Under the pieces are notes generated by a model that had not been told where the DNA came from, did no database searches, and was given only the letters and a program-made list of their open reading frames with translations. A program made the translations under genes and the position numbers. Shown here piece by piece: positions 1 to 64,000 of a stretch of DNA of 64,000 nucleotides. How positions within the stretch are numbered: the stretch's first letter is position 1; every line of letters begins with the position of its first letter. The stretch spans positions 224,001-288,000 of the forward strand of contig CBDCEW010000105.1 in the NCBI GenBank assembly GCA_965215885.1, written 5' to 3'. The stretch comes from Candidatus Moanibacter sp. (lineage in GTDB: Bacteria > Verrucomicrobiota > Verrucomicrobiia > Opitutales > UBA2987).

Positions 1-262
1 CTTCTCCGATCTTCTAAATCCAAGTCTCTTGCCAATAGCTTTCACTTTCTTTCTTATCCTGTTCATTCTCCCACTTTACTCACCTACTCCCTCTGCACAA
101 GTTCTATCCAAATCGGCTCCGATTGCGACCAGGACCTTCGAGTCAGCATCCACCCAATCATAATCGTAATCGAAAATCGAGACCATCGACTACGACTACA
201 ACAACGACCTTCGAATGGATATCGACCCAATCCGCGTTGCGAAATCTGTAGTCGCGTTCGCA

Positions 263-686
263 CTATGACGCCGCGGGAAATCTGCTTCGCAGGAAGATCA
301 CGGTAACTGTCGACACCGACAACGATTTCATGGACGTCGGTTTTGAGACGCCGAATTTCGGAAGGCTTTCCCGCGACGGGACGGCCGATTTCGACAGCGA
401 CGGGCAGATCGATCTGGCGGAATTTCTCGCCGAAACCGATCCGACGAATGGAGCCTCCGCCCTAAGGGTAAGCGGCGGTTCAACATCCGGCGCGGACAGC
501 ATTACGATCACCTGGAACGCGGTTTCCGGGAAGCGTTACAGCTTGCAGTATAAAGACGACCTGGCGAATCCGCAATGGTTCGACCTCCCCGGGGACATCA
601 CCGCTACCGGTTCGTCCGCCTCAAAGCTGGATGACTCCATAACGGGCCTGAGGCATCGCTTCTACCGGGTCATCCTTCTCCCTTAG
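263..686 (+). pseudogene. 5'-truncated paralogue of the YD-repeat/surface-domain gene at 5974-6594
   Basis: DNA from 263 (ctatgacgccgcgggaaatc) aligns with 6171 onward through the stop codon and downstream palindrome. The signal peptide and first YD repeat are missing. Confidence 0.8.
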
Positions 687-751
687 CCCCGGACATTTTA
701 CACCCTTCGTAGCGAGATCCCGGCACGCCGGGAATTGCTGCGGCTCAAACT

Positions 752-800
752 CCATTGCCCTATGTTCGTATTTCGGCGAAATACGAACATAGGGCAATGG
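752..800. repeat. Perfect 49-bp palindrome (24-bp arms, 1-nt centre)
   Basis: CCATTGCCCTATGTTCGTATTTCG-G-CGAAATACGAACATAGGGCAATGG; related copies at ~6662, ~7269 and ~61196. Confidence 0.9.
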
Positions 801-1511
801 GGATCAATTCTGATTGGAACTAAGGTAGGGAGACCTAACGAGAACCAAGCCACAGTAGCGCGGCGCTTTAGCCCGCGTCGATGCTAACCGTCCTCGTACT
901 CGTGATTTAAAAACTCTAAAATCGAGAACGATTACGAGCACGAGAACGAGAACTTCACTGGACCACAGATCACATATGGCACAGATATTACCCTACCGAT
1001 TCACTCCCCATCTCGTTGAGTCTGCTGTGCAGCCGATCCGAGGTACTCCGGAGTCCTGGCAGGGTTTTCCCCTCTCCTCCCTTTGCGTCTTTGCGGCTTC
1101 TCGACAGGGCGTAGTGCCGCTTGCGGGTCGAAGACCGTTGCGTGAGAATTCTTTCCTCTTTCTTTCCGTTTCCCCTGTCCAGCTCCGAGATCACATATGG
1201 ATCTGTTTCCTTCTGTTTAATTCTTTCTTCCCCGCAAGGACCTACCAGTCGTAGCCGTCCCGCTCAGCGGGTCGAAGGGTTCTCACTTTTCCCACTTTCG
1301 CGTATTTTCGCGTTTTTAGCGGGCAAACTACCAGAACGAGCCAGACCACCACCCGAAGTTATTAGTTCGACTTTCCCCAAGAAATCCAGTAACGCTCCGT
1401 TCGTCTTGAATTACGATCTTGCTACTGCTTCCCTTCCCATAAAGCTTCCTCAAATCAAACTCTGATGGCCGCTTTCCCCCGATCAGAAAACTCCCACCTC
1501 AGCGTCGGTTA

Positions 1512-4500
1512 ATGCGCAAGTTCACCCTCCTTGTCGTCTCGGCCTCCCTGCTGAGCGGGGTCGCAACCGTTCAAGCACACTTCTGTGGACTCTTAGACAT
1601 TCAACCACCTCTAGCCACTCCAATCACTTTAGCCGTAGGTGATCGCGCTAAGTTCTTCATCATCGCCGATATTCTGGATGAGTCGCAGGAATCGGAGTAT
1701 AGTATCGTCAACAGTACCGACACTTCCAAGGCTTCCGTCATATTGACAAGCGCCACCGCCTTCGCCTTCGGCGAATACATCATCAAGGGCCTGAGCCCCG
1801 GGCAGACGACGCTCACTCTGTCCTGGGAATACGAACCGACCCTCCAATCGGATACCTGTCTCGTAGAAGTTACCGTGGTGGACGCAGCCACGGCGGATCC
1901 ATCCACTGCATCGAATTTCGAACAGTCCGGCACGTCCAATGGCCCGGTCAACACCCACACGGGTGAGCTGACGATGGTGGAGGATCCGGATCTCTTTCTC
2001 GGGGGACCGCTACCTCTCTTCTTCCAGCGCTACTATGCCTCCGGACTATTGGACGACAACCTCGTCTTGAGCAGCCTCGGGATCAACTGGATGCACAACT
2101 TCGAGTTGAGCCTCTTGCATATCGGAAATGAGATCGATATCGCATTTCTGGGGGGTCGAAAGATCCAGTTCCAGTTAAATATGAGCGAATGGGAGCTGGT
2201 CGGAACCAGTGATATACCTTTTCAGCTGGTGGCCAGCGGACCGGACTTTCTGCTGGCGGACCCGAGAACACACATCATCTACCAATTCGACAGCGGGGGA
2301 AAACTGATCTCGATTGCAGACCGCAACGGCAACGCCCTCACTCTTACCTACAACAATAATCTCTTAACCCAGGTCTTCGATAGTCTCGGCCGAGTTTTAA
2401 CATTCAACTACGCGGGCGCTCAGGTGTTGAACAGCGTCAGTGACGGAACTCGCACCATCATATTGGGGAATATCTTTGGGGAGCATGTCGCTGTAATCGA
2501 TGCGGAGAATAAGAACACGAGCTATAACTTCCCTTTCATGCCCGCCATACCTGGTCTGCTGAATTCCGTTCAGCGTCCGGAATTCAATATACCATTCACC
2601 CAGACCTACGACGCCAACGGACGCGTCCTGACCCAGGCCGATTCTGACAACGATACCTTCTCTTTTAGTTATGTCGGGTCCGAAACCACCATCAAGGATC
2701 CGGAGACGAACACGGTTGTTCATACCCACGATGCCAACGGCCGATTGATCTCGGTGGAGGACCAGACAATGGCTACGGCGACGTTTGGTTACAATGCCGA
2801 TGGGCAGCGCACGACGATCACTGACCGACTCAACGACACCACCATGATCACCTATCATTCCCCCTCGGGACGACCCGCCTCATTTACCGACGCCGAAGGA
2901 AACAACACCCAATTCGCCTATCAGGAGCAGACGCACGCATCCGGCCTCAAGTTCCACGATCTGACGCAGGTGATATTTCCGGATGGGACGGACATCGAGT
3001 TCACCTACGATTCGGCGGGCAATGTCCTCACTGCTACCGACCAGGCGGAGAAGACCACCACTATGACTTATAACAGCCGAGGGCAGGTCCTAACAGTGAC
3101 GAATCCGACCAGCGGCCTCACCACTTTTACCTATGATGAAGACGCCATGGACACTGATGGAAACTTGGCGACCATTACCGACCATTTCAACAACATGACA
3201 TCATTCACCTACGATGCCCTCGGGCGTTTGACTCGCACGGATCTACCGGATTTTACCTTTCAGCAGTACACTTACGACAACAATGACCGTCTCGTCAATT
3301 TCACGGATGAACGCAGCAAAGTCACGACCTTCACCTACGATGATAACGGTAATCTCGAAACAGCAACCGACCCGTTGAATCAGGTCACTAACTATGCCTA
3401 CGATGGGAATGATCGGTTGATGGAGATCGACGGACGCAGACCGGGGAACGCCGATCTCAGGCGCTACGACTACGATTCGTTCGGACGTCTCAACTCTCTT
3501 ACCAACCAGGCAAACGAGAACACAGCGATCGGCTACGATTCGCGTGGGTTTGCCACTACCGTTACGGATCCCGACGGAAAGACCGCCACCAACGGATTCG
3601 ACGCCGAGGGAGTCTTGAGCAGCTTCACAAACCGATTGAACAAGACCTGGAATTTTCAGACCGATAAGCTGGGCCGCCTCGTCGAGGTCACCTCCCCTCT
3701 CACCCACCAACAGAGATTCACCTACGACCCGCTCGGACGAGTGACGGAGTTTCAGGATTCCCTCGCGCAGATCACGACTTTCGCCTATGACGAGCGCGGA
3801 TCAATCACCCGCGCGGTTCTGCCAAACGGGGCCAGCACGGCATACGAGTACAGCGATCTGGGCCGACTGACCAAAGTGACCGATCCGAACGGGAATGACT
3901 GGGCCTTCAACTACAATGCGAAGGGTCAGATTACTCTCGTAAATGACCCCTTCCTGCGTTCGATCGTATACGGCTACGATGCCCGCAGCCGAATTGATGA
4001 AGCGTTCGCTCCTCTGGGAAACGTCACTTTTACTTACGATGACGCCGGAAACCTGACCCAGCACAACTACACCGACGGTACGATCTACGACTACGCCTAT
4101 GACGACGCCAATCGCCTCCTTACCGCGGATGGACTTACTGCCGCCTACGACGAGCGGGGGCTTCTGGTAGAGAGCAACGGCTTGAATATCACTCGAGACG
4201 TCGTTGGGCGCATCGAGACCATCACCTATGCCGCCGGCAAAACGGTCACCTATACCTATGACAACCGCGGTCTCCTCTCCCAGGTGATGGATTGGGTAGC
4301 GGGAAATCCCACCACCTTCACCTACGATGACGCCGCGCGTCTCTCAACAATCACACGGCCCAATGGCGTTACCACCACCTATACCTACGACGACGACGGA
4401 AGGCTCTCCGGAGTGTCCGAAGACGATTCCGGGGGAAACCTCTCTTCGATCACTTTGACCCGCGATGGGGAGGGCCGCATCACGGCAGCGAACCGGAATG

Positions 4501-5597
4501 TGCCGCTCGGTTTGAATCTGAGTAACTCCGAAGAGCTATTCACCTACGATGCCGCCCACCAGGTGTCGGGTGGAGGATTTACTTATGACCTTATGGGGCG
4601 AGCCACGAGCGACGGAGCGCGTACCTATCCCTGGGATCTGAGCAACCGCCTCACTTCCATCGACAACAGCGGGAACATCGCTGCACACACCTATGACGGT
4701 TTGGGCAATCTCATCTCGCGCACCGAGGGTGGCGCGACACTGGACTTCGTCCTCAACTATGCCCTCGGCCTCCCCTCGCTGAGCGTTGTGCGACAATCGA
4801 GCACAGACCTGGACTACTTCATATACACTCCCGGAGGTCTCCCTCTACACTGTATCGAGCCCAACGAGAATCGCGAATTTTATCACTTCGATGAAGCGGG
4901 GAACGCCCTCTTTATCTCCGACAATTCCGGCACGATCACTGACCGGTTTGCCATCACCCCATACGGGGAGATCGTCCAGCAGACCGGTAGCAGCGATGCT
5001 CCCTTTACCTTCGGCGGAGCCTTCGGGATCGTCAGCGTCGAAAATAACCTCTACTACATGCGCAAACGTTTCTACAATCCCACCACAGCCGCCTTTCTCT
5101 CCCAAGACCCGGTAAAGTCCTACACTCCGCGAAGTGTGAATCCCTATCAGTACGCCTTTGGAAATCCACTCCTCTTTGTGGATGCGAATGGGCTGGCGCC
5201 AATAAACTCCAATCGCGGACCTAGTGCGCTAGAGAATAACCCACCACCATCAATCCGAGACCTTGGATTGGTGTTCTTTGCCCCCCTCGATCCACGAAGA
5301 GACATCGCGGATAGACCAGAATTCCATGTGCCAGATCGGTGCTTGTTCGAAACGATTGATGGTTCGGGTTCGTTTAACCAGATATGTTTTGGCCCTACTA
5401 CGTTCGACGTAAGATATACTTATGCGTCCATATCAGCAATTGATGTTGCTGACCCGCTGGGCTTGGTTTACTTTATTTCTTTCGAAGGCACGAGCACTCT
5501 CGGCGATTCCTCCAGTTTTGCGATTTCAAGGTCGGACTTCGACAGCATTCAATCTGGATACAGGCAGAATTGGAATCGAGTGGGGGGGGGATTCTAG
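1512..5597 (+). CDS. Secreted RHS/YD-repeat protein (signal peptide, DUF6531-like region, YD repeats, RHS core)
   Basis: N-terminal MRKFTLLVVSASLLSGVATVQA signal; GPVNTHTGEL..LFFQRYY DUF6531-like segment; many YD repeats; core motif YYMRKRFYNP..FLSQDP..NPYQYAFGNPLLFVDANGL. Confidence 0.93.
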   Translation: MRKFTLLVVSASLLSGVATVQAHFCGLLDIQPPLATPITLAVGDRAKFFIIADILDESQESEYSIVNSTDTSKASVILTSATAFAFGEYIIKGLSPGQTTLTLSWEYEPTLQSDTCLVEVTVVDAATADPSTASNFEQSGTSNGPVNTHTGELTMVEDPDLFLGGPLPLFFQRYYASGLLDDNLVLSSLGINWMHNFELSLLHIGNEIDIAFLGGRKIQFQLNMSEWELVGTSDIPFQLVASGPDFLLADPRTHIIYQFDSGGKLISIADRNGNALTLTYNNNLLTQVFDSLGRVLTFNYAGAQVLNSVSDGTRTIILGNIFGEHVAVIDAENKNTSYNFPFMPAIPGLLNSVQRPEFNIPFTQTYDANGRVLTQADSDNDTFSFSYVGSETTIKDPETNTVVHTHDANGRLISVEDQTMATATFGYNADGQRTTITDRLNDTTMITYHSPSGRPASFTDAEGNNTQFAYQEQTHASGLKFHDLTQVIFPDGTDIEFTYDSAGNVLTATDQAEKTTTMTYNSRGQVLTVTNPTSGLTTFTYDEDAMDTDGNLATITDHFNNMTSFTYDALGRLTRTDLPDFTFQQYTYDNNDRLVNFTDERSKVTTFTYDDNGNLETATDPLNQVTNYAYDGNDRLMEIDGRRPGNADLRRYDYDSFGRLNSLTNQANENTAIGYDSRGFATTVTDPDGKTATNGFDAEGVLSSFTNRLNKTWNFQTDKLGRLVEVTSPLTHQQRFTYDPLGRVTEFQDSLAQITTFAYDERGSITRAVLPNGASTAYEYSDLGRLTKVTDPNGNDWAFNYNAKGQITLVNDPFLRSIVYGYDARSRIDEAFAPLGNVTFTYDDAGNLTQHNYTDGTIYDYAYDDANRLLTADGLTAAYDERGLLVESNGLNITRDVVGRIETITYAAGKTVTYTYDNRGLLSQVMDWVAGNPTTFTYDDAARLSTITRPNGVTTTYTYDDDGRLSGVSEDDSGGNLSSITLTRDGEGRITAANRNVPLGLNLSNSEELFTYDAAHQVSGGGFTYDLMGRATSDGARTYPWDLSNRLTSIDNSGNIAAHTYDGLGNLISRTEGGATLDFVLNYALGLPSLSVVRQSSTDLDYFIYTPGGLPLHCIEPNENREFYHFDEAGNALFISDNSGTITDRFAITPYGEIVQQTGSSDAPFTFGGAFGIVSVENNLYYMRKRFYNPTTAAFLSQDPVKSYTPRSVNPYQYAFGNPLLFVDANGLAPINSNRGPSALENNPPPSIRDLGLVFFAPLDPRRDIADRPEFHVPDRCLFETIDGSGSFNQICFGPTTFDVRYTYASISAIDVADPLGLVYFISFEGTSTLGDSSSFAISRSDFDSIQSGYRQNWNRVGGGF

Positions 5598-5687
5598 AAG
5601 GTCTTCGCTCTATTCTATCGTCATTTCGTGAGACGCCGGTCAAGTTTTCGCGAAAATCGTCAGGAACCGCTAGACTGTTTTTTAATT

Positions 5688-5822
5688 CTCGGAGTGCTAT
5701 TTCCTCCGATCCGGTCGGTCTGTACTTTGACTCTCCTCAGAGTACTGCTTCCTCCGATCCTGACGGTCTATATTTTGGCTCTCCTCGGAGTGCTATTTCA
5801 TCCGATCCGATCGGTCTGTATC
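5688..5822 (+). repeat. Three tandem 48-bp coding repeats (16 aa, SxxSSDPxGLY)
   Basis: Units start at 5688, 5736 and 5784. Several differences between units are synonymous in the frame of ORF 5570-5860. Confidence 0.85.
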
Positions 5823-5973
5823 ATCCAACCAGTTTCGCGGATCCTATTCAGAGAAGGTGATTTCATCAAATTTTTATCCAGTCTATTATAAGCGCAGGCG
5901 AATGTCTAATAGGGTCTGTGATGAAAGATTGAATGAGAAGAGTTTGTTTCATTCTTGAATCGGGGTAACTTCG

Positions 5974-6594
5974 TTGAATACAAGAGGATCCAGAGTCGTG
6001 GCACTAAGCGAATTCGTGCAAAATCTGAAGTGGGCTGTCATCATGGCATTTCTGATCAACAATGCGCTGGGCCAGATTTCATTGCGAGCCGAAAACGTCA
6101 CCTACTCCTACGACACGGCGGGTCACTTGACCGGAGTCTTTTACGATGGAGGACAGAGCATCACGTATGTCTATGACGCCGCGGGAAATCTCCTTCGCCG
6201 GAAGATCACCGTAATCGTCGACACCGACAACGACTTCATGGACGACGGTTTCGAAACGGCAAACTTCGGAGGACTTTCCCGCGACGGGACGGCCGATTTC
6301 GACAGCGACGGCCAGAGCGATCTGGCGGAGTTTCTCGCCCAGACCGACCCGACCAACGGTTCGTCTTTGCTCCGCGTAAGCGGCGGTTCATCATCCGGCG
6401 CCGACAGCGTAACGATCACCTGGGACGCCGTTTCCGGGAAGCGCTACCGCCTCCAGTACAAGGACGACCTCACGAATCCGCAATGGTTCGACCTCTCCGG
6501 CGACATCACCGCTACCGGATCCTCCGCCTCAAAGCTCGATGACTCCATCATGGGCCTCAGGCAGCGCTTCTACAGGGTCATCCTTCTCCCCTAA
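5974..6594 (+). CDS. Small secreted YD-repeat protein with Asp-rich Ca-binding-like motifs and a C-terminal beta domain
   Basis: Hydrophobic leader; YSYDTAGHLT..YVYDAAGNLL; DTDND..DFDSDGQSDLAEF..TDP; ends W..D..FYRV. The true start is probably later than 5974. Confidence 0.8.
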   Translation: MNTRGSRVVALSEFVQNLKWAVIMAFLINNALGQISLRAENVTYSYDTAGHLTGVFYDGGQSITYVYDAAGNLLRRKITVIVDTDNDFMDDGFETANFGGLSRDGTADFDSDGQSDLAEFLAQTDPTNGSSLLRVSGGSSSGADSVTITWDAVSGKRYRLQYKDDLTNPQWFDLSGDITATGSSASKLDDSIMGLRQRFYRVILLP

Positions 6595-6661
6595 CCCGCA
6601 CATTTTACACGCTTCGTAGCGAGATCCCGGCAACCCAAGAAACGCTGCAGCTCAAACACCA

Positions 6662-6701
6662 ATTGCCCTATGTTCGTATTTCGGCGAAATACGAACATAG
6701 G
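6662..6701. repeat. Copy of the TATGTTCGTATTTCG palindrome
   Basis: Core CCTATGTTCGTATTTCG-G-CGAAATACGAACATAGG is identical to the copy at 752-800. Confidence 0.9.
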
Positions 6702-7268
6702 AGCCCGGAATCAGTCCTCCATTCAGATTCCGCGTCCACTTTCCTGTCCCGCTCCCTGGTGCGGCTACATATATCAACGACTTTAGGAGCACCGTCTCGG
6801 CTGTATTCCGTCCCCCACCCTCTTGACACGGCACAGCCCGAAGGACGTCGACGGTTGTCGTGGGGTAAGTTGCGGATTCGAGCTACATCAGATCAGCTTG
6901 AACATCAGCGAATCCCCCAGGCTTGTCCTGGGGATCGTTAGGTTTCATTGCTACCCGCCAAGCACATCATTTTGAACCTACGGTGATTAGGAACTCCAAG
7001 CGAGAGCGCACCCAATCGAGAACACGGAGCGAAGGAGCAGGAAAAACTGAGGCTCTCCGGTGCAACCGCCGGCGCACGATGGGCTATGGCGATTCAAGAG
7101 CCCGGAGGATCTCAGAGGTAAAGGGCCGTTTTGGGTAGCCGGAAGCCTAAATATCCCCAGCGCGGGGCCGGGGGATTTCCGGTTCCATTAAACAGGTACA
7201 AGCAGGAATCGCAGAAAAAGGTTTTTGAATTATACGGGTCCACTGCGTCATCGAGCAGCATTCCAAAC

Positions 7269-7321
7269 CCCTCTCGCCCTATGTTCGTATTTCGGCGAAA
7301 TACAAACATAGGGCGAGAGGG
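7269..7321. repeat. Copy of the same palindrome with different, still self-complementary outer arms
   Basis: CCCTCTCGCCCTATGTTCGTATTTCG-G-CGAAATACAAACATAGGGCGAGAGGG, one mismatch. Confidence 0.88.
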
Positions 7322-7704
7322 AAAAGAACCTGGGGCTATTTCAACGGAATCGATTCTGCCGTTATATTCCAAGGTTCCTGCCAACCGCTGTCAAAAGATC
7401 TGAACCCCGGCAAGCCGGGGTCCAGCTACAAAGATAACGTAAAACGTTGATAAATGTAGCCGGATCGCCTGTGGTGAGCACCGTCGAACTGCTGCGCGAT
7501 TCGGACGTTTTCCAAGGCATAGTGAGAAAACGGCATCTGATTCAGTTTCGGAATCTCTTTCAGCAGATTCGCTAATCGACCATCGACTACAACCTTCGAG
7601 TGGAAATTCAAGCAATCTTAGTCGTCGTCATAATCGTCGTCGAAAGTCGAAGGAATCAGTTTGGTCATCGGCCTGGCAGCCCGTCGGACTCTCTCCACAG
7701 GCTG

Positions 7705-10110
7705 CTACTCCATTAAGAAGCACCTGCCCCTGTCTGCTTCAAATGTATCTCTCACTCGGGGCATAAACCCGTCGCCGAGATCCGTGCGATACAGAGTATT
7801 CGAGATTGAGCGTTGGCCGTCCATCGCCTGAATCGGGAATCTATATATCGCGCCGTTTGTATCAATTCGGTAGGCGCCCGTCGCCTCACCGAGATCGCCT
7901 CCATTTATTTGTATCTCACCCAGCGTGGATAATGGACTAATACGAAGCCAGGGAACCGCTCTTCCGGAAGGTGTCATATCCCCAATGTAGAGAAAGTGAG
8001 TCACAGCGACATTTTCTGCCGTAACACCAACAACCCCTGAAGTGTCTACAAAATTGGCATTGGCCGCGTTAATACCACCGATTTCCAGAATGTCGCCCTC
8101 CTCACCCACCACCCTTATCAGTTTGATGTCGGCGACACCATTTACCGCCCCCGAAAATGTCCCCGCGGAATTCAGTGCGTTGTCAACGCGAGCAGGATCA
8201 TTGCCGAGGGAAAATACCGAGAACAATGTTAGCGCCGTCGGGTTTTCGATCGTGAACGAGGCGAGGCCTCTAACATAGAACGTTGCCGGCTGATCGTAGG
8301 GTGAGGGAATACCTTCTTCGTAATCATTCAAACCCACGGTAAGTGTGGTCTGGGGGCCATCGCTTCCAAATTCGGCAAAGATGAGGTCACCGCCTGGATC
8401 GAGGAATGAGATCCGGGTGATTTCTCCGGACCGGGAGGCGAAGGTCGCCTCCTTGTCCATCAACTCGAAGCCGTTGTAGATGTTGCCTTGAAATTCTGTC
8501 CTCTCGTCGACCAATCGAGCCGATCCCGACACCAGCAATTCCGATAAACTCGACTCAATTGCAATCAGTTCGCTGTTAACAGGCACGTCCTCAAAGATCT
8601 GATCAATACCACTCGGCCAGCGAACCACTACCCGTGAAACCGGTTCGCTCTGTCTCCCCAACCCGAAATGGGCCGTCAGTTCACTCTGGCTCAGGAAGTG
8701 GTTTCCCCCAGAAATCTCCCGCACCTGTTTCCCGCCACCCGCCAAAGCCTCCACCTTCACCACGGCCCCGATTCCGTCACGGTTGCAGATTTCGCCCACC
8801 GTCTTCACCCGAAGCCAACTATTTTCGTTTCCGCTATCGTTACGGTAAAGGACGGGATGACCCGCATTATTAATCACAAAAATGTCCAGATCCCCGTCCC
8901 GATCGTAATCGAAAGTCAGAAGACCCTTGCCCAAACCCTCATCGGACACTCCTGTCTCAGCCCCCACTTCCGAAAAGACGCCACCATCATTGCGCCAGAA
9001 CCGCATTGGCGTAATCAGCTCGAGTTCAGTTCCATGTGGGAAGCTCATCCCGTTTGTCATCACAAGATCGAGGTCTCCATCATTGTCGTAATCGAAAAAG
9101 GCCGCCCCCCAACCCCACGCTCCGTCGCGAACACCCGCCTCGTCGGTGACGTCCGCGAACCTGCGGTCTCCCAGGTTGCGGTAGAGCCGGTTGCCGTCGC
9201 GCTCAGAACCGGGTTCCGTTTCAAGTATGGAAGTAACGAACCAGTCGAGGATTCCATCTCCATCGTAGTCACCGATCGCCGAACCCATACCATTCCTGTC
9301 CGTCCCAACACCCGCCGCCATCGTGCCGTTTGCAAAAGTGCCGTCACCGTTGTTCCAGAAAAGCTGACTCGTTCCATAGTCTGCTGCCATCGCCAGGTCA
9401 GGCCAGCCATCAGCATCGAGATCGGCAAAACTCGATGTGAAGGCAAATTGGGTGACTTCCTGCCCGATTTCAACGCCGGCTTCCACCGTCACATTCTGAA
9501 AATGACCCGGAGCGCCAGACCCTTCATTTCTCAACAGCGCGGAGTGGACGCCGTTTTCAGAATCTGCCCAAGGCACGCCCCATTCCGTTGTATGAATATC
9601 CAGCCAACCATCCAGATCGTAGTCACCAAATGTCACACTGTATCCGTAGTGATCAAAAGCGCTCTGCAAATCAGCGCCTCGAATCTCCCCTTCTTCCGAA
9701 AAACCACCAGCACCGTCGTTGATGTAGAGATAAAACTGGGTTCCACCGATGACAGAGAGATAGAGGTCCAGATCACCGTCATTATCAATGTCACTCCAGG
9801 CCACGCCGTTTGTCCCCACATTATCCTGCAGGCCCGCTGATGCCGTAACATCTTCAAAACTGCCATCACCTCTGTTCCGGAAAAGGATTACTGAAGCATC
9901 AAGTCGAGTAACGGCCAGATCGACCCAACCATCCCTATCGTAATCTCCGGCTGCGGCCCCTCCACTCATGTAGAACTGGACCAGAGCCGCATCATCCGGC
10001 TCCACCCACTGAATGTAATCCAACCCGGCTGAGACCGTGACGTCCTTAAACACCTGCCCGCAAGCGCTTGAACATCCCAAAAACAATAGGGGTACCGTAT
10101 TTCTCAGCAC
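7705..10110 (-). CDS. CRTAC1-family protein (FG-GAP/VCBS repeats + ASPIC/UnbV) with an extra ~280-aa C-terminal domain
   Basis: Repeated DYDxDGxxDL motifs; NRDGIGAVV..SQSELTAHFGLG..VRWPSG ASPIC/UnbV signature. GTG start at 10110 chosen by analogy with the paralogue. Confidence 0.88.
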   Translation of the reverse strand: MLRNTVPLLFLGCSSACGQVFKDVTVSAGLDYIQWVEPDDAALVQFYMSGGAAAGDYDRDGWVDLAVTRLDASVILFRNRGDGSFEDVTASAGLQDNVGTNGVAWSDIDNDGDLDLYLSVIGGTQFYLYINDGAGGFSEEGEIRGADLQSAFDHYGYSVTFGDYDLDGWLDIHTTEWGVPWADSENGVHSALLRNEGSGAPGHFQNVTVEAGVEIGQEVTQFAFTSSFADLDADGWPDLAMAADYGTSQLFWNNGDGTFANGTMAAGVGTDRNGMGSAIGDYDGDGILDWFVTSILETEPGSERDGNRLYRNLGDRRFADVTDEAGVRDGAWGWGAAFFDYDNDGDLDLVMTNGMSFPHGTELELITPMRFWRNDGGVFSEVGAETGVSDEGLGKGLLTFDYDRDGDLDIFVINNAGHPVLYRNDSGNENSWLRVKTVGEICNRDGIGAVVKVEALAGGGKQVREISGGNHFLSQSELTAHFGLGRQSEPVSRVVVRWPSGIDQIFEDVPVNSELIAIESSLSELLVSGSARLVDERTEFQGNIYNGFELMDKEATFASRSGEITRISFLDPGGDLIFAEFGSDGPQTTLTVGLNDYEEGIPSPYDQPATFYVRGLASFTIENPTALTLFSVFSLGNDPARVDNALNSAGTFSGAVNGVADIKLIRVVGEEGDILEIGGINAANANFVDTSGVVGVTAENVAVTHFLYIGDMTPSGRAVPWLRISPLSTLGEIQINGGDLGEATGAYRIDTNGAIYRFPIQAMDGQRSISNTLYRTDLGDGFMPRVRDTFEADRGRCFLME

Positions 10111-10227
10111 TCTCCATCTGACCCGAATGAAATCGACCCTCTCAAAGAGGGAGTTGGCGGGATTTCTCTCGGTAATCGACGCTCGAAAGTGCCGTTTCTC
10201 CCCCCTTTCCTCTCCCATACTCTTCCC

Positions 10228-12611
10228 CTACCTCTGCCCGTCCGTCAGAAAACAAGAGTCCATCTCCAGCGCAAAAGTATCCCTTACTCTCCCAAGGAAA
10301 CCATCCCCTAAATCGGGCCTGAAACCACTGCCCGAGATGGAGCGTTGGCCATCCATCGCCTGAATCGGAAAGCCATATACCGCGCCATTTGTGTCAATCT
10401 GGTGGGCGCCCACCGCTTCTCGCAAGTCGCCCCCGTTAATTTGAATCTCCGGAAGCGTCGACAACGGACTTATGCGCAACGACGGCCCTGCGGACCCCGA
10501 CGGGGTCATATCGCCGACATAGAGAAACAGGTTTACGCGAACGGTTTCCGCGGCTATTCCGATCATTCCGGAGGAGCCACGGAAATTCGCGTTGGCCGCA
10601 TTAATCCCCCCGATCGTGGAGACGCCACCGCCGCCCGCGCCTACCGTAAGACTCCTGATATCGGCAATGCCATCAGCGCCTCCCGAAAACGTCTCTTCAT
10701 TAATGAGAGCGTTATCTACTCGAGAGGAATCATTGCCAAGAGAAAACACCGAAAAGAAGGTCAACTCAGTCGGATTTTCGATGATAAATGTGGCCAACCC
10801 TTGTACATAAAAAGTTCCGGGCTGAGCGTAGGGAGAGGAAACTTTTTCCTTAAAGTCGTAAAGTCGAATCGTCAGATGTGTGTGGAGGCTGTCACTACCG
10901 AATTCGGCGAAGACCAGGTCGCCATCCGGATCAAGAAAGGAGACGCGCGTGATCTGCCCGGCCACGGAGGAAAAAGTCGCTTCCTCGCCGGACATTTCAA
11001 ATCCATTGTAAATGTTACCCTGAAACTCAGTCTCCTCGTTCACGCTTGCGGCGCTACCCGATCGCAACAGACCCGCCAACTCCGACTCGAAGGCAACAAA
11101 CGTGCTGTTTATCGGTATATCTTCAAAGACCTGCTCCACACCGCTCGGCCACCGAATTGTCAGTCCCTTCACAACTTCGCTCTGACCATCGAGGCCAAAG
11201 TGCGCCGTCAATTCGCTTTGGCTCAAAAAGTGATTACCCGGAGTGATCTCTCGCACCTGCCTGGGGCCTCCCTCCACCGGTTCGAGGATCAGAAGGGCTC
11301 CGTTACCGTCGCGACTGGAGAGCGTGCCGATCGTCTTCACGCGCAACCAGCTCTTTCCGTTCCCGCCGTCATTGCGGTAGAGATTCGCCCGCCCGACATG
11401 GTTTGTAACGAACAGATCGAGATCGCCGTCACGGTCGTAATCGAATGTCAACAGGCCTTTCCCCGGAGTCTTCTCCGTAATTCCCACCTCCGCGTCCACC
11501 CTGGTGAAACCCCCGTTCTCATTCCGCCATAGAATCGTCGGGTGACTGTCCTCATTGGTCATTGTGAGATCGAGATCACCGTCATTGTCGTAATCGAAAA
11601 AGGCTGCCCCCCACCCCCAGCCACCATTGCGTACGCCTGAATCCAGACCCTCCTCCGCAAATCGGCGAGAACCCAGATTTCGGTAGAGACCGTTTCCTGG
11701 AATCCCATTCTCGCTGAAACCTTCAATCGCTGTGACAAACCAGTCGAGAAGACCGTCACCGTTGTAGTCGCCAATCGCCGAACCCATACCGTTCGCCTCC
11801 AGATTCACACCCGCCTCTAACGTCCCATCGGTAAATGTCCCGTCGCCATTGTTCCAAAACAGCTGGCTCGTCCGAAAATCCGCTGCGATCGCCAGATCAG
11901 GCCAGCCGTCGCCGTCCAGATCCGAGAAACTCGAAGTAAAGACCTGCTGCTGTTCAAGCTCTCCCACCAGAACTCCGGCCTCCACCGTAGTATTGGCAAA
12001 GTGTCCCGGCGCTTCATCACCCCTGTTTCGTAGAAGTGCCGTAAAGTAGGGATCGTCGAAGTTACTTCCCAGTACTCCCCACTCCGTAGTATGTATGTCC
12101 AACCAACCGTCCCGATCGTAATCGCCAAATGTTACGCTGTACCCCTTGTGCTCGCGTGTATTCGTCAGGTCCGCCCCGCGCTCAAGAGCCTCTTCAAAAA
12201 ACGTTCCTCCCCCATTGTTGATATAGAGATAGAATCTGTTGTGTAACATCGTGGCCAGATAGAGATCGAGATCCCCATCGTTGTCGATGTCACCACATGC
12301 CGCACCCGTCGTTGGCAGATTTTCGTCAAACCCCGCCTCAAGTGAGGCATCTTCGAACGTCCCATCCCCCGATTGCGGTAGAGAATGTCGGAATCGTCGA
12401 CGCGCGTGACAAAGAGATCCACCCAGCCATCCCCGTCGAAATCTCCTGCGGCCGCGCCTCCCGTCACCAGCAGCCTCTTCTCTTCGGTCTTATCGGGCGA
12501 CTGTCGCTGCTCGTATCCTATCCCCGCCTCCGTCGTGACCTCCGTAAAGACTTGCCCCGCCAATACGGCCGGAGTGAGGAGATAAAAAGTAAAATGTAGT
12601 GCCCTCAGCAC
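10228..12611 (-). pseudogene. Second CRTAC1/ASPIC-UnbV paralogue with one frameshift
   Basis: ORFs 12165-12611 and 10228-12249 join if one G is added in the run at 12366-12370, restoring YRNRGDGTFEDA. This may be a sequencing error. Confidence 0.85.
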
Positions 12612-12823
12612 TGGTTTTTTTTCAAAATAACGAAGAAATCTTTACATCTCCATCACGACGAACAAAATCCTTGAGTGGTGAATAAAAATGTCACTACGCT
12701 AATCCCCCCAGAAGTTTACGACCCAACCGCCACCTTCGCATTGAATTTCAAAGTAAATGCTTCATTCCGCGCTGTCGAACCCATGATTGCGAAAAATGGC
12801 CAGTTGTGTGAAATTGAAGGGAA

Positions 12824-12839
12824 TGGCACGACCATTGCT
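12824..12839 (+). promoter_or_regulatory. Sigma-54 (-24/-12) promoter
   Basis: TGGCACG-ACCA-TTGCT matches the consensus TGGCACG-N4-TTGCW. It lies about 55 bp before the TonB receptor ATG once the IS is removed. Confidence 0.75.
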
Positions 12840-12895
12840 CGAATGATCCGAGTGTTCACTTTTGTTCAAGAGAAGAAATAACCAAAACCTACCTA

Positions 12896-14812
12896 GACCC
12901 CATTCGAAAAGCCTTTCGAGCGGGCGGTTTAAGGTTCTCCGCCACGGGCGGACCAGCCTATGGCTGGCAGGTTTCGGGTTTTAGGCTGCCGGCGCTGCCG
13001 ATGAGCAGGTATTGAGCGGCCATCGGCGTGGCTTGCTGCACAATACGTATATTTGCCGCTGTCTGGAGGCATACTCATCCCGTGGTGCTTTTTTCTCTGA
13101 GCTTCAAAGCGGTCAGATTCAGGCTGCCTGTTCCAGTTCCTCCCCTCGGCGTTTCTTCATCAGTATGATGCGGCAGAAGTTGTAGGCCAGAACCTTCTCG
13201 AGCAGTTCATCGCCTACCGCATCGATGCCGCGGCGGCCGAGTTCGCCAAAGGCAAATCCATCTTTAATCGTGAACATCAGCGACTCCACTGCGGAGCGAT
13301 CGCGGCGTGCCTCGCGATACGCCTCGCTCTCCCAGTCCTCGGGGGTGGTCAACTTCTTGCCCTTCGCCCCACTGATACTGATCTGCTTTACCCCCATGCT
13401 CAGCACCTCCTTGCGTCCCTTCGCCGAAGCATATCCGTCATCGGTGCTGACCAGTTCAGCAATGACACCGGTGCGCTTGATCGAATCGCCGATGGCCGGC
13501 GCCAGCTCAATGGAGTCTGCCGCGTTGCCTTGCGGTACGATCAGGCTGGTGACAAAACCGTTTTCGCTGCGAACCAGTTGTGGCTTGTACCCGATCACTG
13601 GATTGCGGCTGCCCTTCTTGATGTAGGCCGCCGATCCGTCCGAGAGGCTCAGGACCTTCTGTGTGGACGGTAGCTTCTTTTCGTGAAACACCCGATCATG
13701 AGCATACTCAACAACCCGCTTGGCGTCGGCAATATCGCCCCTGATCTGGCTCAATGCCCGCTCCAGAAGCTCCCGGCGAGTGGGAGGCAGTGAATCCATC
13801 GACAGGCCCTCTTCAAGATGGCTCAGTTCCCCCGTTAGTGAGTCGGCCGCCTTGCGGCCCCGCTTGAGCAACCGCCGGTAGTGTTTCTTCAGCTTGCCCT
13901 TCGACTTCGGTTTGCCCGCGGCCAGACAAATCTGAAACTCCAGCTTGTCCATTTCCTCCAGCCAACGCCCAACCCATCCCTTGCGAAAATCCTCCAGCCC
14001 GAAGACATGCAACTTCTGACCCAAACGATTGGCCCGCATCAAAAGACCGCTCAGAATCTTCCCATCGGTGGGCCAGCAGCTGTTTGCTTTCACCGAGGTG
14101 CTGTCGATCGTCAGCTTCCCGAAATCGTCCCATTGCTCCTGGAGGATAAACCCAATCTGTTTATCAAAGATCAACTCGCGGGTCGTATGGCTGACCAGGT
14201 TCACGTTCTCCAGAATCGTCGTCACCGCCGGCATTCTCAGTCCCCCGCTCTGCAAAAATCCGTACAAGCTCATCGACTCGCGCACAAACCGCCGTGCCGG
14301 TTTCGTGGTCAACGAACCCAGAAACCCTCGAATCATCACGAACACGTATACCGCATAAGCCGGCATCCGCGGCCGGCCTGCCCCAAGATTCAATTCAGCA
14401 GCCAGAATATTCTCCTCCTCGATGTCCAGCTCCGGCAGCTCCGCTGTGCGCCCTTCAAAGAACCTTCGATCTTCCAATCGAAGTTTCTTCTTCTCACGCG
14501 CATGGGCGTCCAGATCCTTCTCGATCGCCTCGATGATTTGCGCCGCGAACCCGGCCAATTCTTCAACTTCATCCAGAAAATCACGGAAATCCGTGTCTGG
14601 AACCGGCAGAATGAGGTTGCTAAGGGGCGTCTTATCGCTTTTGTTCTCCTCTGTCGCACATGTTGGCATGTTTAACTCCTTTCTTAATCTTAGGTTGTTA
14701 AACACTAGCATGTTGCGACACTTTTTATCAAGCCAAAAAATGATTTTTCTCAAGTTTTTCGTGCGCCTTTTGCGCCTCTTTGCGGCCAATCAGTAGCTTT
14801 TCGGATAAGGTC
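12896..14812 (-). mobile_element. Insertion sequence copy 1 (1917 bp, DDE, IS5/IS1182/ISNCY-like)
   Basis: Imperfect terminal inverted repeats GACCCCATTCGAAAAGC / GCTTTTCGGATAAGGTC; 6-bp target duplication TACCTA. Confidence 0.95.
13119..14669 (-). CDS. DDE transposase (516 aa from the ATG with a ribosome-binding site)
   Basis: TIDST, STDDGY and RSAVESLMFTIK catalytic motifs; AAGGAG upstream of MPTCATEE. Confidence 0.93.
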   Translation of the reverse strand: MPTCATEENKSDKTPLSNLILPVPDTDFRDFLDEVEELAGFAAQIIEAIEKDLDAHAREKKKLRLEDRRFFEGRTAELPELDIEEENILAAELNLGAGRPRMPAYAVYVFVMIRGFLGSLTTKPARRFVRESMSLYGFLQSGGLRMPAVTTILENVNLVSHTTRELIFDKQIGFILQEQWDDFGKLTIDSTSVKANSCWPTDGKILSGLLMRANRLGQKLHVFGLEDFRKGWVGRWLEEMDKLEFQICLAAGKPKSKGKLKKHYRRLLKRGRKAADSLTGELSHLEEGLSMDSLPPTRRELLERALSQIRGDIADAKRVVEYAHDRVFHEKKLPSTQKVLSLSDGSAAYIKKGSRNPVIGYKPQLVRSENGFVTSLIVPQGNAADSIELAPAIGDSIKRTGVIAELVSTDDGYASAKGRKEVLSMGVKQISISGAKGKKLTTPEDWESEAYREARRDRSAVESLMFTIKDGFAFGELGRRGIDAVGDELLEKVLAYNFCRIILMKKRRGEELEQAA

Positions 14813-14817
14813 TACCT

Positions 14818-17226
14818 ATGAGAAAAATCACATCTGCACTGTTAGCCTCCGGCATCTTGCTGGCTATATCTCCGGTCCTCGCGCAGGAAGAAGAGGTCGA
14901 GGAACTGGAAGAATACCTCATCGAAGAACTCGTCGAAGATCCTGTCGGCATCATACCCGAGCGTCCCACCGAGACCCTCTTCGGCACCTCCCGCTCCGTC
15001 CTGGAAATACCGCGGTCGATCTCCATGATCGAGGGTGATATGCTCGAGCGCTACGGCGTCCAATCCGTGGCTGACTTCATCTCCGTCTCCGCCGGAACCT
15101 TTACCGACAATTTTTTCGGTATTCCGGGAAGCCTCCAGATTCGCGGCACTTTCAGCGACACCTTCTTCCGCGGTTTTCGCCGCGTAGAAAATCGCGGGAA
15201 TTATCCCACGCCCATCGCCGCCACTCAGCGCGTCGAAATCGTCCGGGGCCCCCCCACCCCATATTACGGCGGCGGCAAGGTCGGAGGGTTCATGAACTTT
15301 ATCCCTAAGAGCGCACGCACCGAAACCGCCAAGTTCATTGAGAAACCAACCGGGAAGCTCGGCCTCACCTACGGTTCTTATGACAGAAAGCAGCTCGACG
15401 TGGAATTCGGCGCCCCCATCGAATTCGGCCGGGCCAAAGGAGGCTATTACGTCTACGGCCAGTTTGAAGACTCCAAAAGCTTCTACATCGACGTAATCAA
15501 TCGCAACAAGATCATCCAGGTCTCATTCGACATCGATCTCAACGACACCTGGAATGTGGAATTCGGCACAATGTTGACGAAGACCCGGCTCATCCAAAAT
15601 CCCGGCTGGAATCGACTTACCCAGGACCTCATCGACAACGGTACCTACATCACGGGAAGTCCAGCCACCATTGTTCCGGACACTAACGGTAACGGAGTGC
15701 TCGATGAAGCGGAAGCGATCCCGTTTGGGCTCGATACTTTCTGCGCCAATTTCAACCTCTGTTTCGACTTTGGCGGGACTACCGGCTTAACCAATATCGG
15801 AACCACCACGCTCAGCCGCCGGAAAGTATTCACGGATCCCAACGACTTCGGCGACACCAACACTTACACCGCTTATTTCGATCTCAACGCAGAGCTGAGC
15901 GATAACCTTCGCATGTCCACGCAGTTTTTTTACGACCACATGCAACACGATAAACACACCACCTACGGCTTTACCTCCCTTTATAACCCTCGCATCATTG
16001 AAGTGAAGCACACCTTCTTTCATAAGATGGGCGCCTCAGATAACTTTAAAGGGGAGAATGTCTTTGGCTTCAACTACCGCAAATACGAGGTCACCGAAAA
16101 GGAAGCCTTCAGCCAGGGTATGCAGATTTTTGATCGCCGTGATCTTTCCGTAGGTCCCACTACCCAGGACCGGTTCGCCAACGCAACCACCGACGGCCGC
16201 AGATACAATACCAAATACAAAAGTACCACAGATGATATCGGTATCTATGGCGTGACGGATCTGACCTTCGCCGAGAAATTCGGGGTTGTTGCCGGATTCC
16301 GATGGGATTTCTATGATCAGGAAACGACCGACCTCGTCGACAGACCCAACGTTCTGGCAGATCCGAATCCGAATTTCGGGGAAACCGCAACCGACTCGCG
16401 AGATGTTATCACCTTTAATGCCAGCGGCACCTACACCCACGAGACCGCCAACGGCTGGAAATTCATACCCTACATCACCTATGCGGAATCCACCTTCATA
16501 GAAAATGGCCAGAGCGGCGGCGCTAATTTCGGCGCCGCTGCGAGCGGCAGCTGGCTGCAGGATTCCGACCTCTGGGAGGGCGGGCTTAAGGTGTCGGGCT
16601 TTGAAGGAAAACTGCATGCGACTTTCGCTCTATATCAGCAGAATCGAACACGTCTCGACACGATGGCGATGCCCCCTACCGTTGTTAACAACCGTTCCAC
16701 CGGATACGAAGTCGAAACCCGCTTCGTTCCCAACAAGAATTGGGCGTTCACCTTTACCGGGACCTGGTCGAAGACGATTGAAACACCTGCACCCGGTTTC
16801 GGTTCGTTCACGGTCCTCCCCATCGCTGTTATACCTCGGACTCCCGAGCAAGGTTATGGCGGCCGATATTTCGCTGGCACGGGCTTCGCCGGCCTGCCCA
16901 GTTTTGAGCAGGATGGCCAGCCGGATAAGGTCATCAGCGCCTATGTCTCTTACACCGGCGAACTGGGCGACGGCGAGTGGGGCCTTACCTTCGGCTCTAC
17001 TTATGTCGCCGATGTCTTCGCGGGACGCGTAAAATTCATCAAATTGCCCGATTACTGGATTACCAACCTCTCCGGCTTCGTCCAGATGGGAAAGTGGCGG
17101 GTAGCCGGTCTCATCAAGAACGTCTTCGACGAACGCTACTTTCGCTCCCAGGCTATCTTCCACGAAGTCCTCGTCCTCCCCGGAGCCGGAATCACCGCCG
17201 AAGCAACCCTCAGCTATAATTTCTAA
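14818..17226 (+). CDS. TonB-dependent receptor
   Basis: Signal peptide; plug motifs (EIPRSISMI, IRG, RVEIVRGP..YG); C-terminal KNVFDERY and terminal YNF. Confidence 0.93.
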   Translation: MRKITSALLASGILLAISPVLAQEEEVEELEEYLIEELVEDPVGIIPERPTETLFGTSRSVLEIPRSISMIEGDMLERYGVQSVADFISVSAGTFTDNFFGIPGSLQIRGTFSDTFFRGFRRVENRGNYPTPIAATQRVEIVRGPPTPYYGGGKVGGFMNFIPKSARTETAKFIEKPTGKLGLTYGSYDRKQLDVEFGAPIEFGRAKGGYYVYGQFEDSKSFYIDVINRNKIIQVSFDIDLNDTWNVEFGTMLTKTRLIQNPGWNRLTQDLIDNGTYITGSPATIVPDTNGNGVLDEAEAIPFGLDTFCANFNLCFDFGGTTGLTNIGTTTLSRRKVFTDPNDFGDTNTYTAYFDLNAELSDNLRMSTQFFYDHMQHDKHTTYGFTSLYNPRIIEVKHTFFHKMGASDNFKGENVFGFNYRKYEVTEKEAFSQGMQIFDRRDLSVGPTTQDRFANATTDGRRYNTKYKSTTDDIGIYGVTDLTFAEKFGVVAGFRWDFYDQETTDLVDRPNVLADPNPNFGETATDSRDVITFNASGTYTHETANGWKFIPYITYAESTFIENGQSGGANFGAAASGSWLQDSDLWEGGLKVSGFEGKLHATFALYQQNRTRLDTMAMPPTVVNNRSTGYEVETRFVPNKNWAFTFTGTWSKTIETPAPGFGSFTVLPIAVIPRTPEQGYGGRYFAGTGFAGLPSFEQDGQPDKVISAYVSYTGELGDGEWGLTFGSTYVADVFAGRVKFIKLPDYWITNLSGFVQMGKWRVAGLIKNVFDERYFRSQAIFHEVLVLPGAGITAEATLSYNF

Positions 17227-17248
17227 ATACTATTCGGCTTTCTTCTTT

Positions 17249-17282
17249 AAAAGGCGGTCACCATTCCGGTGACCGCCTTTTT
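17249..17282 (+). terminator. Rho-independent terminator
   Basis: AAAAGGCGGTCACC-attcc-GGTGACCGCCTTTTT directly after the receptor stop codon. Confidence 0.85.
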
Positions 17283-17697
17283 CGTTGCCCTTGTTGATCT
17301 GAAATGCTTGTGCGGATGCGAAGATCGAAAAGCTTCCGCTTTCCGCTACGTTACGAATCGAAGTGTGTAGTCCCGGCGCGCCGGGAGAAGCTTTTCGTCC
17401 TGCCACTGCCACAAGTTTCACCCTGCCGTACGGCAGAATTCTACAGCTGCTACCGCATTAATCGTATATCGACGATAAACGAAAGATGCGGGACGAGGAC
17501 AAAAGAGTCCAAATCGCTCGCAACGGTCTTTCTTCTTTGGAAAAACTGGATTGAAGATTTGCACCACATCAAAAAGATATACTCGTCAGCAGCTCAGCAA
17601 TAAGAGAAGAACTATAAGGATCTCTCAGACTGCGCTGTTGATAGGGGCCTTAATGGCGGAATCGCCTATTGCTCCTGCAAAAAAGCACATATACAGG

Positions 17698-19092
17698 ATG
17701 AAAAAAAGTCACCTGCCAAACATCCTCGTCATCATGACCGACGATCACGGTCAGTGGGCTTCTCACTGCTACGGCAACTCTGAACTTGTGACACCGAATA
17801 TGGATTTCCTGGCGGAGAGTGGAATCCTCATGCAGAACGCATTCACAACCTGTCCGGTCTGCTCTCCCGCACGTGCCTCATTCTTCACCGGCCGGCTCCC
17901 TTCCCAACACGGCATTCACGATTTTATCAGCGAAGTGCCCGAGTTCGACTCGGGTTGGATGAAGGATGAAATAACCCTGCCGCAATTATTGAAGAGGCAG
18001 AATTATCAGACCGCCCTAATCGGAAAATGGCATTGCACTGCGAGCAGCCTCAAGCCGCAGCCGGGATTCGATTCCTGGGTCTGTTATGGTGACGAAGCCC
18101 CGGATTTCTGGAACACTTACGTCCACAGGGGCAACGTCAATTATTCCATACAGAGCAAAAATGTCTGGGAGTCGGGTTACCAGACCAGGATTTTTGCCCG
18201 CCACGCCATCGACTTCCTCCAGAATCGGGAAAGCGATAGACCCTTCTTCCTATTTTTCGGTCCGGTCAATACGCACCGCCCCTTCAACCTCCACCCCGAT
18301 AGAATCGTCGAGAAGTATCGGCAGTCACATTTCTGGGATATCCCGAAGGACGGAAAATCCTATCTCCACCCGGTCGCAACCATCCCCGAGAATCACGAGG
18401 AGTTTCTCGCCCAGTACTATTCCGCAGTAACCATGGTCGACGATCAGATAGGGACTCTACTCGACTATCTCGAGGGTCAGGGAATTCTCGATAATACCCT
18501 CGTTGTCTACACCTCCGACCACGGTCATATGAACGGTCACCACGGACTCTACTATAAGGGAGGAGCCACCATGCCCCAGAATTTCTATGAGGAGGTGATC
18601 AGAGTTCCCTACCTTCTCAGATGGCCGGATGGACTCCCCGGCGCTTTTCATCCGTCTATTCCCTTTGACCACTGCGACATGTTTCAAACCATTCTGGATG
18701 CTGCCGAAGTCAAACTCGATAGTGACGAGATCAGTGCAATCAACAGCCCGGGTGAGAGTCTGGTAAAATACTTCCAAACCCCCGAACGTGCATGGCGCTC
18801 CTATCAGTTCTGCGAATACGGCAACGCGATCATGATTTCGGACCTCGTGCATAAACTGGTCCGGCGTTTCCCACCTCACCAAGGCGTTTACCCCGATGAA
18901 TATATAAACCTTTCTATCGACCCGCGCGAAAGCGCCAATCGAATCGACGACTCGGCCTCGCAAAGTGAAATCGCCCGGCTCGACACACTCCTCGAAGATC
19001 ACTTCATCCGCTACGAGATTCCGGAAAAATCAGCTCGCAACATGCAGTCGCAGCCTCCCTGCAACGGTTCGGAACCGTGGCGGGTCTCGTGA
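17698..19092 (+). CDS. Sulfatase (formylglycine-dependent, Cys type)
   Basis: PNILVIMTDD, CSPARASFFTG, GKWH and SDHG motifs. Start placed at ATG 17698; no signal peptide. Confidence 0.92.
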   Translation: MKKSHLPNILVIMTDDHGQWASHCYGNSELVTPNMDFLAESGILMQNAFTTCPVCSPARASFFTGRLPSQHGIHDFISEVPEFDSGWMKDEITLPQLLKRQNYQTALIGKWHCTASSLKPQPGFDSWVCYGDEAPDFWNTYVHRGNVNYSIQSKNVWESGYQTRIFARHAIDFLQNRESDRPFFLFFGPVNTHRPFNLHPDRIVEKYRQSHFWDIPKDGKSYLHPVATIPENHEEFLAQYYSAVTMVDDQIGTLLDYLEGQGILDNTLVVYTSDHGHMNGHHGLYYKGGATMPQNFYEEVIRVPYLLRWPDGLPGAFHPSIPFDHCDMFQTILDAAEVKLDSDEISAINSPGESLVKYFQTPERAWRSYQFCEYGNAIMISDLVHKLVRRFPPHQGVYPDEYINLSIDPRESANRIDDSASQSEIARLDTLLEDHFIRYEIPEKSARNMQSQPPCNGSEPWRVS

Positions 19093-19161
19093 ACTGAAAT
19101 TGAAAATCGTTCTCGACCGATGATCACGGCCTGCCATGAGCCCGTCGAATGGATTGAGACC

Positions 19162-19508
19162 CACGATGGGAGAGGGAGATCCACTTCAATCTCCCCGTCG
19201 TCGTCATAATCGTAATCGAAAGTCGAAAAAGAGGAAGATCGACAGGAGATCACGATTGTTAGGCACGATGGGAGAGGGGGAACCGATGCGATTCCCGTCG
19301 TGATCATTATCGTGATCTAAAGTCGAAAAGAGGAAGATCGACAGGAGATTACGATTGTGAATCACGACGGAAGAGACGAATCCACTTCAATCTCCCTGTC
19401 GTGAATCATAATCGTAATCGAGAGTCGAAAAGAGGAAGATCGACTGGAGATCACGACTGAGACGCACGACGTTGGAAGCGAAAACTGATCAATCTTCCCG
19501 TCGTGATC
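19162..19508. repeat. Tandem ~101-bp hairpin-forming intergenic repeat (about 3.5 units)
   Basis: Units start at 19162, 19264, 19363 and 19465, with a conserved ATCGTAATCGAAAGTCGAAAAGAGGAAGATCGAC core. Confidence 0.85.
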
Positions 19509-19574
19509 CAAATTTTGAGTTGTGATAATTTCGCGAACCCGGCACCTTAAGCTTTCCTGCCAACAATATTCATC

Positions 19575-20630
19575 ATGAACACATCAAAATTCACCCTTTC
19601 ACTCACCATTCTAATCTCTCTCCTTGGCGCTACCTCATCCCTTCCCGCAACCGGCCCGATTCCCGTCAAAGTGGCCGTGGTGGCAATGTACGAGGCCGGC
19701 GAATATACCGGTGATGCCCCCGGCGAATACCAATTCTGGATAGAGCGGGAAAACCTCAACAAGATATACTCCTTCCCCTTTGGCCCCCACGATCTGCGAA
19801 TGAATGACGCCGGACTCATGGGAGTCTGCACCGGACCGGGAGTCACGAATGCCGCAATGGTTATTTCGGCCCTCGGCCTGGATTCCCGCTTCGACTTTAG
19901 GAATACCTACTGGATTGTCTCCGGAATCGCCGGCGTGGACCCGGCAGACGCTTCCATCGGCTCCGCCGCCTGGGCGAACTGGGTCATTGAAGGCGATCTA
20001 TCCAAAGCGATCGACTCCAAGGAAGCGCCCGACGACTGGCCCTACGGTATTTTTCCCACCAACGGTAAGCGCCCTAACCAACTCGGCGACGGCTTCACCT
20101 ACAATAATATGGCATTTCGCTTGAATGCGTCCCTGGTCGACTGGGCCTACCAGCTGTCTAAAGACGTCGAGCTTATAGAACACCCGGAAACTGCTGAATT
20201 CCGCAAACTGTATGAAGGTATGCCCAACGCCTCCCGCCCTCCTTTCGTCTTGAAAGGTGACAGCTTTGGCTCCAACACCTATTGGCACGGCTCAATTCTC
20301 AACCAATGGGCAAATGACTGGACGAAACTCTACACCAACGGCGAAGGAAATTCTGTCATGACCAATATGGAGGACAACGGCACCCTGCGCGCCCTCCATC
20401 GGCTTGCCAAGATCGGCAGGGTCGACATCGATCGTGTTCTGGTCTTAAGAACCGCAAGCAACTACTCAGCGGAACCGCCCGGCGAGACTGCAGAGTGGAG
20501 CCTTACCGCCCCGTATCCCGCCAGTGGCCTCACCGCGAAAGAGGCCTGCTATCGCGTTGCCGCCCCCGTCGTCCACGCCCTCGTGGGTGGATGGGATAAG
20601 TATGAGGGCAAAATACCGGGAGATGATTGA
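19575..20630 (+). CDS. NUP (purine nucleoside permease) family protein with signal peptide
   Basis: PIPVKVAVVAMYE.G..TGD.PGE.Q.W, LGLDSRFD..TYWIVSGIAGVDP, MED.G and LRTASNY motifs. Confidence 0.88.
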   Translation: MNTSKFTLSLTILISLLGATSSLPATGPIPVKVAVVAMYEAGEYTGDAPGEYQFWIERENLNKIYSFPFGPHDLRMNDAGLMGVCTGPGVTNAAMVISALGLDSRFDFRNTYWIVSGIAGVDPADASIGSAAWANWVIEGDLSKAIDSKEAPDDWPYGIFPTNGKRPNQLGDGFTYNNMAFRLNASLVDWAYQLSKDVELIEHPETAEFRKLYEGMPNASRPPFVLKGDSFGSNTYWHGSILNQWANDWTKLYTNGEGNSVMTNMEDNGTLRALHRLAKIGRVDIDRVLVLRTASNYSAEPPGETAEWSLTAPYPASGLTAKEACYRVAAPVVHALVGGWDKYEGKIPGDD

Positions 20631-20924
20631 CCGGAATGGCACTAACCTAAGGGATAGTTACGGTGATCACCGATGTTCCCGATTCGGCCGCCCTCCGACA
20701 GAGCTCGGGGTCTTTGACAAGGGGCCTTCCCACAAAGACTTACGTCTGTCGTCGTAAGCTTGCTTGCGAGCGATTCTCGCCCTAAGTAAGTGCCATTCCC
20801 GCTTCGCTCCAAAGACCGAATCGCGAAACAGTTCGACCGTGCTCACCACAGGCGATCCGGCTACCTGAGAATCTGGATAATCGTTGCAGTCGACGCGCGG
20901 ATAGAAAATCTTAAACCGGCAGCC

Positions 20925-20959
20925 CTGACCTCTGACCTTCGACCTTTGACCTCTGACCT
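20925..20959. repeat. Five heptamer repeats (CTGACCT)
   Basis: ctgacct ctgacct tcgacct ttgacct ctgacct, ending 3 nt before the ATG at 20963. Confidence 0.85.
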
Positions 20960-20962
20960 GGA

Positions 20963-22024
20963 ATGAGAACCCTCTCCATACCACTTACTATTCTCCTGAC
21001 CGCTTGTGCATTGCACGCATCACAGGAAACCGAATCACCTCTTCCCATCAAGGTCGTCGTTGTCGCCATGTTCGAAGCGGGCGAGGACACCGGCGACCGC
21101 CCAGGAGAATTCCAACACTGGGTCGAGCGATATTCCCTTCCGGAAAAGATCCCGTTCCCACACGGTTATCGCGACCTGCGCTACAACGAGCGCGGCGTCC
21201 TCGGTGTCGTAACCGGAATCGGAACAGCTAGAGCCGCGTCGACAATCATGGCCCTCGGCATGGATCCACGATTCGACCTGACGAATGCCTACTGGCTCGT
21301 CGCCGGTATTTCCGGCGTCGATCCGGCTGACATGTCACTCGGATCAACCGCTTGGGCGGAGTGGCTTGTCGACGGAGATATCGCCCACCAGATCGACATT
21401 CGGGAAGCGCCCGAAGAATGGCCCACCGGCTATGTCCCGTTGCGCAAATCCGTGCCCTACGAGCGTCCGCGGAAGAAAGACGACGAAGGCGCCGTCTACA
21501 GACTCAACGCGAACCTCACTGAATGGGCCTACCAGCTGACGAAGGATACTCCGCTCAAAGATAATGAAGAGTTGCAAGTGCTGCGCTCGCGATATGTGAA
21601 CTTTTCCACCGCGAGGAAGCCACCTTTTGTCCTCAAAGGAGACAATATGGCCTCATCGACCTTCTGGCACGGTGCGCTTCTCACAAAATGGGCAAACGAC
21701 TGGATCGATTATTGGACCGGCGGCGAAGGGAACTTCGTCACTGCCGCAATGGAAGACACCGGCACGCACCAGTCCCTCAACTTTCTCGCTCAGGCGGGAA
21801 AAGTAGATCCTTCACGTCTCATGGTGCTACGATCAGCGAGCAATTTCGTCATGCCTTACGAAGGTCTCACCGCCGCCCAGAGTCTCGCGGGCGAAAAAAA
21901 GGATAAGGGATACTCCGCCTACTTCCCCGCCCTCGAAAACGCCTATCGCGTAGGAAGCAGAGTGGTCAACGAGTTGGTAGAGAACTGGGATACGTATGAA
22001 AACAATATCCCTCTCGGAGAGTGA
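20963..22024 (+). CDS. NUP family protein, second paralogue with signal peptide
   Basis: Same motif set: PIKVVVVAMFE.GEDTGD.PGEFQ.W, DPRFDLT.AYWLVAGISGVDP, AMEDTGT, LRSASNF. Confidence 0.9.
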   Translation: MRTLSIPLTILLTACALHASQETESPLPIKVVVVAMFEAGEDTGDRPGEFQHWVERYSLPEKIPFPHGYRDLRYNERGVLGVVTGIGTARAASTIMALGMDPRFDLTNAYWLVAGISGVDPADMSLGSTAWAEWLVDGDIAHQIDIREAPEEWPTGYVPLRKSVPYERPRKKDDEGAVYRLNANLTEWAYQLTKDTPLKDNEELQVLRSRYVNFSTARKPPFVLKGDNMASSTFWHGALLTKWANDWIDYWTGGEGNFVTAAMEDTGTHQSLNFLAQAGKVDPSRLMVLRSASNFVMPYEGLTAAQSLAGEKKDKGYSAYFPALENAYRVGSRVVNELVENWDTYENNIPLGE

Positions 22025-22452
22025 CAGAAATGTCGCGAAAAATTCACATCATCATGGCGCCCTTTGCGCTCGTTCCTCTTTTCGCTTTCCTATTATTATC
22101 CGCAACCACTCTCGGAGCTTTCGGCGCAAGCCCGATCAGCGAAACCGTTATCCTTCACACACAAACGATTTCGAAGGCGCTTTCGACCCGATTCCGACCT
22201 ATTGCCGAAACGACATCGACTACCTCGCTGGCGGTGCTCATCTTGTCGCGTTGGTTGAGCAGATCCGCAAGTGGGAGGAAATCTAATTTCTACGCCTCCT
22301 TTCTTAACGCGACTGTATTCCGCGAATCAGCCGCCGGTCCCATACTAAATGACAGCCTTCTGATGTATTTCTCTATCCATCCCGAACCGAAACATCCGAA
22401 GGGGGGACGATTGATCGCTGTGGAGAACGAGAGATCTTCGTTCTTTGAATGA
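22021..22452 (+). CDS. Hypothetical small membrane protein
   Basis: Start overlaps the NUP stop codon; hydrophobic N-terminus; no recognised motif. Confidence 0.3.
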   Translation: MTEMSRKIHIIMAPFALVPLFAFLLLSATTLGAFGASPISETVILHTQTISKALSTRFRPIAETTSTTSLAVLILSRWLSRSASGRKSNFYASFLNATVFRESAAGPILNDSLLMYFSIHPEPKHPKGGRLIAVENERSSFFE

Positions 22453-22747
22453 ATACTCCTCGTCCTGTTCAGTCCCGCCCTCGGCGCGCCGCTCCTTTCA
22501 GGATCAAACGAGTTTGAAACGTCCGCGCCAACCAGGATCGACCTTCCATACAGTAGTAGCGCGGTGCTTTAGCCCGCGGCGCGCGGTGGGTTTTCGAAGC
22601 CCAGTGTGCGGTGAGGTTTCAGGTCACTCCGGCCCCCGGCCGGCCGGCTGGCCTGGTCAGAAAGAGAGTGAATCCCGAGGTAGCGACAGGACGAAAAGCT
22701 TCCGCTTTCCGCTACACCTTTCCATCAGATTCGTAGCGGGAGCAATA

Positions 22748-23938
22748 CTGAAGTGCCTGGCCCTCATTGGATCTATTCTTCCTGCCGCGGTGGACGCCCA
22801 TCTTCTCAATATGACCCGCGTTTCCATTGACGCGGACTTGGAAAATCAAACCATCTTGATTCGAGCCGAAATTGATCTCACGCGCTCCCTGGGTGGTTCG
22901 GAACCCTACATCGAATTATGCAAGCTTCCCGCCGATCAAGCCAGTCTTCAAGTACTTCCCCTTCTTGAGGCAATACTCGCAAAGGTCCACCTGAAGTACG
23001 CGGGCACCATCATCGAACCCGAAATTGAACGATTCGCACTCCCGGCCATGGAACCGGAAGAATTCAGAAAGCGATATGCCGCTCCCATGACCTGGGTTTG
23101 GCTCACTGCGCCGATGCCGGAAACTGACGGTAGCCTCGTCCTATCGACGGATCCGGATATTCCGATTGAATTCCCACTCGCCCTCACAATCGGTCTACCG
23201 GCGGAAAAACGGTTTATGACGCGTTGGCTGGACGCGGGCCAGAGAAGTCAACCATTCGCGATTTCGAATTCGCGGGGTGCATCACGGCAAAATCAGCTTG
23301 CCAACGGAATCGCGGAACCGGCTCCCCCCACAGCCGAGCAGGAATCCACCATCGATTCCAGCCCGGAAGTGCACCGCGATACCTGGTACGATGTCGCCCT
23401 CCAATACGTAAATCTCGGAATTACACATATTATCCCAAAAGGTCTCGACCATATCCTCTTTATTCTGGGTCTTTTCCTTCTCGCCATCCGCTGGAAGCCC
23501 CTTCTTCTCCAGGTCACCTTCTTCACCGTGGCGCACTCCGTCACGCTCGCCTTGGCAGTTATTGGCTCCATCTCTTTTTCGGCCAAGGTGGTGGAACCCC
23601 TAATCGCCGTTTCCATCGCTTACGTCGGCATCGAGAACATCTGGATGGCGAGACTCAGCCGCTTTCGTCTCGGCGTTGTGTTTCTTTTCGGTCTTTTACA
23701 CGGCATGGGGTTTGCGCGGGTGCTTCTCAATCTGGGCCTTCCGAAAGGGGAATTTCTGACCGCTCTCGTCTTTTTCAATGTCGGAGTCGAAGTCGGCCAG
23801 ATCTGTGTCCTCGCCTTCGCTTTCCTTGCTCTTGGCTGGTTCCGTAATTGGAAAAATTACAAGAACGTTATCCTCATTCCAGGCTCGGCTATCGTCAGCT
23901 GCGTGGCCATCTACTGGACTTTCGAGAGGATCTTTTGA
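22748..23938 (+). CDS. HupE/UreJ family protein with N-terminal periplasmic domain
   Basis: GITHIIPKGLDHILF, FTVAHSVTL, FGLLHGMGFA and FNVGVEVGQ motifs. Start is uncertain; the listed ORF start (22445) runs through repeat DNA. Confidence 0.88.
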   Translation: MKCLALIGSILPAAVDAHLLNMTRVSIDADLENQTILIRAEIDLTRSLGGSEPYIELCKLPADQASLQVLPLLEAILAKVHLKYAGTIIEPEIERFALPAMEPEEFRKRYAAPMTWVWLTAPMPETDGSLVLSTDPDIPIEFPLALTIGLPAEKRFMTRWLDAGQRSQPFAISNSRGASRQNQLANGIAEPAPPTAEQESTIDSSPEVHRDTWYDVALQYVNLGITHIIPKGLDHILFILGLFLLAIRWKPLLLQVTFFTVAHSVTLALAVIGSISFSAKVVEPLIAVSIAYVGIENIWMARLSRFRLGVVFLFGLLHGMGFARVLLNLGLPKGEFLTALVFFNVGVEVGQICVLAFAFLALGWFRNWKNYKNVILIPGSAIVSCVAIYWTFERIF

Positions 23939-23962
23939 ATCGATTCTGCTGAAAAAAAGCCC

Positions 23963-24035
23963 CCACGTTCTTGCGAACGCGGCTACGACCCTCCGTAAGT
24001 AGTTGATATTTGTAGCCGCGTTCGCAAGAACGTGG
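23963..24035. repeat. Inverted pair of 24-bp GTAG-type REP-like elements
   Basis: CCACGTTCTTGCGAACGCGGCTAC and its exact reverse complement at 24012-24035. Confidence 0.88.
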
Positions 24036-24180
24036 TCGCGGATTCCGAAACGGGAACGTTTTCAGCGTAATCTGAATAGGAGAAATTTTCTCAAGGGCGT
24101 AGCACAGAAGGTAAGAGAATACCCTCTTTGCGTGTTAGGCGAAGAATACAAATGCACAAGTCCATCAACAGCCAACAAGA

Positions 24181-26073
24181 ATGAAAATCACAGTCCAATT
24201 CATCATTCCCATATTCCTCTCAGCTCTAGCTTTCGGCGAAGCCGAAAGCTCCGAAAGCTTCCAGTTCAGCGACGAGATTGTGACACGCCAGCTTCTCATG
24301 CGAGTCGCCCTGGAAGACGAGCGTTCCGATCTCATCATCAAAGGTGTTGAGCTTCTCAGTGTCCATACTCTTACCTGGAACAAGAACTGGGACATCGTGA
24401 TCAGGGGCGATCGTATCGCATGGATCGGCCCCTCAGGCGAATGGACGGGAGATGCCGACCGATCTGTAGACGCCACGGGTTTTTTCGCTGTCCCGGGGTT
24501 CGGTGAATCGCACAAGCACATTGAGAGTTCACACCTCACACCGGAGTTCGAGGCGTCCCTTGTCATTCCATTCGGAAACACATGGACTGTTGAGGGCTCG
24601 CACGAGTTCTCCAATGTTTCCGGAGAGCACAACATCGAATTCTGGTTAACGCCGCGCAAACATGGAAGTCCGCTCAAGATTTTCCCTGAATTGGGATCCG
24701 CTACGCCGCCCACCCCGTATGAATCCGGCGGCGGTTATTACGGCTACAAGGAGATTCGGGAGAATATGGCCAAAGACCCCTGGGTAATAGGCCTCGGTGA
24801 AGTCATGGATTGGCCGCGAGTTTGGAATACGAGCTTACCCGGCTCTGAGCGAATTTGGCAGGTCATTCAAGCCGCCATGGATGCGGGTGGCGTCGTTGAG
24901 GGGCACGGCGGAGGACTCGTGAAAATTGACGACATCAACGCCTTCGCCGCCGCCGGCCTGGAGAGCGATCACGAGGTCCGCCTCGCCGAAGAGGCATGGA
25001 ACAAAGTCAACCGCGGGATATTCCTCCAACTGCGGTATAATGCGCTGCCCCTCGTGATTCCCTATCTCATGGAGAAGGGGATCCGGGATTGGTCGCATCT
25101 GTCCATCACCACGGACGACCGAAACGCTGCCGCTTCCCTCGAACTGGGGACCAATAATTACAATATTAAGATCGCCATCGACGCAGGGGCTCCCGTTGAA
25201 GCGGCCTATGCCATGGCAACTCTCTATCCGGCCAAACATGCCGGAGTGGACAATATCGTAGGTTCAATTACTCCCGGCAGGTATGCCGATATCGTGCTTC
25301 TTCGAGATCCCAAAACCGTAGACATAGCGAAAGTTTATGCCGACGGTAAGCTCGCCGCCGAGGACGGACGATACCTCCTCGATGTGCCGAAGATCGATTG
25401 GCCCGACTGGGCGAGAAATACCATCAAATTCAACCGTCAGTTCACGGCCGCGGATTTCGTAATCAACGCTCCTTCGAATGCGGACGCGGTGCACGCCGCC
25501 GTCCTCAAGCCCTACCATTTTGAGGAGGACTTTCTCGTTGAAACGCTTTCCGTTCGTGACGGCAAAGTCTTTCCCGATGCAGATAAGGAACTCACAAAGC
25601 TCGCCGTTATTGACCGCTATAGTGGTAGCGGAGCGATCTCGAAGATGTTTTGGAAAGGAGTCGGTCCGAAGACACCTCGCTCCGCCCTTACCTGCTCCGT
25701 CGCTCACGATCTGCACAACCCCTGGGTAATCGGCAATGACGATGCCGCCATGGCCCTCGCCGTAAACGAACTCGCTAAAATGGGCGGAGGTTGGGTCCTT
25801 GTAAAGGGTGGCCAGGTGACCGCCAAAGTAAAATTCGAGATCGGCGGCCTCATGAGCGCGCGGCCTCCCCAGGAAGTGGCCGACGAACTGAACGAACTCT
25901 TCGCCGCCGCCGATACCATGGAATGGATAGGCCAACCCGGACTGCCGCGCCGAATGATTTTCGCGTTCCTCACCTGCACACCCTGGAAGTGGGTCATCGT
26001 TGCCCCTTTCGATGGCGCACCTCAAGGCCTCGTCAAGGTAACTACCGGTGAATCACACCCCGTGGTCTGGTAA
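24181..26073 (+). CDS. ade: Adenine deaminase family protein with apparent signal peptide
   Basis: PGFGESHKHIESS (HxH), GLGEVMDW, EGH, SDHE, TTDD, SVAHD.HN and GGLMS motifs. Confidence 0.88.
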   Translation: MKITVQFIIPIFLSALAFGEAESSESFQFSDEIVTRQLLMRVALEDERSDLIIKGVELLSVHTLTWNKNWDIVIRGDRIAWIGPSGEWTGDADRSVDATGFFAVPGFGESHKHIESSHLTPEFEASLVIPFGNTWTVEGSHEFSNVSGEHNIEFWLTPRKHGSPLKIFPELGSATPPTPYESGGGYYGYKEIRENMAKDPWVIGLGEVMDWPRVWNTSLPGSERIWQVIQAAMDAGGVVEGHGGGLVKIDDINAFAAAGLESDHEVRLAEEAWNKVNRGIFLQLRYNALPLVIPYLMEKGIRDWSHLSITTDDRNAAASLELGTNNYNIKIAIDAGAPVEAAYAMATLYPAKHAGVDNIVGSITPGRYADIVLLRDPKTVDIAKVYADGKLAAEDGRYLLDVPKIDWPDWARNTIKFNRQFTAADFVINAPSNADAVHAAVLKPYHFEEDFLVETLSVRDGKVFPDADKELTKLAVIDRYSGSGAISKMFWKGVGPKTPRSALTCSVAHDLHNPWVIGNDDAAMALAVNELAKMGGGWVLVKGGQVTAKVKFEIGGLMSARPPQEVADELNELFAAADTMEWIGQPGLPRRMIFAFLTCTPWKWVIVAPFDGAPQGLVKVTTGESHPVVW

Positions 26074-26096
26074 ACGTTCGAAAGGTTGTTAGCTAA

Positions 26097-26233
26097 TCCA
26101 TCTCCCCGTCGTCGTCATAATCTTAGTCGAAACTCGAAGATCGACGGGAGACAACGATTGAGCGGCACGATGGGAGAGTGGGATTCCGATTCGGTCTTCC
26201 CGTCGTGAATCATAATCGTAATCGAAAATCGAA
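26097..26233. repeat. About 1.5 units of the same hairpin repeat as 19162-19508
   Basis: Shares CCCCGTCGTCGTCATAATC, GAAGATCGAC.GGAGA, CACGATGGGAGAG and CATAATCGTAATCGAAA; lies between convergent genes. Confidence 0.8.
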
Positions 26234-26242
26234 TTTCATCCT

Positions 26243-29213
26243 TCATCCTTTCCCCTCCCCCTTCTCCTTCGCTGCCGCCACCTTAAACGGCGCTGCAGTC
26301 CTTTGGGTTTTCTCGGCAAATCTATCACCGAGAATACGCGCAATATTGAGAAAGAGATGCGATGCCAGATAGGGCGAGAATCGTCTCAATGAGAGAATGA
26401 CTGAGGGAGCGTCCAAGGCCAGTAGCCGACTATCGGAGAGTGCCGTAATATCGGCCGTTCGGCGAATTTGGGAAACCAGCCCCACCTCACCGAAAACTTC
26501 TCCAAGCCTGAGTGTGGCGAGCTGCACACGATTGCTCCCTTCCGTAAAAGTCACTTCCAATTCACCGGCGATGATCACATACATCTTATTCCCCATATCG
26601 CCACGCCGGATAACGGTCTCCCCCTTCTTGAACTCCTCCACGTTTGATGCAAGAATCACTTTCTTAGCTTGCCATTTCGTCAACCCCTCAAAGAAAGGCG
26701 AACTTTCCAGAAGTCCGTACAAGCTCATCGACTCGCGCACGGCGAATGTTGAGTTCAAGAATGTCCCACAGAGTAACAATGCGGGTCTTTGCAAAGAATA
26801 CCGGCGTAATGATGAGATCACCCGCCAAAGCTAGCCAATCAGTAGCTTTCGGATAAGGTCTAGCTTGCCATTTCGTCAAGAAAGGCGAACTTTCCAGAAG
26901 CGCACGGCGAATGTTGAGTTCAAGAATGTCCCACAGAGTAACAATGCGGGTCTTTGCAAAGAATACCGGCGTAATGATGAGATCACCCGCCAAAGCTATT
27001 AGAACGACGCCGGCGCTTAGATATCCGAACTGCTGAACCGGCCCGAAACTGGAAAAAGCGAGGATCGAGAATCCTCCGGCCAGAGAAATCGAAGTGACAA
27101 GGATCGGCTTCAGCTCCGCCTTCAATGCGGCTTCTATTCCCTGGCGCTCATCCTTGAGCGATTTCAACTCCCTGTTGAATCGAACAAGGATATGGAGCGT
27201 ATCGTCGATCGCAAGCCCCAGAGTAATCGCGGCCACCATGCAGGTCCCCACGTTAAGCGAGACACCGATCAACCCCATGAACCCGAAGATCATAAAGATG
27301 GAAAAGAGATTAGCGACGAGGGTGAGGGCCCCACAGCGAAACGAGAGGAAGAGCGCGGAAACAATGACGAAGAGAACTAACGTCATGCTACCGAGCGACA
27401 AGATCTGCGCCTTGGTTATCGATTCGACCGCTGAAGCTGTAAGAACGGATTTGCCTGTCAGGGTGTATTTGAGAATCCCAAAACGTCCCGAATTGAGTTC
27501 CGCTCTCACCGCGCTCACCACGTTGTTAAATTCCGTGCTGTCATTGATATTGCACCGTATCACGATATTGGTCTCTGCATAATCGACCGATACATACGAC
27601 TCAAAGTCCTTAGGGTGAGCGAACAAGAGTAGCTGCGTAACGGCCGCTGACGTGTCCGGGATCGTGAAAAATGCTGGATCGCCCTCTCTCAATTGCTCGT
27701 TGATGCGAGAGACGACATCGGCAAATGAGATGGCGGAGTCCAGTTGATCGAGCGATCGAAGATAATCGGTGATAGCGTCTAGCCTTTTTAACTCAGCCGG
27801 CTGTAGAAAGCTGTCCGTAGTGCCGTGCAACGTCAGATAGATAAGCTTCGTTCCCGATAATTTCTCCGCCACTCGGTTGAGCTTTTGCACAACATGCGAC
27901 TCCGGGTTGAGAAACGAAACCAGGTCGTTGCTCAGTTTTATACGAGTGGATAGTGCCGTGGATATCGCCATGAAAGCGACAACAAGCCCGACCACGATGA
28001 GAATCCGCGGAACGATTCGATGCACGATCGCCCTGCTCAGATTCTCAGGATATCGCGATTCACTTCCCTCCTTTTCCGCTCCCAATACAAGCCTCCTGCC
28101 AAGCAGGCGAAGACAGGCGGGAAGAAAAAACACCGTTACGATAAACCGGGCGGTCATTCCGATCACGGCGGCGGTCCCGAATTCCCGCAGTATCGGCAGA
28201 TCGCTTATCGATGTGGCAGCGAATCCGAGGAATGTCGTCAAAGCAGTCAGCAACAACGCAAGAAAGAGCTCTTCGCCTGTCTTCTGCATCGCCTTGCTAC
28301 CATCTCCGGATTTCTTCAAGTTCTCCTGATACTCGTGGAGTATATGGACATCTTCGGTGGAGCCGATCACGAGAATCAAAACTGGAACGATGTAATTTAG
28401 AAAATTAACTGGAATCTGCAGGGTCGCCATCACTCCCAGCGTCCAAAAGGTTGCAATAGCAGCATTCACTGTCGGCAGTAGACCGAGTGCGATATTTCGC
28501 AGATTCAAAATCATCAAAATGACCAGCACGAGAGCCGCGAGGGGGAGAATGCGGATCTGATCGTAGCGAATATAGTCCGTCATCCACGTTTCAATCGCCG
28601 GACCTCCCACCTGGTAGAGTTCCTCAAAAGACTCTACATAGGGCTCGACCAGCTGTTGAATACGCTCATATATCTCCCGGTTTCCTGTTTCATCGAGGGC
28701 GCTCGGTCTGATATATACCGTGATAAGCGTATCCGTGCCGTCTTGCGATATGACGTTGCCAAGCAGGAGGGGATTCTCGACTGCCTGCTTCAACTTTCTC
28801 GATAACGCCTCCGGTTCTTCGGGAACCCGATGCAGGAGTGGCGCCGTCTCCAGGATACCATCGACGTCGCGAATATCGGGGAGAGTAAACAGGCTCTCAA
28901 CGCTCTGCACAAAGGGCAACCCCATCAGCTTGTCATTGAGTTCGCTCAACTCCAGCAAGCGCTCCCTCGTGAAAAGCGCTTCGTCCGCCGCGTAGACGGC
29001 CGCCATCTGATCCGATCCGAATCGATCCCGCGTCTCCTCATACTCCCTGAGGAGGGGACTATCTGGTTTAATCAGGCTGTCCGTAGAGACATCAAACCTG
29101 ACGTTCCTGGCAAAATATACGGCGAGGGCCGTAAGGAGAATCGTAACCGCGAATACAGCGTAACTCCAACGATATCCAAATACCAGAAAACGCCACATGC
29201 CTGCTTGATCCAC
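26243..29213 (-). pseudogene. MMPL/RND-family transporter with C-terminal cNMP-binding domain, broken by a local duplication
   Basis: Two MMPL halves (GSTEDVHIL, GLAIDDTLHIL); cNMP motif GEVFGEVGL...RTADI in 26243-26821; break at 26665-26998. Confidence 0.85.
26834..26860 (-). mobile_element. Isolated right end of the IS
   Basis: GCCAATCAGTAGCTTTCGGATAAGGTC followed by the target-like hexamer TAGCTT. Confidence 0.85.
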
Positions 29214-29235
29214 CGAGGGAAAGCGGCTTCTTGCA

Positions 29236-30107
29236 TCACTCCTCGGCTGTGACTACAAAACCGTAATCAAAGATGAATTCGTCAACCTCCTCGGGAGTCC
29301 ACTTCTCGATTTTAGCCGGGGTCAGAAGGTCCGCATCGATCTCCTCATCGATCCGTCCTTCGATGACCGTGAAAATCGTCGACGAATCTTTATCAAAATC
29401 CTGCATTACGGCACGGTGTGGCCGAACCGTTGCCCCTTTACCTTTGCCGATTCATAATCGTAGGCGTTGAGTACCTTCATCAGCTTCTCGCCAGGGCCGT
29501 AAAAGTCGATTTGCAAAAGATGGAAGGAGTCTCTCGCAATATATAGATCGCGATAGATGTATGCGCTGGCGTCCTCTTCCGAATTCGATTGCGCCCGCAC
29601 TTTGTAACAGACCACACCTGTAACAAAGGTGTCTTCCAATCGTTCATATTCGTAATTTCTTGGGATCTCCCTCACCAGATCCTCAAACGAATAATCCGAA
29701 CCCAGAAAAGCTCCCGATCGATTGTCCGTGCTGATCTTGCGCGTCTTCCCTATCGAGGGGAGGAAAAAGTACTGCTGGACCTTGTCATTTGGATCCTAGA
29801 TTGCGAGTAGCGTCACGCCCTCGACGTCCGGTGGTCGAACCAATCTGATAAACGAACCCCGCCCACCTTCCGGGTCCTTCCGGTATACCGCCAGAAAACG
29901 GCGCTCTTCCAGTCTTGGTCCTGGCAGGACAATCGTCATGCGGATATAGGCCAGTTCCGAATCAACCTCCTGCGTCTCGACATATCCATCGACGATCGCC
30001 CTTCCAGTCATCTCGATCCCTTCCTCATGGTGGGCAGCGCTAAGAGAAATCGCAGATACCAGGCAAACCGTTAGGAAAGGGGTTAACAGGAAAGATAAAG
30101 CCTTCAT
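29236..30107 (-). pseudogene. Outer-membrane lipoprotein-sorting (LolA-like) protein with in-frame TAG and a frameshift
   Basis: Reading through TAG 29796-29798 gives QQYFFLPSIGKTRKI..GAFLGSDYSFEDL. A frameshift lies in a G run near 29435; stop at 29236. Confidence 0.8.
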
Positions 30108-30288
30108 ATCGATATTTCTTGGATGAACACTTTAGAAATTCTCACCGCCAATGACCGATGTCCAGATCAAACTCTTAACCCGGACATGAGAAACAGGGTA
30201 AAAGGATTCCAGGAAGCAACTAGCTGATAAGCAAGAAGATAAAAAAAGAGCTAAACAAACCCGAGGGAATCAGTCATGTTAAGATGGG

Positions 30289-30684
30289 ATGAAAGACAAA
30301 AAATCTTACCAACTGAATCCTTCGATAGATCGTTTAACTCTGCGTCTGGTCCTGCCCGAAGAGCAGGAGCGATTCAATGATCTATTGAAACAACATCATT
30401 ATTTACACAGTGCGGGCAGCGCAGGAGAGACCCTGCGCTATGTGGCGCAGATCGACGGGCAATGGATGGGCCTGCTCTTGTGGGGGGCCGCATCCTACCG
30501 GCTGAAGGATCGAGACGAATGGATCGGGTGGGACGGGGCGCAACGGCATGCACGATTGAAACTGGTAGTACAGAACCGGCGTTTTCTGATTTTGCCCGGG
30601 GTGGATCTTGCAAATTTGGCCTCCAAGACGTTGGGTATGTGCCTGAGAGTCTTAGCCGATCACTGGCAGGAGACTTTTGGCTAG
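30289..30684 (+). pseudogene. Truncated DUF4338 (DruA-like) domain, probably the N-terminus of an ISAs1-type transposase fusion
   Basis: HHYL..GETLRYVA..RDEWIGW..VVQNRRFLILP..NLAS motif; cut off by IS copy 2; CAGGG at 30194 may be an ISAs1-like end. Confidence 0.75.
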
Positions 30685-32600
30685 ACCCCATTCGAAAAGC
30701 CTTTCGAGCGGGCGGTTTAAGGTTCTCCGCCACGGGCGGACCAGCCTATGGCTGGCAGGTTTCGGGTTTTAGGCTGCCGGCGCTGCCGATGAGCAGGTAT
30801 TGAGCGGCCATCGGCGTGGCTTGCTGCACAATACGTATATTTGCCGCTGTCTGGAGGCATACTCATCCCGTGGTGCTTTTTTCTCTGAGCTTCAAAGCGG
30901 TCAGATTCAGGCTGCCTGTTCCAGTTCCTCCCCTCGGCGTTTCTTCATCAGTATGATGCGGCAGAAGTTGTAGGCCAGAACCTTCTCGAGCAGTTCATCG
31001 CCTACCGCATCGATGCCGCGGCGGCCGAGTTCGCCAAAGGCAAATCCATCTTTAATCGTGAACATCAGCGACTCCACTGCGGAGCGATCGCGGCGTGCCT
31101 CGCGATACGCCTCGCTCTCCCAGTCCTCGGGGGTGGTCAACTTCTTGCCCTTCGCCCCACTGATACTGATCTGCTTTACCCCCATGCTCAGCACCTCCTT
31201 GCGTCCCTTCGCCGAAGCATATCCGTCATCGGTGCTGACCAGTTCAGCAATGACACCGGTGCGCTTGATCGAATCGCCGATGGCCGGCGCCAGCTCAATG
31301 GAGTCTGCCGCGTTGCCTTGCGGTACGATCAGGCTGGTGACAAAACCGTTTTCGCTGCGAACCAGTTGTGGCTTGTACCCGATCACTGGATTGCGGCTGC
31401 CCTTCTTGATGTAGGCCGCCGATCCGTCCGAGAGGCTCAGGACCTTCTGTGTGGACGGTAGCTTCTTTTCGTGAAACACCCGATCATGAGCATACTCAAC
31501 AACCCGCTTGGCGTCGGCAATATCGCCCCTGATCTGGCTCAATGCCCGCTCCAGAAGCTCCCGGCGAGTGGGAGGCAGTGAATCCATCGACAGGCCCTCT
31601 TCAAGATGGCTCAGTTCCCCCGTTAGTGAGTCGGCCGCCTTGCGGCCCCGCTTGAGCAACCGCCGGTAGTGTTTCTTCAGCTTGCCCTTCGACTTCGGTT
31701 TGCCCGCGGCCAGACAAATCTGAAACTCCAGCTTGTCCATTTCCTCCAGCCAACGCCCAACCCATCCCTTGCGAAAATCCTCCAGCCCGAAGACATGCAA
31801 CTTCTGACCCAAACGATTGGCCCGCATCAAAAGACCGCTCAGAATCTTCCCATCGGTGGGCCAGCAGCTGTTTGCTTTCACCGAGGTGCTGTCGATCGTC
31901 AGCTTCCCGAAATCGTCCCATTGCTCCTGGAGGATAAACCCAATCTGTTTATCAAAGATCAACTCGCGGGTCGTATGGCTGACCAGGTTCACGTTCTCCA
32001 GAATCGTCGTCACCGCCGGCATTCTCAGTCCCCCGCTCTGCAAAAATCCGTACAAGCTCATCGACTCGCGCACAAACCGCCGTGCCGGTTTCGTGGTCAA
32101 CGAACCCAGAAACCCTCGAAGCATCACGAACACGTATACCGCATAAGCCGGCATCCGCGGCCGGCCTGCCCCAAGATTCAATTCAGCAGCCAGAATATTC
32201 TCCTCCTCGATGTCCAGCTCCGGCAGCTCCGCTGTGCGCCCTTCAAAGAACCTTCGATCTTCCAATCGAAGTTTCTTCTTCTCACGCGCATGGGCGTCCA
32301 GATCCTTCTCGATCGCCTCGATGATTTGCGCCGCGAACCCGGCCAATTCTTCAACTTCATCCAGAAAATCACGGAAATCCGTGTCTGGAACCGGCAGAAT
32401 GAGGTTGCTAAGAGGCGTCTTATCGCTTTTGTTCTCCTCTGTCGCACATGTTGGCATGTTTAACTCCTTTCTTAATCTTAGGTTGTTAAACACTAGCATG
32501 TTGCTACACTTTTTATCAAGCCAAAAAATGATTTTTCTCAAGTTTTTCTTGCGCCTTTTGCGCCTCTTTGCGGCCAATCAGTAGCTTTTCGGATAAGGTC
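30684..32600 (-). mobile_element. IS copy 2
   Basis: Same terminal repeats; flanks TGGCTA / TTGCTA do not match. Confidence 0.95.
30907..32457 (-). CDS. DDE transposase
   Basis: Near-identical to copy 1. Confidence 0.93.
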   Translation of the reverse strand: MPTCATEENKSDKTPLSNLILPVPDTDFRDFLDEVEELAGFAAQIIEAIEKDLDAHAREKKKLRLEDRRFFEGRTAELPELDIEEENILAAELNLGAGRPRMPAYAVYVFVMLRGFLGSLTTKPARRFVRESMSLYGFLQSGGLRMPAVTTILENVNLVSHTTRELIFDKQIGFILQEQWDDFGKLTIDSTSVKANSCWPTDGKILSGLLMRANRLGQKLHVFGLEDFRKGWVGRWLEEMDKLEFQICLAAGKPKSKGKLKKHYRRLLKRGRKAADSLTGELSHLEEGLSMDSLPPTRRELLERALSQIRGDIADAKRVVEYAHDRVFHEKKLPSTQKVLSLSDGSAAYIKKGSRNPVIGYKPQLVRSENGFVTSLIVPQGNAADSIELAPAIGDSIKRTGVIAELVSTDDGYASAKGRKEVLSMGVKQISISGAKGKKLTTPEDWESEAYREARRDRSAVESLMFTIKDGFAFGELGRRGIDAVGDELLEKVLAYNFCRIILMKKRRGEELEQAA

Positions 32601-32708
32601 TTGCTAGGGGAGGATCGGGCGCTCCGCGCACGATGATGCTTGAGAAAATCAGCGACCCCGTCCCGGCTCGCCGGGACGGGGAATTACCAAGTTAAAAGGA
32701 GTAGAGCA

Positions 32709-33662
32709 ATGGAAACCGAATTCACCTTGTCTCCATCTGAAGTAGTGTTATTATCCCTTTGCCTTAAGGTGTTTCGCCGCCCCGAAACTCTCTGCCAATG
32801 TATCGCGCATCGCGCTCCGTTTACCTTATCTTCAAGATCTCATGCACATGCGGATCTGATTCAGATGGATCTCTGCGTTCACTGTGATGGGCAATACGTC
32901 GTCGGCGACCAGATTCTTCCATTGAGTAATATCGCCGCGGTGTGTATCTACCCCCAGGAGATGCATCGTCTGCGGGTGAGTGCAACCGACTCGAAGGGAA
33001 TCCTTTTTAGCCTCAAGCTTCGTGCCGGCGCGGATTGGGCGAATCCGGAAAGGCGCCCTTTCTCCCGGATGAGTAAACTCGAGATAGGGGATACCCTGCT
33101 TTACAAAGTGCTTGAGCGTCTGGAGCGCCTGCTTAATCATCCCAGACCTTCCGTGGCGTTCTTTTGTAGCCTCGTTTCTGAGTTCATCAGTTTATGGCCC
33201 CGGGCTGAAGGCGAACACAAGGAACCCCATACTTTATTACTGCGCGATGACCCGAAAGCTGAAAGTGCTCTGGCGTGGATTGAGAAGCATCTCGTTGAAT
33301 CTCCCACAATCGACGAAATAGGATTTGCTGTACACCTTTCTCCACGACAATTAATGAGACGATTCCGCGCAACATATGGCACCACACCGCACCGCTACAT
33401 AATGAGGCGGCGGCAGCAGATCGCTCAGAAAATGCTAATCTCGCAAGACGACACAATTACTGAAATATCCGAGGTTCTCGGTTTTCCCTCCATCAATACT
33501 TTCTCCAGATGGTTCAAGAAAATGTCAGGGGTGTCACCCAGCGCGTATCGCGAGAAAGATAATGTCCATCAACCCTTGATGGCGCCTTCCGAAAGCCCCC
33601 GGATAAAAAGCCGCATACAGAAAAAGAAGAGCACGATCAGGGGAAGCGAAGCAATCGTATAG
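32709..33662 (+). CDS. AraC family transcriptional regulator
   Basis: LSPRQLMRRF..GTTPHRYI..ITEISEVLGF.SINTFSRWFKK..GVSPSAYR double helix-turn-helix. Confidence 0.9.
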   Translation: METEFTLSPSEVVLLSLCLKVFRRPETLCQCIAHRAPFTLSSRSHAHADLIQMDLCVHCDGQYVVGDQILPLSNIAAVCIYPQEMHRLRVSATDSKGILFSLKLRAGADWANPERRPFSRMSKLEIGDTLLYKVLERLERLLNHPRPSVAFFCSLVSEFISLWPRAEGEHKEPHTLLLRDDPKAESALAWIEKHLVESPTIDEIGFAVHLSPRQLMRRFRATYGTTPHRYIMRRRQQIAQKMLISQDDTITEISEVLGFPSINTFSRWFKKMSGVSPSAYREKDNVHQPLMAPSESPRIKSRIQKKKSTIRGSEAIV

Positions 33663-34429
33663 CCGGCCATCAACTCGCCCCATTGCTTAGTGTATTGACC
33701 TTCCAGGTGAAGGAGCGCGACGGCAATTTGCTGTTTGCTGAGGTCACGAATCAGAATCAGAGGGCCGACAAAACTGTTCCAGCTGCCGATGACCTGGAGT
33801 ACGCCAAGTATTCCCAGCACAGGCAGGCTCATGGGCCGGGCAATATACCAGATCTGTTGGAGCATGCCGCCCCCGTCGATTTCGACGGCGTCAAACAAGT
33901 CACGAGGAATGTCCTCGAGGAAATTGCGCAGAACAAAGATAGCAAAGGCCTGTCCGCCCGATACGCCCAAAAAGATCAGGGCCCAAAGACTATTATACAA
34001 ACCCAGGGCCGAAATCAATTTGAAGGTTGGGACCATATTGGCCACCCCGGGATAGAGCATGAGCACAATAAAAAGGTAAAAAAGGAAAGTGCTACCGAAC
34101 ACCTTGAATCTCGCAAAAAAGAACGCCCCGATGAGGGATAAGGTCAGTGTGAGAAAGGTGGTAATAGTTGCCACGTAGGTGGTATTAAAAATATTAGGGC
34201 CGACATGCTCCCAGCCGACGCGGTAGTTTTCCCAGTGGAAAGGAGGTTCGGGAGACCACGGGTTACGGGCAAACTGCCCGTTGTCCTTGAGGGAGATATT
34301 AATCATCATGTAAAACGGGAAAAATGAAAAAGACAGGAACCCCCATATCACGAGGTGCTTTCGAAGCTCGGTTAAGGTAGCGGACCGCATGGCTGTTCGT
34401 AATCGCATCAATAGACCCCAATGTTTCAA
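33569..34429 (-). CDS. Carbohydrate ABC transporter permease (MalG-like)
   Basis: IPRDLFDAVEIDGG EAA-like loop, WN.F..PLI motif, six hydrophobic segments. Start could be 34408. Confidence 0.92.
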   Translation of the reverse strand: MKHWGLLMRLRTAMRSATLTELRKHLVIWGFLSFSFFPFYMMINISLKDNGQFARNPWSPEPPFHWENYRVGWEHVGPNIFNTTYVATITTFLTLTLSLIGAFFFARFKVFGSTFLFYLFIVLMLYPGVANMVPTFKLISALGLYNSLWALIFLGVSGGQAFAIFVLRNFLEDIPRDLFDAVEIDGGGMLQQIWYIARPMSLPVLGILGVLQVIGSWNSFVGPLILIRDLSKQQIAVALLHLEGQYTKQWGELMAGYTIASLPLIVLFFFCMRLFIRGLSEGAIKG

Positions 34430-34440
34430 AGTGGTGCGTA

Positions 34441-35340
34441 TTACTTATCAACTCTTACATATTTATTATTGATAATCGTCACCACCAGGGTGATGAAAAA
34501 GAGAAGAAAGCCCACCGCACATCCATATCCGAAAAACCCGCGACTGAAGGCATCCCGAAAGATGAGGAGCCCCGGCACGGTGGCAATTCCTCCGGGGCCA
34601 CCGCTTTCCTGCAGAAAGAGATAGACGAACTCCCAGCCCTGAACCGTATGTATCACCATGAGGAGGAGGTTGATTCGTATCTGAGTCACAATAAGCGGCA
34701 ATTCGATGTTCCAAAACACATCGACCGCGCCTGCGCCGTCAATTTCAGCAGCTTCATACAATTCGCTGGAAATATTCTGCAAGCCGGCCAAATAGATGAG
34801 GATACCAAAGGCGCCAACCCAGGGAAATCCGACGAAGATCAGGCTTCCCAAGACCTTGGACCTATCCGCCAGCCAAAGTACGCTTTCATTAAGGTTTAGG
34901 ATTCCGACCTCCCTGAGGACTTGATTAAAGGCCCCTGTACTCGGCTCATAAAAATATTTCCACATCAAGATAGAGACCATAACCGGCACGATCATGGGAA
35001 TGACGAAGCACACCCTGTAAACGTATTGCCAGCGAGCGTTCAGGACGTGGTGAAGAATGACCGCGGCGATGATAGGCGGGACCATCTTAAAGAGATTCGC
35101 GGTGACGAAAATAAAAAGGACCCCAAACGACCGCCAAAGTTCGGCATCGTGTGCCATCTTGCGAATATTGCCGAGGCCAACGAACTCTTCGATGCGGTCA
35201 CCATCCCATCGGTAAAAAACATGGATGAATCCATTGAAAATCGGGAAATAATTGAAAACGAGAATCAAGATAACAGGAAGCGCGATGAGAAGGTAACTCT
35301 TCCATTGGTATCGCCACCTTTTGCGGTTCTTGGTCTTCAT
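34441..35340 (-). CDS. Carbohydrate ABC transporter permease (MalF-like)
   Basis: FVGLGN and LAGLQNISSELYEAAEIDGA motifs. Confidence 0.93.
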   Translation of the reverse strand: MKTKNRKRWRYQWKSYLLIALPVILILVFNYFPIFNGFIHVFYRWDGDRIEEFVGLGNIRKMAHDAELWRSFGVLFIFVTANLFKMVPPIIAAVILHHVLNARWQYVYRVCFVIPMIVPVMVSILMWKYFYEPSTGAFNQVLREVGILNLNESVLWLADRSKVLGSLIFVGFPWVGAFGILIYLAGLQNISSELYEAAEIDGAGAVDVFWNIELPLIVTQIRINLLLMVIHTVQGWEFVYLFLQESGGPGGIATVPGLLIFRDAFSRGFFGYGCAVGFLLFFITLVVTIINNKYVRVDK

Positions 35341-35397
35341 TGCCAGAGGGTACTTCCGCGGTGCTGGTGAGCAGTATTCCGGAAGTGAAGGAGGCGA

Positions 35398-36282
35398 TTA
35401 AGGGGTGAGTTGGTTGAGGTTGCCGCCGTCGAAACCATTGTCTAATTCCCGCAAATACCTTTTGACCAAGGGCGTACGTCGCGCGTCAGGAAAGCGCTTC
35501 AGAAACATCCGATAGTATCGTTCTGCGGAGGCGGGGTCAGCGAGTTTCAGGTCGCAGATCCGACCGAGTTTGAAAATGACCGTACGTTCAGTAATTAACT
35601 TCCTGATTCCCAACTGGTGAGCCTGTTGAAGGTGGAAGAATGATTTCGAGTAATCTTGCTCAATCTCAAGGTAGTAACCCTCAAGGTAGAGATGGGCAGG
35701 GACCAGATCGCGTGGGGCCCCGGTGTAGGTGGCGATGAACGTTTCGAGGAACGAGAAGGCTTCCTCGGATTTTGCCGGATCGGCGGTTTCGAAATAGTCG
35801 TCAAAGAGAGATTCGGTGCGGTATATGGCTGCCTGAACGGACTCCGGGCGGCCCTCGGCGAGATTGATTAGCCGCTGGAAGGCGGTTGGCATCTGGAGAG
35901 CCTGAAGGGTGGAAGACGAATCGCGTCGCGCAAGCAGTTGAAGGACTCGCGTTCTGCTCAGTCCGGCCTCGATCCGAATGCCGCGCTCAACTTCGGGATC
36001 TTCGAAGAGCTGTTGGAGCGTTTCGAGCCCGGCGAAACGGTCGCTATCGTCGCGGCCATGGACCTGGCAGAGTGCTAAGACGAGGCGAGCAACGGGTAGG
36101 TTTGGGTCCGATTGGGCGATCCTCCGGGCCTTCTCGAGGTCCCCTTCCTGATATGAGAGAAGGCATTGTTCGAAGTTGGTGAGCTTAGGGTTGGGGGGAC
36201 GGGAGGAGGTTGCCTGGATTGTTCCGGCGAGAAACAAAGCTATAAGGGCCTCTATCGCGAGAGAGGTGGCTAAAGGTTTCAT
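35398..36282 (-). CDS. Secreted TPR-like helical protein
   Basis: Signal peptide; A..YY..FLKRFPD TPR-like ending. Confidence 0.65.
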   Translation of the reverse strand: MKPLATSLAIEALIALFLAGTIQATSSRPPNPKLTNFEQCLLSYQEGDLEKARRIAQSDPNLPVARLVLALCQVHGRDDSDRFAGLETLQQLFEDPEVERGIRIEAGLSRTRVLQLLARRDSSSTLQALQMPTAFQRLINLAEGRPESVQAAIYRTESLFDDYFETADPAKSEEAFSFLETFIATYTGAPRDLVPAHLYLEGYYLEIEQDYSKSFFHLQQAHQLGIRKLITERTVIFKLGRICDLKLADPASAERYYRMFLKRFPDARRTPLVKRYLRELDNGFDGGNLNQLTP

Positions 36283-36716
36283 GGAAAGGGCGGAGGGTGT
36301 GGGCAGGCTACTATGGTTTCAGATTATCGAGTTCTTGTCTTTATCTTAGGTCGACATTTTACTTAGCATTTCTTGCCCTGAAGCCGTGCGGTCTCAGGCG
36401 GAACGTGTTTAGCGTGATGGCAAATGCCTTGGTTCGATGTTGGAAGCAAGGGGTCAAGCCTTAGAAGTGTCTATTTTTCGGGGTCAGCCGCCTTAACAAA
36501 TTGCCCCGAGCCTGCGAAGGGCGGTTTGTAAGGCCTGACCCCCTCAGCGAAGCGGAAAAACAGCCACTTCTTAAGGTCATGACCCCGAACGGCGAACAAA
36601 TCTGCAAGAACTTTAAGACCATAAGCCATCGCGCTAAACACGTATCTCTGGCGGCTGGAGAATTCTCGTTGACGATTCCTGGAAAGCGAAATTAAGATTT
36701 TTGGATCGGCCCACCT

Positions 36717-38162
36717 TTGGAAACGAAATTGGATGAAATCATGAGCAGCACGGCGATGCAAGAGGTGTCTCACGAGATGGGTAATCTAGTGAGTAATGGA
36801 ACCTTTGCCTCGAGTGGAGATGGAGACCTTCCGAAAGGTTGGGAGGCGGTGATTCCAAACCCGCACCTGGCGCCGGAATTCCAACCGATGAAGGGTGCGG
36901 ATGGAGGATCGGCTCTTGGTGCGTCTGGAAATGGCCGCGAAACGTGTTTTGGCTATGTCCGGCAGAGGGTGAGGCTCGAACCATGCAAAACCTACCGATT
37001 GCGGGTCCGTTTTCGTTGCTCGGGATTGGGAGATGTGAATCTGCATCTCCTTCATGGGGTCTTTGCGGAGACGGTTGCGTTCAACGATGGGATCTTCGAT
37101 TACGTGCGAAGCGGGAAGGAAGTCATAGGTGAGAATCGTTTTCCGGGGCCGAGCGTTGCTTGCGATGCCGACGTGCGGCTCTATTTCCGCTACAGTCCTT
37201 TCGGCAAGGTCTGGTGGGAGGAAGTGAGTCTGACGGAGTGTGAACCGATTCCCTGCCGCCCGGTAAAGATTGCCTGTTCCTGGGGCCGGAATTCGATGGG
37301 ATTCTGGGAGAAGTGGCTCGACAGTGTGGGGGAAATTGGAACGGACATCGCGTTGTTGCCGGAATTTTTCAATTCCTATGATAAAGGGCCGGGTTCAAGT
37401 TCGGATATTCCGAAAAACCGTGAGCCGACCGACGGACCTGCGGCCCACCTGATGGCATCGAAAGCCCGGGAGCACGGCATGTACGTTGTAGGATCTTACA
37501 TCTGCCAGCGGGGGGAATTGATTTTTAATTCGGCGCCACTGTATGGTCGGCGGGGGGAACTGGTGGGCACCTACGACAAGAATCAACTGTACCTTCCCGA
37601 GGCAAATGACGGAATCACGCCCGGGGTGGAGTTTCCAGTTTTTGACACTGATGTCGGGCGGGTCGGAATTTTGACTTGTTACGATAGTTGGTTTCCGGAG
37701 ACTTTTCGGCTCCTCGCTTACAGGGGCGCTGAAGTTATACTTTTTCCGAACGGTGGATACGATCTCGAATTAATGCCGGCCCGGGCTGCGGATAACGGGG
37801 TAGTTGTGGCGGCGAGTACGCTCGATGCACAGCCCGGAATATGGGAAACAAGTGGAGCTCAAGCTGGCGAACAGCATGCCAACCCGAATGACGAGTGGAC
37901 GAATCTGAACCGCCAAGCCCATTCCGCGGTCCTCTCCTACGAGAGAGATTACCGGAACAGGTGGATTGCGGCGACGATTGATCTGAGTCGGAAATACTCC
38001 CCCGGCTGGCACGGTGGTCCGATGCTGGCGGCACCGGGCGGTCGACGCTGCCGGCAGACCCTGATTCGACCGATTGAAGAGGAGATTGCAATAGAAGCGA
38101 GGCGCTGGTGGCATTTAGGGATAAATGAAAGCGGACGGCTGGGGTGCGAAAATACGCAGTAA
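36717..38162 (+). CDS. Carbon-nitrogen hydrolase (nitrilase superfamily) with N-terminal CBM-like domain
   Basis: Glu-Lys-Cys triad in LLPEF, YDKNQL and TCYDSWFPE; N-terminal NLVSNGTF..PKGW jelly-roll-like start. Confidence 0.85.
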   Translation: METKLDEIMSSTAMQEVSHEMGNLVSNGTFASSGDGDLPKGWEAVIPNPHLAPEFQPMKGADGGSALGASGNGRETCFGYVRQRVRLEPCKTYRLRVRFRCSGLGDVNLHLLHGVFAETVAFNDGIFDYVRSGKEVIGENRFPGPSVACDADVRLYFRYSPFGKVWWEEVSLTECEPIPCRPVKIACSWGRNSMGFWEKWLDSVGEIGTDIALLPEFFNSYDKGPGSSSDIPKNREPTDGPAAHLMASKAREHGMYVVGSYICQRGELIFNSAPLYGRRGELVGTYDKNQLYLPEANDGITPGVEFPVFDTDVGRVGILTCYDSWFPETFRLLAYRGAEVILFPNGGYDLELMPARAADNGVVVAASTLDAQPGIWETSGAQAGEQHANPNDEWTNLNRQAHSAVLSYERDYRNRWIAATIDLSRKYSPGWHGGPMLAAPGGRRCRQTLIRPIEEEIAIEARRWWHLGINESGRLGCENTQ

Positions 38163-39492
38163 CGCCGGCCTAACGTCCGAGCACAATCTGCTCAGGACTT
38201 TGCTTTCGGCGCAAGCGACGCGGGACCGAGGCGAATGGTGCCGGAAGTGGTCGCCGCAGCCGCAATTACTACCGCACTGCCGGGTGACGCGAGAGGCAAA
38301 AAGTGTCGGACTGCAAGTTGAAAGCGATGGAAATCCGGGATGTCACGGGGGATGGGAAATCGCCTGTCCCGACCTATGTCCCGGCAGATCCTATGTATTC
38401 AGCGTCGCAGCGAAAATCGAGGATGTTGCAACTCCGGTTGAAAATATCTCGCCCGAAGTTTATTTTCTGGGCCGGGATGGGCAACCTATCGATTGGGCCT
38501 TTATAGAAGGCGAAATCGAGAGCTGCGACTGCGTCCGATTCCGCCACTTCTTTACAGTGCCGGAGAAGACGGAAGAAACGGTTATTCGACTCCTCCTTCG
38601 TTGGACGGACCGCGGGCGCGTGACTTTCTCGGATTTGTCATTGACGGAGACGACTCCGTCGATTGAGGCCGTCGTCAGGGTGGCGGTAGCCGGCGGTATG
38701 AAACAGCACCGGACGATGGAAGGGAATCTTTCCGAGTGCCTCTCAACCGTTGAAGAAGCCCGGGAAGCCGGTGCGAAGTTGGTACTTTTGCCGGAAACCA
38801 TCATCAGCTACGGAGTCTCCCGCGATCCGTGGGAAGTAGCTTGTCCGATTCCGGGAAAGGAGACTGACGCGCTGGCGGCGAGCGCTGAAGCCAACAAAGT
38901 GACCTTGGGGCTGACGATCTACGAACGTAGCGGCCCGCTCCTCCATAACACGGGTTTGATCTTCAATTCGCTGGGAGAGCTGATCTTGAAGTATCGAAAA
39001 GTACATATGGCGGTCAGTGAAAGACGCTCCGGAATCACGCCGGGAAACGATTTCCCGGTTGCAGACCTGCCGTATGGGCGAGTCGGGATGCAGATTTGTT
39101 ACGACAACGTACATCCTGAGGGGGCACGATCGATTGCCAGGAGTGGCGCCGATCTTCTGCTTCTCCCCATCATGGGAGACCCCCGCTGCTCCTTGAGAGA
39201 CAATCCCTTCGATCTGGAGACCTGGAAACTAATCATGCGAATGCGGGCACTGGACAACCATCTATGGCTTTTGGTGGCATGCAACCACGAAAGCGGAAGC
39301 TGCATCGTGAATCCCGCGGGAGAGATTGTGGCCTTCAAGACGGGGAACGCTGGTCCTCTCCTCTATGCCGACCTGGATCCGCGCCTGCGGACATGGAGCT
39401 ACATCGGCTCGGATTTCAAGAACCGCTACTGGCGGGAACGCCGGCCCTCGACTTACGGGTCTCTGACGCGAAGCGATTTTGGAAACCTTTGA
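38125..39492 (+). CDS. Second carbon-nitrogen hydrolase with N-terminal extension
   Basis: LLPET, YRKVHM, ICYDNVHPE and RALDN motifs. Confidence 0.87.
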   Translation: MKADGWGAKIRSNAGLTSEHNLLRTLLSAQATRDRGEWCRKWSPQPQLLPHCRVTREAKSVGLQVESDGNPGCHGGWEIACPDLCPGRSYVFSVAAKIEDVATPVENISPEVYFLGRDGQPIDWAFIEGEIESCDCVRFRHFFTVPEKTEETVIRLLLRWTDRGRVTFSDLSLTETTPSIEAVVRVAVAGGMKQHRTMEGNLSECLSTVEEAREAGAKLVLLPETIISYGVSRDPWEVACPIPGKETDALAASAEANKVTLGLTIYERSGPLLHNTGLIFNSLGELILKYRKVHMAVSERRSGITPGNDFPVADLPYGRVGMQICYDNVHPEGARSIARSGADLLLLPIMGDPRCSLRDNPFDLETWKLIMRMRALDNHLWLLVACNHESGSCIVNPAGEIVAFKTGNAGPLLYADLDPRLRTWSYIGSDFKNRYWRERRPSTYGSLTRSDFGNL

Positions 39493-39525
39493 TACGAAGC
39501 CGCTCAAGAGCGGAGGATCTGCTTC

Positions 39526-40350
39526 TCATGCCCGCTTCACCATCGAATTGAAGAAGGCAACTTCCCTCTTGATTGCATCCAGAAGTCCATCCGATGGTGC
39601 GTCCTGAAACTCGCAATGGATTGAAACGGGGCCCTGGAAATCAACGGATCTGAGATAGCCGAAGACGGAGGTCCAATCGACCATGCCGCGCCCCGCCTGA
39701 ACCCACTTTGCGGTGGCGCGGCCGTGGCCATGGTGTTCATCCCGAACCAAATGGACATCCTTCACTGCCACCGCGCGCAGGTAGCCCTTGAGGATGGCCG
39801 CGCCATAGGCGAACTCCTCCCCCTCGATCCGCATATGGCCGGCATCGGCATAGGCTCCGATAAAGCGCGAATCGAGCTCACGAATTAAGTGGGCCAAGGT
39901 CCCGCCGTTCAACCCGAGGCATCGCCCGGAGTGCATATGGTAACAGATAGTCACATTGTGGCGCTCGCCGAGACGCACCCAACGCTCAAGCGCGCGACGG
40001 GCATGGTCCACCGCTTCCCAGTAATCGTGCTTATCGGGGTCAAAGCGAAAATATCCCATCTTGAGGAGTCTGACATCGGCCTCGTCCAAAGCCCCCAGGA
40101 GAGGCTCCACCGCAGGGTTTTCGGGGTCGAGCAATTCGGTATTATCGCCGGTCACGAGAGGAATACTGAGACCGTTTTCATGAGAGATCCGAACCGCTTC
40201 GCGGAGTGCGGGGCGGAGGTTATCCGGATTCACGGGATGACCGGGCCGCACGCATAGATCGAATCCGTCCAAGCCGAGTTCGGTCCCCAGATTAACCAAT
40301 TCGCCGATGGTTTTTCCCGCCAGTGCCTTAGTAAAGAGGATGGTTTTCAT
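39526..40350 (-). CDS. Sugar phosphate isomerase/epimerase (xylose-isomerase-like TIM barrel)
   Basis: GLDGFDLCVRPG, DAGH, VKD, G.GMVDW and S.H.E motifs. Confidence 0.85.
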   Translation of the reverse strand: MKTILFTKALAGKTIGELVNLGTELGLDGFDLCVRPGHPVNPDNLRPALREAVRISHENGLSIPLVTGDNTELLDPENPAVEPLLGALDEADVRLLKMGYFRFDPDKHDYWEAVDHARRALERWVRLGERHNVTICYHMHSGRCLGLNGGTLAHLIRELDSRFIGAYADAGHMRIEGEEFAYGAAILKGYLRAVAVKDVHLVRDEHHGHGRATAKWVQAGRGMVDWTSVFGYLRSVDFQGPVSIHCEFQDAPSDGLLDAIKREVAFFNSMVKRA

Positions 40351-40548
40351 AGTGGTATTGATTTCAGCTATGTTCGGCGAATGGCGTATCTGACAATCGC
40401 CCGAACCTACGATAACTCTAGCGAACAGCGAACATCCAGTCTATGGCAAGTAGGGACGAATCTCTGGTAAATAACCGACAAGGAACTTCGTTTCGCCGAA
40501 AATACTGTTTACAAGCGATCGTCAATTCCTTTACCAATCCAGATTGGA

Positions 40549-42192
40549 ATGCAACACGAAAACGGATTGGACCGCGCATCCAGATTCCAGCGTATAGGCC
40601 TTATTCTCGCTTTCTCATTCTTTATTGCCTCAGTAGTTTTCGTCCATACCCGCCGCGCACCGCAAATCCTGCAGTCCGGAGTAACGCACCTCACTGTGGC
40701 TCACTATGCCATACAGGCGGCCGGTGAAGGTTGGGAGGCCGCCATCAAAGAGTTTGAGAGGACCAAGGAGCGGGAAGGGGTTAAGGTGAAGATCGAACAG
40801 TCCCACATTCCCGTGCGGGCTTACCAACAATGGTTTCGCACGCAACTGGTGGGGGGAGAACCAGCCGATATCCTGATGCTGTGTTGGTCACCCGAGAGTC
40901 CCTACTACAGCGACTATTTTGTGTCCCTCTCGCCCTACGTCGATCTCCCCAATCCCTACAACGCGAATACGCCCCTGGAAGGCCTCCCTTGGCGAGACAC
41001 GTTTGTTAACGGGATGGAGAAGTGGATGGGGCGAGACCCGGGTTTCGGCATTTCCTACTGCTTTCAACTCATGCGATTATACGGCAATCTGGATCTAATC
41101 GAAGCGGCCACGGGCAAACGTGCGATGCCCCAAACGGTGGAAGAGCTGCTCGAGGCCGCAGGGGCGATCCGGGAATATGGGCGGAAGACGGCCCAACAGC
41201 TCGTACCGATCGGATATCTCGGTGTGGAAGCGTACACTGTCAGTCAGACGATTCCCACCTACTTCAGCCAGTTTACGGGTAATTTCATTGATCAGGCTCT
41301 GGACGGGACGGCGCAGCGCAGCGACATTCTTCGGGCAATAAAAGATGATCCTCGTGAGACGGATCGGGTCCTGGCCGTAATCGGTGTGCTCCGAGAGATC
41401 GGTCAATACTTTGCCAAGGGCTTTACCATGATCGATCCGGAACAGAGCTTATTCCTCTTCACGGCGGGAAGGACTGGATTTCTCTTCTGGGGTTCCTGGA
41501 TGGGTGGTACTCTCGACCGGGAAGGTGATTTCGAGTTGGGCATCGCGCCCTATCCGAAGGTTAGCGAATTTATGCCTTACGCGAAGTATTTTACAGGCCC
41601 CGTCTCGGAAAGCGGCGTTCCAGGATACCATGCGGCCTTCGGAATCACGCGTGCCTCAAGACAGTTTTCCCTGGCTCTCGAGTTTCTCCAGTACATCAGT
41701 TCCTACGAAGGGAATCAGTTAAGCATGAGCTATCCCAAGTGGGCTCCAATCGTGAAGAAAGCACGCTTTGAAGGACTGGTGCGCAACTTCAAACCCGTTA
41801 TGGAAGGAAACACCATGGTTCCCTGGCCATTTTACTACGGTTCCAGATCGGTACAGCGGAGGAGCAACGAGAAGATCGAAGAAATCATCATTCAGAATCG
41901 TCGGAATTATAAGGATTATTTTCTCGACGGGTTTCGCTCGTCCAAGTCCGACCTCGAAGAAAACATTCAGGAAGCCATCATCTCCCATTTCCGAACGGAT
42001 CTGGTGCGTGAATTCGAACGGTCACGCAGGGCCATTGCGCTTTTCCGACAAGATATAACGGCAGAGGAGAGAGCGATCACGAAGACGCAAGAAGAGCATG
42101 AGTTTGGCGTCTACTGTTCCCATTCGGAGGGTGGCCGCGTAGGACAATTGCGGGAGTTAAAGAAATACCTCGAAGCCGTCAGGACATTCTAA
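40549..42192 (+). CDS. ABC transporter extracellular solute-binding protein
   Basis: N-terminal membrane anchor; GGEPADI, PQTVEELL, F.AGR.G..GSW and A.EFLQY motifs. Confidence 0.82.
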   Translation: MQHENGLDRASRFQRIGLILAFSFFIASVVFVHTRRAPQILQSGVTHLTVAHYAIQAAGEGWEAAIKEFERTKEREGVKVKIEQSHIPVRAYQQWFRTQLVGGEPADILMLCWSPESPYYSDYFVSLSPYVDLPNPYNANTPLEGLPWRDTFVNGMEKWMGRDPGFGISYCFQLMRLYGNLDLIEAATGKRAMPQTVEELLEAAGAIREYGRKTAQQLVPIGYLGVEAYTVSQTIPTYFSQFTGNFIDQALDGTAQRSDILRAIKDDPRETDRVLAVIGVLREIGQYFAKGFTMIDPEQSLFLFTAGRTGFLFWGSWMGGTLDREGDFELGIAPYPKVSEFMPYAKYFTGPVSESGVPGYHAAFGITRASRQFSLALEFLQYISSYEGNQLSMSYPKWAPIVKKARFEGLVRNFKPVMEGNTMVPWPFYYGSRSVQRRSNEKIEEIIIQNRRNYKDYFLDGFRSSKSDLEENIQEAIISHFRTDLVREFERSRRAIALFRQDITAEERAITKTQEEHEFGVYCSHSEGGRVGQLRELKKYLEAVRTF

Positions 42193-42392
42193 GTACTCGT
42201 TAGCATGCGCTTATCCTGCCGATGTTCTGTGTTCGGACCGCCCCCTTACCGCAGATCGCCATCGAAGCGACTTGAGCATCCCCCGCGCTTGTCGCCATCG
42301 TTCTGAATTTCGGTTGGCACGCAAATTGCGTGGAGTTCTCTGGTTAGAGCATGAAGAAAATGGGGAGCAGAGGGAGGGCACTGGCGTCGTTG

Positions 42393-43035
42393 TCAGGAGG
42401 CAATCCGATGGGGTTGCGGGTTTAAGGATTGATCCTGGCGATTACAGACTTCGAAGAGTTCCTCAAGGAAGTTTTCTTTTCGCAGGAGCTTTTTGGGCAA
42501 TCGACCCACGGCGAGGGTTTTTCTGTTCGCCCGCCAGTGACTGAAGGGGGGTGCTTTCTGTGCAGCCTGGGCAAGCTTCTGGGGCAGATTATCGATACTG
42601 CCTAAAACCAGCTCCACATAGCGGGGATTGTGTAAGTTGGCCAGGAGCATGTATTCTTCGGGGAGCGCTTCAAAGTCGCGCGTCAGATTTTTGCGCCCGT
42701 GGGTTTGACGGCGTTTGCGCTTGGAGGTGCGCCAGGTGCCTTCCAGCTCACTGGTCGTGCGTACGCTGTCTGGATGGGCCGGTGGGGGAAGCAGCCGCTG
42801 CCAGTATTTGTCCAGATGAGTGACCACGGTGCGGTAGAGTTTGGCTTTCGAGGGGTTGGTCAGGGAGGCGCCTTTTTGGCGATATTGGGCACGCAGCAAC
42901 TGGAGAGCCTCGGTGAGCTCAGCGGCTTGTCCTGCTTGCAACAGATAAGGGTCGCTTAAAGGGCAGGGGCCGCTGGCGCTGAGCCAAAGGGCATCGCGCA
43001 AAGCGCTGAAAATGCAAAAAGCGTTTTCATAGATA
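42393..43035 (-). pseudogene. C-terminal remnant of an unrelated probable transposase
   Basis: HLDKYWQRL..RTTSELEGTWR..KR..R..HG resembles the RTNNxxExxF transposase signature; the 5' part is replaced by IS copy 3. Confidence 0.55.
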
Positions 43036-44953
43036 GACCCCATTCGAAAAGCCTTTCGAGCGGACGGTTTCAGGTTTTCCGCCACAGGCGGACCAGCCTA
43101 TGGCTGGCAGGCGTCGGGTTTCAGGCTGCCGACGCTGCCGATGAGCAGGTATTGAGCGGCCATCGGCGTGGCTTGCTGCACAATACGCATATTTGCCGCT
43201 GTTTGGAGGCATACTCATCCCGTGGTGCTTTTTTCTCCGAGCTGCAAAGCGGTCAGATTCAGGCCGCCTGTTCCAGTTCCTCCCCTCGGCGTTTCTTCAT
43301 CAGTATGATGCGGCAGAAGTTGTAGGCCAGAACCTTCTCGAGCAGTTCATCGCCTACCGCATCGATGCCGCGGCGGCCGAGTTCGCCAAAGGCAAATCCA
43401 TCTTTAATCGTGAACATCAGCGACTCCACTGCGGAGCGATTGCGGCGTGCCTCGCGATACGCCTCGCTCTCCCGGTCCTCGGGGGTGGTCAACTTCTTGC
43501 CCTTCGCCCCACTGATACTGATCTGCTTTACCCCCATGCCCAGCACCTCCTTGCGCCCCTTCGCCGAAGCATATCCGTCATCGGTGCTGATCAGTTCAGC
43601 AATGACACCGGTGCGCTTGATCGAATCGCCGATGGCCGGCGCCAGCTCAATGGAGTCTGCCGCATTGCCTTGCGGTACGATCAGGCTGGTGACAAAACCG
43701 TTTTCGCTGCGAACCAGTTGTGGCTTGTACCCGATCACTGGATTGCGGCTGCCCTTCTTGATGTAGGCCGCCGATCCGTCCGACAGGCTCAGGACCTTCT
43801 GTGTGGACGGTAGCTTCTTTTCGTGAAACACCCGATCATGAGCATACTCAACAACCCGCTTGGCGTCGGCAATATCGCGCCTGATCTGGCTCAATACCCG
43901 CTTCAGAAGCTCCCGGCGAGTGGGAGGCAGTGAATCCATCGACAGGCCCTCTTCAAGATGGCTCAGTTCCCCCGTTAGTGAGTCGGCCGCCTTGCGGCCC
44001 CGCTTGAGCAACCGCCGGTAGTGTTTCTTCAGCTTGCCCTTCGGCTTCGGTTTGCCCGCGGCCAGACAAATCTGAAACTCCAGCTTGTCCATTTCCTCCA
44101 GCCAACGCCCAACCCATCCCTTGCGAAAATCCTCCAGCCCGAAGACATGCAACTTCTGACCCAAACGATTGGCCCGCATCAAAAGACCGCTCAGAATCTT
44201 CCCATCGGTGGGCCAGCAGCTGTTTGCTTTCACCGAGGTGCTGTCGATCGTCAGCTTCCCGAAATCGTCCCATTGCTCCTGGAGGATAAACCCAATCTGT
44301 TTATCAAAGATCAACTCGCGGGTCCTATGGCTGACCAGGTTCACGTTCTCCAGAATCGTCGTCACCGCCGGCATTCTCAGTCCCCCGCTCTGCAAAAATC
44401 CGTACAAGCTCATCGACTCGCGCACAAACCGCCGTGCCGGTTTCGTGGTCAACGAACCCAGAAACCCTCGAAGCATCACGAACACGTATACCGCATAAGC
44501 CGGCATCCGCGGCCGGCCTGCCCCAAGATTCAATTCAGCAGCCAGAATATTCTCCTCCTCGATGTCCAGCTCCGGCAGCTCCGCTGTGCGCCCTTCAAAG
44601 AACCTTCGATCTTCCAATCGAAGTTTCTTCTTCTCACGCGCATGGGCGTCCAGATCCTTCTCGATCGCCTCGATGATTTGCGCCGCGAACCCGGCCAATT
44701 CTTCAACTTCATCCAGAAAATCACGAAACTCCGTGTCTGGAACCGGCAGAATGAGGTTGCTAAGGGGCGTCTTGTCGCTTTTGTTCTCCTCTGTCGCACA
44801 TGTTGGCATGTTTAACTCCTTTCTTAATCTTAAGTTGTTAAACACTAGTATGTTACGACACTTTTTATCAAGCCGAAAAACTGATTTTTCTCAAGTTTTT
44901 CTTGCGCCTTTTGCGCCTTTTTGCGGCAAATCAGTAGCTTTTCGGATAAGGTC
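43036..44953 (-). mobile_element. IS copy 3 (more diverged)
   Basis: Same terminal repeats with scattered substitutions; flanks TAGATA / GAGCTA do not match. Confidence 0.95.
43259..44809 (-). CDS. DDE transposase
   Basis: Intact frame with several amino-acid differences from copies 1, 2 and 4. Confidence 0.92.
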   Translation of the reverse strand: MPTCATEENKSDKTPLSNLILPVPDTEFRDFLDEVEELAGFAAQIIEAIEKDLDAHAREKKKLRLEDRRFFEGRTAELPELDIEEENILAAELNLGAGRPRMPAYAVYVFVMLRGFLGSLTTKPARRFVRESMSLYGFLQSGGLRMPAVTTILENVNLVSHRTRELIFDKQIGFILQEQWDDFGKLTIDSTSVKANSCWPTDGKILSGLLMRANRLGQKLHVFGLEDFRKGWVGRWLEEMDKLEFQICLAAGKPKPKGKLKKHYRRLLKRGRKAADSLTGELSHLEEGLSMDSLPPTRRELLKRVLSQIRRDIADAKRVVEYAHDRVFHEKKLPSTQKVLSLSDGSAAYIKKGSRNPVIGYKPQLVRSENGFVTSLIVPQGNAADSIELAPAIGDSIKRTGVIAELISTDDGYASAKGRKEVLGMGVKQISISGAKGKKLTTPEDRESEAYREARRNRSAVESLMFTIKDGFAFGELGRRGIDAVGDELLEKVLAYNFCRIILMKKRRGEELEQAA

Positions 44954-45341
44954 GAGCTATAAGGGCCGTATCCACCTCACAGCTACCATGATTCAAGACG
45001 ATCCGGGCCGCTTTGAGACCGCCGCTGAGATCAAGATGATGCGTGGGATGGGAGCGGACATGGTCACGCACAACGTCGGAACCGAGGCGGTCTACGCACG
45101 GCAACTCGGGATCCGCTTCGCGGCTTTGAACTCCGGCTCAAATCCCGCCGTGGGTGTAAGACCCTTCAAGTATGCGGACATGCAGAACAGCGTGGCGCGA
45201 ATCACCTCACAGTCCGTGCCGATTATTCTCGAATGCGTAGCAAAAATTCCAACCCTGGATAATTCCTACGATCCAATCTGTGACGGTGAGAGATATGAAG
45301 GTTCCTATACCGGCAAAAGCGCCAAACCCGGTGTAGGGTGA
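44954..45341 (+). pseudogene. 3' fragment of an MTAP/purine nucleoside phosphorylase family gene
   Basis: GRFETAAEI..GADMV..EAVYARQLG..SNPAVG; the 5' part is lost at the IS end. Confidence 0.8.
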
Positions 45342-45418
45342 ACGGGCGATGAGGTAACGTTCATTTAGGGGTGGAACCCGGCTTGGGAAGATCCCACCCC
45401 TCCTCGATCGGAGTGGAC

Positions 45419-45464
45419 GTAGCCGCGTTCGCAAGAACGTGGTCGCGGATTCCGAAACGGCTAC
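45419..45464. repeat. GTAG-type REP-like copy
   Basis: 42 nt identical to 24012-24053, closed by CTAC. Confidence 0.85.
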
Positions 45465-45570
45465 TTTGTCAGTCGAATCCCATTTTGATGAATACCCCTG
45501 GATCCTCTGTAACATTTCAGAAAGGATATATGATTGCAATCCAGCACAACCGGACTAAAGTGGACTAATT

Positions 45571-45813
45571 ATGAAATACACCATCCATGCAGCGAAGACA
45601 CAATTCTCGAAGCTTGTCGCGCAGGCCGAAGAAGGGAAGGAAGTCCTCATCGGAAGGGGCAACGGAAAGCCCACCGTTCAGTTAGTAAGGATCCAAAATT
45701 CCGGCACCCGGCTTCGAAGGCACCCAGAGTTAAAGGGCTCAATAGTAAAGATGAACAGAAAGGCACTGACACAACCACTACCCTCTGAGGAGTGGGGCAA
45801 TCTCATAAAGTAG
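45571..45813 (+). CDS. Phd/YefM family antitoxin
   Basis: TIHAAKTQFSKLV..AE.G.EV.I.R..KP motif. Confidence 0.9.
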   Translation: MKYTIHAAKTQFSKLVAQAEEGKEVLIGRGNGKPTVQLVRIQNSGTRLRRHPELKGSIVKMNRKALTQPLPSEEWGNLIK

Positions 45814-45819
45814 CTTCGT

Positions 45820-46209
45820 ATGGCGGTACTCGATACCTGTACCTTTCTTTGGCTGGTCGATCGCCCGGAGGAACTTTCGGAAAGAGCGAAGCGTGAAATT
45901 GATCGCGCAGCAGAGCTTTACCTCAGCAGCATCAGCGTAACAGAGATTCATCGGCTGATTCGACTCAAAGAGCTGGAGATTAACGTCGAATCGAACTCTC
46001 TGGATAGCTGGATTGGGAAGGCCCTGGATCACCATCGAGTGACTTGCCACCCGATAACACTGGAGGTCGCACACGAGGCGGAGTTGCTCCCGTGGATACA
46101 CAAAAATCCGGCCGATCGCTTTATTCTGGCGACGGCCCATTTCCTAAAGACTCCTGTAATTTCGCCGGACATCCTGTTTCCTCAGTATCCTGTGTCCGTT
46201 ACATGGTAA
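45820..46209 (+). CDS. vapC: PIN-domain (VapC) toxin
   Basis: VLDTC.FLW, S.IS..EI, HKNPADR.I.ATA and IS.D motifs. Confidence 0.9.
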   Translation: MAVLDTCTFLWLVDRPEELSERAKREIDRAAELYLSSISVTEIHRLIRLKELEINVESNSLDSWIGKALDHHRVTCHPITLEVAHEAELLPWIHKNPADRFILATAHFLKTPVISPDILFPQYPVSVTW

Positions 46210-46299
46210 ACGGGCACGGTCGCACAGAACGGGACTCCGATAACCGTGAGGCGTAGGAAGGCCTTCTGATGGCGACTACCTCTTAGTCGTATCGACAGG

Positions 46300-46452
46300 G
46301 AACTGGCAAAGGCGAATATGCCTACCCCACGTTTCGTCCGCGCCGCAGCCGCGGCAGGCGGAAAGATCTACGCCATTGGTGGAATCGATGGCGTAGAGTT
46401 AGCCACCGTTGAGAAGCTGGATATATTATTATTCTTACACCAGAAGAACTAA
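46300..46452 (+). pseudogene. Kelch-repeat protein C-terminal fragment (not in the ORF track)
   Basis: Translates to MPTPRFVRAAAAAGGKIYAIGGIDGVELATVEKLD, one Kelch blade. Confidence 0.7.
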
Positions 46453-46601
46453 GTTCCGGAGTCCCGTGCACGCCGACCCTGCCGTAGTGCATGTTTAGCG
46501 TTTCTGATAACGATACCGATCAAACCACCGGAGGCGGCGGACAGACGGATTCACCCCGAGAGAGACGAACGACGCATTTAAATTGACGGCCGCCGATCGA
46601 A

Positions 46602-48005
46602 ATGCAAGAGCGTGAGGTTTATGACGGAAACGGAGATTCAGACTTGGAACGGGATTTTCGCGCGAAACTGACCGAAGGTCCGGTGGGGGCGACGCTGCTG
46701 GGGTTGTCTTTGCCGATGATGGGGGGAATCTTCGGCGCCATCGGTTTTAACCTCGCGGACACTTACTTCGTGGCACTGCTGGGCACCCGGGAACTGGCCG
46801 CCATGAGTTTCACCTTCCCCGTCGTGATGGTCATGATCGGGCTGGCTTTCGGGCTCAGTACCGGTACCGTCTCGGTGGTTTCACAGGCAATCGGCCGGGG
46901 CGAGATGGGACGGGTGAAACGTCTCGTAACTGACAGCTTGGTACTGGCTTTTCTCGCTGTGCTGGCCGCCTCAATCACGGGCATGTTGACCATCGACCCA
47001 CTCTTCACACTCTTGGGGGCAACGCCGGAAACACTGCCGTTGATCCGGGAATACATGCTGATCTGGTATCCCGGGATGGTCTGCCTGGTAGTTCCAATCG
47101 TAGCCAACGCGGCGATCCGGGCGACCGGAGATGCGAAAATCCCGGCGTTGATCATTATTGGCGGTACATTGACCAACCTGATCCTCGATCCCATCCTTAT
47201 ATTCGGCTGGTTCGGCTTTCCCGCGCTTGGATTGAAAGGGGCCGCAATCGCTACCGTTATCGGCAGGGCCGGTACGATGGTGATCTCCCTGCTGATACTT
47301 CACTACCGGGAGCGGTTAGTCGAATTTTCCCTTCCAAAGTTTAGGGAAGTATTAGATTCGTGGAAGACGGTGGGCACGATTGCGGTACCGGCAACGTTGA
47401 CCAATCTTCTCCAGCCGGTGGCCCTGGGCGCGATCACGCGGTTGATCGCGGAGTACGGTGCGGGTGCTGTTGCCGCCTGGGGGGCCGGATCGAGGGTTTC
47501 TTCATTTGTCCTCATTCCAATTTTCGGCGTGTGCTCGGGGTTGGTTCCTTTTATCGGGCAGAATTGGGGTGCAGAGCTCTTCGGACGCGTGAGCAAGGCA
47601 CGAAATTACGGCTACTTTTCCGCCGTCGTCTGGGGAGTCGCCCTCATAGGCTTACTGCACGTGGCCGCCGAACCAGTGGCGCGGGTGTTCAGCGACGATG
47701 CGGACGTCGTGAAAGAGATTGTGGGGTACCTATGGATCGTGCCGATCGGGTACGCAACCGTCGGAATTCTGAGCGTTACCGAGGAGACCCTGAACGCCAT
47801 CGGTAAGCCAATAATCGCGGCCGTCCAGACCCTCGTATACATGTTCGCCTTTTACATCCCACTGGGTTTTGCCGGCGCACGGATGCACGCCTTCACAGGA
47901 CTGCTTTGGGGACTGACGGCTGCCGATGTGCTCGGCGGAATCGTAGGCCTCTGGCTCGCCCGTACCATGTGTAGGCGTGGTGAACATGCCTGTTTGGCCC
48001 GATGA
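46602..48005 (+). CDS. MATE family efflux transporter
   Basis: [22 protein letters not shown] and [18 protein letters not shown] motifs; about 12 hydrophobic segments. Confidence 0.93.
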
Positions 48006-48246
48006 GATGCTACACCTGACTCCTAAGGTGGGCGATGAGGCACCCGATTTCGAATTGTTTGGCATTGACGGGCGCGAATCCGTTCGACTCTCGGATTTTC
48101 GTGGGGAGAAACCTGTCGCCCTGGTCTTCGGCAGCTTTACCTGACCGCCCTTCGTAAGGGAAGCGGTCAGCCTTCGCGACCTTTACGAAGCCTATGATGG
48201 CCAGATCCAATTTCTGGTGATTTACATTCGCGAGGCGCATCCGGGC
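47986..48246 (+). pseudogene. Iodothyronine-deiodinase-like selenoprotein (in-frame UGA), 3'-truncated
   Basis: [42 protein letters not shown] with TGA at 48142-48144. Start is ATG 47986 or 48007. Confidence 0.85.
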
Positions 48247-48588
48247 CTATTCTCCAAAATGACAATCCAGGATAACTTCCGAAGCATTCCTGGCATCAAC
48301 GAGATCCTCGACCGCCTGTCCCAACGGTGGGAGTTCCGCAGCACCCTCATCTGTTTCAGGTCCAGGAAATCCCGAGTAACCCAGATACCGGTCTCCGACC
48401 TTCACAACGAAGAGTCCGGGGTAACTGGCGGAAGTATCCCACGGCACCGGAAACTGACCATGTTCGACTAGCAGCGTTCGAATTGCTTTTCCTAATTCTC
48501 GTCGCGAGGCTGAATGCACTCTTGTGTTCTCGTCCCAACCCTCCAGCGGGTATTTCCGTAACGCCGATTTTAGTGTCTCGTCCATCAT
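48247..48588 (-). CDS. Hypothetical protein
   Basis: 113-aa ORF with GGAGG upstream; no motif recognised. Confidence 0.6.
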   Translation of the reverse strand: MMDETLKSALRKYPLEGWDENTRVHSASRRELGKAIRTLLVEHGQFPVPWDTSASYPGLFVVKVGDRYLGYSGFPGPETDEGAAELPPLGQAVEDLVDARNASEVILDCHFGE

Positions 48589-48657
48589 GTTAAGTCCTCC
48601 GAATTAACACTCGCTGGACAATAAATGGTACTTTCTGTTCGGCGAAAACTGGTTATC

Positions 48658-49650
48658 TTAATCACAGATGATCATGACCAGTTCATTCAGTTCCGAAAGC
48701 CTCTCCTCCAGGTCAGGGGCAGGAACGCCAATCCATGCACCCCAGGGTTGGGATTCATGTCTCGTGGAAAGTACGGCAAAGGCAGCTAACTGATCGCGGG
48801 CGTTCTCCTCAATCGTGACATTCTCACCAATCGCCAGACGCGCTGCATAGGCAATTTCAATCCGTTCCTGCAACCACTCGGGTGCAATCTCTCTACGCTG
48901 AATTACGTCTTCTAGACTGGTGTCTGAAATAGTCGCAAGACGGTTTGCAAAACCTTGAGCATCGCGACCTCCGGCCACACGCTCGAAATGTGTCAATCCC
49001 CGCGCCATGGAGCTAATTCTCTCTCCCCAACTTTCCAAAAGAACGAGGCGGAGTGCACCTGCCGCCTCTCGAATCGCAAGAGTTGCATTCACATGGTCAT
49101 TTGCTTCTAGTGATTGGACCGCCCGATCTCTTGCGTCGCACACTTGAACCCTCCACTGCTGGATACGTGCTGCCACCACTAGTGGATCAAACCGAATCTC
49201 CCTCGCCCTCTTGGCAAATGCTTCAGCTAGTCCATCAGGATCGGCAACGCCTCTTCCCCCATATGACTTATCTATACCATGAAGCCATCGGCGGTCTGAC
49301 ATACGCCTTGCCGCTTCCGGGGCGCCTGCCTTAATCACCTGTTCCACTTCCTGGTCGCTAAAGCGCAGCCAGCCAACATCAAGCGATTGAGCCCAATCCG
49401 ACCCCGCCCACCGCTCGACAAGTGCCGATCTCCGGCGCTCGATTTCTACTTCAGTCTCGGCGCCTTCAGTCGAGATGGGTATGAAATCAATGTCAGATAA
49501 CGGCCACGGCTCCCCCCTTCCAACGCTACCGCCAAGAACAAGCCCTCGCACGCCGGGCACCTTTCCCAACGCAGAAGCCGCTTCCTCAGCGCGCTCCTCG
49601 AGCAACTGACGCCAACGATCCGTCACGGTGGTCTCCACTTTCAATCCCAA
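48658..49650 (-). CDS. Pol-beta-type nucleotidyltransferase domain protein with helical C-terminus
   Basis: GGSVGRG....SDIDF motif plus a third Asp in SLDV. Confidence 0.78.
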   Translation of the reverse strand: MGLKVETTVTDRWRQLLEERAEEAASALGKVPGVRGLVLGGSVGRGEPWPLSDIDFIPISTEGAETEVEIERRRSALVERWAGSDWAQSLDVGWLRFSDQEVEQVIKAGAPEAARRMSDRRWLHGIDKSYGGRGVADPDGLAEAFAKRAREIRFDPLVVAARIQQWRVQVCDARDRAVQSLEANDHVNATLAIREAAGALRLVLLESWGERISSMARGLTHFERVAGGRDAQGFANRLATISDTSLEDVIQRREIAPEWLQERIEIAYAARLAIGENVTIEENARDQLAAFAVLSTRHESQPWGAWIGVPAPDLEERLSELNELVMIICD

Positions 49651-49986
49651 TCAAAATTTGAACAATAACGTAGCGGACAAATCGCTGAGCGAAGTCGGGG
49701 CCTAACCAAGCTAGGAAGATGTCGGTGATCCAATCCCGCCGCACTCTACGAAAGCACCCAGATGGTTGTCTTTTCAGCGAATTCAGTAAGCTAAGTCCGA
49801 CAGATTCCTGGGCGCAGCGCGGGTCTTGCTCTCCGGCCTTCCAGCCGGAAGTGCCGGGTGTGTTATAATCGATCGCCTCGAGGGCGCGGCGAGCCTGCTC
49901 CCACATACGGTGCTAACAACTATTGATTTCTTGGCCAATTATTCTTAAACCGAAGCGAATTGAATCTCATATGACAAAAATTCCCT

Positions 49987-50991
49987 ATGAAAAGAAATAA
50001 AATCAGTGGTCTCAGATTAGGTCGCATTATTGAGATCTCTCTGGCTTTGACCCTAATAGGCTGTGACAGTCGCGACAAAGTTTTTTTCTCCAATCAATCT
50101 GCCCATGAGATCGGCTTACTCGTTGATGCGGCCGATGGGGCGGGAGATTTTAACAGCCGACAGTTCAAAACTACGGACTCTGTATTTGTATTCGCCGACG
50201 ATTTAACGGGAAAAAGCATTGGACCGGGTGAGGTTGTGGCTTTTAACAAACGTCGCCCGCCGTTCGCCAGAAATCCCGTCGACTGGCACAAAGGGGCAGA
50301 TCTAGTTTCCATTCCCTTTGATGACGAATACGTTTTGAATTACACGATTTGGATTGTCGATGTGAACTGGGCAAACACGGTGACGAATCGGACCAACGAA
50401 ACATTGGATCAGCTCGCATACGCTGGGGAGCTATTTAAATCCGAGGGTGTTGGGCTTCTGAACGGGGACGTCCGGGTCGTTGACGCCACGGGAGACCCTG
50501 ATGCGAAGGACCTACGAGACTGCGACGTCTGCGGACCAAACTATAGCGCCAGCCTCATGAACCGGATCGGTTTTGACAACGGATTGATCAATATTTACCT
50601 CACGCGAAAAGTACTAGGCAGTAGATATAATGGCGCTGCACTTATTGGCGGAGACCAGATCCTCATGGGGATGTATGCAGGTAGCGAGGACATCCTAGTA
50701 CATGAGATCGCTCATTGTTTTACCCTCGAACATACAAACGACCTCAACGACCATTTTGACAGCAAAAATGTCCTCCAGTCGGGTGGGAATATATTCACTA
50801 AAGGTAAGTACTTCACGGAAGGGCAGATCTTCCGGATTCATTTCGAGCCGACGAGTGCCATCAACGATACTTACAGCGCGCGGTCGGGCCTTTACACCGC
50901 ATTCTGCTTTCATTCGGTATCCCCAACGATTACCTGCCCAAGAGTTCAGAAGCGGATATGGAATGACGGTTCCGACTGGCCGGCGAATTAA
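49987..50991 (+). CDS. Lipoprotein, putative zinc metalloprotease (metzincin-like)
   Basis: Lipobox LIG-C; INIY; HEIAHCFTLEH zinc-binding motif. Confidence 0.7.
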   Translation: MKRNKISGLRLGRIIEISLALTLIGCDSRDKVFFSNQSAHEIGLLVDAADGAGDFNSRQFKTTDSVFVFADDLTGKSIGPGEVVAFNKRRPPFARNPVDWHKGADLVSIPFDDEYVLNYTIWIVDVNWANTVTNRTNETLDQLAYAGELFKSEGVGLLNGDVRVVDATGDPDAKDLRDCDVCGPNYSASLMNRIGFDNGLINIYLTRKVLGSRYNGAALIGGDQILMGMYAGSEDILVHEIAHCFTLEHTNDLNDHFDSKNVLQSGGNIFTKGKYFTEGQIFRIHFEPTSAINDTYSARSGLYTAFCFHSVSPTITCPRVQKRIWNDGSDWPAN

Positions 50992-51020
50992 CTCTATCAT
51001 TCACCAAAAAAATAAGCATC

Positions 51021-51554
51021 ATGCAAAAGCGATCTCCACTAGCAGCTCTTACAATTCTTACCTGCTCCATCTCGTTGAGCGGGCAGCACGGTGAGGAAAA
51101 TCCTCCAGCAGATTTATCTGTCATGAACAGATTCCTGGGAAACACCTGCTTCGATGAAATAATCAGTAAGCGATTGCATAAAGAATTAATCACGAATGCC
51201 CTGGAAGCTGAACCGTTTTTTATCAATCTCGTAGAAGACGGCCCTGGCGAAACAATGATTGAAAAGGAAAGGGCTCACCTAAAAGGAATCTATGAGATCC
51301 GAACGGCCTTCGATCGGAATAAATCCATAAAGGTCACCTATGAAGGCCCCGGATTTGAACAGGGGGCGCCAACTTTGCCAGATGAGAAAGAATACATTGA
51401 ATCAAAGCTCGCATCCTTCAAAAACAGAATAAGGGCAAGAGCGTTGGAAGGATTGGCGATCCTCGAAACCAAATCAAGTATTCGTTATGTGGAAGAGAAA
51501 GCGAATGACGATAATTTCCCGCTGAATGGATTGGCCGCTGACCTTTTGAAGTAA
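51021..51554 (+). CDS. Secreted hypothetical protein
   Basis: Signal peptide; 29 bp after the protease gene. Confidence 0.6.
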   Translation: MQKRSPLAALTILTCSISLSGQHGEENPPADLSVMNRFLGNTCFDEIISKRLHKELITNALEAEPFFINLVEDGPGETMIEKERAHLKGIYEIRTAFDRNKSIKVTYEGPGFEQGAPTLPDEKEYIESKLASFKNRIRARALEGLAILETKSSIRYVEEKANDDNFPLNGLAADLLK

Positions 51555-51637
51555 AGCCTTGGGGTCCGTGGACGCAGGTTAAAACCCCCACCTCAGCGGT
51601 TTCGCCGACAAAAAGCAAATTCATATCATATATCATA

Positions 51638-53671
51638 ATGCGTTACATGCTCGGCATTGATGTGGGCGGAACTTTCACCGACTTCGTCGCCTACGACAGC
51701 GAAACGAAGGCGATCGATGTGTGGAAGCGCTTGTCGGTCCCGCAAGATCCGGTCGCCGGAATCGAAGCGGGCCTCGAGCAGTTCGCCAACCCGCAAGCCA
51801 TCCGCAACGTCCGCCTTGGCACCACCGTCGCCACCAACGCCATTCTTGAGCGCAAGGGGGCGGTCGTCGCCTACGTGACGACCAGAGGCTTCCGGGACAT
51901 TCCGTTCATCCAGCGCGGCAACCGCAAGTTCCACTACGACATGAGCTGGATCAAGCCCAAGCCGCTTATGAAAAGACGCCATTGCTACGAGGTATCGGAG
52001 CGCGTCGATCGCTATGGCCAGATCGTCACCGCCCTCGATGAGCAGGAGGCGCGCGGAATCGCCAGACAGATTCACGAACTCGGTGAAATCGAGGCAGTGG
52101 CGATCATACTCTTGTTCTCCTATCTCAATCCGGCACACGAGTTGCGATTAAAGGAGATCTTCGCGGAGGAGGCCCCGGACTTGCCGGTGTCACTATCCTA
52201 CGAAGTGCTGCCCAAATGGAAAGAGTATGAGCGTGCCTGCACGACCATCGCCGACGCCTACCTGAAACCGGTGGTCGGTCGCCAGCTCGAATCGATGCGC
52301 ACGCGATTGGGCACGAAAGGTCTGGGCGACAATCTCGTCATGATCAAGTCGAACGGCGGCGAGATGACGCTCGCCGCCGCCGCCGCCGCCCCTGTCAACC
52401 TGATGGTGTCGGGGCCCACCGGTGGCGTCGTTGCCGGCAAGCGCCTGGCCAATCTCCTCGAGGTCCAGTCGATGGTCACTATCGACATGGGCGGGACCTC
52501 GACTGACGTGTCGACGATCACCGGTGGCCGGGAAAGCTTCACGACCGCGTTCGAGATCGAGTGGGGCGTGCCCATTCAGATACCAATGATCGACATCCGC
52601 ACGATCGGCGCCGGCGGAGGATCAATCGCGTGGATCGACAAGGGCGGCATGCTCCGGGTGGGGCCGCGGAGCGCCGGGGCCGATCCGGGACCCGCGTGCT
52701 ACCGCACGGGCGGGACGGAGCCGACGGTAACCGACGCCAATTTAGTGCTCGGTCGGATCAATCCCGATAACTTCCTCGGCGGCACAATGGCGCTAGACCC
52801 CTATGAAGCACACCATGCGGTCGAGGCGGTCGGCCGGAGCCTGGGCCAGTCCGTCGACGAGACCGCTATGGCGGTCGTACGCATCGCCAACAACAACATG
52901 GTGGGTGCACTGCGCAGCGTGCTCATCGAGCGGGGCCTCGATCCGCGCGATTTCACTCTGCTCGCCTTTGGGGGAGCGGGACCCTTGCACGCCGGCGAGT
53001 TGATCGTAGAAATGGGTATCCCCACCGCCATCATCCCGAATCACCCTGGGCAGTTCTCCGCCTACGGCTTCATCCAGGCGGACGCCCGGGTCGATCGCCA
53101 GCGGACCACCCAATTGACTTCCCAGCGTTTCGACCCCGCGATTGCCAACCAGGTCTTGCGCGAGCTCGTTGCCGGATGCGTGGCCGATCTTGAGCAGCAA
53201 GGCTACGTCGACAACATTCAGGTGACCCGCGCTCTGGAAATGCGATATCTGGGGCAAAACTATGAGCTCGAGCTGCCCATCGATTTCGAAACGTTCACGG
53301 CGGAGATCACCCCCACCGTTTGGCAGGCATTTCACGACTCGCACAAGGCGCGCTTCGGCTTCAGCATCCCTGGCCAGAACATTGAAATCGTCAACTATCT
53401 CGCCACCGCGGTGTCGATTACTCCCAAACCCGAATTTCGGACGATCGATCCCGCCAATGGCGCTGCTCCGCGGGAACGGGAGCGCCGCTCGGTAGGTTAC
53501 ATCGACGGCCGCTTCGACGTGCCGATCTTTCGGCGCGAGGACTTGAAGGCCGGCCACCGGATCGACGGACCCGCCGTGATCGAAGAACCCGCTTCTGTGA
53601 CCGTCATCGGCCCGGGCCAGGACGTCCGCGTCGGTGTGTTCGGCCAACTCCACATCGCCACCACTACCTGA
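51638..53671 (+). CDS. hyuA: Hydantoinase A/5-oxoprolinase family, ATP-binding subunit
   Basis: GIDVGGTFTD, GTTVATNA, DMGGTSTDV, GAGGGSIA, PTVTDAN and FGGAG motifs. Symbol is family-level only. Confidence 0.93.
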   Translation: MRYMLGIDVGGTFTDFVAYDSETKAIDVWKRLSVPQDPVAGIEAGLEQFANPQAIRNVRLGTTVATNAILERKGAVVAYVTTRGFRDIPFIQRGNRKFHYDMSWIKPKPLMKRRHCYEVSERVDRYGQIVTALDEQEARGIARQIHELGEIEAVAIILLFSYLNPAHELRLKEIFAEEAPDLPVSLSYEVLPKWKEYERACTTIADAYLKPVVGRQLESMRTRLGTKGLGDNLVMIKSNGGEMTLAAAAAAPVNLMVSGPTGGVVAGKRLANLLEVQSMVTIDMGGTSTDVSTITGGRESFTTAFEIEWGVPIQIPMIDIRTIGAGGGSIAWIDKGGMLRVGPRSAGADPGPACYRTGGTEPTVTDANLVLGRINPDNFLGGTMALDPYEAHHAVEAVGRSLGQSVDETAMAVVRIANNNMVGALRSVLIERGLDPRDFTLLAFGGAGPLHAGELIVEMGIPTAIIPNHPGQFSAYGFIQADARVDRQRTTQLTSQRFDPAIANQVLRELVAGCVADLEQQGYVDNIQVTRALEMRYLGQNYELELPIDFETFTAEITPTVWQAFHDSHKARFGFSIPGQNIEIVNYLATAVSITPKPEFRTIDPANGAAPRERERRSVGYIDGRFDVPIFRREDLKAGHRIDGPAVIEEPASVTVIGPGQDVRVGVFGQLHIATTT

Positions 53672-53723
53672 TTGCGGACCGATACCCAATGTTTCAAAAA
53701 TTCGAGAAGTGATGAAGTGAACC

Positions 53724-55646
53724 ATGCGTTTTTCTGAGAACGGCTACTACATCGAGCGCTACGTCAAGTGCGCCAATTGCGGTCTGTTGATTTACGACGA
53801 AGGCATCAGCGCGCAGCGCAATGGCCCATCCCAGGTGTTCTGCTCGGACTGGTGCGTCCAGTGGTCCCAACGACGCCAGTCCGAGGAGGGTTACTTCCAG
53901 CTCAAGATCGAGCAGCCCGCCGTCGCTGACATCGACAAGAAGTCGGCGTCAGCCATGGACATGGTGACGATGAACATCATCGACTCCTCCATGGTATCGC
54001 TCTGCCGCGAGATGGGCATCCTGTTGATGAAGACGTCTTACTCGACGATTTTCAACGAGGGCCTCGACTTCACCTGTGCGCTCGCCGACATCAAAGGCGA
54101 CATGATCGCGTGCGCGGAGTTTTGCCCAACCATGATCGGCGGCATGCCGCTTCTGATCAAAACCTGCGCTCAGGAGATCCCATTCGACACGATCGACGAA
54201 GGTGACGTTATCGTCCACAACGATCCTTATCGCGGCGGCCTGCATGTGCCGGAACACACCTTTTTCAAGCCCTTCTTCGTCGATGGTGAACTCCAGGGAT
54301 TCGCGGTCTGCATCGGCCACATCGCGGAGATCGGCGGCAGCGTGCCCGGGGCGTTCTGCGGCGAAGCAACTGAGATCTTCCACGAGGGCCTGCGCATCCC
54401 CCCCGTCAAAATCAAGAAGAAAGATGTCGACGTCGACGAGGTGTGGAAGCTGATGCTGGCCAATGTCCGCACCCCCCGCCAGAACTACGGAGATCTGCGT
54501 GCGATGATTGGCGCCGTCGATCTCGGGGTTGAGCGCGCCATCGATCTCATCAGGAAGTACGGCAGGGACGTGTTCAAGCAAGCCTGCGAGGATCTCAAGG
54601 ACTATTCCGAGCGGCGCATGCGCGCCGAGCTCGCCGGCTTCCCCGACGGCAAGTACGACTTCGAAGACGTCATCGAGAACGACGGCATCGAGGACACGCC
54701 ATACTACGTTCGCACCGAGATCTTCGTGCAGGGCGACGAGGTGGTGGCGGACTTCCGCCGCAGCTCCAGGCAGGCCAAGGGGCCGATCAACGCCACCCTG
54801 GGCGTGACCATCGGCGCCACCTACAACGGACTGCTCCACCTGACCGATCCCTCTATTCCCAAGAACTCCGGCTGTTTCCGGCCGATCCGGGTTGTGTCGC
54901 CGCCGGCCCTCGTGACCAACGTCGACTATCCCGGCCCCCTCGTGGCAGGCAACACCGAGACTCACCCGCGTCTCGCCAATATCGTGATCGGTGCCCTCTC
55001 CTCCTGTATTCCCGAGCGCGCCATGGCGTCGGAGAGCTGCACGGGCACGAACTTCGTCTTCGGCGGCAACCACCCGGACGACGACGAGTATTTCGCCTGC
55101 TACGACATCATGTCCGGTGGTTGGGGAGGCCGCTTCGGCCACGACGGCAACGACTGTGTCATCGCGATCAACGGCAATTGCCGTTTCAACCCGACCGAAG
55201 TGTTCGAAACCCGGTTTCCCCTGCGGGTCGAGAACTGCGAGATGGTGCAGGATTCGGGCGGGCCAGGAAAATTTCGCGGCGGACTTGGGTATCGCCGCAC
55301 CTTGCTCGCGGTTGTCGAAATCACCGGCAGTCAGTGCAGCGACCACCATCAAGTGAAACCGTTCGCCCTCTTTGGCGGCATTCCCGGTGGCACTGGAGGG
55401 ACCCTAATTCAGAAAGCCGGTTCGAACGAGTGGAAAACGGTTAAGGAGCTCTACGGCAAAGTCTCGACCAGCAAGTTCGCCGGTGTCCGCTTCGAGCCGG
55501 GAGATCGCATCCTGCTCACCGCGCCCGGAGGCGGTGGCTACGGCGATCCGAAAGATCGCGCTCCGGAATTGATCGAAGAGGATCTGCGTGAGGGGTACAT
55601 CTCGAAGGAGAGCGCCCGGCGCAACTATGACTATGATCCACCATAA
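53724..55646 (+). CDS. hyuB: Hydantoinase B/oxoprolinase family with N-terminal Cys4 (TRASH/YHS-like) finger
   Basis: NDPYRGGLH, H..EIGG..PG, EG..IPP, DSGG.G.FRGG.G and PGGGGYGDP motifs; N-terminal CANC..CSDWC. Symbol is family-level only. Confidence 0.92.
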   Translation: MRFSENGYYIERYVKCANCGLLIYDEGISAQRNGPSQVFCSDWCVQWSQRRQSEEGYFQLKIEQPAVADIDKKSASAMDMVTMNIIDSSMVSLCREMGILLMKTSYSTIFNEGLDFTCALADIKGDMIACAEFCPTMIGGMPLLIKTCAQEIPFDTIDEGDVIVHNDPYRGGLHVPEHTFFKPFFVDGELQGFAVCIGHIAEIGGSVPGAFCGEATEIFHEGLRIPPVKIKKKDVDVDEVWKLMLANVRTPRQNYGDLRAMIGAVDLGVERAIDLIRKYGRDVFKQACEDLKDYSERRMRAELAGFPDGKYDFEDVIENDGIEDTPYYVRTEIFVQGDEVVADFRRSSRQAKGPINATLGVTIGATYNGLLHLTDPSIPKNSGCFRPIRVVSPPALVTNVDYPGPLVAGNTETHPRLANIVIGALSSCIPERAMASESCTGTNFVFGGNHPDDDEYFACYDIMSGGWGGRFGHDGNDCVIAINGNCRFNPTEVFETRFPLRVENCEMVQDSGGPGKFRGGLGYRRTLLAVVEITGSQCSDHHQVKPFALFGGIPGGTGGTLIQKAGSNEWKTVKELYGKVSTSKFAGVRFEPGDRILLTAPGGGGYGDPKDRAPELIEEDLREGYISKESARRNYDYDPP

Positions 55647-55682
55647 AGGATTGATCAGATTTCTCACCTCCCATCGTGCCTC

Positions 55683-55873
55683 CTAGCCCGGACATTTCAC
55701 ACACTTCGTAGCGAGAGTGCGTAGATTGCTGCGTATCAAAGCTTTTCCGCAGCACGCCGGGCGATCCCGGCGTGCCGGGATTGGAACCCTCTGAGGTCGG
55801 CGGGCAAGGGAACGCTTTGATACGCAGTGAGATCCGCGGTCGTAGTAGAGGGTTTGTGACATGTTCGGGCTAG
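55683..55873. mobile_element. MITE-like non-coding element (~190 bp)
   Basis: Ends CTAGCCCGGACATTTCACACAC / GTTTGTGACATGTTCGGGCTAG (19 of 22 complementary); internal inverted repeat CTGCGTATCAAAGC / GCTTTGATACGCAG. Confidence 0.72.
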
Positions 55874-55887
55874 CCCATTCGGCGGTC

Positions 55888-56325
55888 TCATTCCTCGTCG
55901 TATTCACCGTACTGCTTAGGGTTTGGCCCGATTCGCTCGACAACACGAGGGTACTTCGCTCCGGCTTCCGGTTTCACGGACTTCCTCCGGCTCTTTCTGA
56001 TCTCAAAATACCAGTCATCTCCAAAATCAAAGTGATAATACAGCTTGCAGCTCTTGGGGAGGGGATAGGCTTGTTTCAGCGTGATCTCTTCCAATGCGTC
56101 CGCCTGGTATTCCCAATCAACGAAATTAGCAAACATCAACTTGCGATGGCGCTGGTTCCGCCCAGCGAAGAACTCAAATAAATGGTCGTAATCGAAAGCG
56201 ACACTGTCCTGAATCGCAGCATGCAGGCCCAGAAGAGATGCCCTTTCGTCAATCTCTATCACGCGAACGCAGTCCTCCTCAAGGTGCATCCCCCAAACAC
56301 ATTCGACTCGTAAAGTAATGATCAT
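55888..56325 (-). CDS. Plasmid pRiA4b ORF-3 / IS1096 passenger-like protein
   Basis: L..LH.AIQ...FD.DHLFEF and Y.FDFGD.W..YP....G..P.QY motifs; start placed at ATG 56325. Confidence 0.82.
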   Translation of the reverse strand: MIITLRVECVWGMHLEEDCVRVIEIDERASLLGLHAAIQDSVAFDYDHLFEFFAGRNQRHRKLMFANFVDWEYQADALEEITLKQAYPLPKSCKLYYHFDFGDDWYFEIRKSRRKSVKPEAGAKYPRVVERIGPNPKQYGEYDEE

Positions 56326-56414
56326 CTGCTCGGTCTCTTTGTCGTGTTGGCGCCCCAATGCAGCGCTCACCAATTTACGGCTGGACCATAGCAAGCCCTT
56401 TACCTCCATAGCAA

Positions 56415-58331
56415 GACCCCATTCGAAAAGCCTTTCGAGCGGGCGGTTTAAGGTTCTCCGCCACGGGCGGACCAGCCTATGGCTGGCAGGTTTCGGGTTT
56501 TAGGCTGCCGGCGCTGCCGATGAGCAGGTATTGAGCGGCCATCGGCGTGGCTTGCTGCACAATACGTATATTTGCCGCTGTCTGGAGGCATACTCATCCC
56601 GTGGTGCTTTTTTCTCTGAGCTTCAAAGCGGTCAGATTCAGGCTGCCTGTTCCAGTTCCTCCCCTCGGCGTTTCTTCATCAGTATGATGCGGCAGAAGTT
56701 GTAGGCCAGAACCTTCTCGAGCAGTTCATCGCCTACCGCATCGATGCCGCGGCGGCCGAGTTCGCCAAAGGCAAATCCATCTTTAATCGTGAACATCAGC
56801 GACTCCACTGCGGAGCGATCGCGGCGTGCCTCGCGATACGCCTCGCTCTCCCAGTCCTCGGGGGTGGTCAACTTCTTGCCCTTCGCCCCACTGATACTGA
56901 TCTGCTTTACCCCCATGCTCAGCACCTCCTTGCGTCCCTTCGCCGAAGCATATCCGTCATCGGTGCTGACCAGTTCAGCAATGACACCGGTGCGCTTGAT
57001 CGAATCGCCGATGGCCGGCGCCAGCTCAATGGAGTCTGCCGCGTTGCCTTGCGGTACGATCAGGCTGGTGACAAAACCGTTTTCGCTGCGAACCAGTTGT
57101 GGCTTGTACCCGATCACTGGATTGCGGCTGCCCTTCTTGATGTAGGCCGCCGATCCGTCCGAGAGGCTCAGGACCTTCTGTGTGGACGGTAGCTTCTTTT
57201 CGTGAAACACCCGATCATGAGCATACTCAACAACCCGCTTGGCGTCGGCAATATCGCCCCTGATCTGGCTCAATGCCCGCTCCAGAAGCTCCCGGCGAGT
57301 GGGAGGCAGTGAATCCATCGACAGGCCCTCTTCAAGATGGCTCAGTTCCCCCGTTAGTGAGTCGGCCGCCTTGCGGCCCCGCTTGAGCAACCGCCGGTAG
57401 TGTTTCTTCAGCTTGCCCTTCGACTTCGGTTTGCCCGCGGCCAGACAAATCTGAAACTCCAGCTTGTCCATTTCCTCCAGCCAACGCCCAACCCATCCCT
57501 TGCGAAAATCCTCCAGCCCGAAGACATGCAACTTCTGACCCAAACGATTGGCCCGCATCAAAAGACCGCTCAGAATCTTCCCATCGGTGGGCCAGCAGCT
57601 GTTTGCTTTCACCGAGGTGCTGTCGATCGTCAGCTTCCCGAAATCGTCCCATTGCTCCTGGAGGATAAACCCAATCTGTTTATCAAAGATCAACTCGCGG
57701 GTCGTATGGCTGACCAGGTTCACGTTCTCCAGAATCGTCGTCACCGCCGGCATTCTCAGTCCCCCGCTCTGCAAAAATCCGTACAAGCTCATCGACTCGC
57801 GCACAAACCGCCGTGCCGGTTTCGTGGTCAACGAACCCAGAAACCCTCGAAGCATCACGAACACGTATACCGCATAAGCCGGCATCCGCGGCCGGCCTGC
57901 CCCAAGATTCAATTCAGCAGCCAGAATATTCTCCTCCTCGATGTCCAGCTCCGGCAGCTCCGCTGTGCGCCCTTCAAAGAACCTGCGATCTTCCAATCGA
58001 AGTTTCTTCTTCTCACGCGCATGGGCGTCCAGATCCTTCTCGATCGCCTCGATGATTTGCGCCGCGAACCCGGCCAATTCTTCAACTTCATCCAGAAAAT
58101 CACGGAAATCCGTGTCTGGAACCGGCAGAATGAGGTTGCTAAGGGGCGTCTTATCGCTTTTGTTCTCCTCTGTCGCACATGTTGGCATGTTTAACTCCTT
58201 TCTTAATCTTAGGTTGTTAAACACTAGCATGTTGCGACACTTTTTATCAAGCCAAAAAATGATTTTTCTCAAGTTTTTCTTGCGCCTTTTGCGCCTCTTT
58301 GCGGCCAATCAGTAGCTTTTCGGATAAGGTC
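56415..58331 (-). mobile_element. IS copy 4
   Basis: Same terminal repeats; 6-bp duplication TAGCAA. Confidence 0.95.
56638..58188 (-). CDS. DDE transposase
   Basis: Near-identical to copies 1 and 2. Confidence 0.93.
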   Translation of the reverse strand: MPTCATEENKSDKTPLSNLILPVPDTDFRDFLDEVEELAGFAAQIIEAIEKDLDAHAREKKKLRLEDRRFFEGRTAELPELDIEEENILAAELNLGAGRPRMPAYAVYVFVMLRGFLGSLTTKPARRFVRESMSLYGFLQSGGLRMPAVTTILENVNLVSHTTRELIFDKQIGFILQEQWDDFGKLTIDSTSVKANSCWPTDGKILSGLLMRANRLGQKLHVFGLEDFRKGWVGRWLEEMDKLEFQICLAAGKPKSKGKLKKHYRRLLKRGRKAADSLTGELSHLEEGLSMDSLPPTRRELLERALSQIRGDIADAKRVVEYAHDRVFHEKKLPSTQKVLSLSDGSAAYIKKGSRNPVIGYKPQLVRSENGFVTSLIVPQGNAADSIELAPAIGDSIKRTGVIAELVSTDDGYASAKGRKEVLSMGVKQISISGAKGKKLTTPEDWESEAYREARRDRSAVESLMFTIKDGFAFGELGRRGIDAVGDELLEKVLAYNFCRIILMKKRRGEELEQAA

Positions 58332-58467
58332 TAGCAAGCGCAGCTTGCCACGGAGGTTGCTTCCGGAGGGGAATACGGAATGGTGATGCAGCGGCCTGCT
58401 TCCGCGGGGCGCGAGAGCGCAACGCGGGACGGTTCTCTTTCTCTTTTTTGGTTGCGGATACGCTGCG

Positions 58468-58537
58468 CTAGCCCGGACATTTCACACACTTCGCAGCGAG
58501 ACAGCGTAGATCGCTGCGTATCAGAGCCTTTCCGCAG
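58468..58537. repeat. Left-end fragment of the MITE-like element
   Basis: CTAGCCCGGACATTTCACACACTTCG..GCTGCGTATCA matches 55683 onward. Confidence 0.8.
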
Positions 58538-58795
58538 GTCGGCGGCGCTCCTACGTGAAGCAAGGCGGGACATTGAAAATCGCGGTGCGCCGTGACTATG
58601 GCCGCATCGACGCGCTCAGGGCCTTCGGTGGGTTTAGATTGCGGACTTCGATTGGATGTGACCTATAATCCATTCATCAGCAAACGAATCCCATAAATCG
58701 CAAGTATCATCGAAGGCCGAGAATGATGTGGGCATCGTGGAAAGCTGACGGTACAAACCCCATCGTTTCAAAAAAATCGAGGAGGGATGAAGAGC

Positions 58796-59012
58796 CGTTA
58801 CCAGAAAGCCGGCATGAAAACGGTGCTGCCAGCCGAGGCCTCGGCAAAGGTTGATTTTCGACTGGTGCCCGATCAGGAACCGGAGGATATCCTCTCGAAA
58901 CTCCGCACCCATCTCGACGCCTTCAGTAAGGTTGCTTCTCGATTGACTCCGCACCCATCTCGACGCGGAGGGATTCAACGATGTGGAAATCACAGCATTG
59001 GCCGCAGCCTCG
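58796..59012 (+). pseudogene. M20 peptidase dimerisation-domain fragment
   Basis: KTVLPAEASAKVDFRLVPDQ.PEDI..L..HLD; internal 21-bp duplication at 58900-58920 and 58946-58966. Confidence 0.75.
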
Positions 59013-59169
59013 GAGTGGTGGAAATCGATGTGCTCGACGGACAACAACGTCTTGTTGCCGTTGGCCGCGGCTGCTACGGGACTGCCCAGGGATGAGTCTT
59101 CATATTCAGCTTTGTCGTCAACTCTGTCGAGGTGTATTTGAAGGACGATCAACAACCGAAAGTCCCCAC

Positions 59170-59207
59170 TTCGACGTTCGATGTTGGGCGTTCGATGTTC
59201 GATGTTC
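59170..59207. repeat. Heptamer repeats (TTCGATG) x5
   Basis: ttcgacg ttcgatg ttgggcg ttcgatg ttcgatg. Confidence 0.8.
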
Positions 59208-59323
59208 TGTGGACACCCCGGCAAGTCGGGGCTCGGAACCCAGCGAAGCAAACCTCGTCGCGAACCTTGTCGTTCATTGAAGCAGGACGAAAGGCATCTT
59301 AGCTTCTCTAGAATATAAGCGAG

Positions 59324-60784
59324 TTACGCCAGCCACGTAGCCACCTTGCTCCAGACGGTATATACGGCGAACGAGATATAGGTCACTGCCCCGATGCTTA
59401 CCATCACGATGTTGAGCGGTTTTGGACGGGCCACGGGTGGAAGATGCTTGAGGTTCATGTAGAGCAACATCGGCACATAGCCGGCCATCGCGAAACCGCC
59501 CAGCACCGCGAATATGAAGAAGAAGTCGAGTACCGTGATTTCGTGTGTTTCGAAGTACCATGTGGATGTCACAGCGAGCGTAGAAATAATGAGCGCTATT
59601 ACGAGATAGAGCCGGTTGGCCGCGAACCGGTGAGAAAATCGAATATTGGTGTGCAATAAATCCACCCAAAGCCGAATCGCCCCATCAGTGCCCGCGAGAA
59701 CGCTGCTGAAGAATGCCGCGATGCCGACAATAAGAAAGAGGTAGCGACCCCAGCCGCCCATTACGCCCTCGAGGATCAATGCAAGATCCCAGATGATCCG
59801 GCTCTCCTCCGGAACGATCCCCGCGGGAAACAGCACCACCAACGCGCCGAACATGAATAGAAACATCGTGAACGTGTTGCCGATCCAGAAGAATACGCAG
59901 CTGTCAACTATGACGAATTGAAACCAGTCTCGAAACGATTTTCCGTTTTCCTCATTATTCGCGAATCGATAGCCGACTTCGCTTTCACCGCGCTGCGCCT
60001 CGCGCAGAGGATTCACCAGTGCGGGAATCCTCTTGCCCATCCCCACGCCTTTGTCACGCAAGTAGTAGGCATAGTAGAGATTTCCGAGCCCGCCAATCCC
60101 GGCAAAGACAAACGCACCGAAGAAACGGTTGAAGGTGAACTGCTCGTCGAGTCGGATGTGTCCGAAGTTCAGGATTCCGCCCAGCATGTTGGTGAGATCG
60201 GCCAATGTTCCGATGCTGAAGGAAACGATCAACATGCCGACCACGATCACAACGACCATAAACCCGACGACCTTTTCGACCGCTTTGTAGATCTCCTTAG
60301 GCCCAAACAGGATAAGCAGTGTGATGACATAAACGAGAGCGGTCCAGATCCAATCAGCCCCCGGACCGTCGACGCCGAATATGAGGATGCGCAACGAAGT
60401 TCCGACCGCTCTGCCCATTCCCGGGAGAAAGGCGCCGACGAACAGCAAGCTCATAAAGAAGAACACCCAGAACCTGGAGATTCGTGCAAACCCCGTGAAA
60501 GCACTCTCTCCGGTGGCAACTGCCCAACGGCCGACTTCGATGTTGATCCAAAGCTGCAAAAAAACCCCCAGTGCGGCAGCCCACATCATCTCCGTGCCGA
60601 ACTTTGCCGTGATCCACGGCCACAGCACCATCTCGCCGGAGCCGATGGCGAGTCCCATCATCACCGTCCCCGGTCCAGTCAATTTCCAGAAGCTCTCTTC
60701 TCTATCCGGGAGATCGGCTTCACGCAAATCCGGAATTGGAATCATCTTCGGCAAGAAAATGGAGGGCGCCGGACGAGTCCGCAA
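59324..60784 (-). CDS. Nramp-like (YcsG-type) transporter
   Basis: GPG.....AIGSGE..WP..A.FG, Q...N.E.GR...TGE and DKG.GMG motifs; many transmembrane segments; lacks the MntH DPGN motif. Confidence 0.82.
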   Translation of the reverse strand: MRTRPAPSIFLPKMIPIPDLREADLPDREESFWKLTGPGTVMMGLAIGSGEMVLWPWITAKFGTEMMWAAALGVFLQLWINIEVGRWAVATGESAFTGFARISRFWVFFFMSLLFVGAFLPGMGRAVGTSLRILIFGVDGPGADWIWTALVYVITLLILFGPKEIYKAVEKVVGFMVVVIVVGMLIVSFSIGTLADLTNMLGGILNFGHIRLDEQFTFNRFFGAFVFAGIGGLGNLYYAYYLRDKGVGMGKRIPALVNPLREAQRGESEVGYRFANNEENGKSFRDWFQFVIVDSCVFFWIGNTFTMFLFMFGALVVLFPAGIVPEESRIIWDLALILEGVMGGWGRYLFLIVGIAAFFSSVLAGTDGAIRLWVDLLHTNIRFSHRFAANRLYLVIALIISTLAVTSTWYFETHEITVLDFFFIFAVLGGFAMAGYVPMLLYMNLKHLPPVARPKPLNIVMVSIGAVTYISFAVYTVWSKVATWLA

Positions 60785-60864
60785 TCACGTAAATACCATC
60801 CCTTCCAGTACCACCATCGCTTTATCGCTGAATCCGCCTATTTCGCAAAAAAAAGCGCCCCATT

Positions 60865-60892
60865 AACCCGAAAATCCTGAGATTTTCGGGTT
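60865..60892. promoter_or_regulatory. Perfect 12-bp inverted repeat upstream of the transporter (operator or terminator)
   Basis: AACCCGAAAATC-ctga-GATTTTCGGGTT. Confidence 0.45.
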
Positions 60893-61321
60893 CGGGTTCG
60901 TTGCCCTTCACTCGCGATCGACCCAATGCCTGAAGAGCGGCTCTACGTTATCCGCCAGTTCCGCGAACACCTGCGCAAGCACCGGCGGAGTTATATTTTC
61001 ATTCAGACCACCCCCGGTCAGACGGGCCCGCTCGTCTGATCCCGACCAAAGAGAATCAAGATTCAGCCACCATGGAGCAAAACGGATAGGCATCGCCACA
61101 CGCGCACAATCGGATTGGATCGGTTCGGACAGTTCGCAATGGACGCAGAATATTGCAGTTTAATCAGTTCATTTCAGCGAATCTGATCTAACCCACCTAT
61201 GTTCGTATTTCGACGAATAGCGAACAGTGCGAATTTGCGAGCGACTGAGAGGAAACGTCAATGCGCATTTGGGCGGGCGGTTGCCTAACGTTTGATGAAG
61301 GAAAATGCGGGCTTGGAAGGA

Positions 61322-61409
61322 ACCCACCCCTGTCCCCTCCCGGGAGGGGAACTTAATAGACGAGCCCCGAAGCGAAAAGATCCCCTCCTGGGAGGGGTTA
61401 GGGGTGGGT
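61322..61409. repeat. Inverted REP-like pair (CCCCTCC-NN-GGAGGGG type)
   Basis: ACCCACCCCTGTCCCCTCCCGGGAGGGGA ... TCCCCTCCTGGGAGGGGTTAGGGGTGGGT. Confidence 0.8.
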
Positions 61410-61753
61410 CGCCCTCCCGGGAAGGAGTGCCCGACATGTCACGGCGAAACACGAAGTGCGAAGACGGTAGGGTCGGTCAAGGTCTCACAACCGTTTCATC
61501 CAACTGCCCGCCGGGGTGGCGGTCACCTTGGCCAACGGCACGGATGAACCCGAGCAGCTTGTCATCAAACTCGCTGTTAGTGAAGTTTCGGACGACCGAT
61601 TGGAATCTGGGACGATCCACTTTGAAGACGGATCGGATGCCGCCACGGATCCGGTTGAACGGAGCGGGGTGCGGGAGTTGACGGTGAATCTGGGACGTGG
61701 TGAAGCGGCGATCTGGACTATGCCGTTTGCGAATCGTTGACCTAAGGCGGATC

Positions 61754-61779
61754 GACCAAGGAAATCTTGGTCTTTATTT
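61754..61779 (+). terminator. Probable intrinsic terminator
   Basis: GACCAAG-gaaat-CTTGGTC-TTTATTT after the stop at 61740. Confidence 0.55.
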
Positions 61780-61784
61780 AGATA

Positions 61785-63687
61785 GACCCCATTCGAAAAG
61801 CCTTTCGAGCGGGCGGTTTAAGGTTCTCCGCCACGGGCGGACCAGCCTATGGCTGGCAGGTTTCGGGTTTTAGGCTGCCGGCGCTGCCGATGAGCAGGTA
61901 TTGAGCGGCCATCGGCGTGGCTTGCTGCACAATACGTATATTTGCCGCTGTCTGGAGGCATACTCATCCCGTGGTGCTTTTTTCTCTGAGCTTCAAAGCG
62001 GTCAGATTCAGGCTGCCTGTTCCAGTTCCTCCCCTCGGCGTTTCCATCAGTATGATGCGGCAGAAGTTGTAGGCCAGAACCTTCTCGAGCAGCGCCTACC
62101 GCATCGATGCCGCGGCGGCCGAGTTCGCCAAAGGCAAATCCATCTTTAATCGTGAACATCAGCGACTCCACTGCGGAGCGATCGCGGCGTGCCTCGCGAT
62201 ACGGCTCTCCCAGTCCTCGGGGGTGGTCAACTTCTTGCCCTTCGCCCCACTGATACTGATCTGCTTTACCCCCATGCTCAGCACCTCCTTGCGTCCCTTC
62301 GCCGAAGCATATCCGTCATCGGTGCTGACCAGTTCAGCAATGACACCGGTGCGCTTGATCGAATCGCCGATGGCCGGCGCCAGCTCAATGGAGTCTGCCG
62401 CGTTGCCTTGCGGTACGATCAGGCTGGTGACAAAACCGTTTTCGCTGCGAACCAGTTGTGGCTTGTACCCGATCACTGGATTGCGGCTGCCCTTCTTGAT
62501 GTAGGCCGCCGATCCGTCCGAGAGGCTCAGGACCTTCTGTGTGGACGGTAGCTTCTTTTCGTGAAACACCCGATCATGAGCATACTCAACAACCCGCTTG
62601 GCGTCGGCAATATCGCCCCTGATCTGCTCAATGCCCGCCCAGAAGCTCCCGGCGAGTGGGAGGCAGTGAATCCATCGACAGGCCCTCTTCAAGATGGCTC
62701 AGTTCCCCCGTTAGTGAGTCGGCCGCCTTGCGGCCCCGCTTGAGCAACCGCCGGTAGTGTTTCTTCAGCTTGCCCTTCGACTTCGGTTTGCCCGCGGGCA
62801 GACAAATCTGAAACTCCAGCTTGTCCATCTCCGCAGCCAACGCCCAACCCATCCCTTGCGAAAATCCTCCAGCCCGAATATATGCAACTTCTGACCCAAA
62901 CGATTGGCCCGCATCAAAAGACCGCTCAGAATCCTCCCATCGGTGGGCCAGCAGCTGTTTGCTTTCACCGAGGTGCTGTCGATCGTCAGCTTCCCGAAAT
63001 CGTCCCATTGCTCCTGGAGGATAAACCCAATCTGTTTATCAAAGATCAGCTCGCGGGTCCTATGGCTGACCAGGTTCACGTTCTCCAGAATCGTCGTCAC
63101 CGCCGGCATTCTCAGTCCCCCGCTCTGCAAAAATCCGTACAAGCTCATCGACTCGCGCACAAACCGCCGTGCCGGTTTCGTGGTCAACGAACCCAGAAAC
63201 CCTCGAAGCATCACGAACACGTATACCGCATAAGCCGGCATCCGCGGCCGGCCTGCCCCAAGATTCAATTCAGCAGCCAGAATATTCTCCTCCTCGATGT
63301 CCAGCTCCGGCAGCTCCGCTGTGCGCCCTTCAAAGAACCTTCGATCTTCCAATCGAAGTTTCTTCTTCTCACGCGCATGGGCGTCCAGATCCTTCTCGAT
63401 CGCCTCGATGATTTGCGCCGCGAACCCGGCCAATTCTTCAACTTCATCCAGAAAATCACGGAAATCCGTGTCTGGAACCGGCAGAATGAGGTTGCTAAGG
63501 GGCGTCTTATCGCTTTTGTTCTCCTCTGTCGCACATGTTGGCATGTTTAACTCCTTTCTTAATCTTAAGTTGTTAAACACTAGCATGTTGCGACACTTTT
63601 TATCAAGCCAAAAAATGATTTTTCTCAAGTTTTTCTTGCGCCTTTTGCGCCTCTTTGCGGCCAATCAGTAGCTTTTCGGATAAGGTC
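61785..63687 (-). mobile_element. IS copy 5 with multiple small deletions
   Basis: Same terminal repeats; duplication TAGATA; about 14 bp shorter than copy 1. Confidence 0.93.
62008..63544 (-). pseudogene. Frameshifted transposase
   Basis: Split across four ORFs by small indels. Confidence 0.88.
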
Positions 63688-63766
63688 TAGATAGAACGTC
63701 AAAGGTCACCGGCACCCGTCAGGGGGTTCGATAGGCGCAATTGGTTCACAATCTCGGCTACTTGGT

Positions 63767-64000
63767 CTAGTACACATCAAAGGACTCGACTGTCGCCTCG
63801 CACAATGGGTCATCAAAAAGCCGTTTGGTCAGCTCCACAAACCCTTTGCTGCTGACATGGCCGTTGTTGGGGCTGTAGGCCCAGGCGTCATAATTCTTCT
63901 TGCGGTCGCTCAGGTCGATATCAAGCATGTGGCAATGTTGATCCAGGGCCACCACCTTTTCCTGTGCGGCAATGATCGCGTCAATGTTGTCCCAGTGGAA
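63767..64000 (-). CDS. 3' end of a gene running off the window, possibly SGNH/GDSL-like
   Basis: Open frame to the window edge; IDL...NNGH.S.KG...L resembles SGNH block V. Confidence 0.4.
   Translation of the reverse strand, partial: FHWDNIDAIIAAQEKVVALDQHCHMLDIDLSDRKKNYDAWAYSPNNGHVSSKGFVELTKRLFDDPLCEATVESFDVY

What the first reader, a model, noticed from the sequence alone, without database searches (positions are those of the whole stretch)
12824..26073. Candidate sigma-54-controlled periplasmic purine-nucleoside scavenging system
Seen: a co-oriented run of sigma-54 promoter, TonB-dependent receptor, sulfatase, two NUP-family proteins, HupE/UreJ and adenine deaminase. The receptor, both NUP proteins and the deaminase all have signal peptides. 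Known: sigma-54 often drives nitrogen-scavenging genes; adenine deaminase releases ammonia and needs divalent metal; HupE/UreJ proteins are linked to metal uptake. Inference: nucleosides are imported through the outer membrane, then bound or cleaved and deaminated in the periplasm, making this a nucleoside analogue of a polysaccharide utilisation locus. Caveat: a terminator follows the receptor and repeats separate the genes, so this is not one operon, and the sulfatase may be unrelated.
Basis: partly seen in the sequence, partly recalled or inferred. Interest (0 to 1): 0.75.

Follow-up and report, generated by a model that had tools for sequence, protein, structure and literature searches.

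The report
Envelope purine-scavenging gene cluster
This bacterial gene cluster probably breaks down purine nucleosides outside the cytoplasm to harvest nitrogen, and its exported adenine deaminase belongs to a widespread gene trio with a metal-capturing membrane protein and an outer-membrane receptor that I did not find described in the papers searched.

Summary
The TGGCACGACCATTGC sigma-54 element is real, but a 1,917-bp insertion sequence (12896-14812, 6-bp target duplication) now separates it from the receptor's ATG. Before the insertion it lay about 57 nt upstream. A strong terminator follows the receptor, so sigma-54 could only ever have driven that one gene.

The conserved core is NUP(x1-4)-HupE/UreJ-2-Ade, found in 6 related genomes, always with a signal peptide on Ade.

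"NUP" is not a permease. Its model superposes on MTA/SAH nucleosidase (Z 24).

The HupE/UreJ-2 protein has a His-1 "anglerase" metal-capture domain (top fold hit 9gce).

In 77 metagenome loci the exported Ade subfamily sits beside HupE/UreJ-2 in 62 and behind a TonB receptor in 41. Of 33 strict sigma-54 motifs in those loci, 24 lie just upstream of the receptor or Ade gene. These loci come from few independent lineages.

Relatives of the window's receptor flank Ade, adenosine deaminase and NUP genes in other lineages.

The sulfatase is probably a passenger.

Verdict: the purine-scavenging reading is largely supported. It is a new variant of a TonB-centred utilisation locus, and here its receptor is probably silenced. 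Substrates and the role of the metal protein are untested.

The parts
12824..12839 (+). Sigma-54 type -24/-12 element TGGCACGACCATTGCT. It is now cut off from the receptor.
   Evidence: exact match; sequence. rpoN is present in the genome.
12890..12895 (.). Left copy of the 6-bp target-site duplication TACCTA
   Evidence: alignment of the flanks of the five IS copies
12896..14812 (-). Insertion sequence, 1,917 bp. DDE transposase at 13119-14789 on the minus strand. Imperfect terminal inverted repeats.
   Evidence: The genome holds 113 near-full-length copies, median identity 99.7%.
14813..14818 (.). Right copy of the target-site duplication TACCTA. Its last base is the A of the receptor's ATG.
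14818..17226 (+). TonB-dependent receptor, 802 aa, signal peptide MRKITSALLASGILLAISPVLA|QEEE
   Evidence: Homologues of 30-39% identity lie directly behind Ade genes in 8 of 41 genomes.
17253..17282 (+). Intrinsic terminator: GGCGGTCACC-ATTCC-GGTGACCGCC-TTTTT
   Evidence: Read
17698..19092 (+). Cys-type sulfatase (CSPAR motif), probably cytoplasmic and probably a passenger. An alternative TTG start is at 17551.
   Evidence: Orthologues lie elsewhere in 7 relatives.
19179..19506 (.). About three tandem copies of a ~102-bp repeat family
   Evidence: At least 120 hits in the genome.
19575..20630 (+). NUP1: exported PF06516 protein, nucleosidase-like
   Evidence: Orthologues of 65-76% identity lie next to Ade in relatives.
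20963..22024 (+). NUP2: exported PF06516 protein with MTAN fold and a possible lipobox (LTAC)
22025..22600 (.). Spacer unique in the genome, containing orf143 (22021-22452, no Pfam family). It is absent at this position in relatives.
22586..23938 (+). Anglerase-like N-domain fused to a HupE/UreJ-2 membrane domain. The start is uncertain (GTG 22586 or 22604). The mature N-terminus is His (..VDA|HLLN).
23963..24035 (.). Long hairpin between the HupE and Ade genes, probably a repeated element
   Evidence: weak miRNA-precursor-like matches on both strands. Contig depth is raised here.
24181..26073 (+). AdeS: exported adenine-deaminase-family amidohydrolase, signal peptide MKITVQFIIPIFLSALAFGEA
26097..26233 (.). 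Further copies of the ~100-bp repeat family, closing the cluster

Best explanation
The region is a composite envelope purine-scavenging locus in an Opitutales-like bacterium.

**Shown**
- Two exported NUP proteins have the fold of MTA/SAH nucleosidase.
- An adenine-deaminase-family enzyme carries a signal peptide (AdeS).
- NUP-HupE/UreJ-2-AdeS is a conserved unit in the organism's family. AdeS-HupE/UreJ-2, often behind a TonB receptor with a sigma-54 promoter, is a widespread cassette.

**Inferred**
- Purine nucleosides or bases cross the outer membrane through the TonB-dependent receptor.
- The NUP proteins split, or at least hold, the nucleosides in the periplasm.
- AdeS deaminates adenine or a close 6-aminopurine to hypoxanthine plus ammonia. 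An exported, Tat-type adenosine deaminase encoded just before the window does the same at the nucleoside level.
- The anglerase-HupE/UreJ-2 protein handles the transition metal that the binuclear AdeS needs.
- The receptor was transcribed on its own from a sigma-54 promoter, plausibly under nitrogen limitation. In this genome a recent IS insertion directly at its ATG has cut that link, so the receptor is probably poorly expressed.
- The sulfatase is a passenger.
For: **Domains and signal segments:**

**AdeS**
- It aligns with A. tumefaciens adenine deaminase 3nqb at E 3e-50 over residues 29-590.
- HxH, E207, H242, H264 and D312/D313 are invariant in 38 sequences.

**Family conservation**
- AdeS orthologues of 72-74% identity occur in 5 of 8 same-family genomes, with pseudogene pieces in a sixth.
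- NUP is adjacent in all 6 of those loci, and HupE lies between them in 3. All intact orthologues have signal-like N-termini.

**Neighbours in relatives**
- They include a ~500-aa adenosine deaminase with a signal peptide, a signal-bearing PNP_UDP_1 protein and a cytidine deaminase.
- The organism's own adenosine deaminase orthologue (63%) lies at C105:222417-223796 and has an SRREFFKKG Tat-like motif.

**NUP2**
- Model pLDDT 88.8. Foldseek top hits are futalosine hydrolase and MTAN, E 1.8e-12. VIA Z 24.2, rmsd 2.6 A, 231 of 237 residues of 4wkb.

**80 NUP loci from named genomes**
- 30 hold another purine gene: xanthine/uracil permease 21, adenosine deaminase 16 (12 of them directly upstream), xanthine-dehydrogenase-like 8.
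- ADA-TBDR-NUP runs occur in Steroidobacteraceae and Psychrosphaera. A Puniceicoccaceae locus has TBDR-Ade-ADA-permease facing NUP-NUP.

**Receptor clade**
- Homologues of 30-39% identity lie directly behind a cytoplasmic-type Ade gene in 8 of 41 genomes. One genome has NUP-Ade-TBDR.

**Cassette in 77 metagenome loci**
- HupE next to AdeS in 62 and a TBDR in 41.
- Of 33 strict TGGCAY-N5-TTGC hits in about 1 Mb (both strands), 19 lie upstream of the TBDR and 5 upstream of AdeS.
- 23 of 25 TBDR-upstream regions have a hit with at most 2 mismatches, against a mean of 3.0 in shuffles.

**HupE**
- Invariant His after the signal segment in the window protein and three relatives. The N-domain's top fold hit is 9gce RbAng-1a, E 3e-7.
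- The published anglerase model is in PMC12537917 (passages read).

**IS**
-. The 6-bp duplication on both flanks shows that the two flanks belong together.

**Yeast data that fit an external nucleosidase**
- CaNUP lets adenine-auxotrophic yeast grow on adenosine but gives no sensitivity to toyocamycin (PMC9431476, passages).
Against: - No activity has been measured, and the substrates of AdeS, NUP and the receptor are untested.
- The receptor's closest orthologue (56%, on an 8-kb contig) sits beside an AraC regulator, an amidohydrolase and a CNT nucleoside transporter, not NUP/AdeS. It has no sigma-54 motif.
- None of the 6 related NUP-AdeS loci holds a receptor or sulfatase hit above 60 bits in the ~20 kb examined.
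- The cassette receptors are only 22-26% identical to the window's and match other receptors of this genome better.
- Only 4 of 77 AdeS loci have NUP, 5 have ADA and 3 have a purine permease. The other flanks are unrelated.
- The receptor and sigma-54 evidence is concentrated in one AdeS clade: 48 of 71 loci fall in one single-linkage cluster at 80%. Independent lineages are therefore few.
- HupE/UreJ-2, Ang-1, ZrgA and PA4063 are metal-uptake proteins, which also fits a metal reading.
- By motif order, the NUP residue at the place of MTAN's catalytic Asp197 is Asn (35 of 37 sequences). Asp197Asn MTAN mutants were crystallised with uncleaved substrate (PDB titles). The mapping is by eye, because sequence alignment did not reproduce it.
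Confidence: 0.5

Rival explanations
1. Mosaic reading. Only NUP-HupE/UreJ-2-AdeS is a functional unit. The sigma-54 receptor and the sulfatase were brought next to it by rearrangement in an IS-ridden genome and serve another substrate, for example another N-heterocycle or an amide.
For: - The receptor and sulfatase are absent from all 6 related NUP-AdeS loci.
- By synteny with relatives (PKS, AcrB and adenosine deaminase upstream; cNMP and MMPL genes downstream), about 20 kb including FG-GAP genes, the IS, the receptor and the sulfatase lies between the adenosine deaminase and the NUP genes here.
- The genome holds 113 IS copies.
- Receptor homologues of 37% identity in another genome flank AtzH/AtzG/amidase/allophanate hydrolase and Rieske oxygenase genes.
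- A terminator isolates the receptor.
Against: - The same receptor clade lies directly beside Ade, ADA and NUP genes in at least 10 other loci across Opitutales and Gammaproteobacteria.
- In two metagenome loci a receptor 32-35% identical to the query receptors faces AdeS, with sigma-54 motifs pointing both ways.
- Receptor plus exported Ade plus sigma-54 recurs independently.
Confidence: 0.2
2. Other-substrate reading. AdeS and NUP act on something other than plain adenine or adenosine, such as N6-modified adenines or adenosines, other aminated heterocycles, or MTA/SAH-like nucleosides. The locus would then scavenge or detoxify those.
For: - AdeS is only ~30% identical to the cytoplasmic-type Ade genes of the same genomes and forms its own subfamily, with motifs TCTPWKW and PGFGESHK.
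- An Ade-family protein of B. subtilis was reported to deaminate N6-methyladenosine (PMC8643624, abstract in the search listing only).
- The nearest NUP folds are MTA/SAH nucleosidase and futalosine hydrolase.
- Receptor relatives flank triazine-type pathway genes.
Against: Where AdeS or NUP has informative neighbours, they are ordinary purine genes: adenosine deaminase, xanthine/uracil permease, xanthine-dehydrogenase-like, nucleoside hydrolase. The catalytic residues of Ade are kept.
Confidence: 0.15
3. Metal-acquisition reading. Receptor, AdeS and anglerase-HupE/UreJ-2 form a transition-metal uptake route. The receptor imports a metal complex, the amidohydrolase releases the metal or is merely a metal-dependent client, and the permease takes the metal in. 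The NUP adjacency would be a lineage-specific addition.
For: - HupE/UreJ-2 is next to AdeS in 62 of 77 loci, and the cassette mostly stands without purine genes.
- Fold hits of the N-domain are Cu-bound RbAng-1a and the zinc proteins ZrgA and PA4063.
- PMC12537917 proposes metal capture and uptake for this architecture. It notes TonB receptors and NikR regulators beside the related DUF4198 family (passages).
Against: - The conserved promoter type is sigma-54. By recall, known metal regulons usually work through Fur/Zur/NikR repression of sigma-70 promoters.
- AdeS keeps the adenine deaminase catalytic set.
- In the lineages where neighbours are informative, they are purine genes.
Confidence: 0.12

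Closest known systems
TonB-centred nutrient utilisation loci: Bacteroidota PULs and the ddbABCDEF DNA-utilisation locus of Bacteroides thetaiotaomicron (PMC12478041, abstract and introduction read)
   Same: An outer-membrane TonB-dependent transporter is encoded with exported enzymes that process a nutrient outside the cytoplasm. The ddb locus yields deaminated nucleobases from DNA.
   Different: No SusD-like partner and no nucleases are present here (Pfam). The enzymes are MTAN-fold NUP proteins and an exported Ade-family deaminase, and a metal-capture permease is part of the unit. The promoter type is sigma-54, and the phylum is different.
Adenine deaminase Ade (A. tumefaciens Atu4426, PDB 3nqb)
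   Same: It has an amidohydrolase domain plus the Adenine_deam_C domain. It aligns at E 3e-50 over almost the full length, and the metal-ligand motifs are kept.
   Different: AdeS carries a signal peptide and is only ~30% identical to the cytoplasmic-type Ade genes of the same genomes. It is linked to HupE/UreJ-2 and TonB receptors. I found no exported adenine deaminase in the papers searched.
Anglerase (Ang-1/Ang-2) fused to HupE/UreJ-2 permease (PMC12537917; PDB 9gce)
   Same: Same architecture: signal peptide, His as the first mature residue, a beta-sandwich periplasmic domain, then a PF13795 membrane domain.
   Different: The paper's main text lists other neighbours (DUF4198, indigoidine-A-like glycosidase, PfkB kinase). 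The words 'deaminase' and 'adenine' do not occur in its main text, and I did not look at its supplements. The fixed pairing with an exported Ade-family enzyme appears to be new.
MTA/SAH nucleosidase (MTAN), including the periplasmic MTAN of Aeromonas hydrophila (PDB 5b7q, title only)
   Same: NUP2 superposes on it at Z 23-24 over nearly the whole MTAN chain. An exported member of the fold is already known.
   Different: There is no detectable sequence similarity. NUP has about 90 extra residues. By eye, Asn stands where MTAN has its catalytic Asp197.
Candida albicans NUP, 'purine nucleoside permease', the founder of PF06516
   Same: Same Pfam family. It is linked to the use of external adenosine and guanosine (PMC9431476, passages).
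   Different: The bacterial proteins have a cleavable signal segment and a soluble enzyme fold with no membrane domain. 'Permease' is therefore probably a misnomer for them.

Membership tests
Sigma-54 dependent promoter | -24 GG and -12 GC elements with the correct spacing (TGGCAC-N5-TTGC) | tested here: met
   Exact match at 12824-12838. The consensus itself is recalled.
Sigma-54 dependent promoter | Lies a short distance upstream of the gene it drives | tested here: not met
   It is now 1,994 nt from the receptor's ATG, with an opposite-strand IS between them. Before the insertion, the distance from the end of the motif to the ATG was ~57 nt.
Sigma-54 dependent promoter | The organism has RpoN and enhancer-binding activators | tested here: met
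   One Sigma54_DBD match on contig C88. There are 10 matches over the cut-off with E <= 1e-22 to Sigma54_activat, none on the window's contig.
Sigma-54 dependent promoter | The motif is conserved upstream of equivalent genes elsewhere | tested here: inconclusive
   It is absent (at most 1 mismatch) upstream of the 56% orthologue and in relatives' NUP-Ade loci. It is present upstream of the receptor or Ade in 24 of 33 strict hits across the 77 cassette loci.
TonB-dependent receptor | Plug domain plus 22-strand barrel domain, with a signal peptide | tested here: met
   PF07715 and PF00593. N-terminus read. The TonB box was not examined.
Adenine deaminase (Ade) | Amidohydrolase domain plus Adenine_deam_C domain | tested here: met
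   3nqb E 3e-50
Adenine deaminase (Ade) | Binuclear metal ligands (HxH, Glu, His, His, Asp) | tested here: met
   H111/H113, E207, H242, H264 and D312/D313 are invariant in 38 sequences. Which residues are the ligands is recalled.
Adenine deaminase (Ade) | Deaminates adenine | not testable with these tools
   Needs an enzyme assay
NUP (PF06516) as a membrane permease | Integral membrane transporter | tested here: not met
   The model is a soluble alpha/beta fold behind one N-terminal signal segment.
MTAN / nucleoside phosphorylase-I fold | Shared fold | tested here: met
   Foldseek E 1.8e-12. VIA Z 24.2, rmsd 2.6 A, 231 aligned residues.
MTAN / nucleoside phosphorylase-I fold | Catalytic Asp (E. 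coli Asp197) and Glu12 | tested here: inconclusive
   By motif order, E38 is invariant and the Asp position is Asn in 35 of 37 sequences. No residue-level structural alignment was available, and sequence alignments failed.
Anglerase-HupE/UreJ-2 | PF13795 membrane domain | tested here: met
   4.3e-46 and 2.7e-46
Anglerase-HupE/UreJ-2 | His as the first residue after the signal peptide | tested here: met
   H72 in '..A|HLLN' is invariant in the window protein and three relatives. The cleavage site is inferred.
Anglerase-HupE/UreJ-2 | Ang-type beta-sandwich periplasmic domain | tested here: met
   Top hit 9gce, E 3e-7, TM 0.65 normalised to the target. The N-domain of the model has pLDDT 75-89, but the whole model only 57.6.
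Polysaccharide-utilisation-locus type (SusC/SusD) | SusD-like lipoprotein next to the receptor | tested here: not met
   None of the ORFs scanned in 7705-29213 has a SusD family hit.
Type I sulfatase | Sulfatase domain with a C-x-P-x-R formylglycine motif | tested here: met
   PF00884 8.7e-57. CSPAR read.

The most novel reading that the evidence does not exclude
The exported Ade-family deaminase, the anglerase-HupE/UreJ-2 metal-capture permease and a sigma-54-driven TonB receptor together form a widespread envelope pathway that I did not find described. Bacteria would use it to pull adenine-type purines out of very dilute environments and release their ammonia in the periplasm. The periplasmic binuclear enzyme would be metallated by its own dedicated His-brace partner. 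In Opitutales the pathway is extended by 'NUP' proteins, which would be periplasmic purine nucleosidases rather than permeases.
Probability: 0.4. Interest if true: 0.8.

Novelty: new variant of a known kind. Interest (0 to 1): 0.68.

Why it matters
- **TonB transport.** Purines are a major form of dissolved organic nitrogen, yet a 2024 review of TonB-dependent transport mentions nucleosides only in connection with the Tsx porin; 'purine' and 'adenosine' do not occur in its main text (PMC11658791, term search). A receptor-enzyme-permease route for purines would add a substrate class to TonB-dependent uptake.
- **Annotation.** It would re-annotate the large PF06516 'permease' family as exported nucleosidase-fold proteins.
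- **A client for anglerases.** It would give the newly described anglerase-HupE/UreJ-2 proteins a concrete client enzyme. That makes periplasmic metallation of a binuclear amidohydrolase directly testable.
- **Regulation.** The conserved sigma-54 motif points to a simple regulatory test.
- **A natural knock-down.** The IS insertion in this genome is a natural promoter knock-down of the receptor.

Tried and rejected
- **Complex prediction, AdeS with the HupE N-domain.** A job with the window's own two stretches gave no verdict. This is no evidence either way.
- **Sequence links from NUP to solved structures.** phmmer and a 37-sequence profile found nothing relevant. hhalign against E. coli MTAN aligned 19 columns at probability 0.09. 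A local pairwise alignment did not reproduce my motif mapping.
- **Riboswitches.** None in 12000-27000 at E <= 1, and none in 7 related loci at gathering score.
- **Generic promoter and terminator scan.** Not above shuffles: 6 promoter-like sites against 7.4, and 16 terminator-like sites against 16.6.
- **The second perfect sigma-54 match (42315).** Rejected as a promoter. It is part of a 17-mer present 28 times in the genome.
- **Sigma-54 motif in relatives' loci.** No hit with at most 1 mismatch upstream of the relevant genes. One conserved hit lies inside HupE coding sequence, at the GMGFA motif.
- **Public reads.**
  - Contigs of one run reach 23 and 28 nt into the IS from either flank.
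  - No joint across an empty site was among the rows shown.
  - An RNA run has short contigs on NUP1, NUP2, orf143, HupE and the sulfatase 5' end, and almost none on the receptor.
  - These are contigs, so expression cannot be judged.
- **Sulfatase as part of the system.**
  - Single orthologues (56-66%) in 7 relatives. The four whose start I read lack a signal peptide. In two of the three contexts scanned with Pfam they sit by UxuA, in one with another sulfatase.
  - One Saprospiraceae locus has TBDR-ADA-NUP-sulfatase (52%, with a signal peptide), so a link is not excluded.
- **Earlier notes of this scan.** None for this place.
- **Literature.** Searches found no paper on a receptor-NUP-deaminase locus or an exported adenine deaminase. 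The library holds open-access papers only.

Full report
**1. What is in the sequence**

Six-frame ORFs and Pfam give the following order.
- Three FG-GAP/ASPIC genes on the minus strand (7705-12611).
- An exact sigma-54 type element, TGGCACGACCATTGC, at 12824-12838.
- A DDE transposase on the minus strand (13119-14789).
- Then, all on the plus strand:
  - a TonB-dependent receptor (14818-17226);
  - a sulfatase (ORF 17551-19092);
  - two PF06516 'NUP' proteins (19575-20630 and 20963-22024);
  - a 143-codon ORF without a family (22021-22452);
  - a HupE_UreJ_2 protein (ORF 22445-23938);
  - an adenine-deaminase-family protein (24181-26073).
- Downstream lie a cNMP-binding gene and an MMPL gene on the minus strand.

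It is GGCGGTCACC-ATTCC-GGTGACCGCC-TTTTT at 17253-17282. So are the repeats: about three copies of a 102-bp unit at 19179-19506 and related copies at 26097-26233.

**2.

- The transposase belongs to an element present five times in the window.
- Aligning the flanks of the five copies puts this copy at 12896-14812 (1,917 bp), with imperfect terminal inverted repeats.
- It is flanked by a 6-bp direct duplication, TACCTA, at 12890-12895 and 14813-14818. The last base of the right copy is the A of the receptor's ATG.
- The duplication shows that the two flanks belong together.
- Before the insertion, the end of the sigma-54 element lay about 57 nt upstream of the start codon. That is an ordinary distance for such a promoter.
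- The genome holds 113 near-full-length copies at a median identity of 99.7%, so the insertion is recent.
- Contigs of one public run reach 23 and 28 nt into the element from either flank. No contig joining an empty site was among the rows shown.

**3. How good is the sigma-54 call on its own?**

- The genome encodes RpoN and has 10 activator matches with E <= 1e-22, none on this contig.
- Genome-wide there are 46 perfect matches. Of these, 28 are one repeated 17-mer, which includes the window's second match at 42315. That leaves 18 unique against 13.6 expected from base composition.
- One of the unique matches lies 28 nt before a 127-aa ORF whose N-terminus looks to me like a flagellar rod protein (by eye, not scanned).
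- A single match is therefore weak evidence. Its position and orientation directly before a start codon are what count.
- No further match with at most one mismatch stands before the sulfatase, NUP, HupE or Ade genes. With the terminator behind it, only the receptor could ever have been served by this promoter.

**4. Export**

- The receptor (MRKITSALLASGILLAISPVLA|QEEE), NUP1, NUP2 (possible lipobox LTAC) and Ade (MKITVQFIIPIFLSALAFGEA) start with signal-like segments.
- For Ade this is unusual, so I checked its relatives.
  - The five intact orthologues in related genomes have such a segment, with unrelated sequences, and so do two of the three other paralogues read. The own paralogue on C72 shows none in my ORF call.
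  - In the 77 metagenome loci, a crude rule flags 70 of 80 full-length copies, and several of the remainder are visibly signal-like too.
- The organism's adenosine deaminase has a Tat-like SRREFFKKG motif.
- The sulfatase most likely starts at ATG 17698 (MKKSHLPNILV...), like the orthologues whose starts I read, and has no signal peptide.

**5. Conservation in relatives**

- Among 40 related genomes plus the organism's own, 72-74% orthologues of the exported Ade ('AdeS') occur in 5 of the 8 same-family genomes, and as pseudogene pieces in a sixth.
- In all six loci a NUP gene is adjacent, in one to four copies; in one locus it is broken. HupE_UreJ_2 lies between NUP and AdeS in three.
- None of the six has a hit to the window's receptor or sulfatase above 60 bits in the ~20 kb examined.
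- Their other neighbours point to purines:
  - a ~500-aa adenosine deaminase with a signal peptide, divergent from or close to the NUP genes;
  - a signal-bearing PNP_UDP_1 protein;
  - a cytidine deaminase.
- The organism's own orthologue of that adenosine deaminase (63%) lies just before the window, at C105:222417-223796.
- Synteny shows that about 20 kb, including the FG-GAP genes, the IS, the receptor and the sulfatase, lies here between genes that are neighbours elsewhere. The shared flanks are PKS, AcrB and adenosine deaminase upstream, and cNMP and MMPL downstream.

**6. The receptor**

- Its best orthologue (56%) is on an 8-kb contig. It sits beside an AraC regulator, a signal-bearing amidohydrolase and, 3.4 kb away, a CNT nucleoside transporter. 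It has no sigma-54 motif.
- Homologues of 30-39% identity lie directly behind a cytoplasmic-type Ade gene in 8 of the 41 genomes, the organism's own contig C96 included. One genome of another family has NUP-Ade-TBDR in one direction (coordinates; Pfam).
- In a further genome, 37% homologues flank AtzH/AtzG/amidase/allophanate hydrolase genes and Rieske oxygenases.
- This receptor clade therefore travels with nitrogen-heterocycle catabolism, and most often with purine genes.

**7. What NUP is**

- No solved structure is detectable by sequence.
- An AlphaFold model of NUP2 built from 37 sequences (pLDDT 88.8) matches futalosine hydrolase and MTA/SAH nucleosidases. Foldseek gives E 1.8e-12. VIA-align gives Z 24.2, rmsd 2.6 A, 231 of 237 residues of 4wkb.
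- There is no membrane domain, so these are exported nucleosidase-fold proteins, not permeases.
- Read against E. coli MTAN, the motifs follow in the same order:

| NUP2 | E. coli MTAN |
|---|---|
| AMFE | GAMEEE |
| TGIG | SGIGK |
| AGISG | TGSAGG |
| KGD | SGD |
| AMED | VEMEA |
| LRSASN | VRAISD |

- On this reading, Asn294 stands where MTAN has Asp197. That column is N in 35, S in 1 and D in 1 of 37 sequences.
- The mapping is by eye. hhalign and a local alignment did not reproduce it.
- If it is right, NUP either binds rather than cleaves adenine nucleosides, or works like the phosphorylases that use Asn and prefer 6-oxopurines (recalled). The second option would fit an adenosine deaminase acting first.
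- Yeast data fit an external nucleosidase. CaNUP lets an adenine auxotroph grow on adenosine but does not confer sensitivity to toyocamycin (PMC9431476, passages).

**8. NUP neighbourhoods at large**

- A scan of one genome per species kept the best 80 NUP loci, from Bacteroidota, Acidobacteriota, Verrucomicrobiota, Planctomycetota and Proteobacteria.
- Thirty of the 80 hold another purine gene within the stored flank:
  - xanthine/uracil permease in 21;
  - adenosine deaminase in 16, in 12 of them directly upstream on the same strand;
  - xanthine-dehydrogenase-like in 8;
  - a receptor hit in 17.
- Clear cases:
  - ADA-TBDR-NUP-NUP in a Steroidobacteraceae genome;
  - ADA-x-TBDR-NUP-permease followed by urease genes in a Psychrosphaera genome;
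  - TBDR-Ade-ADA-permease facing NUP-NUP in a Puniceicoccaceae genome;
  - TBDR-ADA-NUP-sulfatase in a Saprospiraceae genome.
- The nearest named records suggest the window's organism is an Opitutales-like verrucomicrobium.

**9. The wider cassette**

- A scan of metagenome contigs with an alignment of AdeS proteins found 173 relatives and kept 77 loci at 52-73% identity.
- HupE_UreJ_2 lies next to AdeS in 62 of the 77, and a TonB receptor is present in 41. The usual order is TBDR, AdeS, HupE_UreJ_2 on one strand.
- NUP occurs in 4, adenosine deaminase in 5 and a purine permease in 3.
- The flanks of 12 long loci share nothing else, so this is a self-contained trio.
- The cassette receptors are only 22-26% identical to the window's. 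They match two other receptors of this genome better.

**10. Sigma-54 again**

- For 25 distinct cassettes with enough upstream sequence, 23 have a TGGCAC-N5-TTGC match with at most two mismatches before the receptor gene. The selection was 26 loci with a receptor match longer than 1,800 nt lying less than 500 nt before AdeS; two of them were identical. Shuffles give a mean of 3.0 and a maximum of 8.
- A strict census of TGGCAY-N5-TTGC over all 77 loci (997,637 nt, both strands) finds 33 hits. Nineteen lie within 700 nt upstream of a cassette receptor, 5 upstream of AdeS and 9 elsewhere.
- The spacers differ between loci, so the motif itself is what is conserved.
- Caveat: the loci are kin.
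  - Of the 71 loci with a long AdeS match, 48 fall into one single-linkage cluster at 80% identity. That cluster holds 32 of the receptor cases and 19 of the strict motifs.
  - A second small group has a receptor 32-35% identical to the query receptors facing AdeS, with motifs pointing both ways.
  - With the window, that makes about three independent lineages.
- AdeS-HupE_UreJ_2 adjacency is broader: 10 of the 16 clusters at 80%.

**11. The HupE/UreJ-2 protein**

- In the window protein and three relatives, the residue after the signal segment is an invariant His (A|HLLN). His, Asp and Glu residues in the membrane helices are also invariant.
- A 2025 paper describes exactly this architecture (PMC12537917, passages). 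An 'anglerase' domain with His-1 binds Cu2+ and Ni2+ and is fused to a PF13795 permease. The authors propose that it fishes metal ions from the periplasm.
- My model of the window protein is poor overall (pLDDT 57.6, four sequences) but good in the N-domain (75-89).
- Its best structural match is that paper's RbAng-1a (9gce, E 3e-7). The next matches are the zinc proteins ZrgA and PA4063.
- The paper's main text does not mention deaminases. I did not open its supplements.
- In the window, the gene has no ATG near its signal segment (GTG at 22586 or 22604). A 576-bp spacer that is unique in the genome (22025-22600) separates it from NUP2, whereas in relatives the two genes abut.

**12. Reading**

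- The parts fit an envelope pathway:
  - uptake through the outer membrane;
  - nucleoside cleavage or capture by NUP;
  - deamination by exported adenosine and adenine deaminases, releasing ammonia;
  - a dedicated metal-handling partner for the binuclear AdeS, which must acquire its metal outside the cytoplasm.
- Sigma-54 control suggests nitrogen limitation as the signal.
- The steps are inferred. What has been shown is folds, domains, export signals and conserved gene order.
- The main open points:
  - whether this particular receptor belongs to the unit or was brought alongside by rearrangement;
  - what AdeS really deaminates;
  - whether the trio serves purine nitrogen or metal uptake.
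- Here the IS has cut the receptor from its promoter. The sigma-70 pattern scan listed no outward-facing site between 14640 and 14818.

**13. Prior work**

- I found no paper describing a receptor-NUP-deaminase locus or an exported adenine deaminase (searches, over open-access papers and bioRxiv only).
- A 2024 review of TonB-dependent transport mentions nucleosides only for the Tsx porin (PMC11658791, term search).
- The nearest described system is the ddbABCDEF DNA-utilisation locus of Bacteroides, which yields deaminated nucleobases (PMC12478041, abstract and introduction).

Noticed in passing
window 12896-14812, 30684-32600, ~43036-44952, ~56415-58331, ~61785-63690: Five copies of one 1.9-kb IS lie within 64 kb, and the 6.36-Mb genome holds 113 near-full-length copies at a median identity of 99.7%. 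This is a recent IS expansion that reshuffles gene neighbourhoods. Coordinates for copies 2-5 are derived from the spacing reported.
   Followed up: partly
window 42315-42331 and 27 other places in the genome: The second perfect sigma-54-like match is part of a 17-mer, TGGCACGCAAATTGCGT, that occurs 28 times in the genome. It therefore belongs to another repeated element and is not a gene-specific promoter.
   Followed up: partly
window 19179-19506, 26097-26233, 7610-7651: A ~100-bp repeat family brackets the NUP-Ade block, in tandem copies on one side. It has at least 120 hits genome-wide. Contigs of public runs join different copies to each other.
   Followed up: partly
window 20925-20959: A heptanucleotide repeat (CTGACCT x5) ends 3 nt before the NUP2 start codon. 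One contig of a public run lacks one unit (table 4). This may be length variation that affects NUP2 expression.
   Followed up: no
window 30289-30684: A 131-codon ORF matches only positions 42-169 of the Druantia DruA profile. It ends where IS copy 2 begins, so it is probably a defence gene interrupted by the IS.
   Followed up: no
window 1512-5597 and 5974-6594: A large RHS-repeat/YD-shell protein and a downstream RHS fragment.
   Followed up: no
window 33569-42192 and 51638-55646: Further nitrogen-compound genes: an ABC transporter with its binding protein, two CN_hydrolase proteins, and hydantoinase/oxoprolinase A and B subunits.
   Followed up: no
L043 (G003:C18) 12138-15237 and L037 (G006:C3) 6124-6770: In two relatives the module is decaying. 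In one, AdeS and HupE are in pieces (frame changes and a TGA). In the other, NUP is in two pieces next to an intact AdeS.
   Followed up: partly
window 14814 joined to 12894 in run X1 (table 5c): A contig joins the right end of the IS to its left end with two letters between them. This is what a circular intermediate or two abutting copies would give.
   Followed up: no
L163 (metagenome contig) 10001-21788: One contig carries four AdeS paralogues, a receptor and a HupE/UreJ-2 gene in a row. This is local amplification of the exported deaminase.
   Followed up: no
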